From Isurus oxyrinchus (lineage: Eukaryota): 64,000 nucleotides of DNA. Below the pieces are notes generated by a model. It saw nothing but the letters and a program-made list of their open reading frames with translations. It made no database searches and was not told the origin of the DNA. Of the stretch, positions 1 through 64,000 are shown one piece after another (the first letter of the stretch is position 1; the number at the start of each line of letters is the position of its first letter). The position numbers were made by a program, and so were the translations under genes. The stretch is from positions 6,448,001-6,512,000 of the forward strand of contig JANJGN010000039.1 of NCBI GenBank assembly GCA_026770705.1, written 5' to 3'.

Positions 1-104
1 CATATTTTTCTGCACCCTATTGAAACACACCAAGTGAAACAGGCTTTAACTATTTACATAAATATAAAATGCAGGCAAGTAGTGTTTCAGTGTTCAAAAA
101 CAAT

Positions 105-900
105 TCATAGGAATCTCACAGAATCGCACAATCACGTAAGTTTGATGGAACAGAAGGGGTCCATTGGTCCCATTGTGTCTGGCCTTCTCTTCAAATGAGC
201 TGTACGACCTAATGCAATTCCCCTGTCTTTTCCCCGTAACCCTGCATAACGCTTGTATTGAAATAACTACGTAATGCCGTCTTCAAAGCCTCTGTTGAAG
301 CAGCCTCCTCCATACTTCCAGGTTGTGTGTTCTAGACCCGAACTATTAGTTGTGCGGGACTATGGTGTTATGTTTTCTCAGTTCAAATTTGATTATTTTG
401 CAAGGCACTTTACATTTGTGTACTCTCATTCTTGCTCCCTTGACGATCGGTGCATTTTCTCCTATCTACCCTTTCCAGCGCCATCATGATTTTGGACACA
501 TCCTTAAAAATCCTCCCTTAGCATTGTTCTCTCAAGGCGGAACAGGTCCATCCTCTCCAGTCTATCTTCATAGAGAAGTTCCTGATACCTGGAACTATTT
601 CTGTATTCCTCATCACACTGTCACTGTGTGTTCACATCATTCCCATAAGCTGGCGTCCAGAGCTGTACACAATACCCCAGCGGAGCCCGAATAAGTGTCT
701 TAAACAAATTTAGCAGAATCTCCTTGTCTTGGCTCCGTGACCCCATTAGCAAATCCCAGGATACTATATGATTTTTTAAGTTCTCTCTCCACTTCTCCAG
801 CCACCTTCAATGATCTATGTACATACACCCGCATGTCTTTCTGCTCATGCACCCCCTTCAAAACTTGACCCTTCATTTGATATTGCCAGTACATGCACTT
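105..900 (-). mobile_element. CR1 LINE, 3' part (RT C-terminus + 3' UTR), decayed
   Basis: Minus-strand translation QYQMKGQVLKGVHEQKDMRVYVHRSLKVAGEVERELKKSYSILGF matches the CR1 ORF2 C-terminal region. It continues the fragment at 2612-3360. Confidence 0.8.
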
Positions 901-904
901 CCCA

Positions 905-2610
905 GTAAATTATTGGATAAGATTCTTCATGACAGGATTTAGTGCCATTTGGAAGCAAATGGGCGTATTACTGAGAGGCAGCAAGATTTCTTGAAGGGGA
1001 GATCGTGTCTCACTAACTTGATCGAGTTTTTCGAGGAAGAGACAAAGATGATGGATGATGGAAGGGCACCAAATCTTAGATACATGGATTTATAGTAAGG
1101 TATTTGATTCAGATAGTCAGAAGCTTTTTCCCAATTTGGAAGCATCACTTACTAGGGGATAGATATTTATGGTGAGAGGAGAAATTTATAGAGGAGATGT
1201 GCCAGGCAAGTTTATTTGCGCAGACGGTAGTAAGTACCTGGAATTCTCTGCCAGTAAGAGGCAGCTTGACAAATACATGAATAGCAGGTGAAAAAAGGGA
1301 TATGGCGCCAGATGTGTAAAATGTTTTAGTTGACAGACAATATGTTCAGCGCAAGCTTGGAAAACTAAAGGGCCTGTTTCCGCACTGCACTTTTCTTTGT
1401 TCCTTGTAAAATGCGTAAACTCACATTCCCCTGCCTTCGCTTTCATCAGAGATCGATTTGCAATCCCTCATGGAAGACTGGTGCAGAAGGTAAATTCGTA
1501 CAGGATCAGAGCTGAGCCGACAAGATGGATACATAATTGGCTTGGCCATAGAAAACAGAGGTTAGCAGTGGAATGGTGCTTTCCTGAATGGAGAGCTGTG
1601 AATATTGGAATTCTGCAGGGGTCGGTGCTGGGACCTTCGCTGTTTATAGTATACATAAATGATTTGGAGGAATGTGTATTTTGGCTTATCAGTAAGTTTG
1701 CAAATGACACTAAGATGGGAGGAGTTGCAGATAGTGAAGAGGATTGTCAAAGGATACAACGGGATATAGGTCGGTTGGAGACTTGGGCAGAGAAGTAGCA
1801 GATGGAGTTTAATCCGGACAAATGGACAGTAATGCATTGTGGAATATCTAATGCAGGCAGGAATTATCTAGAAAATGGCAGAACCCTTTAGTGCATTACG
1901 GGCAGAGGGGTCTGATTGTACAGGTCCACAGCTCACTGAAAGTGGCAGCGCAGGTGGATAAGGTAGTCAGGAAGGTATATGGCATGCTTGCCTTCATTGT
2001 CAGTGGTATTGAGTCTAAAAGCTGGGAAGCCATGCTGCAGATGTATGGAACATTGGTGAGGACACATTAGGAATATTGTGAGCAATTCTGTTCGCCCCAT
2101 CACCAAAAGGATATGGAGGTGTTGGAGATGGTGCAGAGGAGGTTTACCTGTATGTTGCCTGGTCTGGATCTTATTAGGTGTGAGGAGAGGTTGAAGAAAC
2201 TCGGATTGTTCTCACTATAGCGACGGATATTGAATGGCGACTTAATGTAACTTTAAAAAAATGTGATTCACATGGGCAGAGTCGATAGTCAGAAGGTTTT
2301 TCCCAAGATGTAAACATTAGTTAACAGGGGACATATACTTTCGGTGAGAGGAGACATCTAAAGAGGAGATGTGCGGGGCAAGTTTTTTTACGCAGAGGGT
2401 AATGACTGTCTGGAATTCGCTGCCAGAGGAGGTGGTGGAAGCAGGTACGATAGTGCTGTTTAAGAGGCAGCTTGACAAATATTGAATAGGATGGGAAATG
2501 AGGGACACGCACCACGGAAGTGCAAAATGTTTTACTTGATGGGCATTATGTTCAGCGCAGGCTTGGAAGGCCGAAGGGCCTGGTTCTGTGCTGTACTTTT
2601 CTTTGTTCTT
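905..2610 (+). mobile_element. CR1 LINE (RT + 3' UTR) nested in an older CR1, with an internal duplication of its 3' end
   Basis: Motifs KGRSCLTNLIEFFEE (~995-1040), IPHGRLVQKV, GILQGSVLGPSLFIVYINDL and SKFANDTKMGG. 3' UTR GGCCGAAGGGCCTGGTTCTGTGCTGTAC at ~2569-2596. Multiple stops and frameshifts. Confidence 0.9.
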
Positions 2611-2611
2611 T

Positions 2612-3360
2612 GTAAAATGCATAAACTGGCCCTCCAGCGCATGAGTTTTCATCTGGCACCGATTTTTCCACTCTACCAACTTGTCAATGTAGTTTTGAGC
2701 TTCTACACTGTCCCACTCGGAGTTCACAACAGTCTCAAACTTCGTCTCAACTACAAGCAGTGAAAATGTCCACTGCACAGAAAAGACAAGAGCATTAATA
2801 TACATGAGGAAAAGCAAGGGTCCCAATACTGACCACTGGGGAACTCCAAACAAGGCTTTCTGCAGCCAGCAAGATATCCTTTGAACATTACTCTGTGCTT
2901 CTTCTTTTTCAACGTTTTTTTTCTCCCCCACGTTGTTACTGACCATTTTATTCCATGAGCAATAACAAAAGTCTTTTGTGCAGTACTTTGTGAAATGCCG
3001 CTTTGAAAGTCCATGTAGACCACATCAACAGTAATAACCTCATCGACCTTTTTTGTTAACTCTTCAAGAAGCTAAATCAAGTTAGTTAAGCACGACCATG
3101 CTGGCTGTACTTTATCAATCCTTATTTCCCAATTTGACTTCTAGTACTATCCCGAATAACTGCTTCTAGAATTTTGCCAAAACTGTTGTTAAACTGTCTG
3201 GTCTGTAATTGCTGTGTTTATCATTACTTCCGTTTTTAACAGATGCGTAACTTTGCAATTCTGCAGCCCTCTTGCACCTCCCCTTGGTCTAAGGAAGATT
3301 GAAAGATTTTGGCCAGTGACCCAGCAATTCCTACTCTCACTTCCTTCAATACCGTTGTCC
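2612..3360 (-). mobile_element. CR1 LINE RT fragment (5' part of the element at 105-900)
   Basis: Minus-strand VYMDFQ, GVPQWSVLGPLLFLMYIN and QMK..FMHF. It breaks off where the 105-900 fragment resumes. Confidence 0.8.
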
Positions 3361-5599
3361 TCAAGTCATTAACTGTTGTAGTGGTGCTGATTAATTACAT
3401 TACCTCAAGGCAGTGCTGAGAATATGTGCATAACGAATGTGTTTGAGTGTGTTTTTACGATCAGTTGCTTAAACATAATGAATATAGGGCAGAGATCACT
3501 GATTAGTCAATTTGTCTAAGTGTTTAGGGTTTTGATTTTCCTGAACACTCACCAAGTGGAGCAATATTTTCCACATCGTTACAGTGAAACCACTGACTCT
3601 TTCTGCATCCGTTGTAAAGGGCATCGATCATCATTTTCTCCTCTGGGACAGTAAGCAAACGAAACAGCCTGTTTAGTATTGCCGGCAAATAGAATCTCTT
3701 TTTTCATGTATCAATCTTGCACTTTTGTTGCATCTTCCTCAGTGAATGATTTTTTTTATTTGTCTGTTTGTTTGTTTGTAATTTGTGATCAGAGCTTGAG
3801 GAAATAAGTTAAATGTGGAAAAATGGGAATCTATGAATGCTTAATATAATGTTGATGATTTTTAATTCTGTGCGTCTAGAACTGCTACTCGTTTCTTCAT
3901 TTCCTTGCTTAGGCTGTATGTCTATGCGTTGCCACCTTAAATGGCTTATGAATCTCAGTCTCTGAACCACTTTTCCACCCTACACTATCTGAGTCTTATT
4001 TTCCTATAAACTTGTGGGAAACTCCGCACTCCTGCAAAATAAAAAAGAACTTTACCTGAAACTTTTCTAAGTGGATCTAATTTTCATTCTAAACACACAT
4101 CTTGTTTTTCAGCAAAACAATTCAATGTTTCACTGCATTTATTCTCAGTTTGTAAGACACCTTCATTTTTGATTAAATTATAATCACTCCCTGCAGTCCC
4201 GCAACAGAAAATGTGCAGCAAGTCTCCGCCACGGGCTCAGGTCCATCGCAATGTGTTTTGCTTCGGTACAGATTGGGTTCTGCTCTTGAATGACCTCCTT
4301 AAGTGTACAATGGCAGATCTTCCTTGGCCGGCCCCACCTTCTTTGTTTTTCCTTAATAATGTATCTAATGTACTGGCACTCTGGCTTCCGAGAGGCAAAA
4401 TCTGTGCCATTTTCAAATTGACAATTTTATATCTGACAAGGACTCCAAATTATTCGTATCAATGCTGAACAGCAGCTGTTCCTGCAACAGCGTTTGTGGA
4501 AAACTGCTTGTTCCCTTTTGGTACCTGAGGAAACACACCAAATCATTGCTCTTTACTTTCTGTTTTCGCTGCCAACTTTCTATCGATTCTGCTGTATTTC
4601 CCTTAAATCGATGTCCTGTGAGATTGGTCACGGGTATGCTATTGTTATCTTATCAAGAGCTGTTTCGAATTGAATATCTAGTCGAAGAACTATGTTTCCT
4701 CGATCTAAAGTTTATAATTTGCATTGGAAGGAAGCAACAGCGTTGATCAAGCCTTTCCTGTTTTGAATATGTGCTGACTAATGTTTATCAGATTCTCCTT
4801 TTCTTAACATTTTCCTTTAACATTCTAGAAGTAATGCCAACTTTACTAAATACCATGGAACCCTGCAGTCTTCCATCCTAAACAGCTGCATAGCATTCCC
4901 TGTACACCAGTCCATTGCCATTATCCGCTGTTCAGGTAACATTTGGTAAGGGTTTATTAGTTTCTCGCTGACCTCTTTCCTGTGTAATTTCAAGCATGAA
5001 TTAAATTCAATACATCCAAACTAGAGCATCATCTGCTCCCAGATTACTTTAACATTTTCCCCCAAATGTATTGAAGTTTTCTTGATGCAATTATCAACTT
5101 ATGGATTGAGAATATATTCCTGCCAACCCCACTCTATAGTAGGAAATATGATGTCTGCATCCTCAACAAAAAATGTTGATTATTTTCCAAGTGCTGGACA
5201 AGAGATCAGAGTTGTCTCCTTATAAGGTCAGTACCTGAGTTCAGATTCCCGTTCACCTTGCTGTCCTGGTCACTCACCCACCCGCTTCAAAGCACATTAA
5301 CTCCCACCTCGTCTCAAGCTCACAGTGAATGCCATTTCTGAAGTCATTCCCCATTTATCCTCTTTCCACTGCATCTGGAAGGCATATTCCAGAAGGCGTA
5401 CTCGATTTTTTTTCAAATATAAAAAAATATTTTCCCATTATTCACTGAACATCCTGTTTGTCAATTCTCCCTCAACGTATTTGTTATGGAAACCAATAGT
5501 CTGCAACAGCTTATTCTTTTCCTCCGGAAATAACTTCTGTTGTAACGGACAGACAGGTGTTACTATTTCTGCGTGGGATGGGATCGCTATTGGAAAAAT

Positions 5600-5945
5600 T
5601 AAAGTTTATAGGTTTACTCTCTGTATTGGTTGGAAGCTGTATTCATGAACCGCTGCAGTCAGAATGGTGCAGGTGCACACTGTAGGGTTTTTAGGGCTGA
5701 CATTCTGGGATTTTGGCTCAACAGGAACGATAGAGTGGCTGTGAAGGTCCAAGCCAGGATCGTGCGTAAATTGGACACTTGTGCTCTTCCCATTCGCCCC
5801 CTCTCTGTTCTTTCTTTCCTTCCAAATGACAGAGATCTTCGATTTTAGAAGATGGAAGTGAAGCAGCCTTGGCTAATTGCTGTATCACCTGTCGCAGGTG
5901 ATGCTCCCTCCTGATACAGCGAGCCTGCAGTGGACAATGCAAATG
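5600..5945 (-). mobile_element. 3' end of the second LINE family (CR1-Zenon-like), decayed
   Basis: Reverse complement resembles the 3' ends at 15050-15755 and 46790-47350 (GGACTGCAGCGGTTCA-type motif). Confidence 0.6.
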
Positions 5946-8817
5946 CTTCACACACTGGATGAGATGTTGATGATTTGGCAGTGATCTATGTTTGTTGTTT
6001 AAATTCTTGAGAGGTATTGCAGCTACCCTGCTTTCGGTCAAGGGGAGAATATTTCATGACAATTTCGTCTTGTGCCTTGAAAAAGGAGGGCAGTGTTTGG
6101 CGAGTCAGAAATTCCCAGCCTCTCAACCTGTACTTTGGAAAGATTTCATTTTGAAGTTAACATCGGAACTACCATTTGACAAAAGAATGCACTGACACTG
6201 AATCCCCGATGAACAGTGCGAGTTTTCTTATCTCAGTTAAAATACATAATTTGATAATTAACAAGAGCCGAATATTGACAGTGAACTCTGGTCTTTTCTC
6301 TCCAATGTCACTGGGGCATCTCTTCTGCGTCATTATCTGTTCACTATGTCCTCATCGTCAATTGATGTATGACGATAATGTTTAAGATTCTTTCCCTTTC
6401 ATGCTGCGGAGATACAAATTCCATTTGCACTGATCCATCGTATAACGTTTACCACAAATATTTTTTCCTTATAACTGTTGAAATTTTAAGGGCAATGTGG
6501 ATCCCCGAGCTGAATACTACTATGTTTACTTCTTAATGGATGAAGAGGTCTGCAGTCAATTCAATAATGTTACAAGCTACTACTGTGGAGTAGCAATGGG
6601 AAATTCAATCTCGCCATGTTCCAATGACTTAGCCCTAGCTTCACAGCAGATGCACTCACCGAAATGTCGACCTAATTCAAATGATGCTGAACTCATCGTT
6701 GCACCATAATATCACAACGCGAAGTGTCAAGAGATCCTCAATTTAACATCTGTTCTCCCTGACGTGGGACTAGCTGTTTTAAGGGATAGGTAATTAGTGG
6801 ATAAACAAAGACTGCCTGGCATCTTGATCACTTCACTACCTCTTGTACCAGCCGTTCACATCGCTGATGATAAAGAACAACACAGACATATTATTCCAAG
6901 GCAGAATATATTGGCTACGCTTTCCATTTAATGGTACACACCTAATGGATATTCCCATCCGGCACTCTTCCTGAAAGGTCAGTTGCCTCAGCAAAAGTTT
7001 ATTTTGCTTTTCTCTATTCCTTTGAGCCATTACTGATATGTTTACCACTATGTCTATAACTTTGAATTCGTTTTATCTATGTGCCAATGCCATTATTTAA
7101 TGTTGACTTATTGTAATGTCCACAGTAGTTAAGTTGAACAGTTCTCCATGAACTGAATAATTTTGGGACTGACCTTTAATGGTTGTTTGAATTTTAGCTA
7201 CTTGTTAATTGGCAGAAGAACACTCATCTAAACACTCTCGCATATGACTCCCAATATCATGCCACCCTTTCTGGAACTCAGGTGAAATTACCGAAGTAAC
7301 ACACGCCCAAACTCCATACGCCGTCTTGCATGTTCTAAATGCTCTGCGTGATGCCCAGTCTGTTAGCTGTACTTCTCTAAAAACGAAGCTCGCACAGAAG
7401 GGCACAAAAAATCATCAAGAATAAGTTCGAAAATTATTGGACTAATCTATATGTTCCATTCGCTAAATTATACATTACTGTGTCTTTGGTTCTTTTTCAA
7501 CATTAGCTGCTACCCTCAATCACTTCCCTCTCACAATGTTACACATTCCATTAGTTACCGTGCCATCTCATGAAAGAGCCCTGGAGAATTTGTACAATCC
7601 AATACATTATTGTTTCGTTAGGTCATGATGCAAACTTGCCATCGCATTCTAGTCATTAATATGTTTTATGTGTTCTTTACCTGACATGATATTTTTATTC
7701 CTTACGCAGAACAGTAAATTGTAATGATATTTTCCAAATTACTTCAAATATACACCGCATATACTTGATTGCTTAATGTTTATATAAACAACATTAGCCG
7801 TTTCTTTTTAATTCCTTTAATTTTCCCAATATGTTTTGAATACCTGTTCATGTGCATTGAATTCAGTTCACCGGTTCCATTTCCTTTGGCATTTTCTTTC
7901 TGGTTTTGTAATGTTTCCATTGATTTGTTTATATAGTTACCTCTCACTCTGCCACAAAAATACGAATAAAAACACATTTGCATTAGCAGTGCCTTTAATG
8001 GAATTTGTCACCATGCTGTGAAATTTGTTGTCTCAATCGAACTTCCCAAATTATTGAAGCTGTTGGAAATATTTTTTTTCCAATTAAAGTACTGTTTACT
8101 ATTTATCCAAAATCAAACGTAACCAAATTGTTCATTCTGCTCGGAGCAAATTCAATTAATTCGAAACTACCAATTGTTTCGCCAAATAATTAACTGTCCC
8201 ACTCTATTTCAGAGAGCGGGCTATTGCAAAGGGTCTCCGAGTAATTAAGTCAGCGGATTATTTTTTTTTTTTAAATAGAACAAAGACATTTCTTCAAGGC
8301 ATGCACAAAATACCAGTTATCACAAGTTAGTTCTGAACTAAAATTCTGCAGGAACATGGATTAGAAAATAAAGTCCCAATTGTCCTCCAAACATATTATC
8401 ATTTTTACGGAGTTTTTACATCAAGAATAATCCAGGATAAATTAAGTTAAATTGAGCACCAAAATTGCTACGTACTCGATCACACTTTTAAAACTACTAC
8501 TCACTTGCGTGTGGTAACTTGTATCCGGTTCAGAAATTCCGCATGTTTCACCAGTTTTAAAAGATTTCCAGTGTGGCAAGTCATAAGTTAGAATGCTAAC
8601 ACTTTTTAATAGTATGCACTTTAAATCCTTCTTCAGATTTCCAGGGAAACAATTCACATTCTTAGTCAGTTTGAATGTACAGTTTTATAGCGCACTTACA
8701 GAGTAGTTTCGTGCATCAAGTGAAAGCTTCCACACACAGTCCTGCACACAGACACACAGTTGTATTATCCTTACTCACAGCAGTCCGTGTGTGTGCTTAA
8801 AATGAGAATATTTGGAA

Positions 8818-9045
8818 ACTGAAATAAATGCAGAAAGTGTTGGAAAATTTCAGCAACTCCGGCAGAATTTGCAAAGATAGAAACAGATTGAACTATTCGA
8901 TTTCAATATGACTTTTCATCGAAAGGATGCTACCGTTCTGAGAAAGAGCTATGTTGGACTTGTAACATCCATTCTGTTCCTGTGCCTCCAGAGGCTGCCC
9001 TACCTGCTGAGGGTAACCAGCGCTTGTTATTTTTACTTCAATATT
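8818..9045. mobile_element. Palindromic Penelope-derived miniature element, decayed
   Basis: Left arm GCAGAAAGTGTTGGAAAATTTCAGCAAC.. pairs imperfectly with right arm ..CCTGCTGAGGGTAACCAGCGCTTGTTATT. Same family as 21171-21362 and the Penelope terminus at ~16240. Confidence 0.6.
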
Positions 9046-10049
9046 TACCTTGAGTTTTTTGCATCATTAATAACTTTGAACGTGCCTCATGAAAATGGTG
9101 ATGGTGTGGAGTGAGGGAGTGTGGTGCTGCGAGGAGGGGGGAGGGGTTCAGTTATGGGGGAGGGGGAGCTGGAAAATACATTGCATTACTCATAATCTTC
9201 TTTCGGGTAATTTTATAAATGTCTGCAATTGATACAATGGGGAAAAGCTAATTCGAAAAAATTCACAAAGGAAAACATCAATGCACTACATCACGGTGAA
9301 AAATTGAGCGCTTCAGTTTTGGAAGTGAATTGTACTCGAATTACCCTGCCTATTTTTTTTTTCACAGCACGAAAGCTGAGTATCAGTTCCAGTGTATTTT
9401 TCAACTTTTCACTTTGTTTCCTTTGTCTCTATCCTGCCGTCAATTTATTAGCTCATTCTTATAATCTAAACTGGACTGCGGAATTCCCATCCCAAAACAG
9501 TTACAGCTGAGATAAAGATGTCACACAGTCTGTTGACTCACAGCATTCTAAATGCCACACAAAATGTAGGAAACCTCAGCAAACCCCTCATTCTCACTTC
9601 AGCAGTTCCCCTAACACCACGCAGGAGCCAAGTGCCTGTCAGATAGTTTTTTCAATCCACTCCTCTCTTCATGAAATCATTATCCAAACAATAATATACA
9701 CGTAGAGCAAACCAGGAGGTCCAAATAACACCCGAGGCAGGTAAACAAAGAGTTAAACATCTCTTAAATCTCTGCAAATAACTGACATACATTCATAAAC
9801 AATTCCCCAAACACGACTGCTGATCCGATTAACCAGGTCATTACATGAGGGATGTAAAATATCGGCATTTTGTGAGCATCAAAACGAACATGCTTTGCTG
9901 CTTCTTTCTCAATCATAGGTTTGCTTATAAACACCATTTGTGTGGTCACTACTGAAATGTTATAAACAAAAAAGCACATGGATCCTACATCATGTAGCAA
10001 CAGAATTAATATGGTTGTTTCAGTTAGTCTTTTTGATAAATGGCAGCAC

Positions 10050-11600
10050 CTTCGATTAGTCTGGCGAAGATATCAGCGATGGTAATGCTCTTGCAATTCA
10101 ACAGGACGTGTTAAGTTTAGTTTTCTTGTTGCATATTGTCATCACCTTTCAGTACTGTGGCATGATTGTTACTTCCGATTTAGCAAAGCAAGCCTGACTG
10201 TTGGACACGTCTTGCTGCATGCAGGTAACAACTGCTTCTCTATCTTAGAAACTGTGAATAGCACTGAAGGATCGGCAGTCTATAATGAAAACCCCCACTA
10301 TTTGAATGTATGATGAACTGACGGCCATGCATGAAGCATTTGAATACTGCAAGGTCTGGGACACCACAATGAAGTATTTATTTCAGGTGATATGTCCTAG
10401 ACTAGAGGCCGTTAGCCTAGAGCGGCTACATTTCCCCGTTTTCTGAAGCGTATGCGTCCCACCAATGGACATGTCGCACGTGTAATTCAATAATCATTAA
10501 ATTTGCTGTCGCTCCATGTTGCCACTGACAGTAAAATGCTGCCTTGTTACATTCAGCTTTACAATTAACCTCTGTACCATCTCTGTAATGGATGTCTGGG
10601 ACTGGGAAATCCTGGTGGAAAGCAATGTCAGTTTCGGGAGCACTGTTATTGTTGATTTAGATGAGTTTGGACGCAATGTTGCCGGCATCTTCTATGCTTT
10701 TTTTTGCTCATGCTTCTGATTAAACATTGGTGCTGAACCTTCTTAGGTTTCCATTTGTTCCGTTCATGTGCATGCGTGTGTGTGTGCCTGCGGGTGTGGG
10801 GTTCGGGGTGGGGAGCATGTGTGCGTGCCTGTGTGTGTCTATGTGTGTGCGCTTGTGTGTGCCTGCGGGTGACTGGGGGTCAGGGTGGGGAGCATGTGTG
10901 TGTGTTTGTGTGTGTGTGCGTGTGTGTATATGTGTGTGTGCTTGCGTGTGCCGGTGTGTGTGTTTGTGCATTTGTGCGTTTCTTTGTGTATGATATGTGT
11001 ATGTGTGTGTCCGCTTGTGTGTGTGTTTGTCTGTCTGCGTGTTTTTCTGCGCTTGTGTGCACGTGTGTAAGTTTGATGGATATATAGGTAGGAAGATAGA
11101 TAGGTAGATAAATAAAGAGTCAGATTCTGTGTATCTGTCTATTTGTGTATGCATGTGCACGCGCGCTTGTGGAGGGGGCCTGACTAGACTATTTTCGAAA
11201 GTCTCGGTTGGTGACCATTAATGGAGATGCACTATAACAGCTTGGCCATGACGCTGCTGTATCCATTACACGAGTGTTCAGCACTACAGCCTGGATGTTG
11301 TTAAGTTCCATAGCCATTGGCTTACCCAGTGTTGTCCCTTGTTCCTGGACACTGCTTTGAGTGAAACAAGTGTTTCAGGAATAAATAGTCCCGCTACGAG
11401 AACACATGTCTCCAATGTTTGACGCCACTATTTGAACAGTCCATTATTTCAAAGTGCTTTTGACCCATTTTCCAGCTCTATGTTTTCCATTGCATCTACG
11501 GCTGCAACCGTGTCATTTACGTTTTTTTTTACCAGCAGTTGAGGAATTCCTTGCATATGACTTCGAATTTTCACGTGTTCGGCAGCTTCAAATGCATCAT
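10050..11600 (-). mobile_element. Second LINE family (CR1-Zenon-like) RT remnant, split by a (TG)n tract
   Basis: 10275-10380 is a decayed reverse complement of the GVPQGSVLGP..INDL..MFADD RT segment seen at 18735-18835 and 61120-61230. Confidence 0.5.
10765..11170. repeat. Compound (TG)n microsatellite with an internal ~45-bp direct duplication
   Basis: Imperfect TG run. GTGTGCCTGCGGGTG..GGGGT.CAG/GGGTGGGGAGCATGTGTG occurs at ~10780 and ~10857. Confidence 0.95.
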
Positions 11601-12549
11601 GTTTAGCACGCAACTCCCCCTGTCAACTTATTTTCTCTGTCTCTCTCTGTCCTCTAATTACTGATATCCTTTATAAGATGCCTAATCATTTACCACTGTA
11701 ATTATGCTTTAAGATCGCGATTACGGGAAGGATCGTAAGAACGTTCACCCAGTTTCACTGCTGCTTTTTCATCTGTTATGCGATGTGATCTTCCACTGCT
11801 CTTACATACACATGAGCGGTCCTCAGTACAAATTTTCCTTCATTGTAAGTGAAGAGGGTTATGCACGATGGTGGCCGTACATTGTGTGATGCTTTCATTA
11901 ACGTTTCTCGTCCATTCTGGAAAGATGATATAGTTATCCTTGTTTTCAGCATCCACTCTGCCACCACGCACACAGAAGAGATGATGCTCGTAATTATTTG
12001 CGAGAGTAGCCAAAGGAATTTAATCCTTCCCTCCCTGCAGCACAATGGTCCACACTTCCAGCTCCCAAAATTTCCAATCTCCTATTTAGAGAGCTAATAA
12101 CATAGGCGGGGCTGCAGCAACAGACCTTCAGAAATGTACACTATTTGTGGATCTCTCCTATGTTAGGCAGAGATCTCAATCCCAGGAGTTGTTTCCAATC
12201 CTGAGGCTGTCATTATTGAGGATAATGGTTTGTCTGTTGGGGTTGCCAGTGAGGAAGACGGCTGCATTTCCTATCCCAGTTAGGTGGTTTGAATCCAGGT
12301 AGTAATTCCCAACACCAAATTTGAAATGGCATGGGTTTTGAGAATTTCCTGGCATTGAAGGGGACGGCAGAGCTCGGGGCGGTTGCTTCCCTGAAACTCG
12401 GGTGTGAAAGTTTGCAGGATGGGAACTTGTGTGTGTTACCCAATTCCTCCCAGGGAGATATGTATGCACTGGGAGACATTAACACCAAAGCCAAATGGGG
12501 ATCAGAGCACAACCAGTTTAGGTGGGTTTTTGTTATCTGTAAATTTCAG

Positions 12550-13790
12550 TTTCATTTTGAGCAGTTAGATGGAAGATTTTGAAATGGAAGGTCAGTGGAT
12601 ATTATCTACATGCACTTAAGTAAGACATTTGACAAGGTCCCTCATGGCAGACTGGAACAGAAGATAAATTCGCACGGGAGCAGAGGTGAGCTGCCAAGAT
12701 GGATGCAGAATTGGCTTGGTCATAGAAGACAGATTGTAATATTGGAAGGGTTATTTTCCGAATGGAGAGCTCTCACTAGTAGTGTTCCACAGGAATCAGT
12801 GCTGGGACCATTGCTGTTTGCAGTATACATAAATAATTCGGAGGAAAATGTAAATGTCTAATTAGTAGTTTTGCAGAGGACACTAAGTTTGGAGGAGTTG
12901 CAGATGGTGAAGAAGGTTGTCAGAGGATGCAACGGCATATAGATCGCTTGGAGTCCTGGGTGTAGACATGGAGTATAATCCAGAGAAATGCGATGTAATG
13001 CATTCTCGAAGGTCTAATACAGGTAGGAATTATACTGTAAATGGTAGAACGCTTATGTGCATCCAGGGGCAGAGGGAGCTGAGTGTACAGGTCCACACGT
13101 CACTGAAAGTTGCAGCGCAGGTTGATAAGGTGGTCAGGAAGGCATATGGCATGCTTGCCTTTATCGGCAGTTGTACTAAGTATAAAAGCTGGGAAGTCAT
13201 GCTGCAGCTGTATAGAACCTTAGTTAAGCCACGCTTGGAACATTGCGTACAATTCTGGTCACTCCACTACCAGATGGTCATGGAGGCGTTGGAGAGAGTG
13301 CAGAGGAGATTTACTAGGATGCTTCCTGGCATCGAGGTCATTAGCTATGAAGAGAGGTTGGAGAAACTCAGATTGTTCTCACTTGAGCGACGGAGATTGA
13401 GGGTCGAATTCACAGAAGTTTACAACATTACGAGTTGCATGAATAGTGTAGATAGTCAAAAGCTTTTTTTTTCCCAGGGTGCAAGAGTCAATTAGTAGCG
13501 GACATTGATTTAAGGTGAGAGGAGAAAAGTTTGGAGGAGATGTGCACAGCAAGCTTTTTTATGCTGAGGGCAGTGAGTGTCTGGAATTCGCAGCCAGAGG
13601 AGGTGGTGGAAGCAGGTGCGATAGTGTTGTTTAAGTGACAGCTTGACAAATACATGAATTGAATGGGAATAGAAGGATACGGACCCCCAGTATGCAAAAT
13701 GTTTTAGTTTGGCAGGCAATATAATCAGCGCAGGGATGGAGGGCTGAAGGACCTCTTCTTGGGGTCTAGTTTTCTTTTTATTTTGTTCTT
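12550..13790 (+). mobile_element. CR1 LINE, 5'-truncated (RT + 3' UTR), same subfamily as 1455-2610
   Basis: FDKVPHGRLEQKI, SVPQESVLGPLLFAVYIN and YRTLVKPRLEHCVQFWS..LERVQRRFTRMLPG. Frameshifted. T-rich tail at ~13770-13790. Confidence 0.92.
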
Positions 13791-14094
13791 CATTGTACAG
13801 TGTTGGGTCTGGTGGGGAACCTTGCTTGTCAGAACAACTCTGTAAACAATTTCAATCAGAAGCTGCCAGCTTCAATAAAATGGGACAATTATCAACTCGT
13901 ACCTATGGAGAGATTTAATACCAATGCATTCGGTTTTTCAACCAGGAAGTGGGTGGCTAAAGTGGGTGCTTGTGTTCAGACCACTAACCCACCTTTTTGG
14001 ATGCTGTAATCTAAACTGTTCTGTATCTATTCAGTCACGGAGACAGTTTAACCAGTAAATCTCAATCTCTTTTATTTCTGTTCTATTTTTACAG

Positions 14095-14990
14095 TTAATT
14101 TCGTAGCGATTATGACCCTGTCCTGGGGAAGTTGCGGACTTTCCACCAGCAGCACGCGTTACCTGGTAGCCATGGCAACAGCGGATCTATTGGTCATTGT
14201 CACAGAGGTTATACTGTATCAGATTAATTATTACTTTTTTGCAGGATCATTCCTCGACATAACTGCTTTGTGTAGCGTTCTCAATGCCCTGACTTTTGCT
14301 GCCAGAGACTGTTCGGTGTGGTTCACTGTAACTTTCACTATTGATCGATTTGTCCTATCTGTTGTCAGAAGTTGGGAAGAAAATATTGCACTGGGAAAAC
14401 TGCGTCTGTGCTTCTAGCAACTAGTGGTATTCTGCTCTGTTTAAAAAATGTCCCCTTCTATTTCACCTATGAACCTGGAAGTATAATTAATGATGTTCCA
14501 TTCTTCTAGCTAAGTTATTTTATAGATCCAACTTGGGTGGGATTTGACTGGTTTTATAAACTTTTAACACCATTGATCCCATTTTTTTTCATTTTGTTGC
14601 TCAACACACTGACAATCAGGTACATTTTAGTCGCTAATCGTGTCCGTGATAGGCTGAAGAGTCAGAGGAATGGAGAGACTCGCAATGACCCACAGATGGA
14701 CAGCAGAAGGAAATCTGTGATTTTACTTTTCAGTCTATCCAGCTGTTTCATACTATTGTGGTCGGTAAATGTTACCGAATTCTTAACTTATTACATCACA
14801 GGAACAAATCCAGCAAATTACAGTGACGCTTCATATATTTTTCAACAAGTTGGTTATATGTTGCGGAATTTAAGTTGCTGCACAAATACAATTATTTATG
14901 TGGCGACGCAGCCCAAGTTTTGAGAGCAGTTTACCTGCATGGTGAAAAACATGGTTACATCACTCATTAAACAAAAATCACAAGCAACAT
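14095..14990 (+). pseudogene. GPR139/GPR142-like class A GPCR pseudogene (paralogue 1), exon 2 (TM1b-TM7)
   Basis: Acceptor ttctatttttacag|TT (phase 1) gives (V)NFVAIMTLSWGSCGLS..YLVAMATADLLV..CSVL..DCSVWFTVTFTIDRFV. Lesions: 1-nt frameshift at ~14355, TAG at 14507-14509, TGA at 14921-14923. Downstream motifs LTPLIPFFFILLLNTLT, DPQMDSRRKSVILLF and LSCCTNTIIY are colinear with the intact paralogue. 3' end approximate. Confidence 0.9.
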
Positions 14991-15049
14991 TGCTGAGCGT
15001 AACCCAGAGCCTGACCCCTACTGTTCTCAGACACAAATGGAACACTTAG

Positions 15050-15755
15050 AATCATAGAGTCCGTGTACATTCAAAGGCACCAGCAACGCAAAGTCTTTGC
15101 CTATCAACATCCTGCGGATTCCCATTGACCAGGTACTGAACTGGATCCACGATATAAATATTGTTGCAGCAGGAGCAGATCAGAGGCTGGGAGTCCTGCG
15201 ACAAGTAACTCACCACCTGCCTCCCCGAAGCTAGTCCACAATTTGCAAGGGACAAAACAGTAGTGCTATGGAATTCTCTACATTTGCCGTATTGAGCGCA
15301 GCTCCAAAAACACTCATGAAGCTTGAGAGCACCCGGGAGAAGCCAGCCCACTTTATTGACACCCATTCCATGAACGTTCCCTTCACTCAACTAGGAGGTA
15401 CTGCAGCAGCAGCGTGTACCACGTTCAAGATGCACCTCAGGAACTTTCCAAGGCTCCTCAGGCAGCACCTTTAAAAGTTATGACTTCTGCCAGCTAGAAG
15501 GACAAGAGTAGCAGATATATGGGAATATCACCACCTGCAAGATCCTGACTTGGAAATATATCACAGTTCTTCATTCTCGCTGGGCCAAAATTCTGGAAAT
15601 CCCTTCCTGACAACACGATGGGTGTACCTACACCACAGGAACTGCAGTGGTCCCAGAAGGCAGCGCAGCATTAACTTCTCAAAAGCAACTAGGGATGGGC
15701 ATTACATGCTGGCCTAGCCAGAGCAGCACTCAGTCAGTAAATGAATAAAAATAAA
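15050..15755 (+). mobile_element. Second LINE family (CR1-Zenon-like), 3' fragment, just downstream of pseudogene 1
   Basis: MEFSTFAVLSAAPKTLMKLES corresponds to the family motif MEYSPLAW-SAAPTTLKKLDTIQDKAA. Tail GGGATGGGCATTACATGCTGGCCTAGCCAG..AATGAATAAAA. Confidence 0.75.
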
Positions 15756-16239
15756 CTGGAATAAGATATGCTGGGAATGCCTGATTTAATGTTCTACTTT
15801 GTGTATTTACACTTCCAAACATTTAATTTATGATGCTTTCACTGCAAGAAACAAAACAATAATGAAAAAAAAAAACCGTCGTCGGCTAAACATGCTATTT
15901 TTAGAAACGTCATTGGCCTGTCAATGGTCGGTGTTCACTTTCGGAATGTTGCATGGTAAGGTGACTGGAAACTGATTTCCGGTCTCTTTTAAAGGTGCAT
16001 ATCTCCATCTTAACCTCTATTTCAAGAGTTGTTTAAAAATAGTATCGGCACCTCACCCTTACATAGATTTTGTTATACCCTTTTCATGGAACCATCTGCA
16101 GTGTTTAAAAGTCATCCGATTCTCGACTGCAATATCTAAGACAAAGCTGAACCATTCGGAGAAAATAACATTTACTAGGGGCATCTAAACATGTGTAGAA
16201 AACAGTCGACACGATTACGCAATCCTTTTGAATGTAACA

Positions 16240-17990
16240 TGCAAACAAATGTGAACTCAGCAAGTGTAGCACCAACTGTGGATACTGAAACCGTGTTAAC
16301 ATTTCGAATATTTAAGCCTGTTCTGCAGAGCTAAGGAGAATTAGAAATGTGATGGATTTTTTACACGTCAACAGAGGTTGGAGGAGTCATGGCAAGATAG
16401 CAGGTGAGGGATAGGTGCAAGAAGAATGACAAGAGATTCATGGAGAAAGGATAAAGTGAATGTTGACTGCATTGATAAAGACTAATGAAGATGCTGATCG
16501 TGCCATGAGGCTGAGAGAAGAATATGCTAATAGCAGGTCTGCAGGTCAAGGGCAGCGCTCTGTGAAAAGACAACATTGAAAAGAGTGATAGGTGGCTCTT
16601 TGAGTGAGTGAGCGGAGTTGAGTTGCTGGGTTTTATTGGGGGTGAATGATACAAACATGAACACAGATAAAAGTATTAAACGTATAAAGAGGTAAATAAT
16701 TGCACTAAATATAGGGTAAAGATAGAGAACAGAGCTCATGGTGTGAAGTTGTTGAACTGAAAGTAAAGTCCACAACGCAGTTAGGTATCTAACTGGAACA
16801 TGATGTGCTGATTTTCCAGTTTGCTTTTGACTTCACTGGAACGCCAATCCCCACACGGGAAAGACTTTTATTTTTGCACAACAATGACTGCATCATTGCC
16901 GCTTCACGCCCTCCTCCTGGCGTGGAAAATAAATATCGGTTTTACTTCCAATTTCCCTCGCATTCTCATGATCCACCTCTGACATATTATTTCCCTTTCT
17001 TGTCCGCTCTGCCTTCTTTCTGATGAAAGTCTCGATAACAATATTCATTACAAGTCCACCGACTGCTCCAGCCACTCGGGTTAAGCACGTTACACCCTGC
17101 TTGTGCTGAGGGTTCATCCTTTTCTCTCAGCCATTCCAGGTTCCTCGTATCTGTTCAGATGTTGCCAAAACGGCGCTTCTGGCATTTCTTCCTTTCTCCT
17201 TAACCGAGGACATTCTCCGCAACCCCTTGCCTGCTGAATGTGGTTGAGAGTGCCCTAAGCCGTGTCCAAGCCAATTCGGCCTCTCTGCCCTCTCTATCCC
17301 AGAACCAAGAAGGGTTCAGTTTGTGTCTCATCTAACCCCACTAGCCATCCCTGTACCATCCTCCGCCATTTCCGCCAAATCCAGCATGATTCCACCACCA
17401 AGCACGTTTTCCTTTCACCCCACAAATCACCCCAGCCCCAAGTGAGCACTCCCGAGCGACAGCTACTTCCCAGAGACCATGGTCCACTTCTCAATCTGCC
17501 GACCACCCCTTCTCCTCCCTCTGCAACTGCCCATGAAATCGCAGAAAGAGCAATGCCTGCCCCTCTTCCTCTCCACCTCACCATTCAAGGACAGAAACAC
17601 TCCTTTGAGGTGAAACAGTGCTCCTATTGCACCTCCAGCCAAGTTAATATACTGCATTCGTTGCTGTCAATGCGGCCTCTTCTTCTTTGGCGTGGCTGAA
17701 GCGGACCTTGCTGCTGAGTGAAATTTGAATGCCCCATCCTGCTCTCATGTCCACATGTCCAACCTTGACCTGCTGCAATCGTCCTGTGAATCCCAACGCA
17801 AACTGGAGAAACAACAAGTCATCTTCCGAGTGGACACTTTACAGCCTTTCGCAATTAAAAATGCGTTCAACAACTTCAGAGGATGAACTTTCCACTCACC
17901 TTTTGCCTTGTTAATTGGAGTGGTTTCTTCAAAATATTATTTTATATTTGTATTCATTTATGTTTATTGACTTTTTCATAATTTATTTTG
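16240..17990 (+). mobile_element. Penelope-like element (GIY-YIG endonuclease end) with inverted terminal segment
   Basis: 17330-17690 reads ILRHFRQIQHDSTTKHVF..LTIQGQKHSFEVKQCSYCTSS..(Y)CIRCCQCGL, typical of the Penelope RT-linker/GIY-YIG region. 16744-16845 is an inverted copy of ~17790-17880. Confidence 0.75.
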
Positions 17991-18329
17991 CAACAACAAT
18001 GCATCTATGCTAATTTGCCCTTAGCTCTCAGCTATCCCTGATCTTATATCTTGTGCAATCGCCTCCATGCCCTCGTCTATAGTGTAAACTACATGAGATA
18101 TACTTTGCAGGTCGACACTCCAAAGTTGTTGCCTGCAGAGGTCAATTCTTGAAGCTTGTCATTGGATGAAATTTGTTAAATTCAATGAACAACTGAAGTT
18201 GTCAAAGTGGGTTACTGAATATTTAATCCCCTATCTCAACCGATTTACTCTAGCTGAGCCGGGGCACTGAAACATTGAGCTCCATGACAATTCACGTGGC
18301 TAGTCAACCTGTGCCTGCAGACTCCCAAA

Positions 18330-19720
18330 CCTAGACTCTATCTTTGCTTCAATCAACAATTTCAATTTCCTTCGCACCACTTTTCAGAAAAGTGATGGAA
18401 AATTTTGCCATAAGTGCTATGTAGCGTCCTTTGCATGGCAAAACATTTACTCACTGATGGAATGTTTGGCTTGTGCTACAACCACCGGAGGTCATTGAAA
18501 CCGTGGTTGAAATGTCGATGGACGAGATGAACTGAGGACTGAAGGTGAGAGTCAGTACCCTTTATATCAAGGAAACATGACACCGAGTGTCAAGGTGCTC
18601 CTGTAAAGTTGAAGTCAATGTGAATCAGGGAGTTGTGCGGACTCACCATTGATTGCAGTTACACCGAGCACAAAGCGAGAATACTGCAGATGATAGTGGG
18701 CTGTCTTCTGACTTCCAGCACACTGTTCCATGAGTTCCCTAGGGTAGGGTCCTCAGTCCAAAACTTCGTCAGGTGTTTGAGCAATGACTTTAATTCCAGC
18801 ACATGTTCACAATTGGGAATGTTTGCTGATGTTTTCAAACTTTAAGCTCCTTGGGGTGAGTTCACGGCTCCTCTGACGCACACACATTCTGTGCATGTAT
18901 ACAGAAAGAACTGGATAATACTCATGCTTGGGCTAATGCATGGGTATTAACATTGTAGTGGAAAAGTCGCACACAATGGACATCTGTGAGCTGAAGTACC
19001 TTACCACTTTCCCCTTGCCAGTCAATGGCATTACTAGAGCTAATATCCCACGATTATCAACCATCGTTTATGAGTGGTCAGAACTGAAATGGATCACGGC
19101 ATAAGGAGTGTGGTTAGAAGAGGACGTGCGATGTTGGAAGTTCTGTGGTGAGTAACTCACCTCCTGTCGCAACAGGACTGCCACGATCTCCAAGGCACAA
19201 ACCAAGAGTGTGATGGAACACTCTCCGCTTGTCTGGGCGATTTCGGTTTCAACATCATTCAAGACGCTCGGCACCATCCAGCAAAATTAAGCTCCCTGGT
19301 TGGAATCCCATCCCCCAAATTAAGCATTCAATTACTGCACCACCAACATACAGTGGCAGCAGTTTACCATGTACAAGATGAACTGCAGCCACTCACAAGT
19401 GTTCCAACGACAGCACCGTACATATGCGTGACCATCACTATCTAGAAGAAGTATAACAGGTGTACAGAAAGACTATGTGGAACTTAGCCTCCAATTCACT
19501 CACCATCTTGAATTGGAATGATATCTATGTTCCTTCATTGTCATGGGATAAAAATCCTGGAAGGCCTTTTCCATTTCGACAATGAATGCACTTGCACCAG
19601 ATAGACAGCTGCGTATCAAGGAGGATGCTCACCACTAGACACTAAAGACAATGAGGGGCTGTGCAATAAACGCTCAGTTTGGCAATGACACCCTCATCCC
19701 ATGACAAAGTAAATATTCTG
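18330..19720 (+). mobile_element. Second LINE family (CR1-Zenon-like), RT to 3' end, decayed
   Basis: GAGTTCCCTAGGGTAGGGTCCTCAGTCC (VPQGSVLGP-like), GMFADV, and CAAGGCACAAACCAAGAGTGTGATGGAACACTCTCCGCTTGTCTGG (KAQ.RSVMEYSPLAW). Confidence 0.75.
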
Positions 19721-20359
19721 CTGGTGATAATAATTTTAATATTATGAACAAGCGTGTGAATTGATGATAAATGAAACTGGCATTTTAAGGCTGGGAAAGG
19801 CGGCTGAATGGGAATTCGACAACTTATTCAGTGGTACCACGGTGTGGTGAATGATTTCTCGTTTGCCCGGTCTTATGTACCTGCCTCGTTTGCCTTCCCG
19901 ATATATCCATCCTTCGGCTCCTTCCAGCAACTTAAGCTAAGCTGTGTTTTCCGTACTCATTCTCCCCGTCATGAATCTGATTGAGGCGGAAAGAAGCAAA
20001 AACACCCACAGCTCGAAACTATTTGCATAAGCAGCATCCTTGTATGTCAAGGGCAAGTTCCTAATCTGAAGTCGAACCAATCAATGCACTGTCCAAAAAA
20101 TATAAGCAGCAGTAGAATCCTCCATTACACTCTTATCAACTTACATAAGCCACAGGGAATCTAACCGCAACTGAACTGAATATTGCGAATGATCCATTGA
20201 TGTAGCATTGTTCCCAGGTATATTTTGGATGGCTTTGTGTCTGGATGATTCACTGTGGTAGGATGAGGTCGTGGAAACACTTGAAATGAAGTGAGAATCT
20301 TAAATGGGAGCTGGTTCTGCACTAGTAAGAAATGCAGTTTAACCAAGAAAGCAAGAAAA

Positions 20360-20680
20360 CAAGGAACAGGAGCAAGAGTAGACAATTCTGTCATTCGAGC
20401 CTGCTCCACCATTCAATCTGATGATGGCTGATATTAGACCTCAAAACCAATTCCCATACCCAACCCCAAATCTCCATATCTCCTTGTTCCCCGAGAGACC
20501 AAAAATCGGCGTATCACTGACTTAAATGTCTTCAACGAAGGAGCATCCACAGCAACCTGTTGTAGCTCAATGTAAAATCTTACTGACTTTTGATATTAAT
20601 CCTTACCTCAGGTGTAAATTATTGGCCCCATTTCTGAGACTTTGCCCCCGTATTTTCGATTACCCTACCAGTCGACTCAA
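20360..20680 (-). mobile_element. CR1 LINE 3' end fragment
   Basis: GGAACAGGAGCAAG..CGAGCCTGCTCCACCATTCAAT..ATGGCTGAT is the reverse complement of a CR1-type 3' UTR, like 41415-41560 and 54320-54480. Confidence 0.6.
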
Positions 20681-21124
20681 TGCCCCAGAGGGCACAGGGG
20701 AAATGTATGAAATCAGGGTAGGAGTAATAAGGTTTTGGAAGAACTCCGTTTTACAGCAAAATGACTGGGAAAGAATAAATTATCGGCCCAGACGCCATAG
20801 CGGAAGCTGATAGCTTCACATCAACATTTTTTTTACAACTGACGTGAACAGCGATTTGAGCCTTTTCTCCATCTTAACAGGCGTCCACAAGATGGCGGAA
20901 ATATGGTAGAAATCATTCGGAATCTGCAAAATTATGGCTTCTTCCATTTCTGTGTTTTATTTTATCTTTCTCTGGGCGTTGGCTCTGTAGTTTTTCACAG
21001 AAATGATTCTTACAAAGACAAACTCTGTTTATGCACAGCACAGAGCTCCGGGGATTGGGAACTCGGGACTTTAGTTGCAGCTCATTAAACCAGCAACTTG
21101 ATTAAGTTACATGTTACTAGGTGC

Positions 21125-21725
21125 AAGGCGGGGGTGCAGTGATATTGTCATTGGACTAGGATATCATGTGACAGAAACAGAAAATGCCGGGCAAGCTCAT
21201 CAGGTCTAAGAGCATATGTGGTGAAAAAATAATAGTATCGATTCCTTATGACTCTTCTTCAGATCAAGTACTGTTACGTTAAATATTGAATCTGTTTTTT
21301 TCTTCTATCTAGAGAATTTGTTAGACCTGTTGAATTGTTTTAGCATTTTCTGTTGTTTCAGTTTTACAACACCCAGGCTAATTTACTCAAGACAGGTACT
21401 CAGGTTAATGCTATGGGTATCCAGGCTCCAAGACCTCAACGGAAGAAGACTTTTTATTGAATAAAACCTAATGAAATTTCTTGTCTAATGATGACCATTC
21501 AACAATTGTTGTAAAAACTCGTTTGGTTCACTAATGTCCGTTAGGAAGCACATCTGCTGCCTTTCCTCGTCTGATGTGCCTTTCAATCCAGATCCACAAC
21601 ATGATGGTTGACTCTGATATGTCATCTGAAATGGCCAGTGAGGAACTCAGTTCCAAACGGCAAATCGGAATGGGCAAAAGATGCTGGCCCAGCCAGCGAT
21701 GCCCACATGAACGGGAAAAAAAAGA
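21125..21725 (+). mobile_element. tRNA-type SINE sharing its 3' tail with the CR1-Zenon-like LINE, interrupted by a palindromic insert
   Basis: Core TAATGATGACCAT..GGTTCACTAATGTCCGTTAGGAAGCACATCTGC..TCCAGATCCACAAC..GGTTGACTCT and tail ATGGGCAAAAGATGCTGGCCCAGCCAGCGATGCCCACAT + A-run. Second copy at 40770-41085. Confidence 0.7.
21171..21362. mobile_element. Palindromic Penelope-derived miniature element nested in the SINE
   Basis: Left CAGAAAATGCCGGGCAAGCTCATCAGGTCTAA vs reverse complement of right arm CAGAAAATGCTAAAACAATTCAACAGGTCTAA. Confidence 0.7.
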
Positions 21726-21929
21726 TAACTGACTTGTGTGGGTATCAAAAATCCATAAATTAAAATTCTCATATTTTGGTGCAGGAAGGGCCAACTGCCT
21801 ATTAAAGATTACTTTCAAAATTAAAAAGTATCAGTTATCTCACCAGGAACATTTCCGCAATGGCGGGTTTCCCAAGTTATAACATTCTGACAATTCACTA
21901 AATCATTTTTACTAAATGGATGCTATTCT

Positions 21930-22275
21930 TACTATGCAGTGAATTCCATACATCCATTCATACATGGTTGCAGGTTCGCATTCCCATTACATAGGGACAG
22001 GTTTGTAAGTTCTCAATACCATTAAATACATGCATACAGGTTTGCGGGTTCCCAATCCTATTGCCTACATGCATACAGGTTTACGGGTTCCTACTCATAT
22101 TGCACATACTGATACAGGTTTGCAGGTTCCCATTCCCATCACATACATACTCTCTGATTTGCAGGTTTGCATTTCCATTGCATGCTTACATACAGGTTTG
22201 AAGATTCCCATTCCCATTGCACACATGCATTGAAGCTTGCAGACTCCACTATTCGCATTGCATACATGCATAAAG
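21930..22275. repeat. 39-bp minisatellite, ~9 degenerate copies
   Basis: Unit CATGCATACAGGTTTGCGGGTTCCCAATCCTATTGCCTA, repeating at a 39-nt period from 22029. Confidence 0.9.
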
Positions 22276-22718
22276 TTGTGTGGATAGCAATGAACAATGT
22301 GGGGAATATATATTCTATTGGTTGGATTAGGATTCTTAACAACAAGCGGACAAATTGTGTTTTCCAAATACTCTGGCAACTGACGTCCAATGTGAGTGAA
22401 TGTGAGGCCTCCGCTGTGATTCTAATACATTACAGTCACATCAACGGCTATTTGGAAGATACATTATTCAAGGGTATGTGTACACAGACCAGTGATGACG
22501 AGTTCACAACAAAAAAAGCTCGGGATTTCTCAGGGAACACTGACATTCTTCTGAAGAAGTTTGTGTTTAACCAGAAGTGAGGCCGTTCCCTTTCAGTATC
22601 ATTTAGCTTCGCCAGAACTTCATTCAAAGCTTTACATTCAGTTCTGTGGTCCTCACTCAGCAAGTGGTAGAATGTTACTAGACGGGACACGGCACAGCTT
22701 CATTAGTGCCATCCCTGT

Positions 22719-23747
22719 TGTCATGAAGAGATTAATGTCTGTAGTATTATTGTATTTTTAAAATTAGATCTGAATGGTGTCTGTGTTTGTGTGCGTGTCT
22801 GCATGTGGGTAATTTGGAGGAAAGTCAGTTGGTCTCGAGGCTTTGTTGAATCGAAAGAAACACATTTGAAATGGTAACTAGATAAACATGGTAAAATTTA
22901 GAATCATAGGTTATTGGTGGCAATTTGCCTTTTTTAAATAAAACGCCCCAAAGAATGTCTGAAATCCTGCATTTAGCTGGATGATACCAAGAAAAGATTT
23001 TATTCTTTTTTAACTTAACTGTAAAATTTACGGAATCAGATGACGTTATTTTTAGAAGCGTTTATAACTAAAACGGTTTCATGCAATGCATAGTTTACAT
23101 TCAATGAGAAAGATATGCATAACGAGGCAAAGAGATCATGTGCAAGCTACAAAGATTTTAAGATTCGTCAGGTTTGAGAAAACCTCCAGCCACTAAACAT
23201 CAAGCCTGTCAGCAAAGACCCAGGACCGATCAAAACTGATCTTCAATTTCACTGTCCAGGTTGTGCTATGTTAGATTTCGCTTTACCTATGGTCCAAAAT
23301 GCATTTGCAAAAATGCTGAGTATTTATCAATGCTCCTGAAGAGGAAAAAATTCTCTTTACATTTCCTAATTTTCGTCCAAGTCTGGATCAAGGTTGACTT
23401 CTGTGGTGAGTTTCAGATAAAAGAAACAATAAATAGCCCCAAGTAAAATCACGTGATTCACTGTAGGGCAGTTAACTGAGAATCAGATTAATCAAAGGTT
23501 TTAGCAAGTTATTATAGTGTTAATTGTGTAGACATTTTTATGTGCTTACGATTTACCTTGCATTGATCAATGATTACTTAGTGTTTTTTAACAGTCCTAT
23601 TGAGACTTTTTGGACTTATTGCTACTTTGTGATTGTGTTTTTTTTTTATTTTCCAGTTGGTCTCTGAGGTTAAAGAAGATTTGACGCAATTGGGGCCCAC
23701 TTGTCATCTCTGCTGCAGAACGTGGTATTTTTGCAGCTGCTGTAATA
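22719..23747 (+). mobile_element. Possible solo LTR
   Basis: Starts TGTCATGA and shares AAAGTCAGTTGGTCTCGAGGC with AAATGCAGCTGGTCTAGAGGC at ~55760. The end is uncertain and no target-site duplication was found. Confidence 0.3.
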
Positions 23748-25009
23748 GACGGGCAGCATTTTTTATTTACTTTGGCCTTGGTGGTCGAATGTTTCCAGCT
23801 GAAGGCATCGCCTGGTGTCCCAATTTGCAGTGTGGCTTTGTTTCCTGTGCAAACATGGCTGTCTTTACTTGCTGCTCCATTCCTTTTTTTAAGAAGCCGG
23901 ATTGCACACTTTTAATATCCCCAATATCCTTTTACCACAGTTGTCTTCATGTCATTTAGTTAAACATAATCATTTTCATGGGATGCGAGTGATTTGTTTG
24001 CACATCCCTACTTGCTCTATTTCGGAAAGAATTATAGCCTAATTCGAAGGCAATGCGTCCACAGTTTAACTTTGATTGTTCCAATCGGTTTCGATTAAGG
24101 CTACCATGATTTTTGTTGTATCCCCTGCACATCTGTCTCTTCGCATCGTCAGAATGAAGAGCAGGATGTGAGGCTGGTGCGTGGAATGATTATAGCATGA
24201 CAAATTTTCAATTGGTATCTCTGCAAGCAGCCAGCTGATGTTCTCCATCCAGATGAAATGAAGTGTTCACTCTCAGTCATTCAGTTTTTTGGGCTCGTGA
24301 GATTAATTAGGAGTTGCCAAACTCCAGTGAATAACCAACGAATTAGTCTTTAGAACAATATGTTTGTTTCCATCTTCCATTGATATCAATAGAACATAAC
24401 AAAATTGCTACTTAATTGTCATCAGAAGTTTCACAATTTGCGATTAGCATTTCTGTTGAGCTAATTCACTGCTTAACTGTTCCAGAGCACATCATACTGG
24501 AAATAAAGTTTCCGAAAAAGAAGCGTTGTTATTACAGAGTTATTGCAGCTTTTGATAGAATGTGTTGGGAATTTCTACACGTGTCTTTGTTTGAATTAAG
24601 TCACTTACGCAAAGCTGTAGGTTTAGCAAGTAGATTCTTGCCATTTTGCTTCGGGCTTCTCAGCTCGGAACTGATTTTAAATGGGTTAGAGCATTCACAC
24701 ATCTGTTTGTAGAACAGTCCAGCAGCACCGAGCGTGCCAGATGTTTCAGACACTGGGCATTTGAAGCTTCTATAATTGTACATTTCCAGGATGCATGAGT
24801 GGGAGAAGGGAACACACATCCGCAATTAACTCAAACTGCCCCAAGCTCCAAAGATCAAAACATTGTCTCCTCCGCAGCCCTTACTCTGGCAGTGTGGTGA
24901 GCATTCTTCATTTCAATCAAAATCCTCCACAGATTAGATTGTCTGTCAGAGTGTGTCTGACGTCAAAAAATGTTTAACGGGCTCCCGAAAAGTTTGGTAT
25001 CCAAGGGTG

Positions 25010-25210
25010 CAATGTTGATGTGGAGCATTTGGGCCAGACTTTCTTGCCCATCCCAATTGACCCTTTCGAATGTGCTTTTGCGCTGCCTTATTCAAACGCT
25101 GTACTCCATGTGGTGAAGGTGCACCCACATTGCTCTGAGGGAGGGAACCCAGGATTTTGACCCAGTGACAGTGAAGGAAAGGTGATATATTTCCAAGTCA
25201 GCATGGTGAC
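25010..25210 (-). mobile_element. Second LINE family 3' tail fragment
   Basis: CTTGCCCATCCCAATTGACCCTT..GAGGGAACCCAGGATTTTGACCCAGTGACAGTGAAGGAA is the reverse complement of the family 3' end. Confidence 0.7.
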
Positions 25211-26734
25211 CCAATTTACTTTAAAATTGACTGGGTTTTAAGCCAAATGCAGAAATATCTATGGGAATTAAAGGAGAGCTGATGAATTTTCAAATACTTT
25301 GATCTATACTATATCAGATTAAGTCATTGAAACTGTGCAGCAAAACAATACATTCCCTTCATTTCACTATGACCAGGAATTAAATCTATGACCTCGGTAT
25401 GACTTGTTTTGGGTAAGCCGATGTTGACAGTGCATATTCACATTATTATGGAAACACCGGGGCATTTTGAATGAATTCCACCAAAAAGGGAAATATCTAT
25501 AATGGAAGGACTATTGGTTTAACGGACAGGCTGATTTTGTTACTGAAGACCAATAATAAGGCTGTTCAAAAATGGAGTTCCCAGAACAGAGCCGCTGAAT
25601 CCCCAAATATTATCATCCATTGGGTTATCATTCACCAGAAACTGAACTGGGCTAGCTATCTCAATACAGTGCTTACATGAGCAGGTCAGAGGTTGTGGAC
25701 TCTGCGGTGATTAACTCAACTCCTGGCTCCTCGAAACATATTGTCAATCTACAAAGGATGTAGATGCGGACAGCGGATACTAGGGAAAACCTCGGGTTTA
25801 TCTGCAGAATTCCAAAAGACATTCGTTAAGGTGACACATAACATGTTGCTGCCCCAAAAAAAAGTTCATGGCGTTGAGAGTGATATAACTTAAATCCTAA
25901 CAGCCCAAATCCTGTCCACCATCTACAAAGCAAAGGATGTTTCAGCCGTGCTGAGAACCATTGAGCTGTATTAAAAGATTCTTAAGCTTGCAAACGGTTT
26001 TAAAATAAAACATCAAACAAGAGTTTAGCTGAAATAGTGAACCGGGGTCGTTGAGGTATGGGCGAGGGCGTGGGGGGTGGGTGTGGGGTGGGGGTGCGGG
26101 GGGTGTGGGGGGATGAATGTTCCAGAAAGTGCAGGGAAGGCACCATGGAAAAGAAAATAATATACGGGGAGAAAAGTCCACAGTGTCTGAAGAAAAGCAG
26201 GTGGGCTGTTTTTCGACATCAAACCATGAAACAAATGAAGATAATCAAGATTCAAAAACACAAGTTGCAGCTTCCATTCATTCTGACCTGACAGGCTGAG
26301 ATGTGAAGATCTGTCAAGCCTCAAGCTTACCCGAATTCAAAAGATCAGATTCTTGAGGCAGGAGCGGAGGGTAAGCGAGTAACACTTTTATTGTAAAATG
26401 GAAGAGAGAAACGTTTTCTTTCGAGAAGAAAGCGGGATATTGTAAGATGTTGTATGGTCCAGTAACCCATTGTAATGTAAAGTTGTTCGGCAGAGCAAGG
26501 GTTAACAGGTGACTGTAGAGCAGAAACATCCGCTGTATGATATATGGAGCCACGTTGCATTATGCTCAGAGAGAACATTCTGGAAATAATTCATGACAGG
26601 TGGTGGCTTTTGGTGACATTGAAGCACTGAAGCTCCAAAAATGCAGTTAAGCCTCTTTATTGACACTATGGAAATGCAGTGATGCCTATCTGCAGGCGCC
26701 CACGACCCTGCAAAGGGCTCTCTGTACCTTCCTT

Positions 26735-29035
26735 CTGACAGTGCAGCACTCCATCAGCGATGACAACTGAGAGTGCAGCAGTCCCTCTGCGCCAAGCCTC
26801 TGAAGGCCCTTCAGTCCTCAGTTCTGGCATTCCGAGAGTGAAGCGTTCCCTCAGTACTAACATTGTGACACTGCAGTGATTCTTCAGTGCACACCCTCCA
26901 GCAGTGCAGCACTCCCTGAGTACTGAACCTCCGACAGTGTGAAGCTCCCTCAGTGCTCATGTACCAACAGTGCGGCTCTCCCTCAGATTTGAACTTCCAA
27001 CTGTGCAGCCCTCCCTAAAAATTGATCCTCCAACAATGTGGCATTTCCTCAGTATTAATTGTCAAAACAGTGTAGTTTTCCATCAGTAGTGAGCCTCAGA
27101 AATGTGGCACACTCGCTTTACTGACCATTCGACAGTTTAAGAATTCCTCAGTTGTGGTCCTTCGACAGTGCATACAGTCCCACTGAACTGACCATCCAAC
27201 AGGGCGACATTCCCTTAGCCATCACCATATGACAGTGCAAAGCTCACGCACTAATGACCCACCGAGAGTGCAGCACTCCCTCAGCACCAACCCTGCGAAA
27301 GTGAAATGATACCTCAGTACTCGCCCTCCAGCAGTGCACCAGTCAATGATAACTGATCCTCTGTCAGTGCGGCAATCCCGCATTACTGGCCCTGCGACAG
27401 TGTAGCGATCCCTGAATGCTGATTCTCTGACAGTACAGCAGTCTCTCAGTGCTGACCCTGTGACAGTTCGGTAATCCTGAATTACTGGTCTTCCAACAGT
27501 AAGGTTCACTCTCAAAAATGAGCCTCAAATAATATGGCCCCCAAATTAGCACTGATCCTCCTGACATTCCAGTACTCATTCAGCACTGACCCTGAGAAAT
27601 GAGGCACAACCCCATTACTGTCCATCCAGTAGTGCAGCAATCCTTCAGTCATGGAACTTCGACAGTGCAAAACCTGGCCCTGCACTGACCCTGCAACAAT
27701 TCGCCCCTCCCTCAGTCCTGTCCACTCGACAGTGCAACGCTCGCTCATTATTGATCCACCTAGAGGACAGCACTTCCTCAGCCAGTGAGACTCTCCGTTA
27801 TTATTGACGTCCTGACAGTGTGGCATCACCTCAGTACTGACCCTCGGAATGCAGCAATCACTCATCACCTATTCGCCAACAGTGAAGCACTCCCTGCGTA
27901 CAGAGCATCGAAAAGCGCGGCACTCTTTCTGTACTGACACTCTAGCAGTGCTTCAAACTCTCAGTACTGGCCCTCTCGCAATGCAGCACTCCCTCAGTAT
28001 TGGCTTTCTGAGCTTGCAACCCTCCCACACTACAGGCCCTGCGACAGTGCAGCATCCTTCCAGCACTGCAACTCGAAAGAGCAGTACACTCTCAGCACTG
28101 ATAATGCAAAAATGCAGCACTACGTCTGTAAAGATACTCCAACATTCAAAAACTGCCTCAGCACTTACCTTGCAGCAGTGCATCACTCCATCGGCACAGA
28201 CACTCCGTCATTGCATCAATCCTCAATACTGACTCCCTGAGAGTTCCGTAGTCCCTCAGTACTGACTCTCCAACAGTGCAGCGATCCCTCAGTGCTAACC
28301 CTGTGAAATTCCAGCGCTCCCTCAGTACTGACCCTCTGAAAGTAGAGAACTCACTCACTGCTCACAATCTGAGAGCGAAAATCTCCCTCAATTCTGACTC
28401 TCTGACAGTTCAGTGCTCCCTCATTACTGGCCACCAGACAGTGCAGCAGTCCCTCATTGCACACCCACTGAAAGTGCAGACTCCCTCAGCCCTGAAGATC
28501 TGACAGTGCAGCACCCCCTCAGCATTTGCCCTCCTAACAGTGCAGCAAATGCTCAGTTTTGACTCACTGACAGTGTATCTCTCCCTCAGTACTATCCATC
28601 TGACTTTGCAAGACTCCTACAGCACTGACCCTCTGACAGTGCAGCGCTCCCTCATCACTGACCGCCTGACAGTGCGGCGTTCCCTCAGTACTGACCATCT
28701 GAAAGTGCAGCAATCCCTCAGCACTGACCGTTTGTCAGTGCACCACTCCCTCAGTGTTGACCTTCGCACAGGACAGCACTCTCAGCACTGCCCATTTAGT
28801 GGTGTGTCACTATCTCAATACTGAGGTTCCAACTCTGCAGCACACCCCCACTATTGACTCTCTTGCTGTGTAACACTTCCTCACTACCGACACTCTTGCA
28901 GTGAAGGGATACCGACCCTCTGGCAGTGAAGGGATCCTTCTTTTAATGACCCTCAGACAGGGCAGCACTCCCACAGTACTGACAGTCTGGCATTCGGAAA
29001 ATGCTGCAATAAAGGCCCTCAGGCAGTGCAGCATA
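26735..29035. repeat. 33-bp minisatellite (~70 degenerate units), unit similar to part of the SINE Deu domain
   Basis: Consensus GACAGTGCAGCACTCCCTCAGTACTGACCCTCT. Units start at 28635, 28668, 28701 and 28734 (period 33). Confidence 0.95.
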
Positions 29036-29599
29036 CTCTCATTCATGCTTTTGTGAATGTCGACTGATGATATGTCCTCAGCTTTCTGCAGCTGAATGAA
29101 TCCATGAATTTGTCTTTCAGAGGTGAGAGAACAAACACACACGGGGAGATCTTGAATATTTTATGTGAAGTGTTTGAGTTTGGTAATATCACAGGCACTT
29201 TGCTAACTACAAATGGCCCATTTGCCCATTGCTGCAGGAATGTCTATTTTATTAATCCCGTTCCCCCAGCCTTCCCTGCTGCTCTGCCAGCGGTTTTCCG
29301 TGAACACATTTTTCCAATTTTTCCTTTGAATCATCATACACATTCACTTTCCCGTTGGGCAGTAGTTTAGTAATTTGTTTATATAATTAGCAAGCAGCCG
29401 ACAACCTACTTAATAGTGTAATGAACACTCAATTCTTGGCCATTAAAACCAATAGTGAACGTTATCTCGGAACACCCTGTCTCAGAGGAAGATAGTCAAA
29501 TGACTGAGGGACAAGACCTCCATCCTAGTCCCTTCTAAAACGCATCTTATTACCTCACCCGCTTGGCCGTAACCATATTCAGGAGTTGAATCCCAAAAC

Positions 29600-30470
29600 A
29601 TTTTCAAATGGTAAAGTTTTAGCAAATGAATAGAGCTAGGTTTGACAAAGCTTTCGTAGTTCCTTGAGGATGTTAGATGATGGGAAATAACAGGAGGCCA
29701 GTTGATTTAGTGTATTTCCATTTCCAAAAAAAAACATTTTATAATTTGACGTCAAAGCTCACTGCAAAATCTGAGAGCTTAGGGTGTTGGCGGTTATATA
29801 GTAGCATTGGCAGTTGGCAGGCTACCTGTAAACAGGTCCTGATACGTGGGTCACCATCAGTTTGGAAAACAGTACTCATGGACTGTCAAAGGCTTCAGTT
29901 ACAATTTTCCACATGAATGTTGTCGGCAGAATGCTGATGTTCTGTGATTCCACCGCGGCTAATGCAGAAACCAAAGCTGAATAAATGGCGTCGATGAAAG
30001 GGCTAACGCAATTCCTGCCGATTTGTTTGACATTGTCTGTGATGTGAGGTCACGTTGTGAGGTTAACAGAAAGAGTCCGCAAACGGCTAGGGAGTGATTA
30101 AGTGAGTAATCAGAAATTTGACAGATGGAGTAAAATGTGAAGCTGTGACTTCGGCAGTAAGAATAGATGAGCAGAATATCATTTAAATAGAGAGATACTA
30201 CAGAAAGTTGCACTGTAGGGGGACTTAGGACGCATATAAATGAATCATAACAATGAGTTTGCAGGCACGATATGTCATCGGGAATGTTGAGCATTATCTC
30301 ATGTGTTTGGAGTGTAGATATTCGGGAAGTCTCCCTGTAAACATAGAGAACAACTTTGGGACCATGCCAAGATTATTGTGTTCTGATCTGGGCACGTAAA
30401 TGTACAAGAGACATGATGACATTAGAATGAGTTCAGAGGAACTTCACTGGGCTGAATGCTGGCATGAAGG
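29600..30470 (+). mobile_element. Heavily decayed CR1 LINE RT fragment
   Basis: PVDLVYFHFQK (VD.VY.DFQKAF-like) and GAATATCATTTAAATAGAGAGATACTACAG (Y.LNG..LQ) segments. Confidence 0.6.
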
Positions 30471-31030
30471 TTTATATTCGTTCTCCTTTCTGAGACTGTG
30501 CCCAGTAGGAGGGTCATAACTGAGCGAGCACCGCGCTGTCAGAGGTCACAGCCTTATTGGAGAAGCAGCTCTGATGGAGAGTTACACTGTCATAGGATCA
30601 ATAGTGTGTGACACACTTTCAGGGTTTAAACGCTGCTGGAGTGCTGCACTGCCTGAGGGCCATTGGCGTGTCAATATGGAGAGTGCACTGATGTCTTTGG
30701 AGTTAGGCTCAAACGCATGCCCAGTTCACCCTGAGAAACCTACTCTCCCAAATGTCTCTCGTAAATTTAGGTGGCAGGAACTGAACATAGTAATCTTGGC
30801 ATTGTCTCATCAACATTCCCTATGGTTAGAGCGAGACTCTCCGAATGTCTACAGTCCAAACACATGAGATAATGTTCAACATTCCAGATGACATATCGTG
30901 CCTGCAAGCTGATTGTTATGTTTCATGTATATGTTTCCTTAGTCCCCCTACACTGCAACATTCAGTAGCATCTCTCCATTTAAATGATATTCTGCTTATC
31001 TATTCTTACTTCCCAAGGCCACTTCGGCTT
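30140..31030. repeat. Inverted duplication: arms ~30140-30440 and ~30725-31030, spacer containing inverted 33-bp satellite units
   Basis: Spurious ORFs 29959-30294(-) and 30845-31072(+) give near-identical peptides (NIPDDISCLQ..LSPPT..LNDILLIYSY). Spacer AGGGTCATAACTGAGCGAGCACCGCGCTGTC is the reverse complement of the satellite unit. Confidence 0.9.
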
Positions 31031-31119
31031 CAGCCAATTTTGAGTGCGCCAGCTCTGATTATAAGTGGATAGAGCATCCTGGCTGTGGGGACAGATAATA
31101 CCTAACTAATCTGTTTTAA

Positions 31120-31200
31120 GCTCTCTCTCTCTGTCTCTCTTTCTCTCTCTATCTGTCTGCCTCTCTCTCTCTCTCTCTCTTTCTCTCACTCGCTCTCTCA
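31120..31200. repeat. (CT)n microsatellite
   Basis: Imperfect CT run visible directly. Confidence 0.9.
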
Positions 31201-31379
31201 CTGACCTTTTCCTTTTTGATTCCGGCTGGTTTCTGCTGCCGTGAGAATGGGTTTGGAAGGTTAATTTTGTGTACAGGGAGAGAAGAATGAAATGTTTTTT
31301 GCACTCCAGCAAGTCCATGCTTCAGTCCAAATTTCGGATCTCCGACCTTGTCAAAGTGCATGAACTGTCTGAGGAGACT

Positions 31380-32270
31380 GGGCTGTAGTGAGAGAAGAAA
31401 ATGGGATCGAATAACTGAGGAAAGGTGAATGTAGCAGCTGAGGGAGTTGTAGTGTAGTTACTGAAGAGAGTGTGATGTAATGACTGAGAGAAGCATGCTT
31501 TGGGAGCAGGATGAAATCACTGAGGGAAGTTGGGTTTAGTGACTGAGGGAAGATTCCTGTCGTGACTTATGGAGTAGGATGTAATGACAGGGAGAAGTTG
31601 AATTTTGTGACTTTGGGATTATGATGTAGTGACTTAGGGAAGTAGGATTTAGTAACTGAGGGGTTTGGATGTAGTGACTGAGGGTTGTGTGATGTCATGA
31701 CTGAGGGAAGCATAATGTAGCGACTTAGGCAGCAGGATGTAGTCACTGAGGGAAGTGGGATTTAGTGACTGATGGAATAAGATGTAGTGATTGAGTGAAG
31801 TGGAATTTAGCGAGTTAGGGAAACATTCTGTAGTGACTTAGGGAGTATAATGTAATGGCAGGGTTGAGTGTTATTTAGTGACTGAGGGATTAGGATGTAG
31901 TGACTGAGGGAGGTGGGATTTAGTGATTGAGGCATTAGGTTTTAGTGACTCGGAGAAGTGGGATTTAGTTAGCGTGGGAAGCATGCTGCAGTGAATTAGG
32001 AAGTAGGATACAGTGACTGACAGAAGTGCAATGTAGTTACTGAGGGGCGTGGGCTGTAGTTACTGATGGGAGTCGGATATATTGTAAACAAAAACATGAG
32101 ATGTAGTTACTGGAGAGAGTGGAATTTGGCAAATGAGAGGAAGGCAATATATTGACTGAGGGGAGTTGGATGTAGAGACGAGGGAGAAGAATGTCATGAA
32201 TAAGGGAAGGGTAATATATTGACTGAGGAGAGTCGGATGTCGTGATTGAGGAGGGAGGAATGTAACATCT
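31380..32270. repeat. 22-23-bp purine-rich minisatellite (~38 degenerate units)
   Basis: Consensus TGTAGTGACTGAGGGAAGTGGGA, e.g. consecutive units through 31669-31960. Confidence 0.92.
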
Positions 32271-32954
32271 CAGGAAGTCCCAAATGCAGCGACTGTGGGA
32301 TTCCGTGGTGAAAAGGTGTGTGATTCAATGACAGAGGCGTGTCCGAGGCAGCGACTGGAAGACATGGGATGTCGTGCCCGAGGGCAGTCGGACATACTGT
32401 CTGATCTGTAGAGCTCCGAGCCTGTCTCCATTAGGGAAATATCCCGATTGATATTCTGCAAGACATTAAGTGGAAGGCCTCACACTACTGCATCTTGTGT
32501 TCCAGTGAATTTTAGTTACCAGTCACTTCATTTGTCTATAGGAGTTTTTTTTTCAGAAATTCTACCCCCATCTAATAAACTTCCTGTCCTTCCTAACTTC
32601 CTGTCAGCTGAAAATGTGAGCTTATGTCCCTCTGTTCCTTTTTACAAGTCATTACTAGACGACAAGAAAATGTAGTTCTGATCAGTAAATGAACTAATTT
32701 CCCTCAATGTGCCCAAATCTTCAGAATATTTGATTGCACAAATATTAGCAGGTTTCCGCATTGAACTCTTCGAAACCAAGACAGCAATACCACGAATTCT
32801 GACTTGTGACCTGCAGAACAAGGCGGCTGTGATTCCCTGTGCTGGAGTGTGAGGTACCTTGGCTGTGAATTTATTGACACGAGCACAGATATGTTGGTGC
32901 CAATTTCGTTTCTTCCAACTGTTTGTTCACTAGACTGACACTAACACCCAGCCT

Positions 32955-32992
32955 TACCCAATTGTCTGGGGGTTTGCCATGGGTATAAGTAA
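32955..32992 (+). promoter_or_regulatory. Candidate core promoter of the intact GPCR gene (CCAAT + TATA-like box)
   Basis: CCAAT at ~32958 and TATAAGTA at 32984, ~69 nt upstream of the ATG at 33053 (context GAAAATGG). Position-based inference only. Confidence 0.45.
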
Positions 32993-33052
32993 GGATCAGA
33001 TTTCAAAGGATCGCAATTGTGAATCAGCAGGGAGCACACTCGCACACCGAAA

Positions 33053-33122
33053 ATGGAACAAGCCCCAATTCAGCAGATCGGGAAAATTTACTACTGTATA
33101 CTCGCAGCGCTAGGAATACCCG
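33053..33122 (+). CDS. GPR139-like: GPR139/GPR142-like class A GPCR (paralogue 2, intact), coding exon 1
   Basis: MEQAPIQQIGKIYYCILAALGIP + G|GTAAGA consensus donor at 33123 (phase 1). Resembles TM1 of GPR139 (VYYSLLLCLGLP). Confidence 0.85.
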
Positions 33123-33574
33123 GTAAGATATTGATTTGGATTAAATCAGTTATAGCTCCAGCTCAGGACGTCTGTTATGCTGTTCTCTCATTACTGCAAA
33201 TTAATCTAAGCCCCCAGATGAGATTAGGGAAAGAAATGGTGTCTAGTTCACAGTGCTGTGAACAAATGCTCGCCTAAAACACTGTTGCTAATGTTCTCAG
33301 TGGCTAAAAATCTCTTTACACCTTTCAGCTCTGTTTAATGTAGCATCTTACCTTTCAAGTTTTAATCGACCTGCTCAAATATCGCGACTGCCTCGCTCTC
33401 TCAATATGATCTAGTTTGATAACTTTCTTAGCACCCTGTGTTCCTCAGATTCTTATCCCTGCTAATTCCTGGCTGCCTTCATCCCACCATTTGCAGCCCT
33501 ATATTCAGTTTCAATGTGTAAAGCCAGGAGTTTCTTGGCTGATGATTGTCTAATTCCGACTGCAATTAGTGACC

Positions 33575-33722
33575 NNNNNNNNNNNNNNNNNNNNNNNNNN
33601 NNNNNNNNNNNNNNNNNNNNNNNNNNNNNNNNNNNNNNNNNNNNNNNNNNNNNNNNNNNNNNNNNNNNNNNNNNNNNNNNNNNNNNNNNNNNNNNNNNNN
33701 NNNNNNNNNNNNNNNNNNNNNN
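33575..33722. other. Assembly gap (N run) inside the GPCR intron
   Basis: 148 consecutive N. Confidence 1.
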
Positions 33723-33723
33723 T

Positions 33724-33881
33724 CCCACATCACTCCCACACCCACAAACACACACAGAAACACAAACACACACACACACACATACACACACACACACACA
33801 CACAAGTCCACATAGAGCCTCGCACACTACCACCCACCCACCCACACACACAAACACGCACATAGAAACACAAACAGACAT

Positions 33882-33914
<33 letters not shown>

Positions 33915-34050
33915 CACAGACTCACAGACCCACAGAGAGCCCCCCCGCTCCCCCCCCCAACACACACACACACGCACAAACACTCACACACACAATCGCA
34001 GACCCACAGAGGGCACCCGCGACACACACCCACAAACGCTCACACACACA
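33724..34050. repeat. Compound (CA)n microsatellite
   Basis: Imperfect CA run adjoining the gap. Confidence 0.95.
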
Positions 34051-35569
34051 GATCCATTAAACATAGTCCATGTTGGCTTTATTTCCAACATGCTCTGTAT
34101 CTGCAGAATAATAACACACTGCTCAGTCTAAAATAAACTTGCTTAATGAATTGCAGCTGATAAAATAAACACTGCGTGCAGTATTATTTATTCTGTGTTC
34201 GCTGTATTAGCCTGCTGAAAGATATACTGCCACATTGGAATTTCAATGAGACTCTTACTCACCCTGACTAAAGCGACCGTCAATACGAAATGTGCAGTCA
34301 ACAGTGCTCAAATTAATTTGCTGTTGCAGGGCACCGTTAAGAAGTGGATTATATTCATGTGTCGACCAGCTAGCACTCTCTTCACATGCAGTATAAATTG
34401 TCGCTTTTCCTGGTATATTGCTATTCCAGGGAAGTGTCCTGATGAGTACAAGACAATAATCTTCGACATGTTTATTATTCAGTAACAGTCAAATGGATAA
34501 TAATTGCTGCTGTATAAACTGTCAATATATTACCTTTCCTGTAGTGCTTTCAGCATTGAACATGTTTGCTGTAGCGTGCTGTTATCGGTAGAATGGTTGC
34601 TTTGGTTTTCTGTTGAAATAGACTGCTCGCTCTCCGTTGCTTGACTCATTTCCTTAGGTTAATTTCCTTATGAAACGGCTATTTTTGCATGTTATTAAAT
34701 AATGTATTGACTGTAGTATCCTTTCAAATATACAGTGCTTGCTGTTTGCTCCTCAAATGTTCCCGTTTCACTGCTTACTGTGAAAATGGAATTTTCTTTA
34801 AGATATTCCATTATCTATCAAAGCAAATTATTTGCTTTTAAATTTAATTATCAATCCCACTGTCCCTACAACTAATGAGCTGAACGGGTTGGTGCCTTTA
34901 GGATCTCTGTGTCCTTTATTTAACACCAGATTTCGGTATGTGTTCTGTTTGTGTTTAATGTATATGCTATTTCTTTGTAAATGGGCAATTTAGTTAAGAA
35001 GGAATGGAGGGATGAACCTGCCAGTGGGATGTGCTAACCCCTGGATGCATTGCCCTCTGGTGCTGAATAAGCACATGTTGGACTTCAGAAGCAGAAGGCT
35101 GTATTTGCATTTTCAATTGGTACGGATTGTGAAAGCACTTCAGATTCGAATGGATATTAAACATTCCATTGTCAATATTAAGACAAACGAGCATTGAACA
35201 GTTCATCAATGCAACCAGGGCGACTTCGGTGCCTCTACGCCACTGGGAGTGCAGAGAGCGGCAGTTGGAGGACATTCAACCCCTAAAACCTGTTCCCACA
35301 ATCATTTGTATCAGGATGAATCTCACCCCATAGTTTTCAAAACCCATGATCTCACAATGCAAGTAGCAATGTCTCTGCAAATTTCGAATTGTGCCTTAGC
35401 ATCGATTTCAAAGGTCGAGATGACTTTGTAAATGTACCCCAAACTTCACAAGAAAGGAAATGCCTTCTGATTTACACTCCTGAGCGTATCTGCTTTAAAT
35501 TAGTATTACAGCCACATGTCCTTACCAGGCTATCAGGTTTGGTTAGGTTGGTTCTGGGATCACAATTGT

Positions 35570-35812
35570 CCTCGGCAACCACGGGACTCCTCTTCAAAAC
35601 ACCATCAGGGGAATTTCTTTTCATCCATGTGAGCGATTTGATAGGGTGTTGGATTGAAGGCCTCGCCTAAAACGTGGTATGTCCGGCCATGCAGCGTGCC
35701 CTCAGTTCTGAAGCAGCAGAGAGGTGCATCAATAACTGGCCGAATCCTCTGAAGTGGGTTTAGAATCCAAAGCCTTGTGCCTCAAAGCAGTAATGCCTAT
35801 CCATTGAGCTCC
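35570..35812 (-). mobile_element. Decayed Deu-domain SINE (tRNA-like head + Deu domain)
   Basis: Plus strand CTCTTCAAAACACCATCAGGGGAATTTCTTTTCATCCATGTGAG..TCCGGCCATGCAGCGTGCCCTCAGTTCTG..GAAGTGGGTTTAGAATCC..CCATTGAGC follows the recalled antisense DeuSINE consensus. Confidence 0.55.
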
Positions 35813-35999
35813 GGAACATTGCTGGAATAGTGTGTTCAATGAAGGCCGGATCTGTGCAATTCCATGAATTGCTCTGACTGTTCTACAAGTTCACATTTTT
35901 CATGCATTCTGGGCTTAAGGTCAGATTCTCAGGGTCAATGCAGAGAGGTTCAAATGTGGCATCTCGAGTTTGATCATGTCTGGATTGCGCCAAGATTTT

Positions 36000-37340
36000 C
36001 ATTGGAGAAAGTGGAAATAGAAAAGTGGTCAGGGTAGCAGCGGGAATTGCAGGATGAAAGTAATCCAATTTCCTGGAATTGGGGAACAGCTCTAAGTGCT
36101 AGGCCCTAATTATAAAGGAAGGTATGTACCTCAAAAGTAACTTTAACTAATGTCATCGCAGAATGTTTAATAGTGTTGGCAGGGGAGGGCTTACATTAAA
36201 TTTGCATGGGGATGTCAATAAATACATGGAATTAAAAACGGTCATAATGTGTCGGGGTTGAGTAGTGATTGAGAAGGACGCAGCACCAGGTGAGTTATGG
36301 TTGCAGAAACAAGGGGCAGCATGACCAGGAGGGCTACAAAGACAGGGTCAGAATTTGTGCATGTATGAACACAGAATAAGGCTAATGCTGGCTCGCATGG
36401 CCTGCAAATAGCTGTGTGGATATGCTGTTCAATCAGTGATGGAACATTGGCAGAGACATGGTGAGGACTGGCTGCTTTAACACAATTGCTCAAAAATGGT
36501 GGGTAAGGTAAATTGGGTGAGGGGGCGTGGAACAGTACAGATTGAGAAACCCATTGCCGTGTTGGAAAGAGCAGATGTCCGTGAAAATGCGAGGAGGACA
36601 TGAATGATGGGGAGTGGAGTGTCGAGTGCGAGGCGTGGGGATTATTCTGTAGACCTCCCAGTAGTGACAGAGAGATATTGGAAAAAAAACGGCAGGGAAA
36701 GTACTTTGATTTATTTGTACTGTGATAGTGGTGATAGTTGTGGGTATTAAGTTCCGAGATTATGAGTTGGATAAGGCAAGGGATACTTAAACGGAGGGGA
36801 AAATATTTCTGAAATGTGTTGAGGAAAACAGCCATGATCAGTATGATACTGGACAGGGCTGGAATAACGTCAGGGCAAACTAGGCAGTTCCCACACTGGC
36901 AAAAAATTAAGGGCCTGTTGCAGCAAATATTTGAATGACATATTTAAAATAGCCCTTGGCGGTGGTCCTGAATGGTCGACATTTAATGTGGTACATGTAC
37001 CTATAGTACACACACGTTGATATCCATGCTCTTGTGATGTAGGTTTTACAAAATGCCATCGTTTTCATAGTATATAGGCGTAAGTAACAGATAGAAGGCT
37101 TAAGACGAGAATTGACGAGATCTTCTTTCGCCCAGAGAGTGGGGGATTCTGGAACCCCCTGCCTGAAAGGCTGAATGTGTCAGAAATTCTATTAACTTGT
37201 GAGGAATGGTTGGATATTTACATGCATTGCCAAAGTTTCCAGGGTTAACGGAGTAACTCTGGGAAATGAGATTCGTGCAGTAAAATCTTTGTTGATATGC
37301 GCAGGCATGATGGGCTGAAGTGCCTCCTTCTGTGCTGTAA
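36000..37340 (+). mobile_element. Decayed CR1 LINE fragments (ORF1/endonuclease region and 3' end)
   Basis: Endonuclease-like remnants (ATTGGCAGAGACATGG, TTCTGTAGACCTCCCAGTAGT, TTTCTGAAATGTGTTGAGGAAA). 3' UTR TGGGCTGAAGTGCCTCCTTCTGTGCTGTAA at ~37311-37340. Confidence 0.6.
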
Positions 37341-38009
37341 TCGTCCATGAGTCCACTCCTCATCCTGTTTAGGTACACATTTGCAAATCTATGCATCTCA
37401 ATGACCTTTTATCCAAACTGTGACACTTTAAATAACATGAAAGAATGTAAGCAAATCGAGCAGACTGCATGGTAATCACTATTGATTGTACAGATTACAC
37501 GTAAATTCATCTTGGATTGGTTACAGGAAGACATGATTTGAGCTATTTTCAACAGTGGAACGTTCATATCTTCAAGTCGATATACTAGAAACGTACTGGA
37601 CAGTGGGATTATAACTTCACCATAATTATATTTTGTACTTCCAACAAAATAATTCTGCAATTATCAATGTAGATCTTCTACCCATATTAATGTATGATAA
37701 TAATTTTCAAAATGTAATTGCTGTTCTTGGTTGGGCTTTGGATGCTGGTGCATGTGCAGGTAAGGCTCACTGTTTCGCATAGGGCGCCACGATTCATGCA
37801 CTGGTCTTTTCAGTTGCACTTATTATGCGAAGACTTACGTTTTTGAAATCAAACACCATGTTAATAATCCTTTATTTAAAGCGAGTGTGCTTAGAAATTA
37901 TCTACATAAGAAGACAATGACCTAACACCTCTGTCTCAGCAAGAAATTAAATTTGCAATGAATTTTGAAAATTCAGTGTTTAAGGCAATGTTCCAACCCA
38001 TTAACAAGC

Positions 38010-38310
38010 TTGGCTTAATACTGGAGAGTGGGCCATGCATATTTCAAGAGTAATGCACACTGATTGAAGGTGAGCTGCATTCTTGAACTGCTGCAGTGCA
38101 TGTGGTGTAGCTACACCTACAGTACTGTTAGGGAGGGAGTTCGAGGATCTTCACCCAGCGACAGTGAAGAGACGTTGATGTGATTCCAAGACAGGGTGGT
38201 GAGTGTCTTGGAGGGGACCTTACAAGTGTTCCTGGTAGCGTTCATGGGTTCGGAATGTGTTCCCTAGGAAGGCTTGATGAGTTCCTGCCGTGCATCCTTT
38301 AGATGTTTAG
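38010..38310 (-). mobile_element. Second LINE family 3' fragment, close to the exon 2 acceptor
   Basis: TTCTTGAACTGCTGCAGTGCATGTGGTGTAG..GGGAGGGAGTTCGAGGATCTTCACCCAGCGACAGTGAAG is the reverse complement of the family 3' end. Confidence 0.75.
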
Positions 38311-38640
38311 GGGGTGGATGCACTGAATGTTCGTGGACTGCTGTTTGTTTAGAACGTGTCTCAGTTGATGGGACTTTGGATTCTGAGGTAACAGATGGCG
38401 CCTGGTTGGTAACTTTAATACAATTACAAGTCTAAAATGTTGAAACAAGAGTCGAGGAATGAAGGAGTTTGACGGCTTGGGTGTTTTCTTCATCTGGAGG
38501 GTGTTTCGTAGAAAGGGAATGAGGAATGCATTGAAGGGGCTCAAATGAGGAATGTTGCTGTTTCTGGTTTCGCAGTCATACCATGATTTCATTCTTGGTG
38601 AATGCTATTGCTGACACCAGTTATCCTCTCTTTATTACAG

Positions 38641-39518
38641 CCAATATACTCACAGTCCTGGTCCTCCATTTCAGGGACTGTGGTCTCTCCAAGGGCACCA
38701 CCATCTATTTGCTGGCAATGGGCATGGCCGACCTGCTGGTCCTCATAATCTACGTCCTGATCACTCGCATTCTCGTTCCTGTGTTTCCAGAAGTGTTTTA
38801 CAGATATACCTTGGCCTGTCGTCTCAACCTGATCGGGATTTCTGCCGTGATCGACTGCTCAGTCTGGCTCACGGTTGCCTTCACTTTCGATCGCTTTGTG
38901 ATCATATGCTGTCAGTGGTTTAGAAGATTGTACTGCACCCCCAGATCCGCCGCTCTGCTAGTTGGGCTGATTTACCTCCTGTCTTATTCCAGGAATATAC
39001 CGTATTACTTCACAGTCCTTCCCGTGTCTGCAAACATTACCCCGCAGATGGGATGCCGGAACAATCCCTACATCTACTCAGCAGCGGCCTGGAGATCCTT
39101 CTATTGGATCCATACTATTTTAACCCCCTTATTTCCTTATATCATGGTGTCTTTGCTCAACCTTTTGACAGTCAAGCACATTCTGAGGGCCAGTCGTGTC
39201 CGCCAGGGTTTTAAGATGGAGGGGTGGTGCGACCCCGAGATGCAGGGTCGGAGAAGAGCCATGGTCTTGCTCTTCAGTGCCTCATCCATTTTCATCCTGC
39301 TGTGGATGTCAACGGTGGGGATCTTCATTTTCTCACGGATCACTGACCAATTCAGTTACAGGTGTTTCAGCGACCCATTCTTTGTCATGAATGAAATCGG
39401 CCGCATGCTCAGGGTACTGAATTGTGCGACGAGCACCTGTATGTACGCTCTTACCCAGTCCAAGTTCAGGACAGAGCTAAGGAGAGCGGTCCAACGTGGC
39501 ATCAGTCTCATCAAATAA
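38641..39518 (+). CDS. GPR139-like: GPR139/GPR142-like class A GPCR (paralogue 2, intact), coding exon 2; spliced CDS 948 nt = 315 aa
   Basis: Acceptor tcctctctttattacag|CC joins exon 1 in frame (GIP|ANILTVLVL, cf. GPR139 GLPANILTVIIL). Open to TAA 39516-39518 with seven hydrophobic segments: YLLAMGMADLLVL, DCSVWLTVAFTFDRF, IPYYF, WIHTILTPLFP, SSIFILLW, LNCATSTCMY and helix 8 SKFR. Confidence 0.93.
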
Positions 39519-40769
39519 CGTCTTGCCTATGTGACGATATGAACTTGGGGGCAAGTGATCAGGATGTCAACCTACCCTGTTAAATCAGCTTAATCAATTT
39601 GTAATTAATAGCAAACTCATTGCAACATTAATAAGCCTCTTATTTCAATCCGACACTGTCTCTAAAGTCCAGAGTGAGTCTATGATGTCTCTTCATTGCT
39701 CTTTATATTCCACCATTTGTATCTTATTGAACTAGCAAGTTTGTTGACCTTTCTGATTTTGTTTTTTTTTCAATTCCTGATTTCCACTTTTTATTTAAAG
39801 CCACACTTTTTATTCAATTTACCAAATCAACGTTATGGTGCTCTGGCCTCGCACCTATGTCTCGGGCTTTATTTTAGTGTATGTTGTTGTTTCTGATTGG
39901 GGCATGCAGGTTGAAATTTCACATGGAGTTCAAAGATGTTTCTATAATTCTTTCCAGCGGATCTTTCGCCTTGTCCATGCTTCATTACACAATACTCGAT
40001 CTAAACTGGATTATATCAGAAGGGCAGTATTCCATTACCTTTCACTTTCTCTTTAGATTTCTCAATATCTGTTAAACTGAAACACCCCTTCCTCCAACCC
40101 CACGTCTTGTTACATGCGGAACAGCTAGGTCCTGGAAGATGTCATGCAAAAAGTCTACAAATCTGTCTCCTATGTCCCATTGGCACGGATTCTGTCCAGG
40201 TTTACATGAAGATTGAAGCCCCCAAATTTGTGAATTGTCTCTTCAACAATCTCCAGCAATGACTTGCTTTATGCCCTTTGCAATGTTATAACCGCTGTTG
40301 GCGGGGGGTGGGGAAGGGTGCATATAAAGTAGTCCCTCCGGCCTTACATTACACTCGCGGTTGCAAACTTCCAACAATTGCGAACCTGATTCTACCTTGG
40401 TCAAAGCCTTCTGCTATTTTTTTAAGTTGGGGAAAAAAATCACCAAAACTTTTCAGCAACCAGGCAGAACAATGGAAGAGGTGAAAGAAAGTGATTCAGC
40501 ATCTAACCTAAATGGCAAATCCACCATTGGCGTTTGCAAAATAGGCTCGAATATTTTCTGAGTAAAAGTGAAGCTTTTCGTCTTGCACTCATCAGGAAAG
40601 ATGGAAGAATGCCAAAGTTCAAAGGGAACAGCAATGTAACCTGCACGGGAAAAGTGTGCTAATTCTATAGAAAGTGGGCTTTGACGTGCCAAGGTTTTTT
40701 TTTTTACCTTGGAGAATGCATCAGGGAATAGTTCCCCTAATCCGAAGGATTTTGCTTAAATTAAAAATA

Positions 40770-41085
40770 TACAAGTCAAATCTGCTTCGTGGTTGCGTTG
40801 CCAGGGTGTGATTGTCCATTATGTTTTTCTTTAGTTGAGTACAGCACAACGCCTGTGCATGAAAGATTGATGATGACCATGGGACATCGCCAATTTTCGT
40901 AAAACTCATCCGGTTCACCGCTGTTCGCCAGGTAAGGAACTCTGACATCCTTATCTGGTGTGGCTGACATGAGACTCCAGGCCCACAGAAATGTTATTGC
41001 CTCTGAACTAACACCTGAACAAGGGCAATTATGGATAAGCAATAAATGCTGGGCGAACCAGTGACGCCCAGACATTGGATAAAAC
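40770..41085 (+). mobile_element. SINE, same family as 21125-21725
   Basis: GATGATGACCATGGG..AAAACTCATCCGGTTCACC..ACATGAGACTCCAGGCCCACAGAAATG and tail GGGCAATTATGGATAAGCAATAAATGCTGGGCGAACCAGTGACGCCCA. Confidence 0.7.
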
Positions 41086-41414
41086 ATTTGTGCATTCGTT
41101 CTGTTTCATAGGACAGGTACGTGCTTATAAATATATTTGCTTCCAGAATGCATAAGTGCGCCAAACTGCGAGACCGCTCAGCAATATTAAAGTGCTCTTT
41201 ACTGTAATTCTTAGCACACTTTGGAATGTTCTCAAAGTTATTTTCAATCTCTTAATCACACATAATGCTTGTAAGACTGCACGGAGTTTTGCAATCTCAG
41301 GCTAGTTGAGTATCCTGCAACTTTGAGATTGACTTCATGTGATCTTTCAGAGTCCAGCCATGTCACGTAGACGAGCGTTTGACTATAGGAGTCTTTTGTT
41401 ATACGACCATAAGA

Positions 41415-42325
41415 CGATAAAACATAAGAGCAACAATTTGGCCTTTTGACCCATTGAGTCTGCTCTGCAAATTGAATCATGGCTGATAAGTTTCTCAACT
41501 CCATTCTCCTGCCTTCACCCCATCACCTTTGATTCCCATAACAATCGAGAACCTATCTCTCTCGGTCTTAAGTTTCTCCTCATCTCTGTTCTTAGAGGTC
41601 TTCCCTTTACTCTGAGGCTGTGCCATTAGGTCCTACTCTCTCCTACTAATCGAAACATCTTCCTCACGTCCACTCTGTCCAGGCCTTTCAGTATTCTGTA
41701 ACTTTCAATCAGATGCCCCCTCAGCTTTTAAACTCCATCGAGTACAGAGCCAGAGTCCTCAAACATTCCTCATATGTTAAGCCGTTCATTCCTTGGATCG
41801 TTCTCGTGAACGTCCTCTGAACCCTCTGCAGGGCCAGAACATCCTTCCTGAGATACGGGGCCAAAAAGTGCTCACAATATTCTAAATGTGGTCTGACCAG
41901 AGCCTTATAAAGCCTCAGCAGCACATCTCTAATTCTATATTCTAGTCCTCTAGAAATAAATGCCAACATTGCATTTGCCTTCCTAAATACCGACTCAACC
42001 TGCAAGTCAACCTTAAGAGAATCCTGAACTAGAACCACAAAGGCCCTTTGCAGACAAGATTTCTGAATTCTCTCCCTATTTAGAAAATAGTCTATGCCTC
42101 TATTCTTAGTACCAAATTGCATGAACTAACATTTCCCCGCCTTGTATTCCAACTGCAACTTCTTTGCCCATTTTCCTAACCTGTCCAAATCCTTCTGCAG
42201 CCTCCCCGCTTCTTCAATACTACCTGTCCCTCCACCTATCTTCGTATTATGTACAAACTTAGTCATGATGCCCTCAGTTCCTTCATCTAGATCATTATTG
42301 TATAAAGTGAAACGTTGTAGTCCCA
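41415..42325 (-). mobile_element. CR1 LINE, 5'-truncated, relatively well preserved
   Basis: YNNDLDEG..TKIGG..LQKDLDRLGKWAKK and KANAMLAFISRGLEY..LYKALVRPHLEYC..LQRVQRTFTR. Confidence 0.92.
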
Positions 42326-42629
42326 TGTAAACGATAAGTCAAAACGCGTGGTTATGGCCATCACAACCTTCCATATCTGTCATAGTTGCAAAAATAGACA
42401 TGTATAACTCGCACTCCAATCCAGTATGAATGCTTTGCTTGAAGCTCAATGAATGGGCCTCAGGAAGTGCATCCCATATTCTAATCATCACCAGCAATAG
42501 TGTTTTGATTTTCTTTTGGCGTATATGTTTTGCTACTTTTTTGCAGTTGCTTTAAATCTGCCACCAATCATTCTCGATCACTTCGTGAATTGGAACATTA
42601 ACTGCATAACTATTGTGCAGAGACTCCTC

Positions 42630-45600
42630 ATGATTTTGAATACCTCTATCAAACCTCCTCTCAGCCTTCACCTCGCCACGGAAAACGTTCCCAAATTCTC
42701 CAATCTATCTTGATCACTGATGTTCCTCATCCCTGAACCCATTTCTGTACTGGAATATTTTCCACACTCTCTCCAGTTTCTTCACACTCTTCGGTAAAGT
42801 GTGGCATGCAGAACTGACCGCAATACTCCAACTAACGCTGAACTGGTAACTGATAAATAAATGATCAAAAACTCCTTGTTCTGTACCATATGGCACTGTT
42901 AATAAAGCCGACGAGTCTGCTTGCTTTATTAACAGCTCCAGCAACCTGTCCTGCCACCTTTAATGAAGCCATTCACACAGGCACACAGGTCCCTTTTATC
43001 CTGCGCTCCTCATATTTGTACCCTTTTTCTTATGCTGCCCATCCACGTTCATCCTGCAAACATAAAACACTTCACATGTCTTCACATTTAACTTAATCTG
43101 CTACCTGTCTGCCCAGTGCACCACCTTGCATATGCTCTTCCCAAATTCTACACGATCCTCCACAAACACCACAGTGCTTCCAAGTTTTTTTACTTCCATG
43201 GTTCTGAGATCTTGCTCTGTGCCCCAAGGCTTTAGTCACAAATATATATATATAGCAGCAAATGGAAGCCTCCCGACACAGACACATGGACAAGTCCACT
43301 GCAATTCTTCCTGCAGCAACTGCATCTGCATCCTATCCCAACATCTACCAAAATAAATTGCATTATCACGAGGACCTGCTTTCTGTCACTTGGCGAATAT
43401 TCCACCAATGTTGTCTTCAATTCCATTAGCTATAACTTTGTTCAGAATTATGTTGTGTGTCATTCTACCCAATGTATTAGGAAGTCTCTTCGACCAGATC
43501 AACAGCATTACACGTGTCAACCCGCTCTGGTGCTACTCCTTCCAGGAACTCGAGCAAATTGGTTAATCAGGATTTATCCTTAGGAAAGACACACATGGTT
43601 TTCTTCATTAACTCACCTTTGTCATTGAAAATAATGCTTCGCCCAGAATTATTGTTTCTAGATGTTTGCTCAATGTCGAAGTTATATTAGCAATTGCTGG
43701 GCTCACCTTTACACCCATCGTTGTCCAGTTTTCCAGCCCTGTAGTCCCATCTCTGAGTCTAAGACAGAGAAATAAAAATAATGTTGTTGCACCAACAATA
43801 TCTGCTCTAACTTTCCGCGGTTTCCTTGAGCGTATCACATTCGATCCCGGTACATTATCACATTTAATTACAGGCAGCCTTTCCAATACCTGCTCCTTAC
43901 CATTTGTAAACCGTTCTAGTGTCTGAATGACCTACTTGTTCAGTGTGGCCTGTCTTGAATCGTGTTCCTTGATGAAGGTATTTGTAAATGTCCATTCAAT
44001 ACCTTGGCTATGCCCCCTCCTCGCGATGTATAAACTCCCCTTTCTGTCCCGAATCAGCTATTCGTCCTCTTACCTGTAACTTATTATGTAAAAAAAAATA
44101 TCAAGGGCTTTGACCATCCTCTTTCTGTTGGCTGATTTTTTTTGCTGTTCACGTTGCCTCTTTGCCTCAATTATTTCCTTTCTCCCCTCTCCTCTGAACA
44201 TTCGATATTCATCCCGGTTTGCAATTGTATATTCTGCCTGACATTGGTCATAATACAATTTATTATTCTTTATCATAATCTACTTCTAATTTGTTATCCA
44301 GGAGCTTTGGAATTATTTCCCTAACTTTCCCTTTAGAAGCACCTTGACTGTAGCTCAACTCTCTCTCCTTTGAAGGTGGCCCATTGTTCAGCTGCAGGTT
44401 TCCCTGCCAACCTGTGACTCCAGTTTGTTCGGATCAGATCAGTTCTTACACCATTGATGGCTGTGCTCCTCAGTTAATTATTTTTACTTTGGATTATGCC
44501 ACCACGTTTTAAATTGTCTGAATAAATTTTATGATATAATGACAACTACCCCTTTAAATGTCCTCCCACTGTCTGTTAATCCACTTGGCCCCTCTCTTTC
44601 CCAAGAACCCAACTAAAGATGTCAATAATCTCGTTTGGCTGGAGTGATACTATCACAGAATAAGTTCCTGAATTCAATGAGGGGACCCTTGCCTCTCTTT
44701 ACACTATAACTTTCGCGGACGTGATTAACAAAATTGAATTCCACCATTACAGTTGATCAATTATTTCCATCTCTCTGCAACTTACTTGTGATTTTTACCC
44801 CCTGCATCCTTTCCACTAGCTGTTGGCATATATACTACACAGAACAACGTAATTTCAGTTTATTTAATTCCTCTATTCTAACCAGTTAGATTCTGCCATT
44901 GAGTCCCCGGAATACCATCTTTCCCCTCCACAGCCTAGCCCTGCTTCATCAATGTTGCCATCCTCCCCCCTTTTTATTCCTTTCTTTTTATTTTTCAGAA
45001 CTCCGTGATTCATGAAAAATTAGAACCAATGCTTTGTCCTTCCTTGATCCGGATCTGTGTTATGGTCACAACATCACATCCCCACGTTCCAATCTGCGCC
45101 TGTAACTCACTATTCGCATTTATCACATGCTGGCATTCACATGTCTGCACAGTAACACTGATTTTGATTTTGTTGCTTTGACCTTGCACTAACCCAATTA
45201 TTAACTTGCTGTTCAACTGCTATCTGCCTGTCCTATTATTCTGTGCACCTCTGCGCTCCGCTCTGAAATATATCTTAATTCCTGCACTACTGTCAATGAA
45301 TCTTAACCGCCCCACCCCCACACACCCACCACCCCCCAGGATATCATTAACCAGACTCCGTGCACAGAAGTCTGTCATTGCTCTGTTAGGCGTAACCTAC
45401 CCAGCACCTACAGTCCCACTCTCTCCATAGCAGTTCCCAATATCCCAATAATGCAATATCTCCCTCCTGCGCCATTTTCCAGACATGGATGTATCTCTTT
45501 GATCCTGCTGGCTCTACTCTCCCTTTCACGTGGTACATGGGAATAAAACTTTTGAGGCCCTGTTTGCTAATTTCTACCCTAGCCCACTAAATTCTGATGG

Positions 45601-46000
45601 CAGTGCGCAAACGTCTTTCTGCCTATTTCATCCATATCATCATGTCTGATGATTGCTGTTTTTTCGCTTTACAACTATTACACAACTCAAACTCAAACCC
45701 AAACCCTCTCCGGGTCCTCTGTCCTCGCTCTTTGAAGTTGGAATTGCCTTCCTGCTTCTACTTCTCTGCCTGGTGGCCATCCATCCCGTCTCTTTCTGAA
45801 TACCCTTAAACTGGGGTGTTGCCTCACCTATAAACATCAGCCATGAAGCAGACAACTTCAGGGGTGCAACACTGTGATGCCAGCTGCTGCTGATGTTCAG
45901 AAACACAAAGGTGCAGCTACTGCAACTGAAGCACTTCCTGCACAAAAAGGAAATGGGAAGCATCCTGGAGTTCCCACATTACACTTGCCGTGCACTCCAG
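42630..46000 (-). mobile_element. Long, heavily decayed CR1 LINE (ORF1/endonuclease/RT remnants)
   Basis: Minus-strand remnants: ELQAQIGTWGCDVVTITQ (endonuclease start), KLERVWKIF (RT C-terminus) and LETIILGE. Many indels. Confidence 0.65.
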
Positions 46001-46789
46001 ATGTTTCAGCAGCCCTGTTATTTGTTAATGAGTGAGTCAATCACCTTGCGACTATCATATATCATTAATATTGCTAGCAAAACTTTACCAATGCTTTAAA
46101 AGCTTAGAACTAATAACAATCGTTCCCAATTGAAATAGACCTTACTAATATGCATTAACACTATTCATAAATCAGACACCTTGAAAGTAGCAATTAATCA
46201 TATTTAATAAACACGAAAAACATAAGGCTCAGCGGTTTATTCTCTAGTTTGGATAAAATAAAGAGCTAATTTTCCATCAACTAATCAGCTGCCTGCATCC
46301 CAGTGAGAAAACAGCTGGACATTTCCTTCAAGAGGCGGACTTTGAAACCACAGCCTGAATTGATTTGCTCCCTTGTTTCTCCCTCGTCTGTCATATTACC
46401 TCTCTTCACTTTAATCCCTGCCTTGTATCTGAAGTCCTCAGTTCTCCGTTTTGCTTGCTCTTTTCAGCCCCAGGTATCTCCAAGTCATCTCTCTCTTTCT
46501 CTTTCTCTTTCACCCCACTCTCTCTCGATGTATTATTTGTTCCCCTTTAACCCGTGTTCTACATAGCTGCACAGTTGCACTCTTTCGTATACTGATAGTA
46601 TTATTTCATACAGGGGAGCAGATGCGCACCCCGAGCGTATCAGGCGAATTAATGTACTAGTTTGATGAGTGACCTCTGCTTTGTACAAAATATCGAAAAA
46701 TGCAATGGAAGTCCCAGAGAGAAAAAAACGTTCAAAACTCCCTTTCCACCTCATATTTCGTTTTCATTTAATTTATCTACGTGATGAAG

Positions 46790-47350
46790 GCTTCGCTGGT
46801 GAGGTCAGAATTCATTGCACACCCGTCACTCTCCATTAGAATGCGTTGATGAGCAGCCTGCTTGAAGAGCTGCAGTAGCTCTGGTGTACATACACACACA
46901 GAGCTCTTTGGAATTGATTTCTAAGATTATGACCCAACGACAGTGAAGGAACAGCAATATATATTCCATGTCGGGATGGTGGGTGGCTTGGAGGGCAACA
47001 TACAAGGTGGCAGTGTTCCCAAATATCTGCTGCCCTTTTCTTTTTAGATGGTAGTGGTCGTGGGTTTGTAAGGTGCTGTCGAGAAAGCCTTGGTGAGTTT
47101 CTGCAGTGCATCTGGCAGATGGCACACACTGCTGCTACTGTGCGTCTGAGATGCAGGGAGTGAATGTTTGTGGACGTGGTGCCAATCAAATGGGCTGCTT
47201 TGTCCTGGACGGTGTCAAACTTCTTGAGTGATGTGGGAGCTGCACTCATCCAGCTAAGTAGACTTTTGTCCTCATGCTCCTGAGTTGCGCCTTTTAGGTA
47301 GTGTATAAGCTTGGTGGAGCCTGAAGGTGAGTTACTCGTTACAGAATTCC
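46790..47350 (-). mobile_element. Second LINE family (CR1-Zenon-like) 3' fragment
   Basis: MSAAPTSLKKFDTVQDKAAHLIGTTSTNIHSLHLRRTVAAVCAICQMHCRNSPRL, the best-preserved copy of the family C-terminus. Confidence 0.85.
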
Positions 47351-48139
47351 GACCACCGGAACTTGGATAAGCCTTTACTTATTAAGAAACTATCCGAATT
47401 CTCTGAATTGCACCGATTATTTGCAACATTGATTAGCCCCTTATTTCAGTCCAGTGCAACCTCTAATGTCCTGCGTGAACAAAGGGTGGGTTTTGGCTTT
47501 GTTTTTGTTTTTTGTTTGTTTGTTTGTTTTTGAACGGAGTGTATTTTTGTTGAGTTTAATTTCCTGAAATGATTTGTACTTTTCATGTCAGGCTGAACAT
47601 TTTAATTAATTTACCAATTCAAGATTGCCCAGTTCTCCTCTCACACCCATGTCCCTGGTTTTGTTAAGTGCACGATTTCCTGTTTTTGAAAGGGGCATTG
47701 TAGTTGAAGCTTAATAAGGGTTTCATTGCTCTTATGACTTTATTTGCCAGTGGATCTTTTAAGTTAACTCCGCTTCATTGCACAAAGCAGATCTAAAATA
47801 TATTTTAACAGTAAGAGCATATTCTCATCCCTCTCCATTTCTCCGTAGATTTCTAAATTCCTGTTCACTTGTTAAACTGCCCTAACCACCACGTGCACCC
47901 CCTCCCAATTCCCACCTTTCCCTCGCCATGTTATTGGCTGAACACCTTCGTTCAGGAAGCTGTCAGAGAAAAAATCTGCAACTCTCTCTCTCATTCAGTT
48001 CTTGTCAATGCTTATTGTCCCATTTTAGAAGAAGATTGGCTTCATACTAAATCGTTAACTGTCTTTGCAACAATCTCCAACAATGTCCTTTTTAACACTC
48101 TTTCTAAAGTTATAATCATTGTTCCAGGCCCTACACAGT

Positions 48140-49000
48140 ACTCCTAGCAGCATTTTCAGGCTCTTGTTATAAAAAAATTCCACTAATCTTGATTCTTATT
48201 CATGTCCTTCTGATGTCAGACACTTTCGCTCTAAGAAACGTACAGCATAATTTACATTTGGAGCTATTCCTCCTCCTTTGCTCTTCTGTCTTTCCTAAAT
48301 AATGGGCAACCTGGAAATATGCATTTCCCAGCCTCCACCTTGCCCCTTCCAGTCCCATTCTGCTTCGGTTTACGTGCGTCCCGCAACATTCCATTCCTTT
48401 GGGATTTCTCTTATAATCCGGAAATCTCTCTTCACCCAGAACCCAGCTCCCTCCCTCTTTTCGCTCCTGGCCTTGTCCATAGCCCCAGATAGACGATTGG
48501 CCCGATTTAAATTGGCCACAGCCCGGTTAAAATCTAGCCCACCCAACATAATAGATACCTCTCCCCTGAGCACCTGTGCCCTGGTGCTATTAATCAAATA
48601 CCCATTCTTACCCCATCACACGTTGGGCCACGCATTTCACGTTCTAATCTGCTGATTAACACTATTTTCGTGAATAACCTTGTTCTTCTGCGTTTTGATG
48701 TGGGCCCAAACTCTCAAACGTTCTCAGTTGAACAAGATTCTTGCATCAACCTATCTTGTTTGCACTTGGGCCACATCTGCTGCATCTCCCCCATCCCATT
48801 CCAACCTCTTCTCCAGTTGTGAGGAGATGTTCTTAAATCTGGCACCAAGCAGGCAATATATCTTGCACAGCTTTCGGCCATATCTTCTGTCACATACCAT
48901 CCCCATTCAATGCTGGCAGGGTCACTTCGCTCATCCACCCTGAGTCGTTATTCTCATCTGCAAAGTTAAAAGTCATCTCGTACCTCTCAGGTAAATTGTG
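48140..49000 (-). mobile_element. Possible L1/Tx1-like LINE remnant
   Basis: IMLGGLDFN resembles the AP-endonuclease (I/L)xGGDFN motif. The rest is too decayed to assign. Confidence 0.3.
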
Positions 49001-49164
49001 GACACAAGGCTTCTCCACCTCTACCTGCTGGGTTACCATACATACCGGTCTCGCTGACCGGTTCTATCCTACATTCTTATTGAACAGAAGTGGCAACCCC
49101 ACACTCCCAGTGTAAATATTATATTGTTCATCGCTTCTGCAGTTTGCTTGGTGAATCCCACCTC

Positions 49165-52030
49165 TTCCTTGTGTACCCGGCATATCACTGCTCACTCTTG
49201 GTGTGCTGGTATATAACTACAAACTCCTTAGTGTATGCGAAAAGCACTCCTTTACCCTGATGTAGCTGGTATGTCACACTGCTCCCCTAGTGTGCTGGCA
49301 TATTATCCCTCTCATTAGGAATACCATGCATGTGACTTCTCTCCACTAGTGTACAGTTGTTTCACGTCTCACACCTGATGCATATGTGTATACCTCCACT
49401 TGCCTGGTATATATTTGTAGCACTCATCTCGCTTGTTGTACATGCTACAACAGACCTTTTCCCGATATAGTGGAATAGCAAACAACGCCTCTGGTGCTCC
49501 GGTCTATCATCCTCACCCCTGGTGTAGCTGATACATCTCCCCTCTCCACTGGTGTTCCAGTACATCACCCATCTACCTTGATGCAACAATATTTCACCCC
49601 TCTACTGGTGCATACTGATATATTATTCCTCTCCCCTGGTGTACAAGTATATCACTCATTCCCCCTGCTCTACCGCTAAATTGCTCTCCTTCCCTGTTTA
49701 ATGGTCATAATATTATTCGTCCTTGTGTACCAATATATCAACACTCTCCCCTGGTGTATCTGCCTTAGCACTCCTCTCCCTAGGTGCATCTGTTATATAA
49801 TTCTTCTCCCCTGGTGTAAAGTTATACAACTCGTCTCCCCTGGAGTACATTTATATCAGTCGTATCTCCAGGTGCTCCTGGATATAAGAATTCTCTTGCC
49901 CTGATTTTCGTAGTATATCATTACTGCTTTCTGGATTAAATGGTATATGACTGCTCTTCTCTGGTATATCAATTCTCACCCCTTATACCAGGACCTCACT
50001 CATCTCCCCTGATGCACCTGGCATATCTCCACTCCCCCTTTTGCAAAGTTATATCATTCCTTTCACCCACTGTTTTGCAATAACACTGCTTAACCATGGT
50101 GCATGTGGAATTTCCCTCCTCTCCCCTAGTGTATCTGTATATCACCCCTCTCAACGGTGGTTTTATATTACTCTGCTCCCTGGTATACCATGTGCACCAC
50201 TATTCTAACTTGGTGAGTAGTTGACCTCTCCTCTCCCCTCATGTATATACATATCCGCCCAATCGCCTGGGGTACAGTTGTATCGCTCCTCTCCCCTGAT
50301 GCACCTGGTATAACCGTCCTCTCTCTTGTAAACCTGTGTATCACTCATCGCCACTGGGTGCTCCGGTATACTGCTTCCCTCCACTGACACACCATAATAT
50401 TATTCCAATCCTGGTGTACCTGGTATATCGCTCCTCTCCCCTCTTGTTCCATTATGTCACTCCTCTCCCCTTGAGTACCGATATATACATCCTCTTCGCT
50501 GGTGTACCTGATACAATACACCTCTCCCTTACTATAATGGGATATCAATCCTCTCCCCTGGTACAACTGGTTTATCATTCATCTCCCATTGTGTACTGGC
50601 ATTACACTTCTCTCCACTGATACAACACTCGTTTCCCCTTGTGTACCTTGTTTATCACCCCATTCTCCTGGTGTACTGATACATCACTCATCTCTCCTTG
50701 GTATATCAGTATGTCAGTCCTCTCCCCGGTAAGCTATTAAATCACTCCATTCCCCCACTCTACCTATTAAATGTTCCATCTCCCCTTGTGTGACTGGTAT
50801 ATCACTCGTCTCCCCTGGCGTATCTTGAAATCTCTCCTCCCCCCTTGTGTGAATGGTTTATCACTCCTATACCCTGGTACACCTACATATCACCCCTGTG
50901 CCCTGTTGCACCTTGTATGTCACAATTTTCCGCTGGTGTAGCGGCATGTCATTCCTCTCTGCTGATGTACCTGTATGTCAATCAACTTCCTGGTACACGC
51001 AATATCACTCCTCTCCCATAGTGTACCAGCATATCACTCCTTCCCCTAACTGTACTGGTATATTTCCCTAACTTTCTTTGTTACTGAGAAATCTCATTAC
51101 ATTCACTTTATTTATCACCCTTCCTATATAATCTCTCTCCTACTGTAACTCTTATTCCACTGCCCTGTTGCACAACAATTCCCACCCTTGGTGTATATGC
51201 GTGCTCATGACTAGGACCTAGTATAACTTGTCTCTCACTATCCCAAACCCCAATGCCCAGGGTATGCCCAACAGTGTACATTGTAATACAATAATCCTCT
51301 TCCTCTGGTTGAGCTGTCCCCACCTCTTCCCTCTTCCCTTGCTGCACCTGCTGGATGACCACCTCCTCTTCTGATGTACTATGAAATCCCTCTCTCGCTC
51401 CCTTGAAATGTAACTCCATCCATGCATGGTATACACGATTTTTCACCCACCTGCTGGGAAATAATTAATATTTCATCATCTCCCTCCGTTTGTTCGTGTA
51501 TTGATGCATTGCCCACCAACACCCACTCTATAATCGACATGCCACCCACCCAAACTAATGTATCTGGTGTTTCAAGACCCCTCTCTGGTTCATCGGATGT
51601 ATCTCCACACTTAGCCTGCTGGTCAAACCCTCTCCCATGGTCGATGTGTCATATCCCCAACCCATCTCCTGGGGCACTTGTTGCAGCGCCCAATATCCTC
51701 GGATATACCTGGTATAAATCTACCCCCTGCCCCTTTGCATTCAGAATATCAACACCTCCCTTGGTGTAGCTGGTATATCAATCCACCCTCTACTGCAGCT
51801 GATACACCTCCCCTCGCGCCTGGAATACAGGTACACCTTCCTTTTAGCATACATTTTCTCGTTTCAAGCGGTGAGGCACATGCTGTCGTGTTCAGAATTG
51901 AATATCTCCATTCTCTCCTATTGTTTATTGTACCCACCTCCCGTGCAGTATGACGCATGCCAATGTTCTACAGGGAATATCACCCCCTTTCCCCAGTGTC
52001 CCTCTTATATCACTTACTTACCGTGAATGT
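49165..52030. repeat. 29-30-bp pyrimidine-rich minisatellite (~90 degenerate units)
   Basis: Consensus CTGGTGTACC(T)GGTATATCACTCCTCTCCC, e.g. 50411-50440. More decayed beyond ~51100. Confidence 0.9.
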
Positions 52031-52549
52031 GGACTACCATCTCCTGCATCTCGCAATGAACCTGTAACAACAACTCGACCCCACTGGGTCAAAAGGACAT
52101 AATGGAATCTATCCTCTAGTGTGCTTGGCATCCTAACCCCTTCCCCAGTTCTGCTTCTGCATCAGCCCCATTCCGCCCAGCAAACTCATTCGGAGAAACA
52201 ATTCCAGAGATTGCTGTAGGGGAATGGGAACAGCAGATAGAGACTAAGGTGATGAAGGAAAATAGTGCAGAACAACAGATGTCAGACAGACAATGCAAAA
52301 GTGAGAGTCTTAATTTGAAAGTGTTGGCAATGTGTGGAAGGTGGGGAAGAGGGAGAAGTGGTTTCCTAGTGGCGGTGTCCGAGTGAAGGAAGGGAGAGGT
52401 TGGGGATTGAAGAACCAAATAAGAGAGTTAAGTTTCGATATATATATTTTAAAAAATGAGCATTAGATAATACAAAAGTGAATCTCAAACACTGCCATCT
52501 GCAGGCAAATGGGAAAAGGCCGATATGAGGAGTGGAGTTGAAAAGTGCC

Positions 52550-53780
52550 AAAAAGCGACGGTACTCACGAATACAGGAGATATTGCTGGGATATTACTTG
52601 ATTACCATCTATCCTTCACAAGGAACATTAATGTGGAGAATGTCTTAGCTAGGCTACATTCACTGTGACAAAGAAGTGTTTCAAGGAGATTTGCAAATGT
52701 GAATGATTGGACAAACTGGGTCTGTTTCTTTAGGAGATTGGAAAAAAATGAGAAGATACCTCATTGAAACATATACAATTCAGAGGGGTTTGATATTAGT
52801 GGATACTAGGAGGATGGTCACGTTTGGGAGAGATTCGAAATTATTCGACACCAATTCAGAATATGTGGTCGCCCATTTTGGATGGAGATGAGGTTTAATC
52901 TTTCTCTCTGAGGAGATTCTAATTCTTTGAACTCTTTCCCTGGATATTTTGGAGGAAAGGCCATTGAACAATCTTAAGGCAGAGGTAAATAATTATTCAC
53001 TCACTAGACAGTCAAGGGTATCAGTGGTGGAACATTCTCAAATGAGCCGAATTGCCAAACGCTGCTTCTACATCAGATGCCTATATATTTCACCATTGTT
53101 TAAAAAATTGTGTAAAGATTACTCAGCAACTACAAGACAGTCAGCTTATCCCCAGTGGAGGGAAGGCTTCCACAACGCATACTGAGTAATGTATTCATTC
53201 TTGCTTGGTAACAAGGCATCTCACTATATGAAAGGAGGCATGTTTGGTTAAGGAAAAATCGTGTCATCAAAATTGCTGCAGGTTTCAAGTGAGGTGATAA
53301 AATGATGTATGAGGGTAATGTGGTTGATGTTATGTACATAGGCTTCTGAAAGGCTTCTGTTAAGTGCCACAAAACTTTGAAATTTGCAGCTCCTGGAAAA
53401 AAGGAAAAATAGCAAATGGATATTAACTACTTGAGTGACACGAAAAACAGTGCAGTGGTCAATATATGTGCGTTGTTTTTGGACGAGTAGAAAGTAACTG
53501 TGATGAAGATAATGGGGAAATTTCAATGGGCAGAGATATTGGTGAATTGGGCAGACAGGTGATAGATGGCACTTCATGCAGAAAAATGAGAAGTGATTCA
53601 TGTTAGAAAAGAAGACATTAAAGTATGGAATTCTAAGGGAATTTTGGAGCAGAGTGATCATGATGAATATATCTGTCACTCAGGCTGAGGGAGTGGGTTT
53701 TACATTACGCACTGTCCTTACTTTCACGAATTGGCACATGAAGCCCGAAAGCAAGGACGTTGTCTTAAACTTATTTGAAG
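52550..53780 (+). mobile_element. Decayed CR1 LINE fragments
   Basis: MRRYLIETYTIQRGL (LRGDLIE.YKI-like) and GTGGTTGATGTTATGTACATAGGCTTCTGAAAGGC (VD..Y.DFQKAF-like). Confidence 0.55.
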
Positions 53781-53813
<33 letters not shown>

Positions 53814-54319
53814 GCCAACTCCAATAACCTATCAGGTTGCACATTTGTTCTGCCACCCATTCGCTACATGAACAAAAAGCTCCTCATGTCAGTTGTACTG
53901 TTATTAGTAAGAATCTGGGGTAATGCTCCTCTAGTTATCGACCTCTCATATACTGGCATTCGTTACTCCAACCTCAACATTGCTCTCCAATCTCCTCTTC
54001 ACCCGCTGTCCTTTGATTCGAGGGTGATGTTCCCACAGGGTATGGATTTCCTCCGAAGTGTCTTCATGTGGGATGAACAGGCCCAGTCTCGACTCACGCA
54101 TCTTTGACAGATGGTGACAAGCCATACCAAGCGAAAAGGAAATGCAGGTTTTGAGTCTTAACTTCTCTGGCTCATTATTAAGGCATTGGTACCCTAGATA
54201 TCATGGATCCCTGCTGATACCTGGTGGCAATTCAGAATCGTTGGGAACAATCATCCCGCCCTTCAAGGTCAAAGCAGCCACATTTCAAGGGACATACTAG
54301 ACATATTATGTACATATGA

Positions 54320-55530
54320 ATATACGAATTTGGAGCAGGAGTGGGCCACACGGCTCCTCGACCCTGCTGCACATTTCAATAAGATCGTGGCTGACCTGAA
54401 TGTTACCATTACCCGACAGTCCTGCCTACCCGCGATAACCTTTCACCTCCCTTCTTAATCAAGAATCTACCTGCACCTGCCTCAAAAATATTCAATGACT
54501 CTGAACGCAACACCTGTTAATGTTTAGAGATTCAAAGAATCACGCCCGTCTGCTATTACACGAAGAAATTCTCATTCCTCTCTGAAATTAATGAACCTTT
54601 ATTTTGAAACGGAGACCACTAATTCTCGATCCTCCCACAGGAGGAAAATCCTTCTTCACATCCACCCTCTCAAGGCCACTCAGGATCTTGAAGATCTCAA
54701 TGATGTCACCTCTTAATCTTTTAAATTCTTCTGGACACACACCTCATCTACCCAGCCTTTCCTCATTATTCAAACCGTCCTTTCCAGGTATTAATCGGAA
54801 AAATATTATCTGAAATCCTTCCAACGTATTTACATCTTTATTTCATTAAATAATGAGGGGGAACGGTACACAAAACCATCATATGTGGTCTCACCAGTGC
54901 CCTGTACAACGGAAGCATATTCTCCCTGCTTTTGTAATCATTTCTTCTCACGGTAATCGATGACATTCTATTGTCCATGCTAATTATTTGCTGTACTTGC
55001 AATCGGAATTTTGTTGTTCATGCTCTAGTAAAACCGGACCGCTCTGAATCTCAAAGTTACAATTTCTCACCATTTAGAGAATACCTTTTTAAAAATACAC
55101 TGCCTGGCAAAGTGGACAATATCACTTTTGCCCACATTATAATGACGTAATGAGATATTTGCCCACCTATTTAATCTAACCCGTTCATGGGCATTTACAG
55201 TATAGAAGGAGGCCATTCCACACACGTGTTCACACCGGTCAACAAAGATCTGGAAACACTTATCCCATTCTCCAGAGCTTGGCCCATATCCCTGGGAGCT
55301 ATGGCAACGCAAGTGAAAATCTAAATACTTCATAAATGTTACACAATTCAAACTCAAACATTCTTTCAGGCAATGTGTAGTAATCTCCCACCACCCTCTG
55401 GCAAAAAAATCTTCTCATCAACTGCCCTCTTAGCCTTCTACCTCTTCACTTAAATCAATGCGCCTTGGTTATTGACCCCTGTACTAATGCAAAAAATGCC
55501 CTCCTATCTACCCTCTCTCTGCCCCTGGTC
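54320..55530 (-). mobile_element. Two adjacent CR1 LINE 3' fragments
   Basis: 3' UTR-like ends at ~54330 (GGAGCAGGAGTGGGCCAC..CCCTGCTGCACATTTCAATAAGATCGTGGCTGA) and ~55200 (TAGAAGGAGGCCATTC). RT remnant ATGTGGTCTCACCAGTGCCCTGTACAAC is antisense LYRALVRPH. Confidence 0.7.
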
Positions 55531-55554
55531 AAAAAAATAAAATCGTGCATGTAA

Positions 55555-56474
55555 TGTTACTGGAACTTATTTCAGCATAGAATATAGAGGTGTCNNNNNN
55601 NNNNNNNNNNNNNNNNNNNNNNNNNNNNNNNNNNNNNNNNNNNNNNNNNNNNNNNNNNNNNNNNNNNNNNNNNNNNNNNNNNNNNNNNNNNNNNNNNNNN
55701 NNNNNNNNNNNNNNNNNNNNNNNNNNNNNNNNNNGTTTCTGTTTGTCTTATTTGGGTCAAATGCAGCTGGTCTAGAGGCCATGACGTATATAAGAGAGGA
55801 AGCTTTGTAACGGTAATTAGATAAACATAGGGAAATAGAAGATGCGGGGTCAATGGGGGAAATTTGCATTCTTAAACCTGCTCTTCAATAGAGCTGGTGA
55901 CATTTTTTCCCTAAACAGCTGAAGCTCAGAAACTTTTTTTTTCGAAGCTTATTAGTAAATTTAGTATCTTAAGAGGATTTTATTGTTAGTAGGTTAAGGT
56001 TAAAATATTATAGTTACAATGGGAATTTGCATGAAAGAGGAAAACATGTGCAAACAATAGAAGGATTTTGGGAAAATAAGGAGGGGTTCTAAAATCTAAC
56101 GCCTCCAGGCTGAGAACCTCACGTCTGTCTGCAAGGACGCCGAGATGAAGGAAACTCATTTTGAATGTGACTGCCAGCTGTGTGTTTTTCCTCTTGCCTT
56201 ACCAGGGGTCTAACTGAGAGTCGGATTAATTGGATTTTTTGAGTTATTGGAGTACCAAATTTGCAATCGTATGTAAGGAGTTACCCATTTCTTGTATTAA
56301 TAAATGTTTCATTTGGTTTAATTAATAAATAACCTTGCACTGTGCTGGTGTCATTATTTCTTTTGAAAGCCTGCAATGCAAAAAATACGAATTGCAAAAT
56401 TCGGTTGTGACATTGTTTCAATTTCTCTTCTTGATTTTAACAACTCAACCTTTATCCTCGGCAGTTTCATAGCA
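55555..56474 (+). mobile_element. Possible solo LTR spanning the gap
   Basis: TG..CA ends (TGTTAC..TTCATAGCA), internal AATAAA signals at ~56299 and ~56323, and short similarity to 22719-23747. No TSD found. Confidence 0.3.
55595..55734. other. Assembly gap (N run)
   Basis: 140 consecutive N. Confidence 1.
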
Positions 56475-58219
56475 CCCTCATAAAATTGTGCGTCTCTACC
56501 AGTTCCATTCAATTTACCCACGTCCCTTTTTAGCCTCCTTGTGAAGTATTTTCTGTGTCCTTCAATCCGCACTTGGCCAAATTAGAGTTCAGATTTCAGA
56601 GCCATGGGATAAGCTTTGACCAACTCGTAATCCACGCATTGTAACGAGACGTTTTCACTGATCAGAAGTAGAGTCATTGTCTGAAAAACAAATTGTCAGC
56701 ACAATTAGGCTCAGCAGTGCTTGTTTTTCTGCTGTTTCCTGTATCAGAAAATAAGTAGTACACAGCCTCTGATGTTCAGTCTCATGAACGTCAAATGACA
56801 GACGAGATACCGATCAAGCGGATGCTTTTGGATAGGATCTGCATTTTCTGCACAGCAGGCGGCTATTGGGTTGTTATGTCTGTAGTGGTTCAATTTAGAG
56901 CTACTAAATACAGCTCGTCACTGCAACTGCCCATTCCTGTGGAATCCCCTTTCTCACGGCATTAATTCAAGATCCTTTTGAAAGCTACAATTGAATGGGC
57001 TGCCGTTAATGCAGGGAATTACTGATCATAAATGAAAACCGCGTCATCTTCACTCTGGTTATTTATTAAAGTAAAAATATACCTCTATTCTCTGTTCACA
57101 GAGCTTTCATCTCGTGAAACCATGCTTTTTTTTAATATCTCAAGCTCAATCCCACTTTTCAGCACCTTCACTCTGTGACCTTTTACCCTCTCTGCATTCA
57201 GGCAGCAATCCCAGCTCCACCAGTAGTTCCACAGGCCTGAAGTCCCACAACCCGGCCAGCATTCCCGCTCAAGCTTCTGCAGAACTCTGGGCTTCTGCTG
57301 CACATTAGGAGGTCAGAGTTAGGAACACACCTGGCAAGGCACAAACAACGTTTTTTTTTCCAATTTATTAGGACTTCCATGTTTCTGTTCTCATGACTGC
57401 ACAAAGAAACCTGCTATTATGCTTTTTCCAGCGATCTTGTAAACCTGAACTGCGACCTTGAAAATCTTAATGTGTAACGTCCACATCCACCTATTTTCCT
57501 TTATAAATTGCACCGAATGTCTTCTCCACACTCTTTTGTAGGAAATTTCATCTGCCATGTGTCTAATGATATCTCCTTTCAAGTCGATATTTATTCACTA
57601 GCCTCCTTTTTCTTCAAGCTAGGAATATATTCGTTCTAGACTACGGTCTCCCGAAATCCCTTCTCAATCGACCCGAAGTTGACTAGGTTCCATTTGCAGG
57701 GGTGAACAGCTCTCCTTTTAAACAGTGCGTAACGATCATAAATGTGCAGCCCTACGGAATGGCTCAATATATAATGAGGAATGAAATGTGTTGGCCATCA
57801 TCTCAATTGTTTCCATTATTCATTCCCTCAGCATCCCTTGTACGTCCGCCATGTTGGGTATACGTTCGAATTTTTTTCGAAATATGAAAAAAAATGTTCT
57901 TGCATTTCAAGGAATGAACTGAATCTGTTTGTTCAGTGAACATAATTGATGATTGTCTCCCTCGGGTCTGATTGTCTCACTGGAGGATTTGCTCCGCCCT
58001 TGATAAGTGGGTCAATTCAACGTGTCCTTCTGTTACATTTGGGAGGGCATCACCATCAGCACTAAGAGTGTTGATTTAAAGTTTGTAAATTTCCTTTAAA
58101 CTTTGTTCTTGGTTTTTTACAGCTGACCTGAATTAGGGGCTGTGCCTGATTTATCCCAATTTTGCTGATTTGGTTTTCATTTAAAAGATTATCAGCACTA
58201 AGAGGGATCAATGACTCCA

Positions 58220-58331
58220 CTGAGAGAGTCAGAGTTAGAGGGAGAGAGAAAAAGAGAGAGAGGAAGATAGATAGAAGTAGACAGTGAGGGAGAGTGGGAG
58301 AGAGAGAGAGAGAAAGATAAAGAGAAAGAGG
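58220..58331. repeat. (GA)n-rich tract immediately upstream of pseudogene 3
   Basis: Imperfect GA/AG run visible directly. Confidence 0.85.
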
Positions 58332-58457
58332 AGGAATCAGAACGTGAGAACAAGTGACTTGCATGATCGACCAATGAATCAGTAACTGAGAACAACAGTT
58401 TGGAATGTTACAACAATGAATCAGAATCTGAAAGCAATGGGTTCGAATGTTACAACA
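58332..58457 (+). repeat. Three 42-nt tandem units encoding the receptor N-terminus
   Basis: Units at 58332, 58374 and 58416 translate RNQNVRTSDLHDRP / MNQ*LRTTVWNVTT / MNQNLKAMGSNVTT, in frame with TM1. Confidence 0.8.
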
Positions 58458-59542
58458 ATGGAGAGGAGTTTATCATGGGCGCTGTTCCAATTATCATTTA
58501 ACTATGACTGACTAACATTGGCTGACCGGATGCGATTTGCACTTCAGGTCATTCAGGCGGGTTACTATCCTTTTCTCGCCCTCGTTGGTGTCCCTGGTGA
58601 AACTGTCTATCTGACCATTGATTCGATGACCCATGTTTAACTGAAGTAACTGGATTTTGTTATTTAAATATTGAGAAGGCTGAAGCCAGCACCTTGATTT
58701 CCCATCACATACACTGGTGCAGATCTATTGAAGTCATACTGAAGGAGATGCTGGGTATTTATTTTCCGGATTCATTCTTGACAATGAGCACGGTGTGCCA
58801 TCTAACTGACACATTGATTTATATATTCACATCAGCCGCTGTCTGGTTAACAGTGGCGTTCACATTTGATCGTTTTGTGGCGATATGTTGTCAGGAGCTG
58901 AGGAAAAAATATTGTACAGAGACAACAGGCGCAGCTGTCATATGAGTAGTGAGTGTTTTGAGTTGTTTGACAAACATTCCCTAGTATTTTGCTTATGAAA
59001 CTCTATATATATTTGGCAATGTACCTCGCGGTTGCAAATTAAAACAGACATTTTTCAATTATGCTGAATGGGCTGCATTTGATTGGTTTACCCTTACTTT
59101 GACCCCATTTGTTCCATTCATTTTAATTTTGTTGCTAAATGTTTTGACGGTGAGACGTATTTTAGCTGCCAGTAGAGTTCGCAGGGGTCTCCGCGGTTGC
59201 TGCAATGGAGAGCATCACAATGATCCAGAGATTGAAAGCCGAAGAAAGTCCATCATTTTACTGTTCAGTATAACCGGCAGCTTTATGTTGTTCTGGGCAG
59301 CTCCGGTTTTATTTTATTTTATCACCCTGCGTACAGCAATCATTTCATATTCTGGCACTAATGAACTTGAGTCATTGGGATTCATGCTTGGGCTCCTCAG
59401 TTGCTGCACAAATACATTCATTTATGTGCTGACACAGTCTAAGTTTAGGGAGGAGCTGAAGAACGGAATGGTGCGTAAAATTACTCAAATTACAGCTGAA
59501 AACCAATTGACATATGCAGGAGGACAGAAACATTGTGCCTGA
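58332..59542 (+). pseudogene. GPR139/GPR142-like class A GPCR pseudogene (paralogue 3), exon 1 plus 5'-damaged exon 2
   Basis: Exon 1 reads ..MERSLSWALFQLSFNYD*LTLADRMRFALQVIQAGYYPFLALVGVP G|GTGAAA (donor 58597). Exon 2 is readable from 58727 (IEVILKE..VCHL..AVWLTVAFTFDRFVAICCQ..YCT). In-frame stops at 58383, 58509, 58943 and 58982. C-terminal half LTPFVPFILILLLNVLT..DPEIESRRKSIILLF..LSCCTNTFIY..QSKFREELK. AATAAA at 59666. Confidence 0.92.
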
Positions 59543-61109
59543 AGAGACTCAAATTAGCAAAATACTTGAAGCAATATACGGCCACTCTGGGCGAAATTAT
59601 ATCCCACCTAAAAGTAGACCTTCATAGTTTGGTTTCAAATTGAACTCCTTTTCACAGTATACTGTAATAAATGGTTAACATGAGGCATGATGATAATAAT
59701 AAAAAGAAAATTACTGAACAGCCCGTGTTATTATTGCAGGGTTTGAGAGGATGAATTGTGATGCCCGGTTCTGTAACAATAGAGCTCATTGCAACAGATG
59801 CTCTGAACAAGAAGTAAACACCCAAAACATCATTAGATGTATCACAATAACTCGAACAAGCATAACATAGAAAAAAACGTCACAAATACACTTCAATGTC
59901 TCTTCTGGGTCGAATAATATATGGGGCGGTTTTCAGAACAGGTTTCATGAAACCTGGCACCCTCCAAATATCCGACTGTTGCACAATGAGCTGCTACTCA
60001 GAGTTCCATATACCTCACACTATTAAAACAAGGAACGCCTTGCCATCAAGTGCTTTGTGAAAGATCGGGCATTGGCGCAATTGATCACATGGTACATGTT
60101 ATCACTCATTCGCAAGGTCTACAGGACTTAGAGACGGTTCCATATTTTGGCTTCGGATTTCCTTACGATTTCTTTGAAAGTTTGCATAGCTCAAGCTTAA
60201 TTATTGACGAAAATAGGGACTGCCACCTCTCCACATGCTCATTCACAACAGTCTGTGTTTCACGTTTTCTGGTCCTTTCACACACACGGCCACCAGATGG
60301 TTGTTATCACAATTCACAGATGCTGTGGCGTCTGAAAATTATTAACTTGAAATCCACTCATCAAAATGACGAGTGAAGCTTCAACCAGATATCCGCACGA
60401 ATTGCCAGGTATGAAACATCCACTCGCTCATGGCCCTACCATATATATCTTTCTTTGTATTCCTATGTATTTTGAATGTGAACAAATATAATTTTATTCT
60501 TCTTTTCACATATTCTTTTCGTTTATTCTCAATTACTTTACTTAAACACAGTTCTTTGAATGCAACCTAATACATTTTATAGCATAGAGCAGATAATTTG
60601 ACCCCTTCTTTCCTTATTGGGTCTCTGAAGCTAAGATGCAGACGGCAGCCACTCATCCTCCTTGTGCATGCTGTGTGGGTCATGCGGTTTTCTCAGAAAC
60701 ACAAAATTGCCTTGACCTTTCCTAGTTGACCAGCCTAATCATCCGGCAAAATGGTTGGCCAGAAGAACGGCCAATTAAAATGCCAAATGTACACTGGAGT
60801 TAGATAGACACCTGCACCCGCCGTCACGGAATAAATTATCATAAAAAAAATGATGCGGTCATTGCATGAGGGGCACAGCAAGGAAAGCATTTATTGACAA
60901 CCTCTCATTGCTCTTACAGCGAAGTGAACGTGACCCGCCTTTTCGAGCAGCTACAGTGAATATTCAATCAAAATACTTAGGACCTGAATTAATGAATAAC
61001 CACACCGACGGCTCGGCTAGCACTCTTTTCCAAATAGTTGCTGTGACTTTTTTGCACCTGCACTTTCTAAATATCAACCCTGGCTGCTGAGCTCCCAGTC
61101 CTTTTAGTT

Positions 61110-62090
61110 CCTTGGGGAACCTGAGTTCCTCAGGTTAGTTACCGAGGTCCAACCATGCTTAGCTCCCTCATCAAGGATCAGCACTCCATTGCAACGTCAG
61201 GAATGGGGATGTTCGCTGATGATGCACAATGCTCAACACATTTCCAGATTCCTGAGATAATGAGGCAGCCCATGGCCAAATTAAGCATATTCTGGACAAC
61301 GTATTGTCTTTGGCTGACAATTGGCAAACAACGTTCACACCAGACAAGTGCCAGGCAATGACCATCTCCAAAAGAGTTAATCTAACCAACGTCTGTTGTC
61401 ATTCAATGGTATTAACGAATGTCCCACGAACAGCATTGTAACTGTTATCATTGACTGGAAAAAAAACTGGATTAGGCATATAAACACCATGTCTACTAAT
61501 CCACTTCAGAGGCGGCAAGTAACACACTTCCTGGTTCCCGAAATCCTATCCACAATCTTCAAGGCAAAAGAAAGGATTGTGATGCTATACTCTCCACTTG
61601 CCTAAATGCGTGCAGCTCCAGCAAAACTCAAGAAGCTTGACAGCATCAAGGACAAAGCAGCCGCTTGATGGACACTACACCAACAGACATTTTGTTCCTC
61701 CACCGCCAATGAACAATGGCAGCAGTCCGTGCCACCTATAAGAAGCAATTCAGGGGTACACGAAGGCTCCTGAGGCAGCACTTTCCAAACTCACAACCGG
61801 TGCCACCTAGTAGGATAAGGGGCAGCAGGTTACCGGGAACACCAATACCTGGAAGATCCCCCCAAGCTACTCGTAACCCTGATTTGGAAATTTATCGCTG
61901 TGCCTTCAATATCCATGTGTCAAAATCCTGGAAATCCATCTCTATCAGCACTGTGGGTGTACGGGCACAGCAGGGACTGCTGTGGTTCAAGAAGGCAGCT
62001 TATCACCATCTTCACAAGCATAAGTAGTTATTGGCAAGAAATGATGTGCCAGCGATTGAAGCCAAAATAACGTATATGAATAATAAAAAA
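61110..62090 (+). mobile_element. Second LINE family (CR1-Zenon-like), RT to 3' end
   Basis: GAGTTCCTCAGGTTAGT (VPQ.S), GMGMFADDAQ, GCAGCTCCAGCAAAACTCAAGAAGCTTGACAGCATCAAGGACAAAGCAGCC, and an A-rich tail at ~62080. Confidence 0.8.
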
Positions 62091-62539
62091 GTTGACTATG
62101 TGGCTGCACAACTTCTGCGCTTTCCTATTCTCCAGTCTGAGAACCATGCTCTACCACAGTCACATCAATGTTCCAGCTTCCTCTGACACTCTGCTCTAGC
62201 TACATAGCTCCCGCTCTTTTATTAAATCTCTGCTCTGGGGGAACAGCCCCAGTTACCTTTCACTCTGTGCTTTGATTACCTCGCTCCTGTTCTTTCTAAC
62301 TCTCTCTTCTGGCAGCTCAGATACCGCTGTATTTAAATCTCTCCTCTCGCAGCTCAGCTCCCGTTCAATTTAGGTCCCGATGTCTCAACCCTCCGCTCTT
62401 TTTAAAAATACCACCTGTTGGTGCTCAGCCTCCGTCTCTCTCTAATTCAGTGTGCTCACTGTTCAGCTGCAGTACCAAAGATATAACTAAATATGACTTT
62501 ACAGCCAAGCGTCCAGCCCGGAATTGGAGACAGCTGAGA

Positions 62540-63130
62540 TTAATTGAGAATGATCACGGATTTGTAAAAGGCATGACTTTGATTAAGCACATACTGGAAC
62601 AACATATTTTGCAATCTAATGTCACAACTGGGAAAAATAAGCAAGATAATACAGGGGTGGTTGGCTAACTGGATTTTGAGGTATTAATTGACAACCTAGT
62701 GCAGATAGAGCTGATAAGAAAATTTAGGCTCATGAAAGAGGGCAGAAGCGGGGTGTCTCTATCCAATCGGATACATTTCGGTAACACACTGAAAACAGAA
62801 ACTGTTGGTAATCGTTTTGTTTCTGTCTGGATGAAGTTAGCCACTGGTTTGCCCCATGAATCTGTGTTGGACTGGTGTTCGTTTTGCTGTCAATAAGCCA
62901 GTTGGATCTTGGAATACAGCACAACGTCTCAAAACATGTGAATTATACACACAAAGTGGGCTGGGTGTTAATCAGTGAGGATGATACGAATCCATTGCAA
63001 TTGGACACGGAGAAACGAGCAGACCTGGCAGGGAATTAGCAGATGCAATTAAATGCATTGCAGGGTAAAATAATACACGTTGGCAGAAGGGGTAGAGAGG
63101 GGTAATGGAAGCAGAAAGCCACTGTTATAA
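62540..63130 (+). mobile_element. Heavily decayed CR1 RT fragment
   Basis: HGFVKG and GLPHESVL (GVPQGSVL-like) remnants, then GCAGATGCAATTAAATGCA (QMQFN-like). Confidence 0.5.
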
Positions 63131-63559
63131 AGAATGTGACTGAATAAAGTGACCAGGATGACAAGCTTCGATATTTGAATGTGGTGGACACAGCCATGCC
63201 GAGGGTATGGATAACTGTGGCGAAGGCATCTGGCACCGCGCTTTGGGGGTGGGGGGAGGAGGAGGGTAATGTGGGGCACCCTGTGCTGACTTTTGAATGC
63301 GGGCGATCTTTCCTTTCTGGGTAAGATTGGAGGAGTCTGTCTAATTAAGGTAAATGAGCGGCCCTATTCGTATTTAGAATGCAATGGTTACCACGTGCAG
63401 TGAGAGAAAGAAACAGAGGAAATATCGCTCGGATGCGGGATAAAAGGAAGAACAAAACAATAAAATGATAAGATCCTGAAACGTTCTCTGTTTAATTGAA
63501 GAATCAGAGCTCCTCCACGTTGAGGACCAATTGGAAGAAGCTTTGAGGATGTGAAGGAG

Positions 63560-64000
63560 ACGACCTGCAACCTACTTGTGGAACTTCAATGCACTTCATC
63601 AAGCGTGGCTCAGTCACACTGTTGCTTTCCAAACTGGCCGGCTCATAAAACACTTTGCTGTTGGACTGGCTCAGTAGCAGCCTCATTGATGCTGAAACTG
63701 AACACATGACTGCATATGACATGGCAGAAATATTTGCAAAAATTCCAACCATAGGTGGCGCGTGGATGATCCTGAGAGACAATAAGATTTGTCCACAGTA
63801 TCACAAATGCCAGTCTTCAGCCAGATAAAATCACTCCACGTGCTATCAAGAGAATGCTAAAGGCATTGGATACTGCTAAGAGTAAGGACCCTGAAAAACC
63901 GCTGGCATATTACCGAGGACGTTTACTTCCCAGCAGCTAAAACACACGAATTTACCTGGAAATGTAGACAAGTTCAGTGGTACGTTCTGTCCACTAATTT
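63560..64000 (+). mobile_element. Second LINE family, region upstream of the RT, running off the window
   Basis: ATGCCAGTCTTCAGCCAGATAAAATCACTCCACGTGCTATCAAGAGAATGCTAAAGGCATTGGATACTGCTAAG..GGACCCTGA (LKALDTAK..GPD motif). Confidence 0.6.

Follow-up and report, generated by a model that had tools for sequence, protein, structure and literature searches.

The window, a stretch of 64,000 nucleotides of Isurus oxyrinchus, is elasmobranch DNA in which three old subfamilies of a large family of orphan class-A GPCRs are represented. We read one of the members, gene B, as a live two-exon gene whose sequence would encode a 315-aa seven-helix receptor, whereas copies A and C and a minus-strand exon 1 are dead relics. 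The overall interpretation that we favour, and to which we give somewhat better than even chances, is that the three copies represent three old subfamilies, that only B is live and recognises one conserved ligand, and that A, C and the isolated minus-strand exon 1 are no longer functional.

A tblastn search of the window with the 311-aa open reading frame returns three plus-strand copies of class-A GPCR type (A, B and C), spaced 20–25 kb apart, and nothing further of significance. Together with the reading of their lesions, this agrees with the earlier note, which had described three co-oriented paralogues, one intact and two pseudogenes; the family inventory of the window thus comprises one intact gene (B) and three dead copies (A, C and the minus-strand exon 1). 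The copies are also as strongly diverged as had been proposed, with pairwise protein identities of 41.7–45.6%, and the family motifs are those noted earlier, except that CGLS is absent from copy C and that QSKFR is replaced by QPKF* in copy A. The phase-1 intron reported within TM1 is evident from both donor and acceptor in B and from the acceptor in A; C retains an exon-1-like piece and a GT, but with only ~53 nt left ahead of the exon-2 homology. No other named genes are present in the window. Assembly gaps occur at 33575–33722, within the intron of gene B, and at 55595–55734, in intergenic sequence 2.8 kb upstream of copy C; as both lie outside coding sequence, the reading frame is unaffected.

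Coding exon 1 of gene B (33053–33122, plus strand; exon-1 HMM E 9.6e-13) encodes MEQAPIQQIGKIYYCILAALGIP and then one nucleotide that opens an Ala codon, and is bounded by the donor CCCG/GTAAGA after 33122. The phase-1 intron (33123–38640, plus strand, 5.5 kb) includes the first gap and a (CA)n array, as well as a high-copy repeat spanning ~38064–38255, and ends with the acceptor ttattacag/CC AAT at 38640/38641. Coding exon 2 (38641–39518, plus strand) is intact; it begins midway through TM1 and runs to the C-terminus and the stop codon TAA, with no lesions in the open reading frame 38583–39515. Because the gap lies inside the intron, the link between the exons rests on the scaffold and on shared orthologue matches, exon 1 and exon 2 having the same orthologues as best matches (P0001 and P0005). 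The product length of 315 aa follows by arithmetic from the two exons (23 + 292) and equals that given in the earlier note. In related DNA runs, which differ from the window by ~3%, the last 58 nt before 38641 exhibit an ATG>GTG change at 38583 as well as indels of −1 and +5, and therefore these 58 nt are not coding. A TATAAG box at 32984–32989 (plus strand), 64–69 nt upstream of the ATG, is a putative core promoter, ahead of which lie CCAATTG and a G-rich site.

The exon-2 pseudogene of copy A (14095–14971, plus strand) is matched by tblastn over 14091–14971 in two frames. It retains an acceptor (tttttacag/TT AAT at 14094/14095), and carries a −1 frameshift near 14355 and the stops TAG 14507 and TGA 14921; searches for its exon 1 gave no convincing candidate. 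An orphan exon-1 relic at 20878–20947 on the minus strand encodes MEEAIILQIPNDFYHISAILWTP followed by G, has TT at the position of the donor GT, and is followed by no exon 2 downstream on the minus strand. With an exon-1 HMM E of 0.085, this relic is weak on score alone. In copy C, the exon-1-like piece (58530–58596, plus strand; exon-1 HMM E 1.5e-4) encodes MRFALQVIQAGYYPFLALVGVP followed by G, running from ATG to GVP and the additional G, and then a GT. This is succeeded by a collapsed intron remnant of ~53 nt (58597–58649, plus strand), the limits of which are approximate and were set by eye from a codon-level comparison with copy A. The exon-2-like pseudogene of copy C (58650–59542, plus strand; tblastn match 58727–59491) contains the stops TGA 58943 and TAG 58982; its ICL1/TM2 is degenerate and 2 nt are inserted near 58731, and four further stops (58638, 58647, 58665 and 58695) lie in the degenerate 5' part of the copy. 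Pseudogenes in the cluster had been noted earlier, and the three relics show that family genes are lost here as well as gained.

Gene B scores 53.9 bits against Pfam 7tm_1 (PF00001), above the cutoff of 30.5, whereas the long open reading frames of copies A (28.3 bits) and C (25.2 bits) fall below it because they are fragments. The AlphaFold model, computed for the exon-2 product and thus leaving out the first half of TM1 encoded by exon 1, has a pLDDT of 85.6 and a pTM of 0.83 and adopts a helical bundle with an ECL2 hairpin; Foldseek relates it to at least 500 class-A GPCR structures at E≤1e-3. Within the family, the microswitch residues D2.50, D3.49-R3.50 and W6.48 are kept. Departures comprise DRF, Asn5.58, the absence of Pro6.50 and N/S-T-x-x-Y where NPxxY is canonical, which appear to be variants with the charged core retained.

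Genes A, B and C belong to an elasmobranch-wide family that is auto-named "probable GPR139", as the earlier note had stated. The large elasmobranch expansion that it suspected is likewise evident: 611 database proteins match at E≤1e-3, 82 clusters (50% identity) match at E≤1e-30, and the 120 proteins listed include at least 32 distinct ones from one species and at least 30 from another. In a tree of 109 rows, rooted on an Artemia receptor where long branches meet, the elasmobranch rows form a single clade (SH-aLRT 95) with salamander genes as its sister (99) and coelacanth and gar/bichir groups outside. Gene B groups with Heterodontus, Scyliorhinus, Mustelus and three rays in a clade of 11 rows (100), and its orthogroup has 1–3 copies per species. 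Copy A is placed in a 20-row clade (100), and the position of copy C is not settled by the tree. Sharks and rays are both present in the subfamilies of copy A and of gene B. The rapid turnover that had been envisaged for the local array is not borne out, since A, B and C fall into three different old subfamilies.

The putative ligand pocket was compared across the family using our own Ballesteros–Weinstein numbering, anchored on motifs, and a list of generic contact positions. Pocket positions have an entropy of 2.13 bits, compared with 0.45 bits for core and intracellular positions (Mann–Whitney p 1.6e-7), and the outer helix halves are more variable than the inner halves (1.81 versus 0.77). 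The diversified pockets of the earlier note are thus seen family-wide but not in the orthogroup of gene B, where the pocket is conserved from shark to ray. Indeed, pocket entropy within the gene B clade (0.94) is not above the overall mean of the clade (0.86), and most pocket residues are common to 7 of the 11 members, including the window. The pocket residues of gene B (Tyr2.57, Asp3.37, Tyr5.39, His5.42, Thr6.51, Glu7.36, Arg7.39 and Arg7.42) agree with those of its orthologues, and the window, Heterodontus and rays have their pocket residues in common. On the intracellular side, DRF, Asn5.58, Thr5.61, Leu6.37 and Tyr7.53 are near-invariant across the family, and gene B keeps all family-invariant residues that were examined. 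We suggest that the ligand of gene B would be bound in the usual transmembrane pocket and that the receptor would signal via a G protein through this conserved face. Pocket conservation between sharks and rays, together with the low copy number, points to one conserved ligand, which could be endogenous or else a fixed cue; such conservation is the opposite of fast tuning and is not what we would predict of a fast-evolving odorant receptor. By contrast, the large subfamilies of A and C, with strongly varying pockets, may sense many ligands.

A chemosensory reading of the family is plausible but unsupported. In its broad form, which we regard as possible though rather doubtful, the whole family including gene B would be a chemosensory repertoire (olfactory, gustatory or in solitary chemosensory cells) that offsets a very small OR set, with one or a few receptors per cell detecting waterborne amino acids, amines and peptides. 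The size of the family, the clustering of its genes and the pseudogenes are consistent with this, as is the contrast between strongly varying pockets and an unchanging transducer face, yet pocket variation in excess of core variation is expected in any multi-ligand GPCR family and the pocket of gene B is conserved across sharks and rays. In the large clades, Asp/Glu residues are abundant in the pocket (at 5.39, 5.42, 7.35, 7.36 and 2.57), as would be appropriate for cationic ligands. Both L-Trp and L-Phe act on GPR139 and GPR142 (PMC7318219, in excerpt), and OR genes are scarce in cartilaginous fishes, sharks having 2 OR and 7 OR-like genes (PMC11979771, in excerpt). The same catshark sensory-organ paper, however, assigns olfaction mainly to V2Rs; the family is unnamed in its excerpted text, and the terms 'GPR139-like' and 'coupled receptor 139' are both absent from the paper. 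The TATA, CCAAT/homeodomain-like and G-rich sites upstream of gene B could be taken to favour chemosensory expression, but promoter similarity within the window is weak, the observed score being reached in 14 of 500 shuffles for gene B against copy C and in 307 of 500 for gene B against the orphan exon; moreover, gene B is absent from the RNA runs searched. A bolder version, in which the 'GPR139-like' family constitutes unrecognised vertebrate chemoreceptors of olfactory or other chemosensory cells in sharks and rays, with the acidic pockets of the large clades serving waterborne amines, basic amino acids or peptides and so covering odorants beyond the tiny OR/TAAR sets of cartilaginous fishes, we consider unlikely.

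Recent constraint on gene B appears weak. Among the 26 differences listed for exon 2 in related runs, 16 are nonsynonymous and 10 synonymous, giving a pN/pS of ~0.49, which does not differ significantly from the neutral expectation (one-sided binomial p 0.063); 26 is a minimum, with another 38 differences over a 1.9-kb stretch outside those listed. Listed divergence is close between exon 2 (26/878) and the adjacent intron (10/321). The terminal branch of gene B is 0.43, compared with 0.087 for the Heterodontus orthologue, and 7 changes private to gene B fall at sites that the rest of its clade keeps invariant, set beside 0–6 in the other ten members. A single X1 contig shows 1 nt inserted at 39111, only 28 nt before the contig ends; this could be artefactual or a frameshift in the heterozygous state. 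Gene B was not found in any RNA run searched: runs X7–X14 contain almost none of its words, and X9 covers solely the intronic repeat. The RNA result, weak constraint, long branch, private changes, X1 insertion and gap-crossing exon link all count against a live gene B. Apart from the exon link and the private changes, each of these, as well as the similar divergence of exon and intron, would fit a young pseudogene whose open reading frame is no longer under selection, leaving no working receptor in the window. We judge this improbable, as the 878-nt exon 2 is free of stops in the window and has no indel common to the three related runs, whereas the adjacent 58 nt has two. In addition, the splice sites and start codon are intact, the count of private changes is in line with that of other members, and the invariant and pocket residues are retained as described above.

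No paper describing this elasmobranch family was found in the literature searched, and in the sources searched it is seen only as automatic annotation. With its dozens to hundreds of class-A members, whose pockets have diversified, the family is a candidate for a sensory, neuroendocrine or immune role. The window contributes a correct two-exon gene model, with the phase-1 intron immediately before Asn1.50, evidence that clusters combine very old subfamilies rather than recent duplicates, and a conservative low-copy subfamily, that of gene B, with a pocket stable across sharks and rays. This stability makes gene B the most tractable member of the family for ligand finding.

Among known receptors, GPR139 is the nearest solved structure to gene B, being the best match by sequence (human GPR139, 47.8 bits, E 1.3e-11) and having the top identity (7vui and 7vug, 23–24%) among the 50 Foldseek matches listed. 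GPR139 also shares with gene B the absence of Pro7.50 and the residues His 5x43 and Trp 6x48, but differs in being single copy, whereas the copy number of the gene B family is clearly above one, and in having DRY rather than DRF and Tyr rather than Asn at 5.58. At R244 (6x51), a residue with a role in GPR139, gene B has Thr. The agonist site of GPR139 comprises F109 (3x33), H187 (5x43), W241 (6x48) and N271 (7x38) (PMC5430874, in excerpt), for which HMMER alignment and motif-anchored numbering give Ser87 or Ile86, His177, Trp241 and Arg274 in gene B. Two of the four residues are therefore kept, one of which (Trp) is generic to class A, so that activation by L-Trp and L-Phe, as known for GPR139 and GPR142, is not simply transferable to gene B. 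That gene B could be orthologous to GPR139 or GPR142, its neighbours being decayed duplicates, might be argued from the match to GPR139 and from the two exons of the GPR139 gene (PMC7318219, in excerpt). For GPR139 such orthology is contradicted, however, by the low score and by an identity of 23–24%, compared with 70% between human and zebrafish GPR139 (PMC7318219, in excerpt), by the two changed agonist-site residues, by hundreds of closer elasmobranch paralogues, and by closer coelacanth (117 bits) and salamander (100 bits) genes; we consider it extremely improbable. The family is GPR139-like, as previously described, but distant.

The nearest relatives outside elasmobranchs are coelacanth, gar, bichir, teleost and salamander proteins, which are auto-named 'GPR139' and are 23–33% identical. 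Three that were checked (coelacanth, bichir and gar) are far from true GPR139 (35–70 bits), and the coelacanth relative, itself closer to gene B, is ruled out as GPR139 on this basis. The orphans GPR210A and GPR210B, classified beside GPR139/GPR142, are known from coelacanth, gar and a small number of ray-finned fishes (PMC6504862, in excerpt), and the retrieved bony-vertebrate relatives may correspond to GPR210A/GPR210B. These candidates surround the elasmobranch clade in the tree and are, like the shark genes, far from true GPR139, but number one or a few per genome compared with dozens to hundreds in elasmobranchs. Neither OR nor TAAR receptors appear among the solved-structure matches or the 50 fold matches listed, and there is no close sequence relationship. 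The elasmobranch family resembles the OR and TAAR families in being multigene and in its genomic clusters, pseudogenes, variable pocket and conserved signalling face; it is distinct from them in its TM1 intron, which divides the coding sequence into two exons, and in that its intact representative here, gene B, is a conserved low-copy orthologue.

A tblastn search with the 311-residue open reading frame at 38583–39518 as query returned three homologues in the window, all on the + strand, and nothing else notable: copy A (14091–14971), gene B (38583–39515) and copy C (58727–59491). All three match Pfam 7tm_1 and share 41.7–45.6% protein identity with one another. The arrangement described in the earlier note, three same-strand paralogues of which one is intact and two are pseudogenes, is confirmed, with a refined gene model. 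When the 120 family proteins listed as database matches (P0001–P0120) were used as queries, one extra family piece was found, an exon-1-like relic in opposite orientation (20878–20947, − strand) between copy A and gene B. This orphan relic carries TT rather than GT at the donor position, is followed by no exon 2 downstream and scores weakly (E 0.085) against an exon-1 HMM built from those N-termini (58 of 120) that conformed to a pattern; its peptide resembles exon 1 of the gene B orthogroup (50% to P0010). In the Heptranchias perlo models P0013 and P0014 (488 and 543 aa), the family receptor is preceded by additional N-terminal sequence; in P0014, named 'C-C chemokine receptor type 3-like', this extra looks retroelement-like by eye, and a match at 3248–3352 (− strand) that aligns solely with it was dropped, as was a match at 61763–61882 (− strand), which is 30% identical and contains stops.

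The G+C content of the window is 40–45%. Among its other large open reading frames, Pfam returned one weak RVT_1 match only, under the cutoff at 26.2 bits, for the retroelement-like frame at 1397–1798 (+ strand), while those at 12917–13495 (+ strand) and 41721–42122 (− strand) match no Pfam family and encode peptides that are akin by eye. Retroelement-like frames sit between the receptor copies. Minisatellites are located at 28252–28795 (33-nt unit, 16.5 copies) and at 31498–32046 (units of 23, 45 or 113 nt), the latter ending ~1 kb upstream of gene B exon 1.

The 311-residue frame was rejected as the whole of gene B. Its first 19 residues align poorly with the N-termini of orthologues, which read M-E-x-A-P-I-L-Q-I-G...G-I-P-A-N, and the corresponding codons are read-through of the 3′ end of an intron. 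A strong acceptor lies within the frame (ctctttattacag/CC AAT, ending at 38640), and comparison of the N-termini of 14 relatives with the window places exon 1, MEQAPIQQIGKIYYCILAALGIP, at 33053–33121, followed by G/GTAAGA; the exon-1 HMM scores this exon at E 9.6e-13. The split codon G+CC encodes the Ala of the family P-A-N motif, such that the intron is in phase 1, one residue before Asn1.50. The 315-residue product proposed previously is reproduced, by arithmetic from the two exons, as 23 + 292 aa, whereas the searches, fold and tree for gene B were run with the exons unjoined. Exon 1 and exon 2 have identical best matches (P0001 and P0005) and are consistent with a single gene, the link depending on the scaffold across an N run at 33575–33722. 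This gap lies inside the 5.5-kb intron, where it is adjoined by a (CA)n array (33737–33994), and the second N run of the window (55595–55734) is intergenic, so the reading frame is not at stake.

Three DNA sequencing runs with an organism label in common (X1–X3) differ from the window by ~3%. In these runs the ATG at 38583 reads GTG, and 1 nt is deleted and 5 nt are inserted within the 58 nt upstream of 38641; no indel common to the runs falls in the 878-nt exon 2. These differences lend independent support to the two-exon model. Over 38000–39900 the three runs differ from the window at the same positions, and either the runs or the window assembly represent a diverged population or close relative. 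In one X1 contig, 1 nt is inserted at 39111, close to the end of that contig. The differences listed within exon 2 number 26 (38 more lie in the same 1.9-kb stretch), comprising 16 nonsynonymous and 10 synonymous changes, which corresponds to a pN/pS of ~0.49 that is not significantly under neutral (p 0.063). At sites otherwise invariant in its clade, gene B carries 7 private changes, versus 0–6 in other members. A high-copy repeat at 38064–38255 in the gene B intron, with a summed contig depth in X1–X3 of ~3–6 × 10^5 versus ~30–50 in the flanks, is probably a SINE-like element. Among the runs searched, the gene B exon is absent from every run recorded as RNA, and run X9, taken as RNA by guess, covers solely this intronic repeat.

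Upstream of gene B, CCAATTG and a G-rich site lie ahead of a TATAAG at 32984–32989. The upstream regions of gene B (32913–32947) and of the exon-1-like piece of copy C (58485–58518) have in common a 35-nt block (TTCCAAyT...ACTA.GACTG.ACTAACA), which is marginal: 14 of 500 shuffles score at least as high. The block may be part of a promoter module; equally, its conserved core could in gene B be a CCAAT box. In a shuffle test, the sequence upstream of gene B showed nothing significant in common with that upstream of the orphan exon-1 relic. A shared promoter in the style of OR genes is at most weakly borne out in this window.

Copy A has kept the phase-1 acceptor (tttttacag/TT AAT at 14095) and carries a −1 frameshift near 14355 as well as stops at 14507 and 14921. 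Searches with family N-termini and the exon-1 HMM found no exon 1 of copy A in the window; candidates at 13746–13823 and 8044–8085 were rejected for want of an ATG or a donor (E 0.43 and 0.12, respectively). Copy C retains an exon-1-like start at 58530–58596 followed by GT, with merely ~53 nt separating it from the exon-2 homology, where ICL1 and TM2 have decayed, with four stops. Further lesions are an insertion of 2 nt near 58731 and stops at 58943 and 58982. An origin as a processed, intronless retrocopy was considered; such a copy would leave 86 nt where ~122 nt are present, and donor-like and acceptor-like remnants are both seen. We favour a collapsed intron for copy C, the DNA being too decayed for certainty.

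A word-indexed protein search at E<=1e-3 returned 611 proteins, 120 of them listed. All 120 are elasmobranch, bar one unlabelled eukprot entry, and almost all bear the automatic name 'probable G-protein coupled receptor 139'; by hand assignment from the match listing, Heterodontus francisci contributes 32, Heptranchias perlo 30 and Pristiophorus japonicus 16. Other family members are auto-named 'vasopressin V2 receptor-like' and 'neuropeptides capa receptor-like'. When 50%-identity representatives were searched exhaustively, 655 matched at E<=1e-3, of which 148 reached E<=1e-10 and 82 reached E<=1e-30. The 30 representatives looked up comprise more elasmobranch genes under assorted automatic names, genes of coelacanth, salamander, gar, bichir and two teleosts at 23–33% identity, a partial crocodile match at 32%, and more distant lamprey, amphioxus and invertebrate receptors; none of these 30 clusters yielded a true GPR139 or GPR142 sequence. 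The best solved-structure match of gene B is human GPR139, at just 47.8 bits, and the coelacanth, bichir and gar proteins score 35–70 bits against human GPR139, which itself is 70% identical to its zebrafish counterpart according to a passage in PMC7318219. At such scores neither gene B nor any of the coelacanth, bichir and gar proteins is a true GPR139, and the window genes are, as judged from sequence comparison, not GPR139 orthologues. A 2019 survey places coelacanth, gar and fish orphans beside GPR139/GPR142 and, in the relevant excerpt, names them GPR210A and GPR210B (PMC6504862). We infer that this group probably has its expanded counterpart in the elasmobranch family. The literature searched holds no description of an elasmobranch expansion of the GPR139-like family, and in PMC12294341 GPR139 appears solely within a reference. 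Automatic names for this receptor family are unreliable. The genes of the window belong to a large orphan GPCR family that is auto-annotated yet unstudied.

A quick IQ-TREE analysis was run on 109 rows, namely 97 of the 120 listed proteins (285–348 aa, with 23 fused or truncated models omitted, as for the entropy input), nine outgroups and the three window copies. In this tree, which has long outgroup branches and is without true GPR139 or GPR142, the elasmobranch rows group as a single clade (SH-aLRT 95), with the salamander genes as its sister group (99). An 11-row clade (100) unites gene B with Heterodontus, Scyliorhinus, Mustelus and three rays, at 1–3 genes per species, and copy A lies in a separate 20-row clade (100) that includes one ray, whereas the position of copy C, on a long branch (0.72), is unresolved. 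These placements indicate that the array mixes old subfamilies rather than recent tandem duplicates; the suggestion of recent tandem turnover at this locus is therefore not borne out.

With helix numbering anchored on Asn1.50, Asp2.50, Arg3.50, Pro5.50, Trp6.48 and Tyr7.53, we took a set of generic class-A contact positions as the pocket. Across 98 elasmobranch sequences, the mean entropy is 2.13 bits at 26 pocket positions versus 0.45 bits at 30 core and intracellular positions (Mann-Whitney p 1.6e-7), and 1.81 bits in the outer versus 0.77 bits in the inner helix halves. DRF, Asn5.58, Thr5.61, Met2.46, Thr3.43, Phe3.46 and Tyr7.53 are invariant, and the non-canonical motifs and the variable pocket are both present across the family. 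A variable pocket combined with an invariant face would fit many ligands acting through one transducer; the same pattern is expected in any multi-ligand GPCR family. The family-level features are compatible with the proposed uncharacterised chemosensory repertoire without demonstrating one. In the part of the catshark sensory-organ study concerned (PMC11979771), 2 OR and 7 OR-like genes are reported and olfaction is assigned to V2Rs; the searched text contains neither 'GPR139-like' nor 'coupled receptor 139', and the supplementary expression tables, outside the search, might list these genes.

Within the gene B orthogroup the pocket-variation pattern is gone, with a pocket entropy of 0.94 versus 0.86 overall. 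Tyr2.57, Tyr5.39, Thr5.43, Thr6.51, Ser6.58, Asn7.35, Glu7.36, Arg7.39 and Arg7.42 are common to the window, Heterodontus, the rays and one unlabelled species; two rays have Arg or Gln in place of His5.42. With these shared residues gene B looks like a conserved-ligand receptor, and its place in a conservative subfamily argues against rapid tuning of this gene.

The predicted fold of the gene B exon-2 product (pLDDT 85.6, pTM 0.83, from a 67-row alignment) contains a beta hairpin in ECL2. Its Foldseek matches are peptide-type class-A receptors, including those for ghrelin, opioids, TRH, somatostatin and CCK; GPR139 is found at ranks 5 and 40, with the highest identities (23–24%) among the 50 matches listed. 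The agonist site of GPR139 includes, in the excerpt of PMC5430874 that describes it, Phe 3x33, His 5x43, Trp 6x48 and Asn 7x38. By comparison, gene B is without Phe 3x33 and Asn 7x38, but keeps His 5x43 and Trp 6x48.
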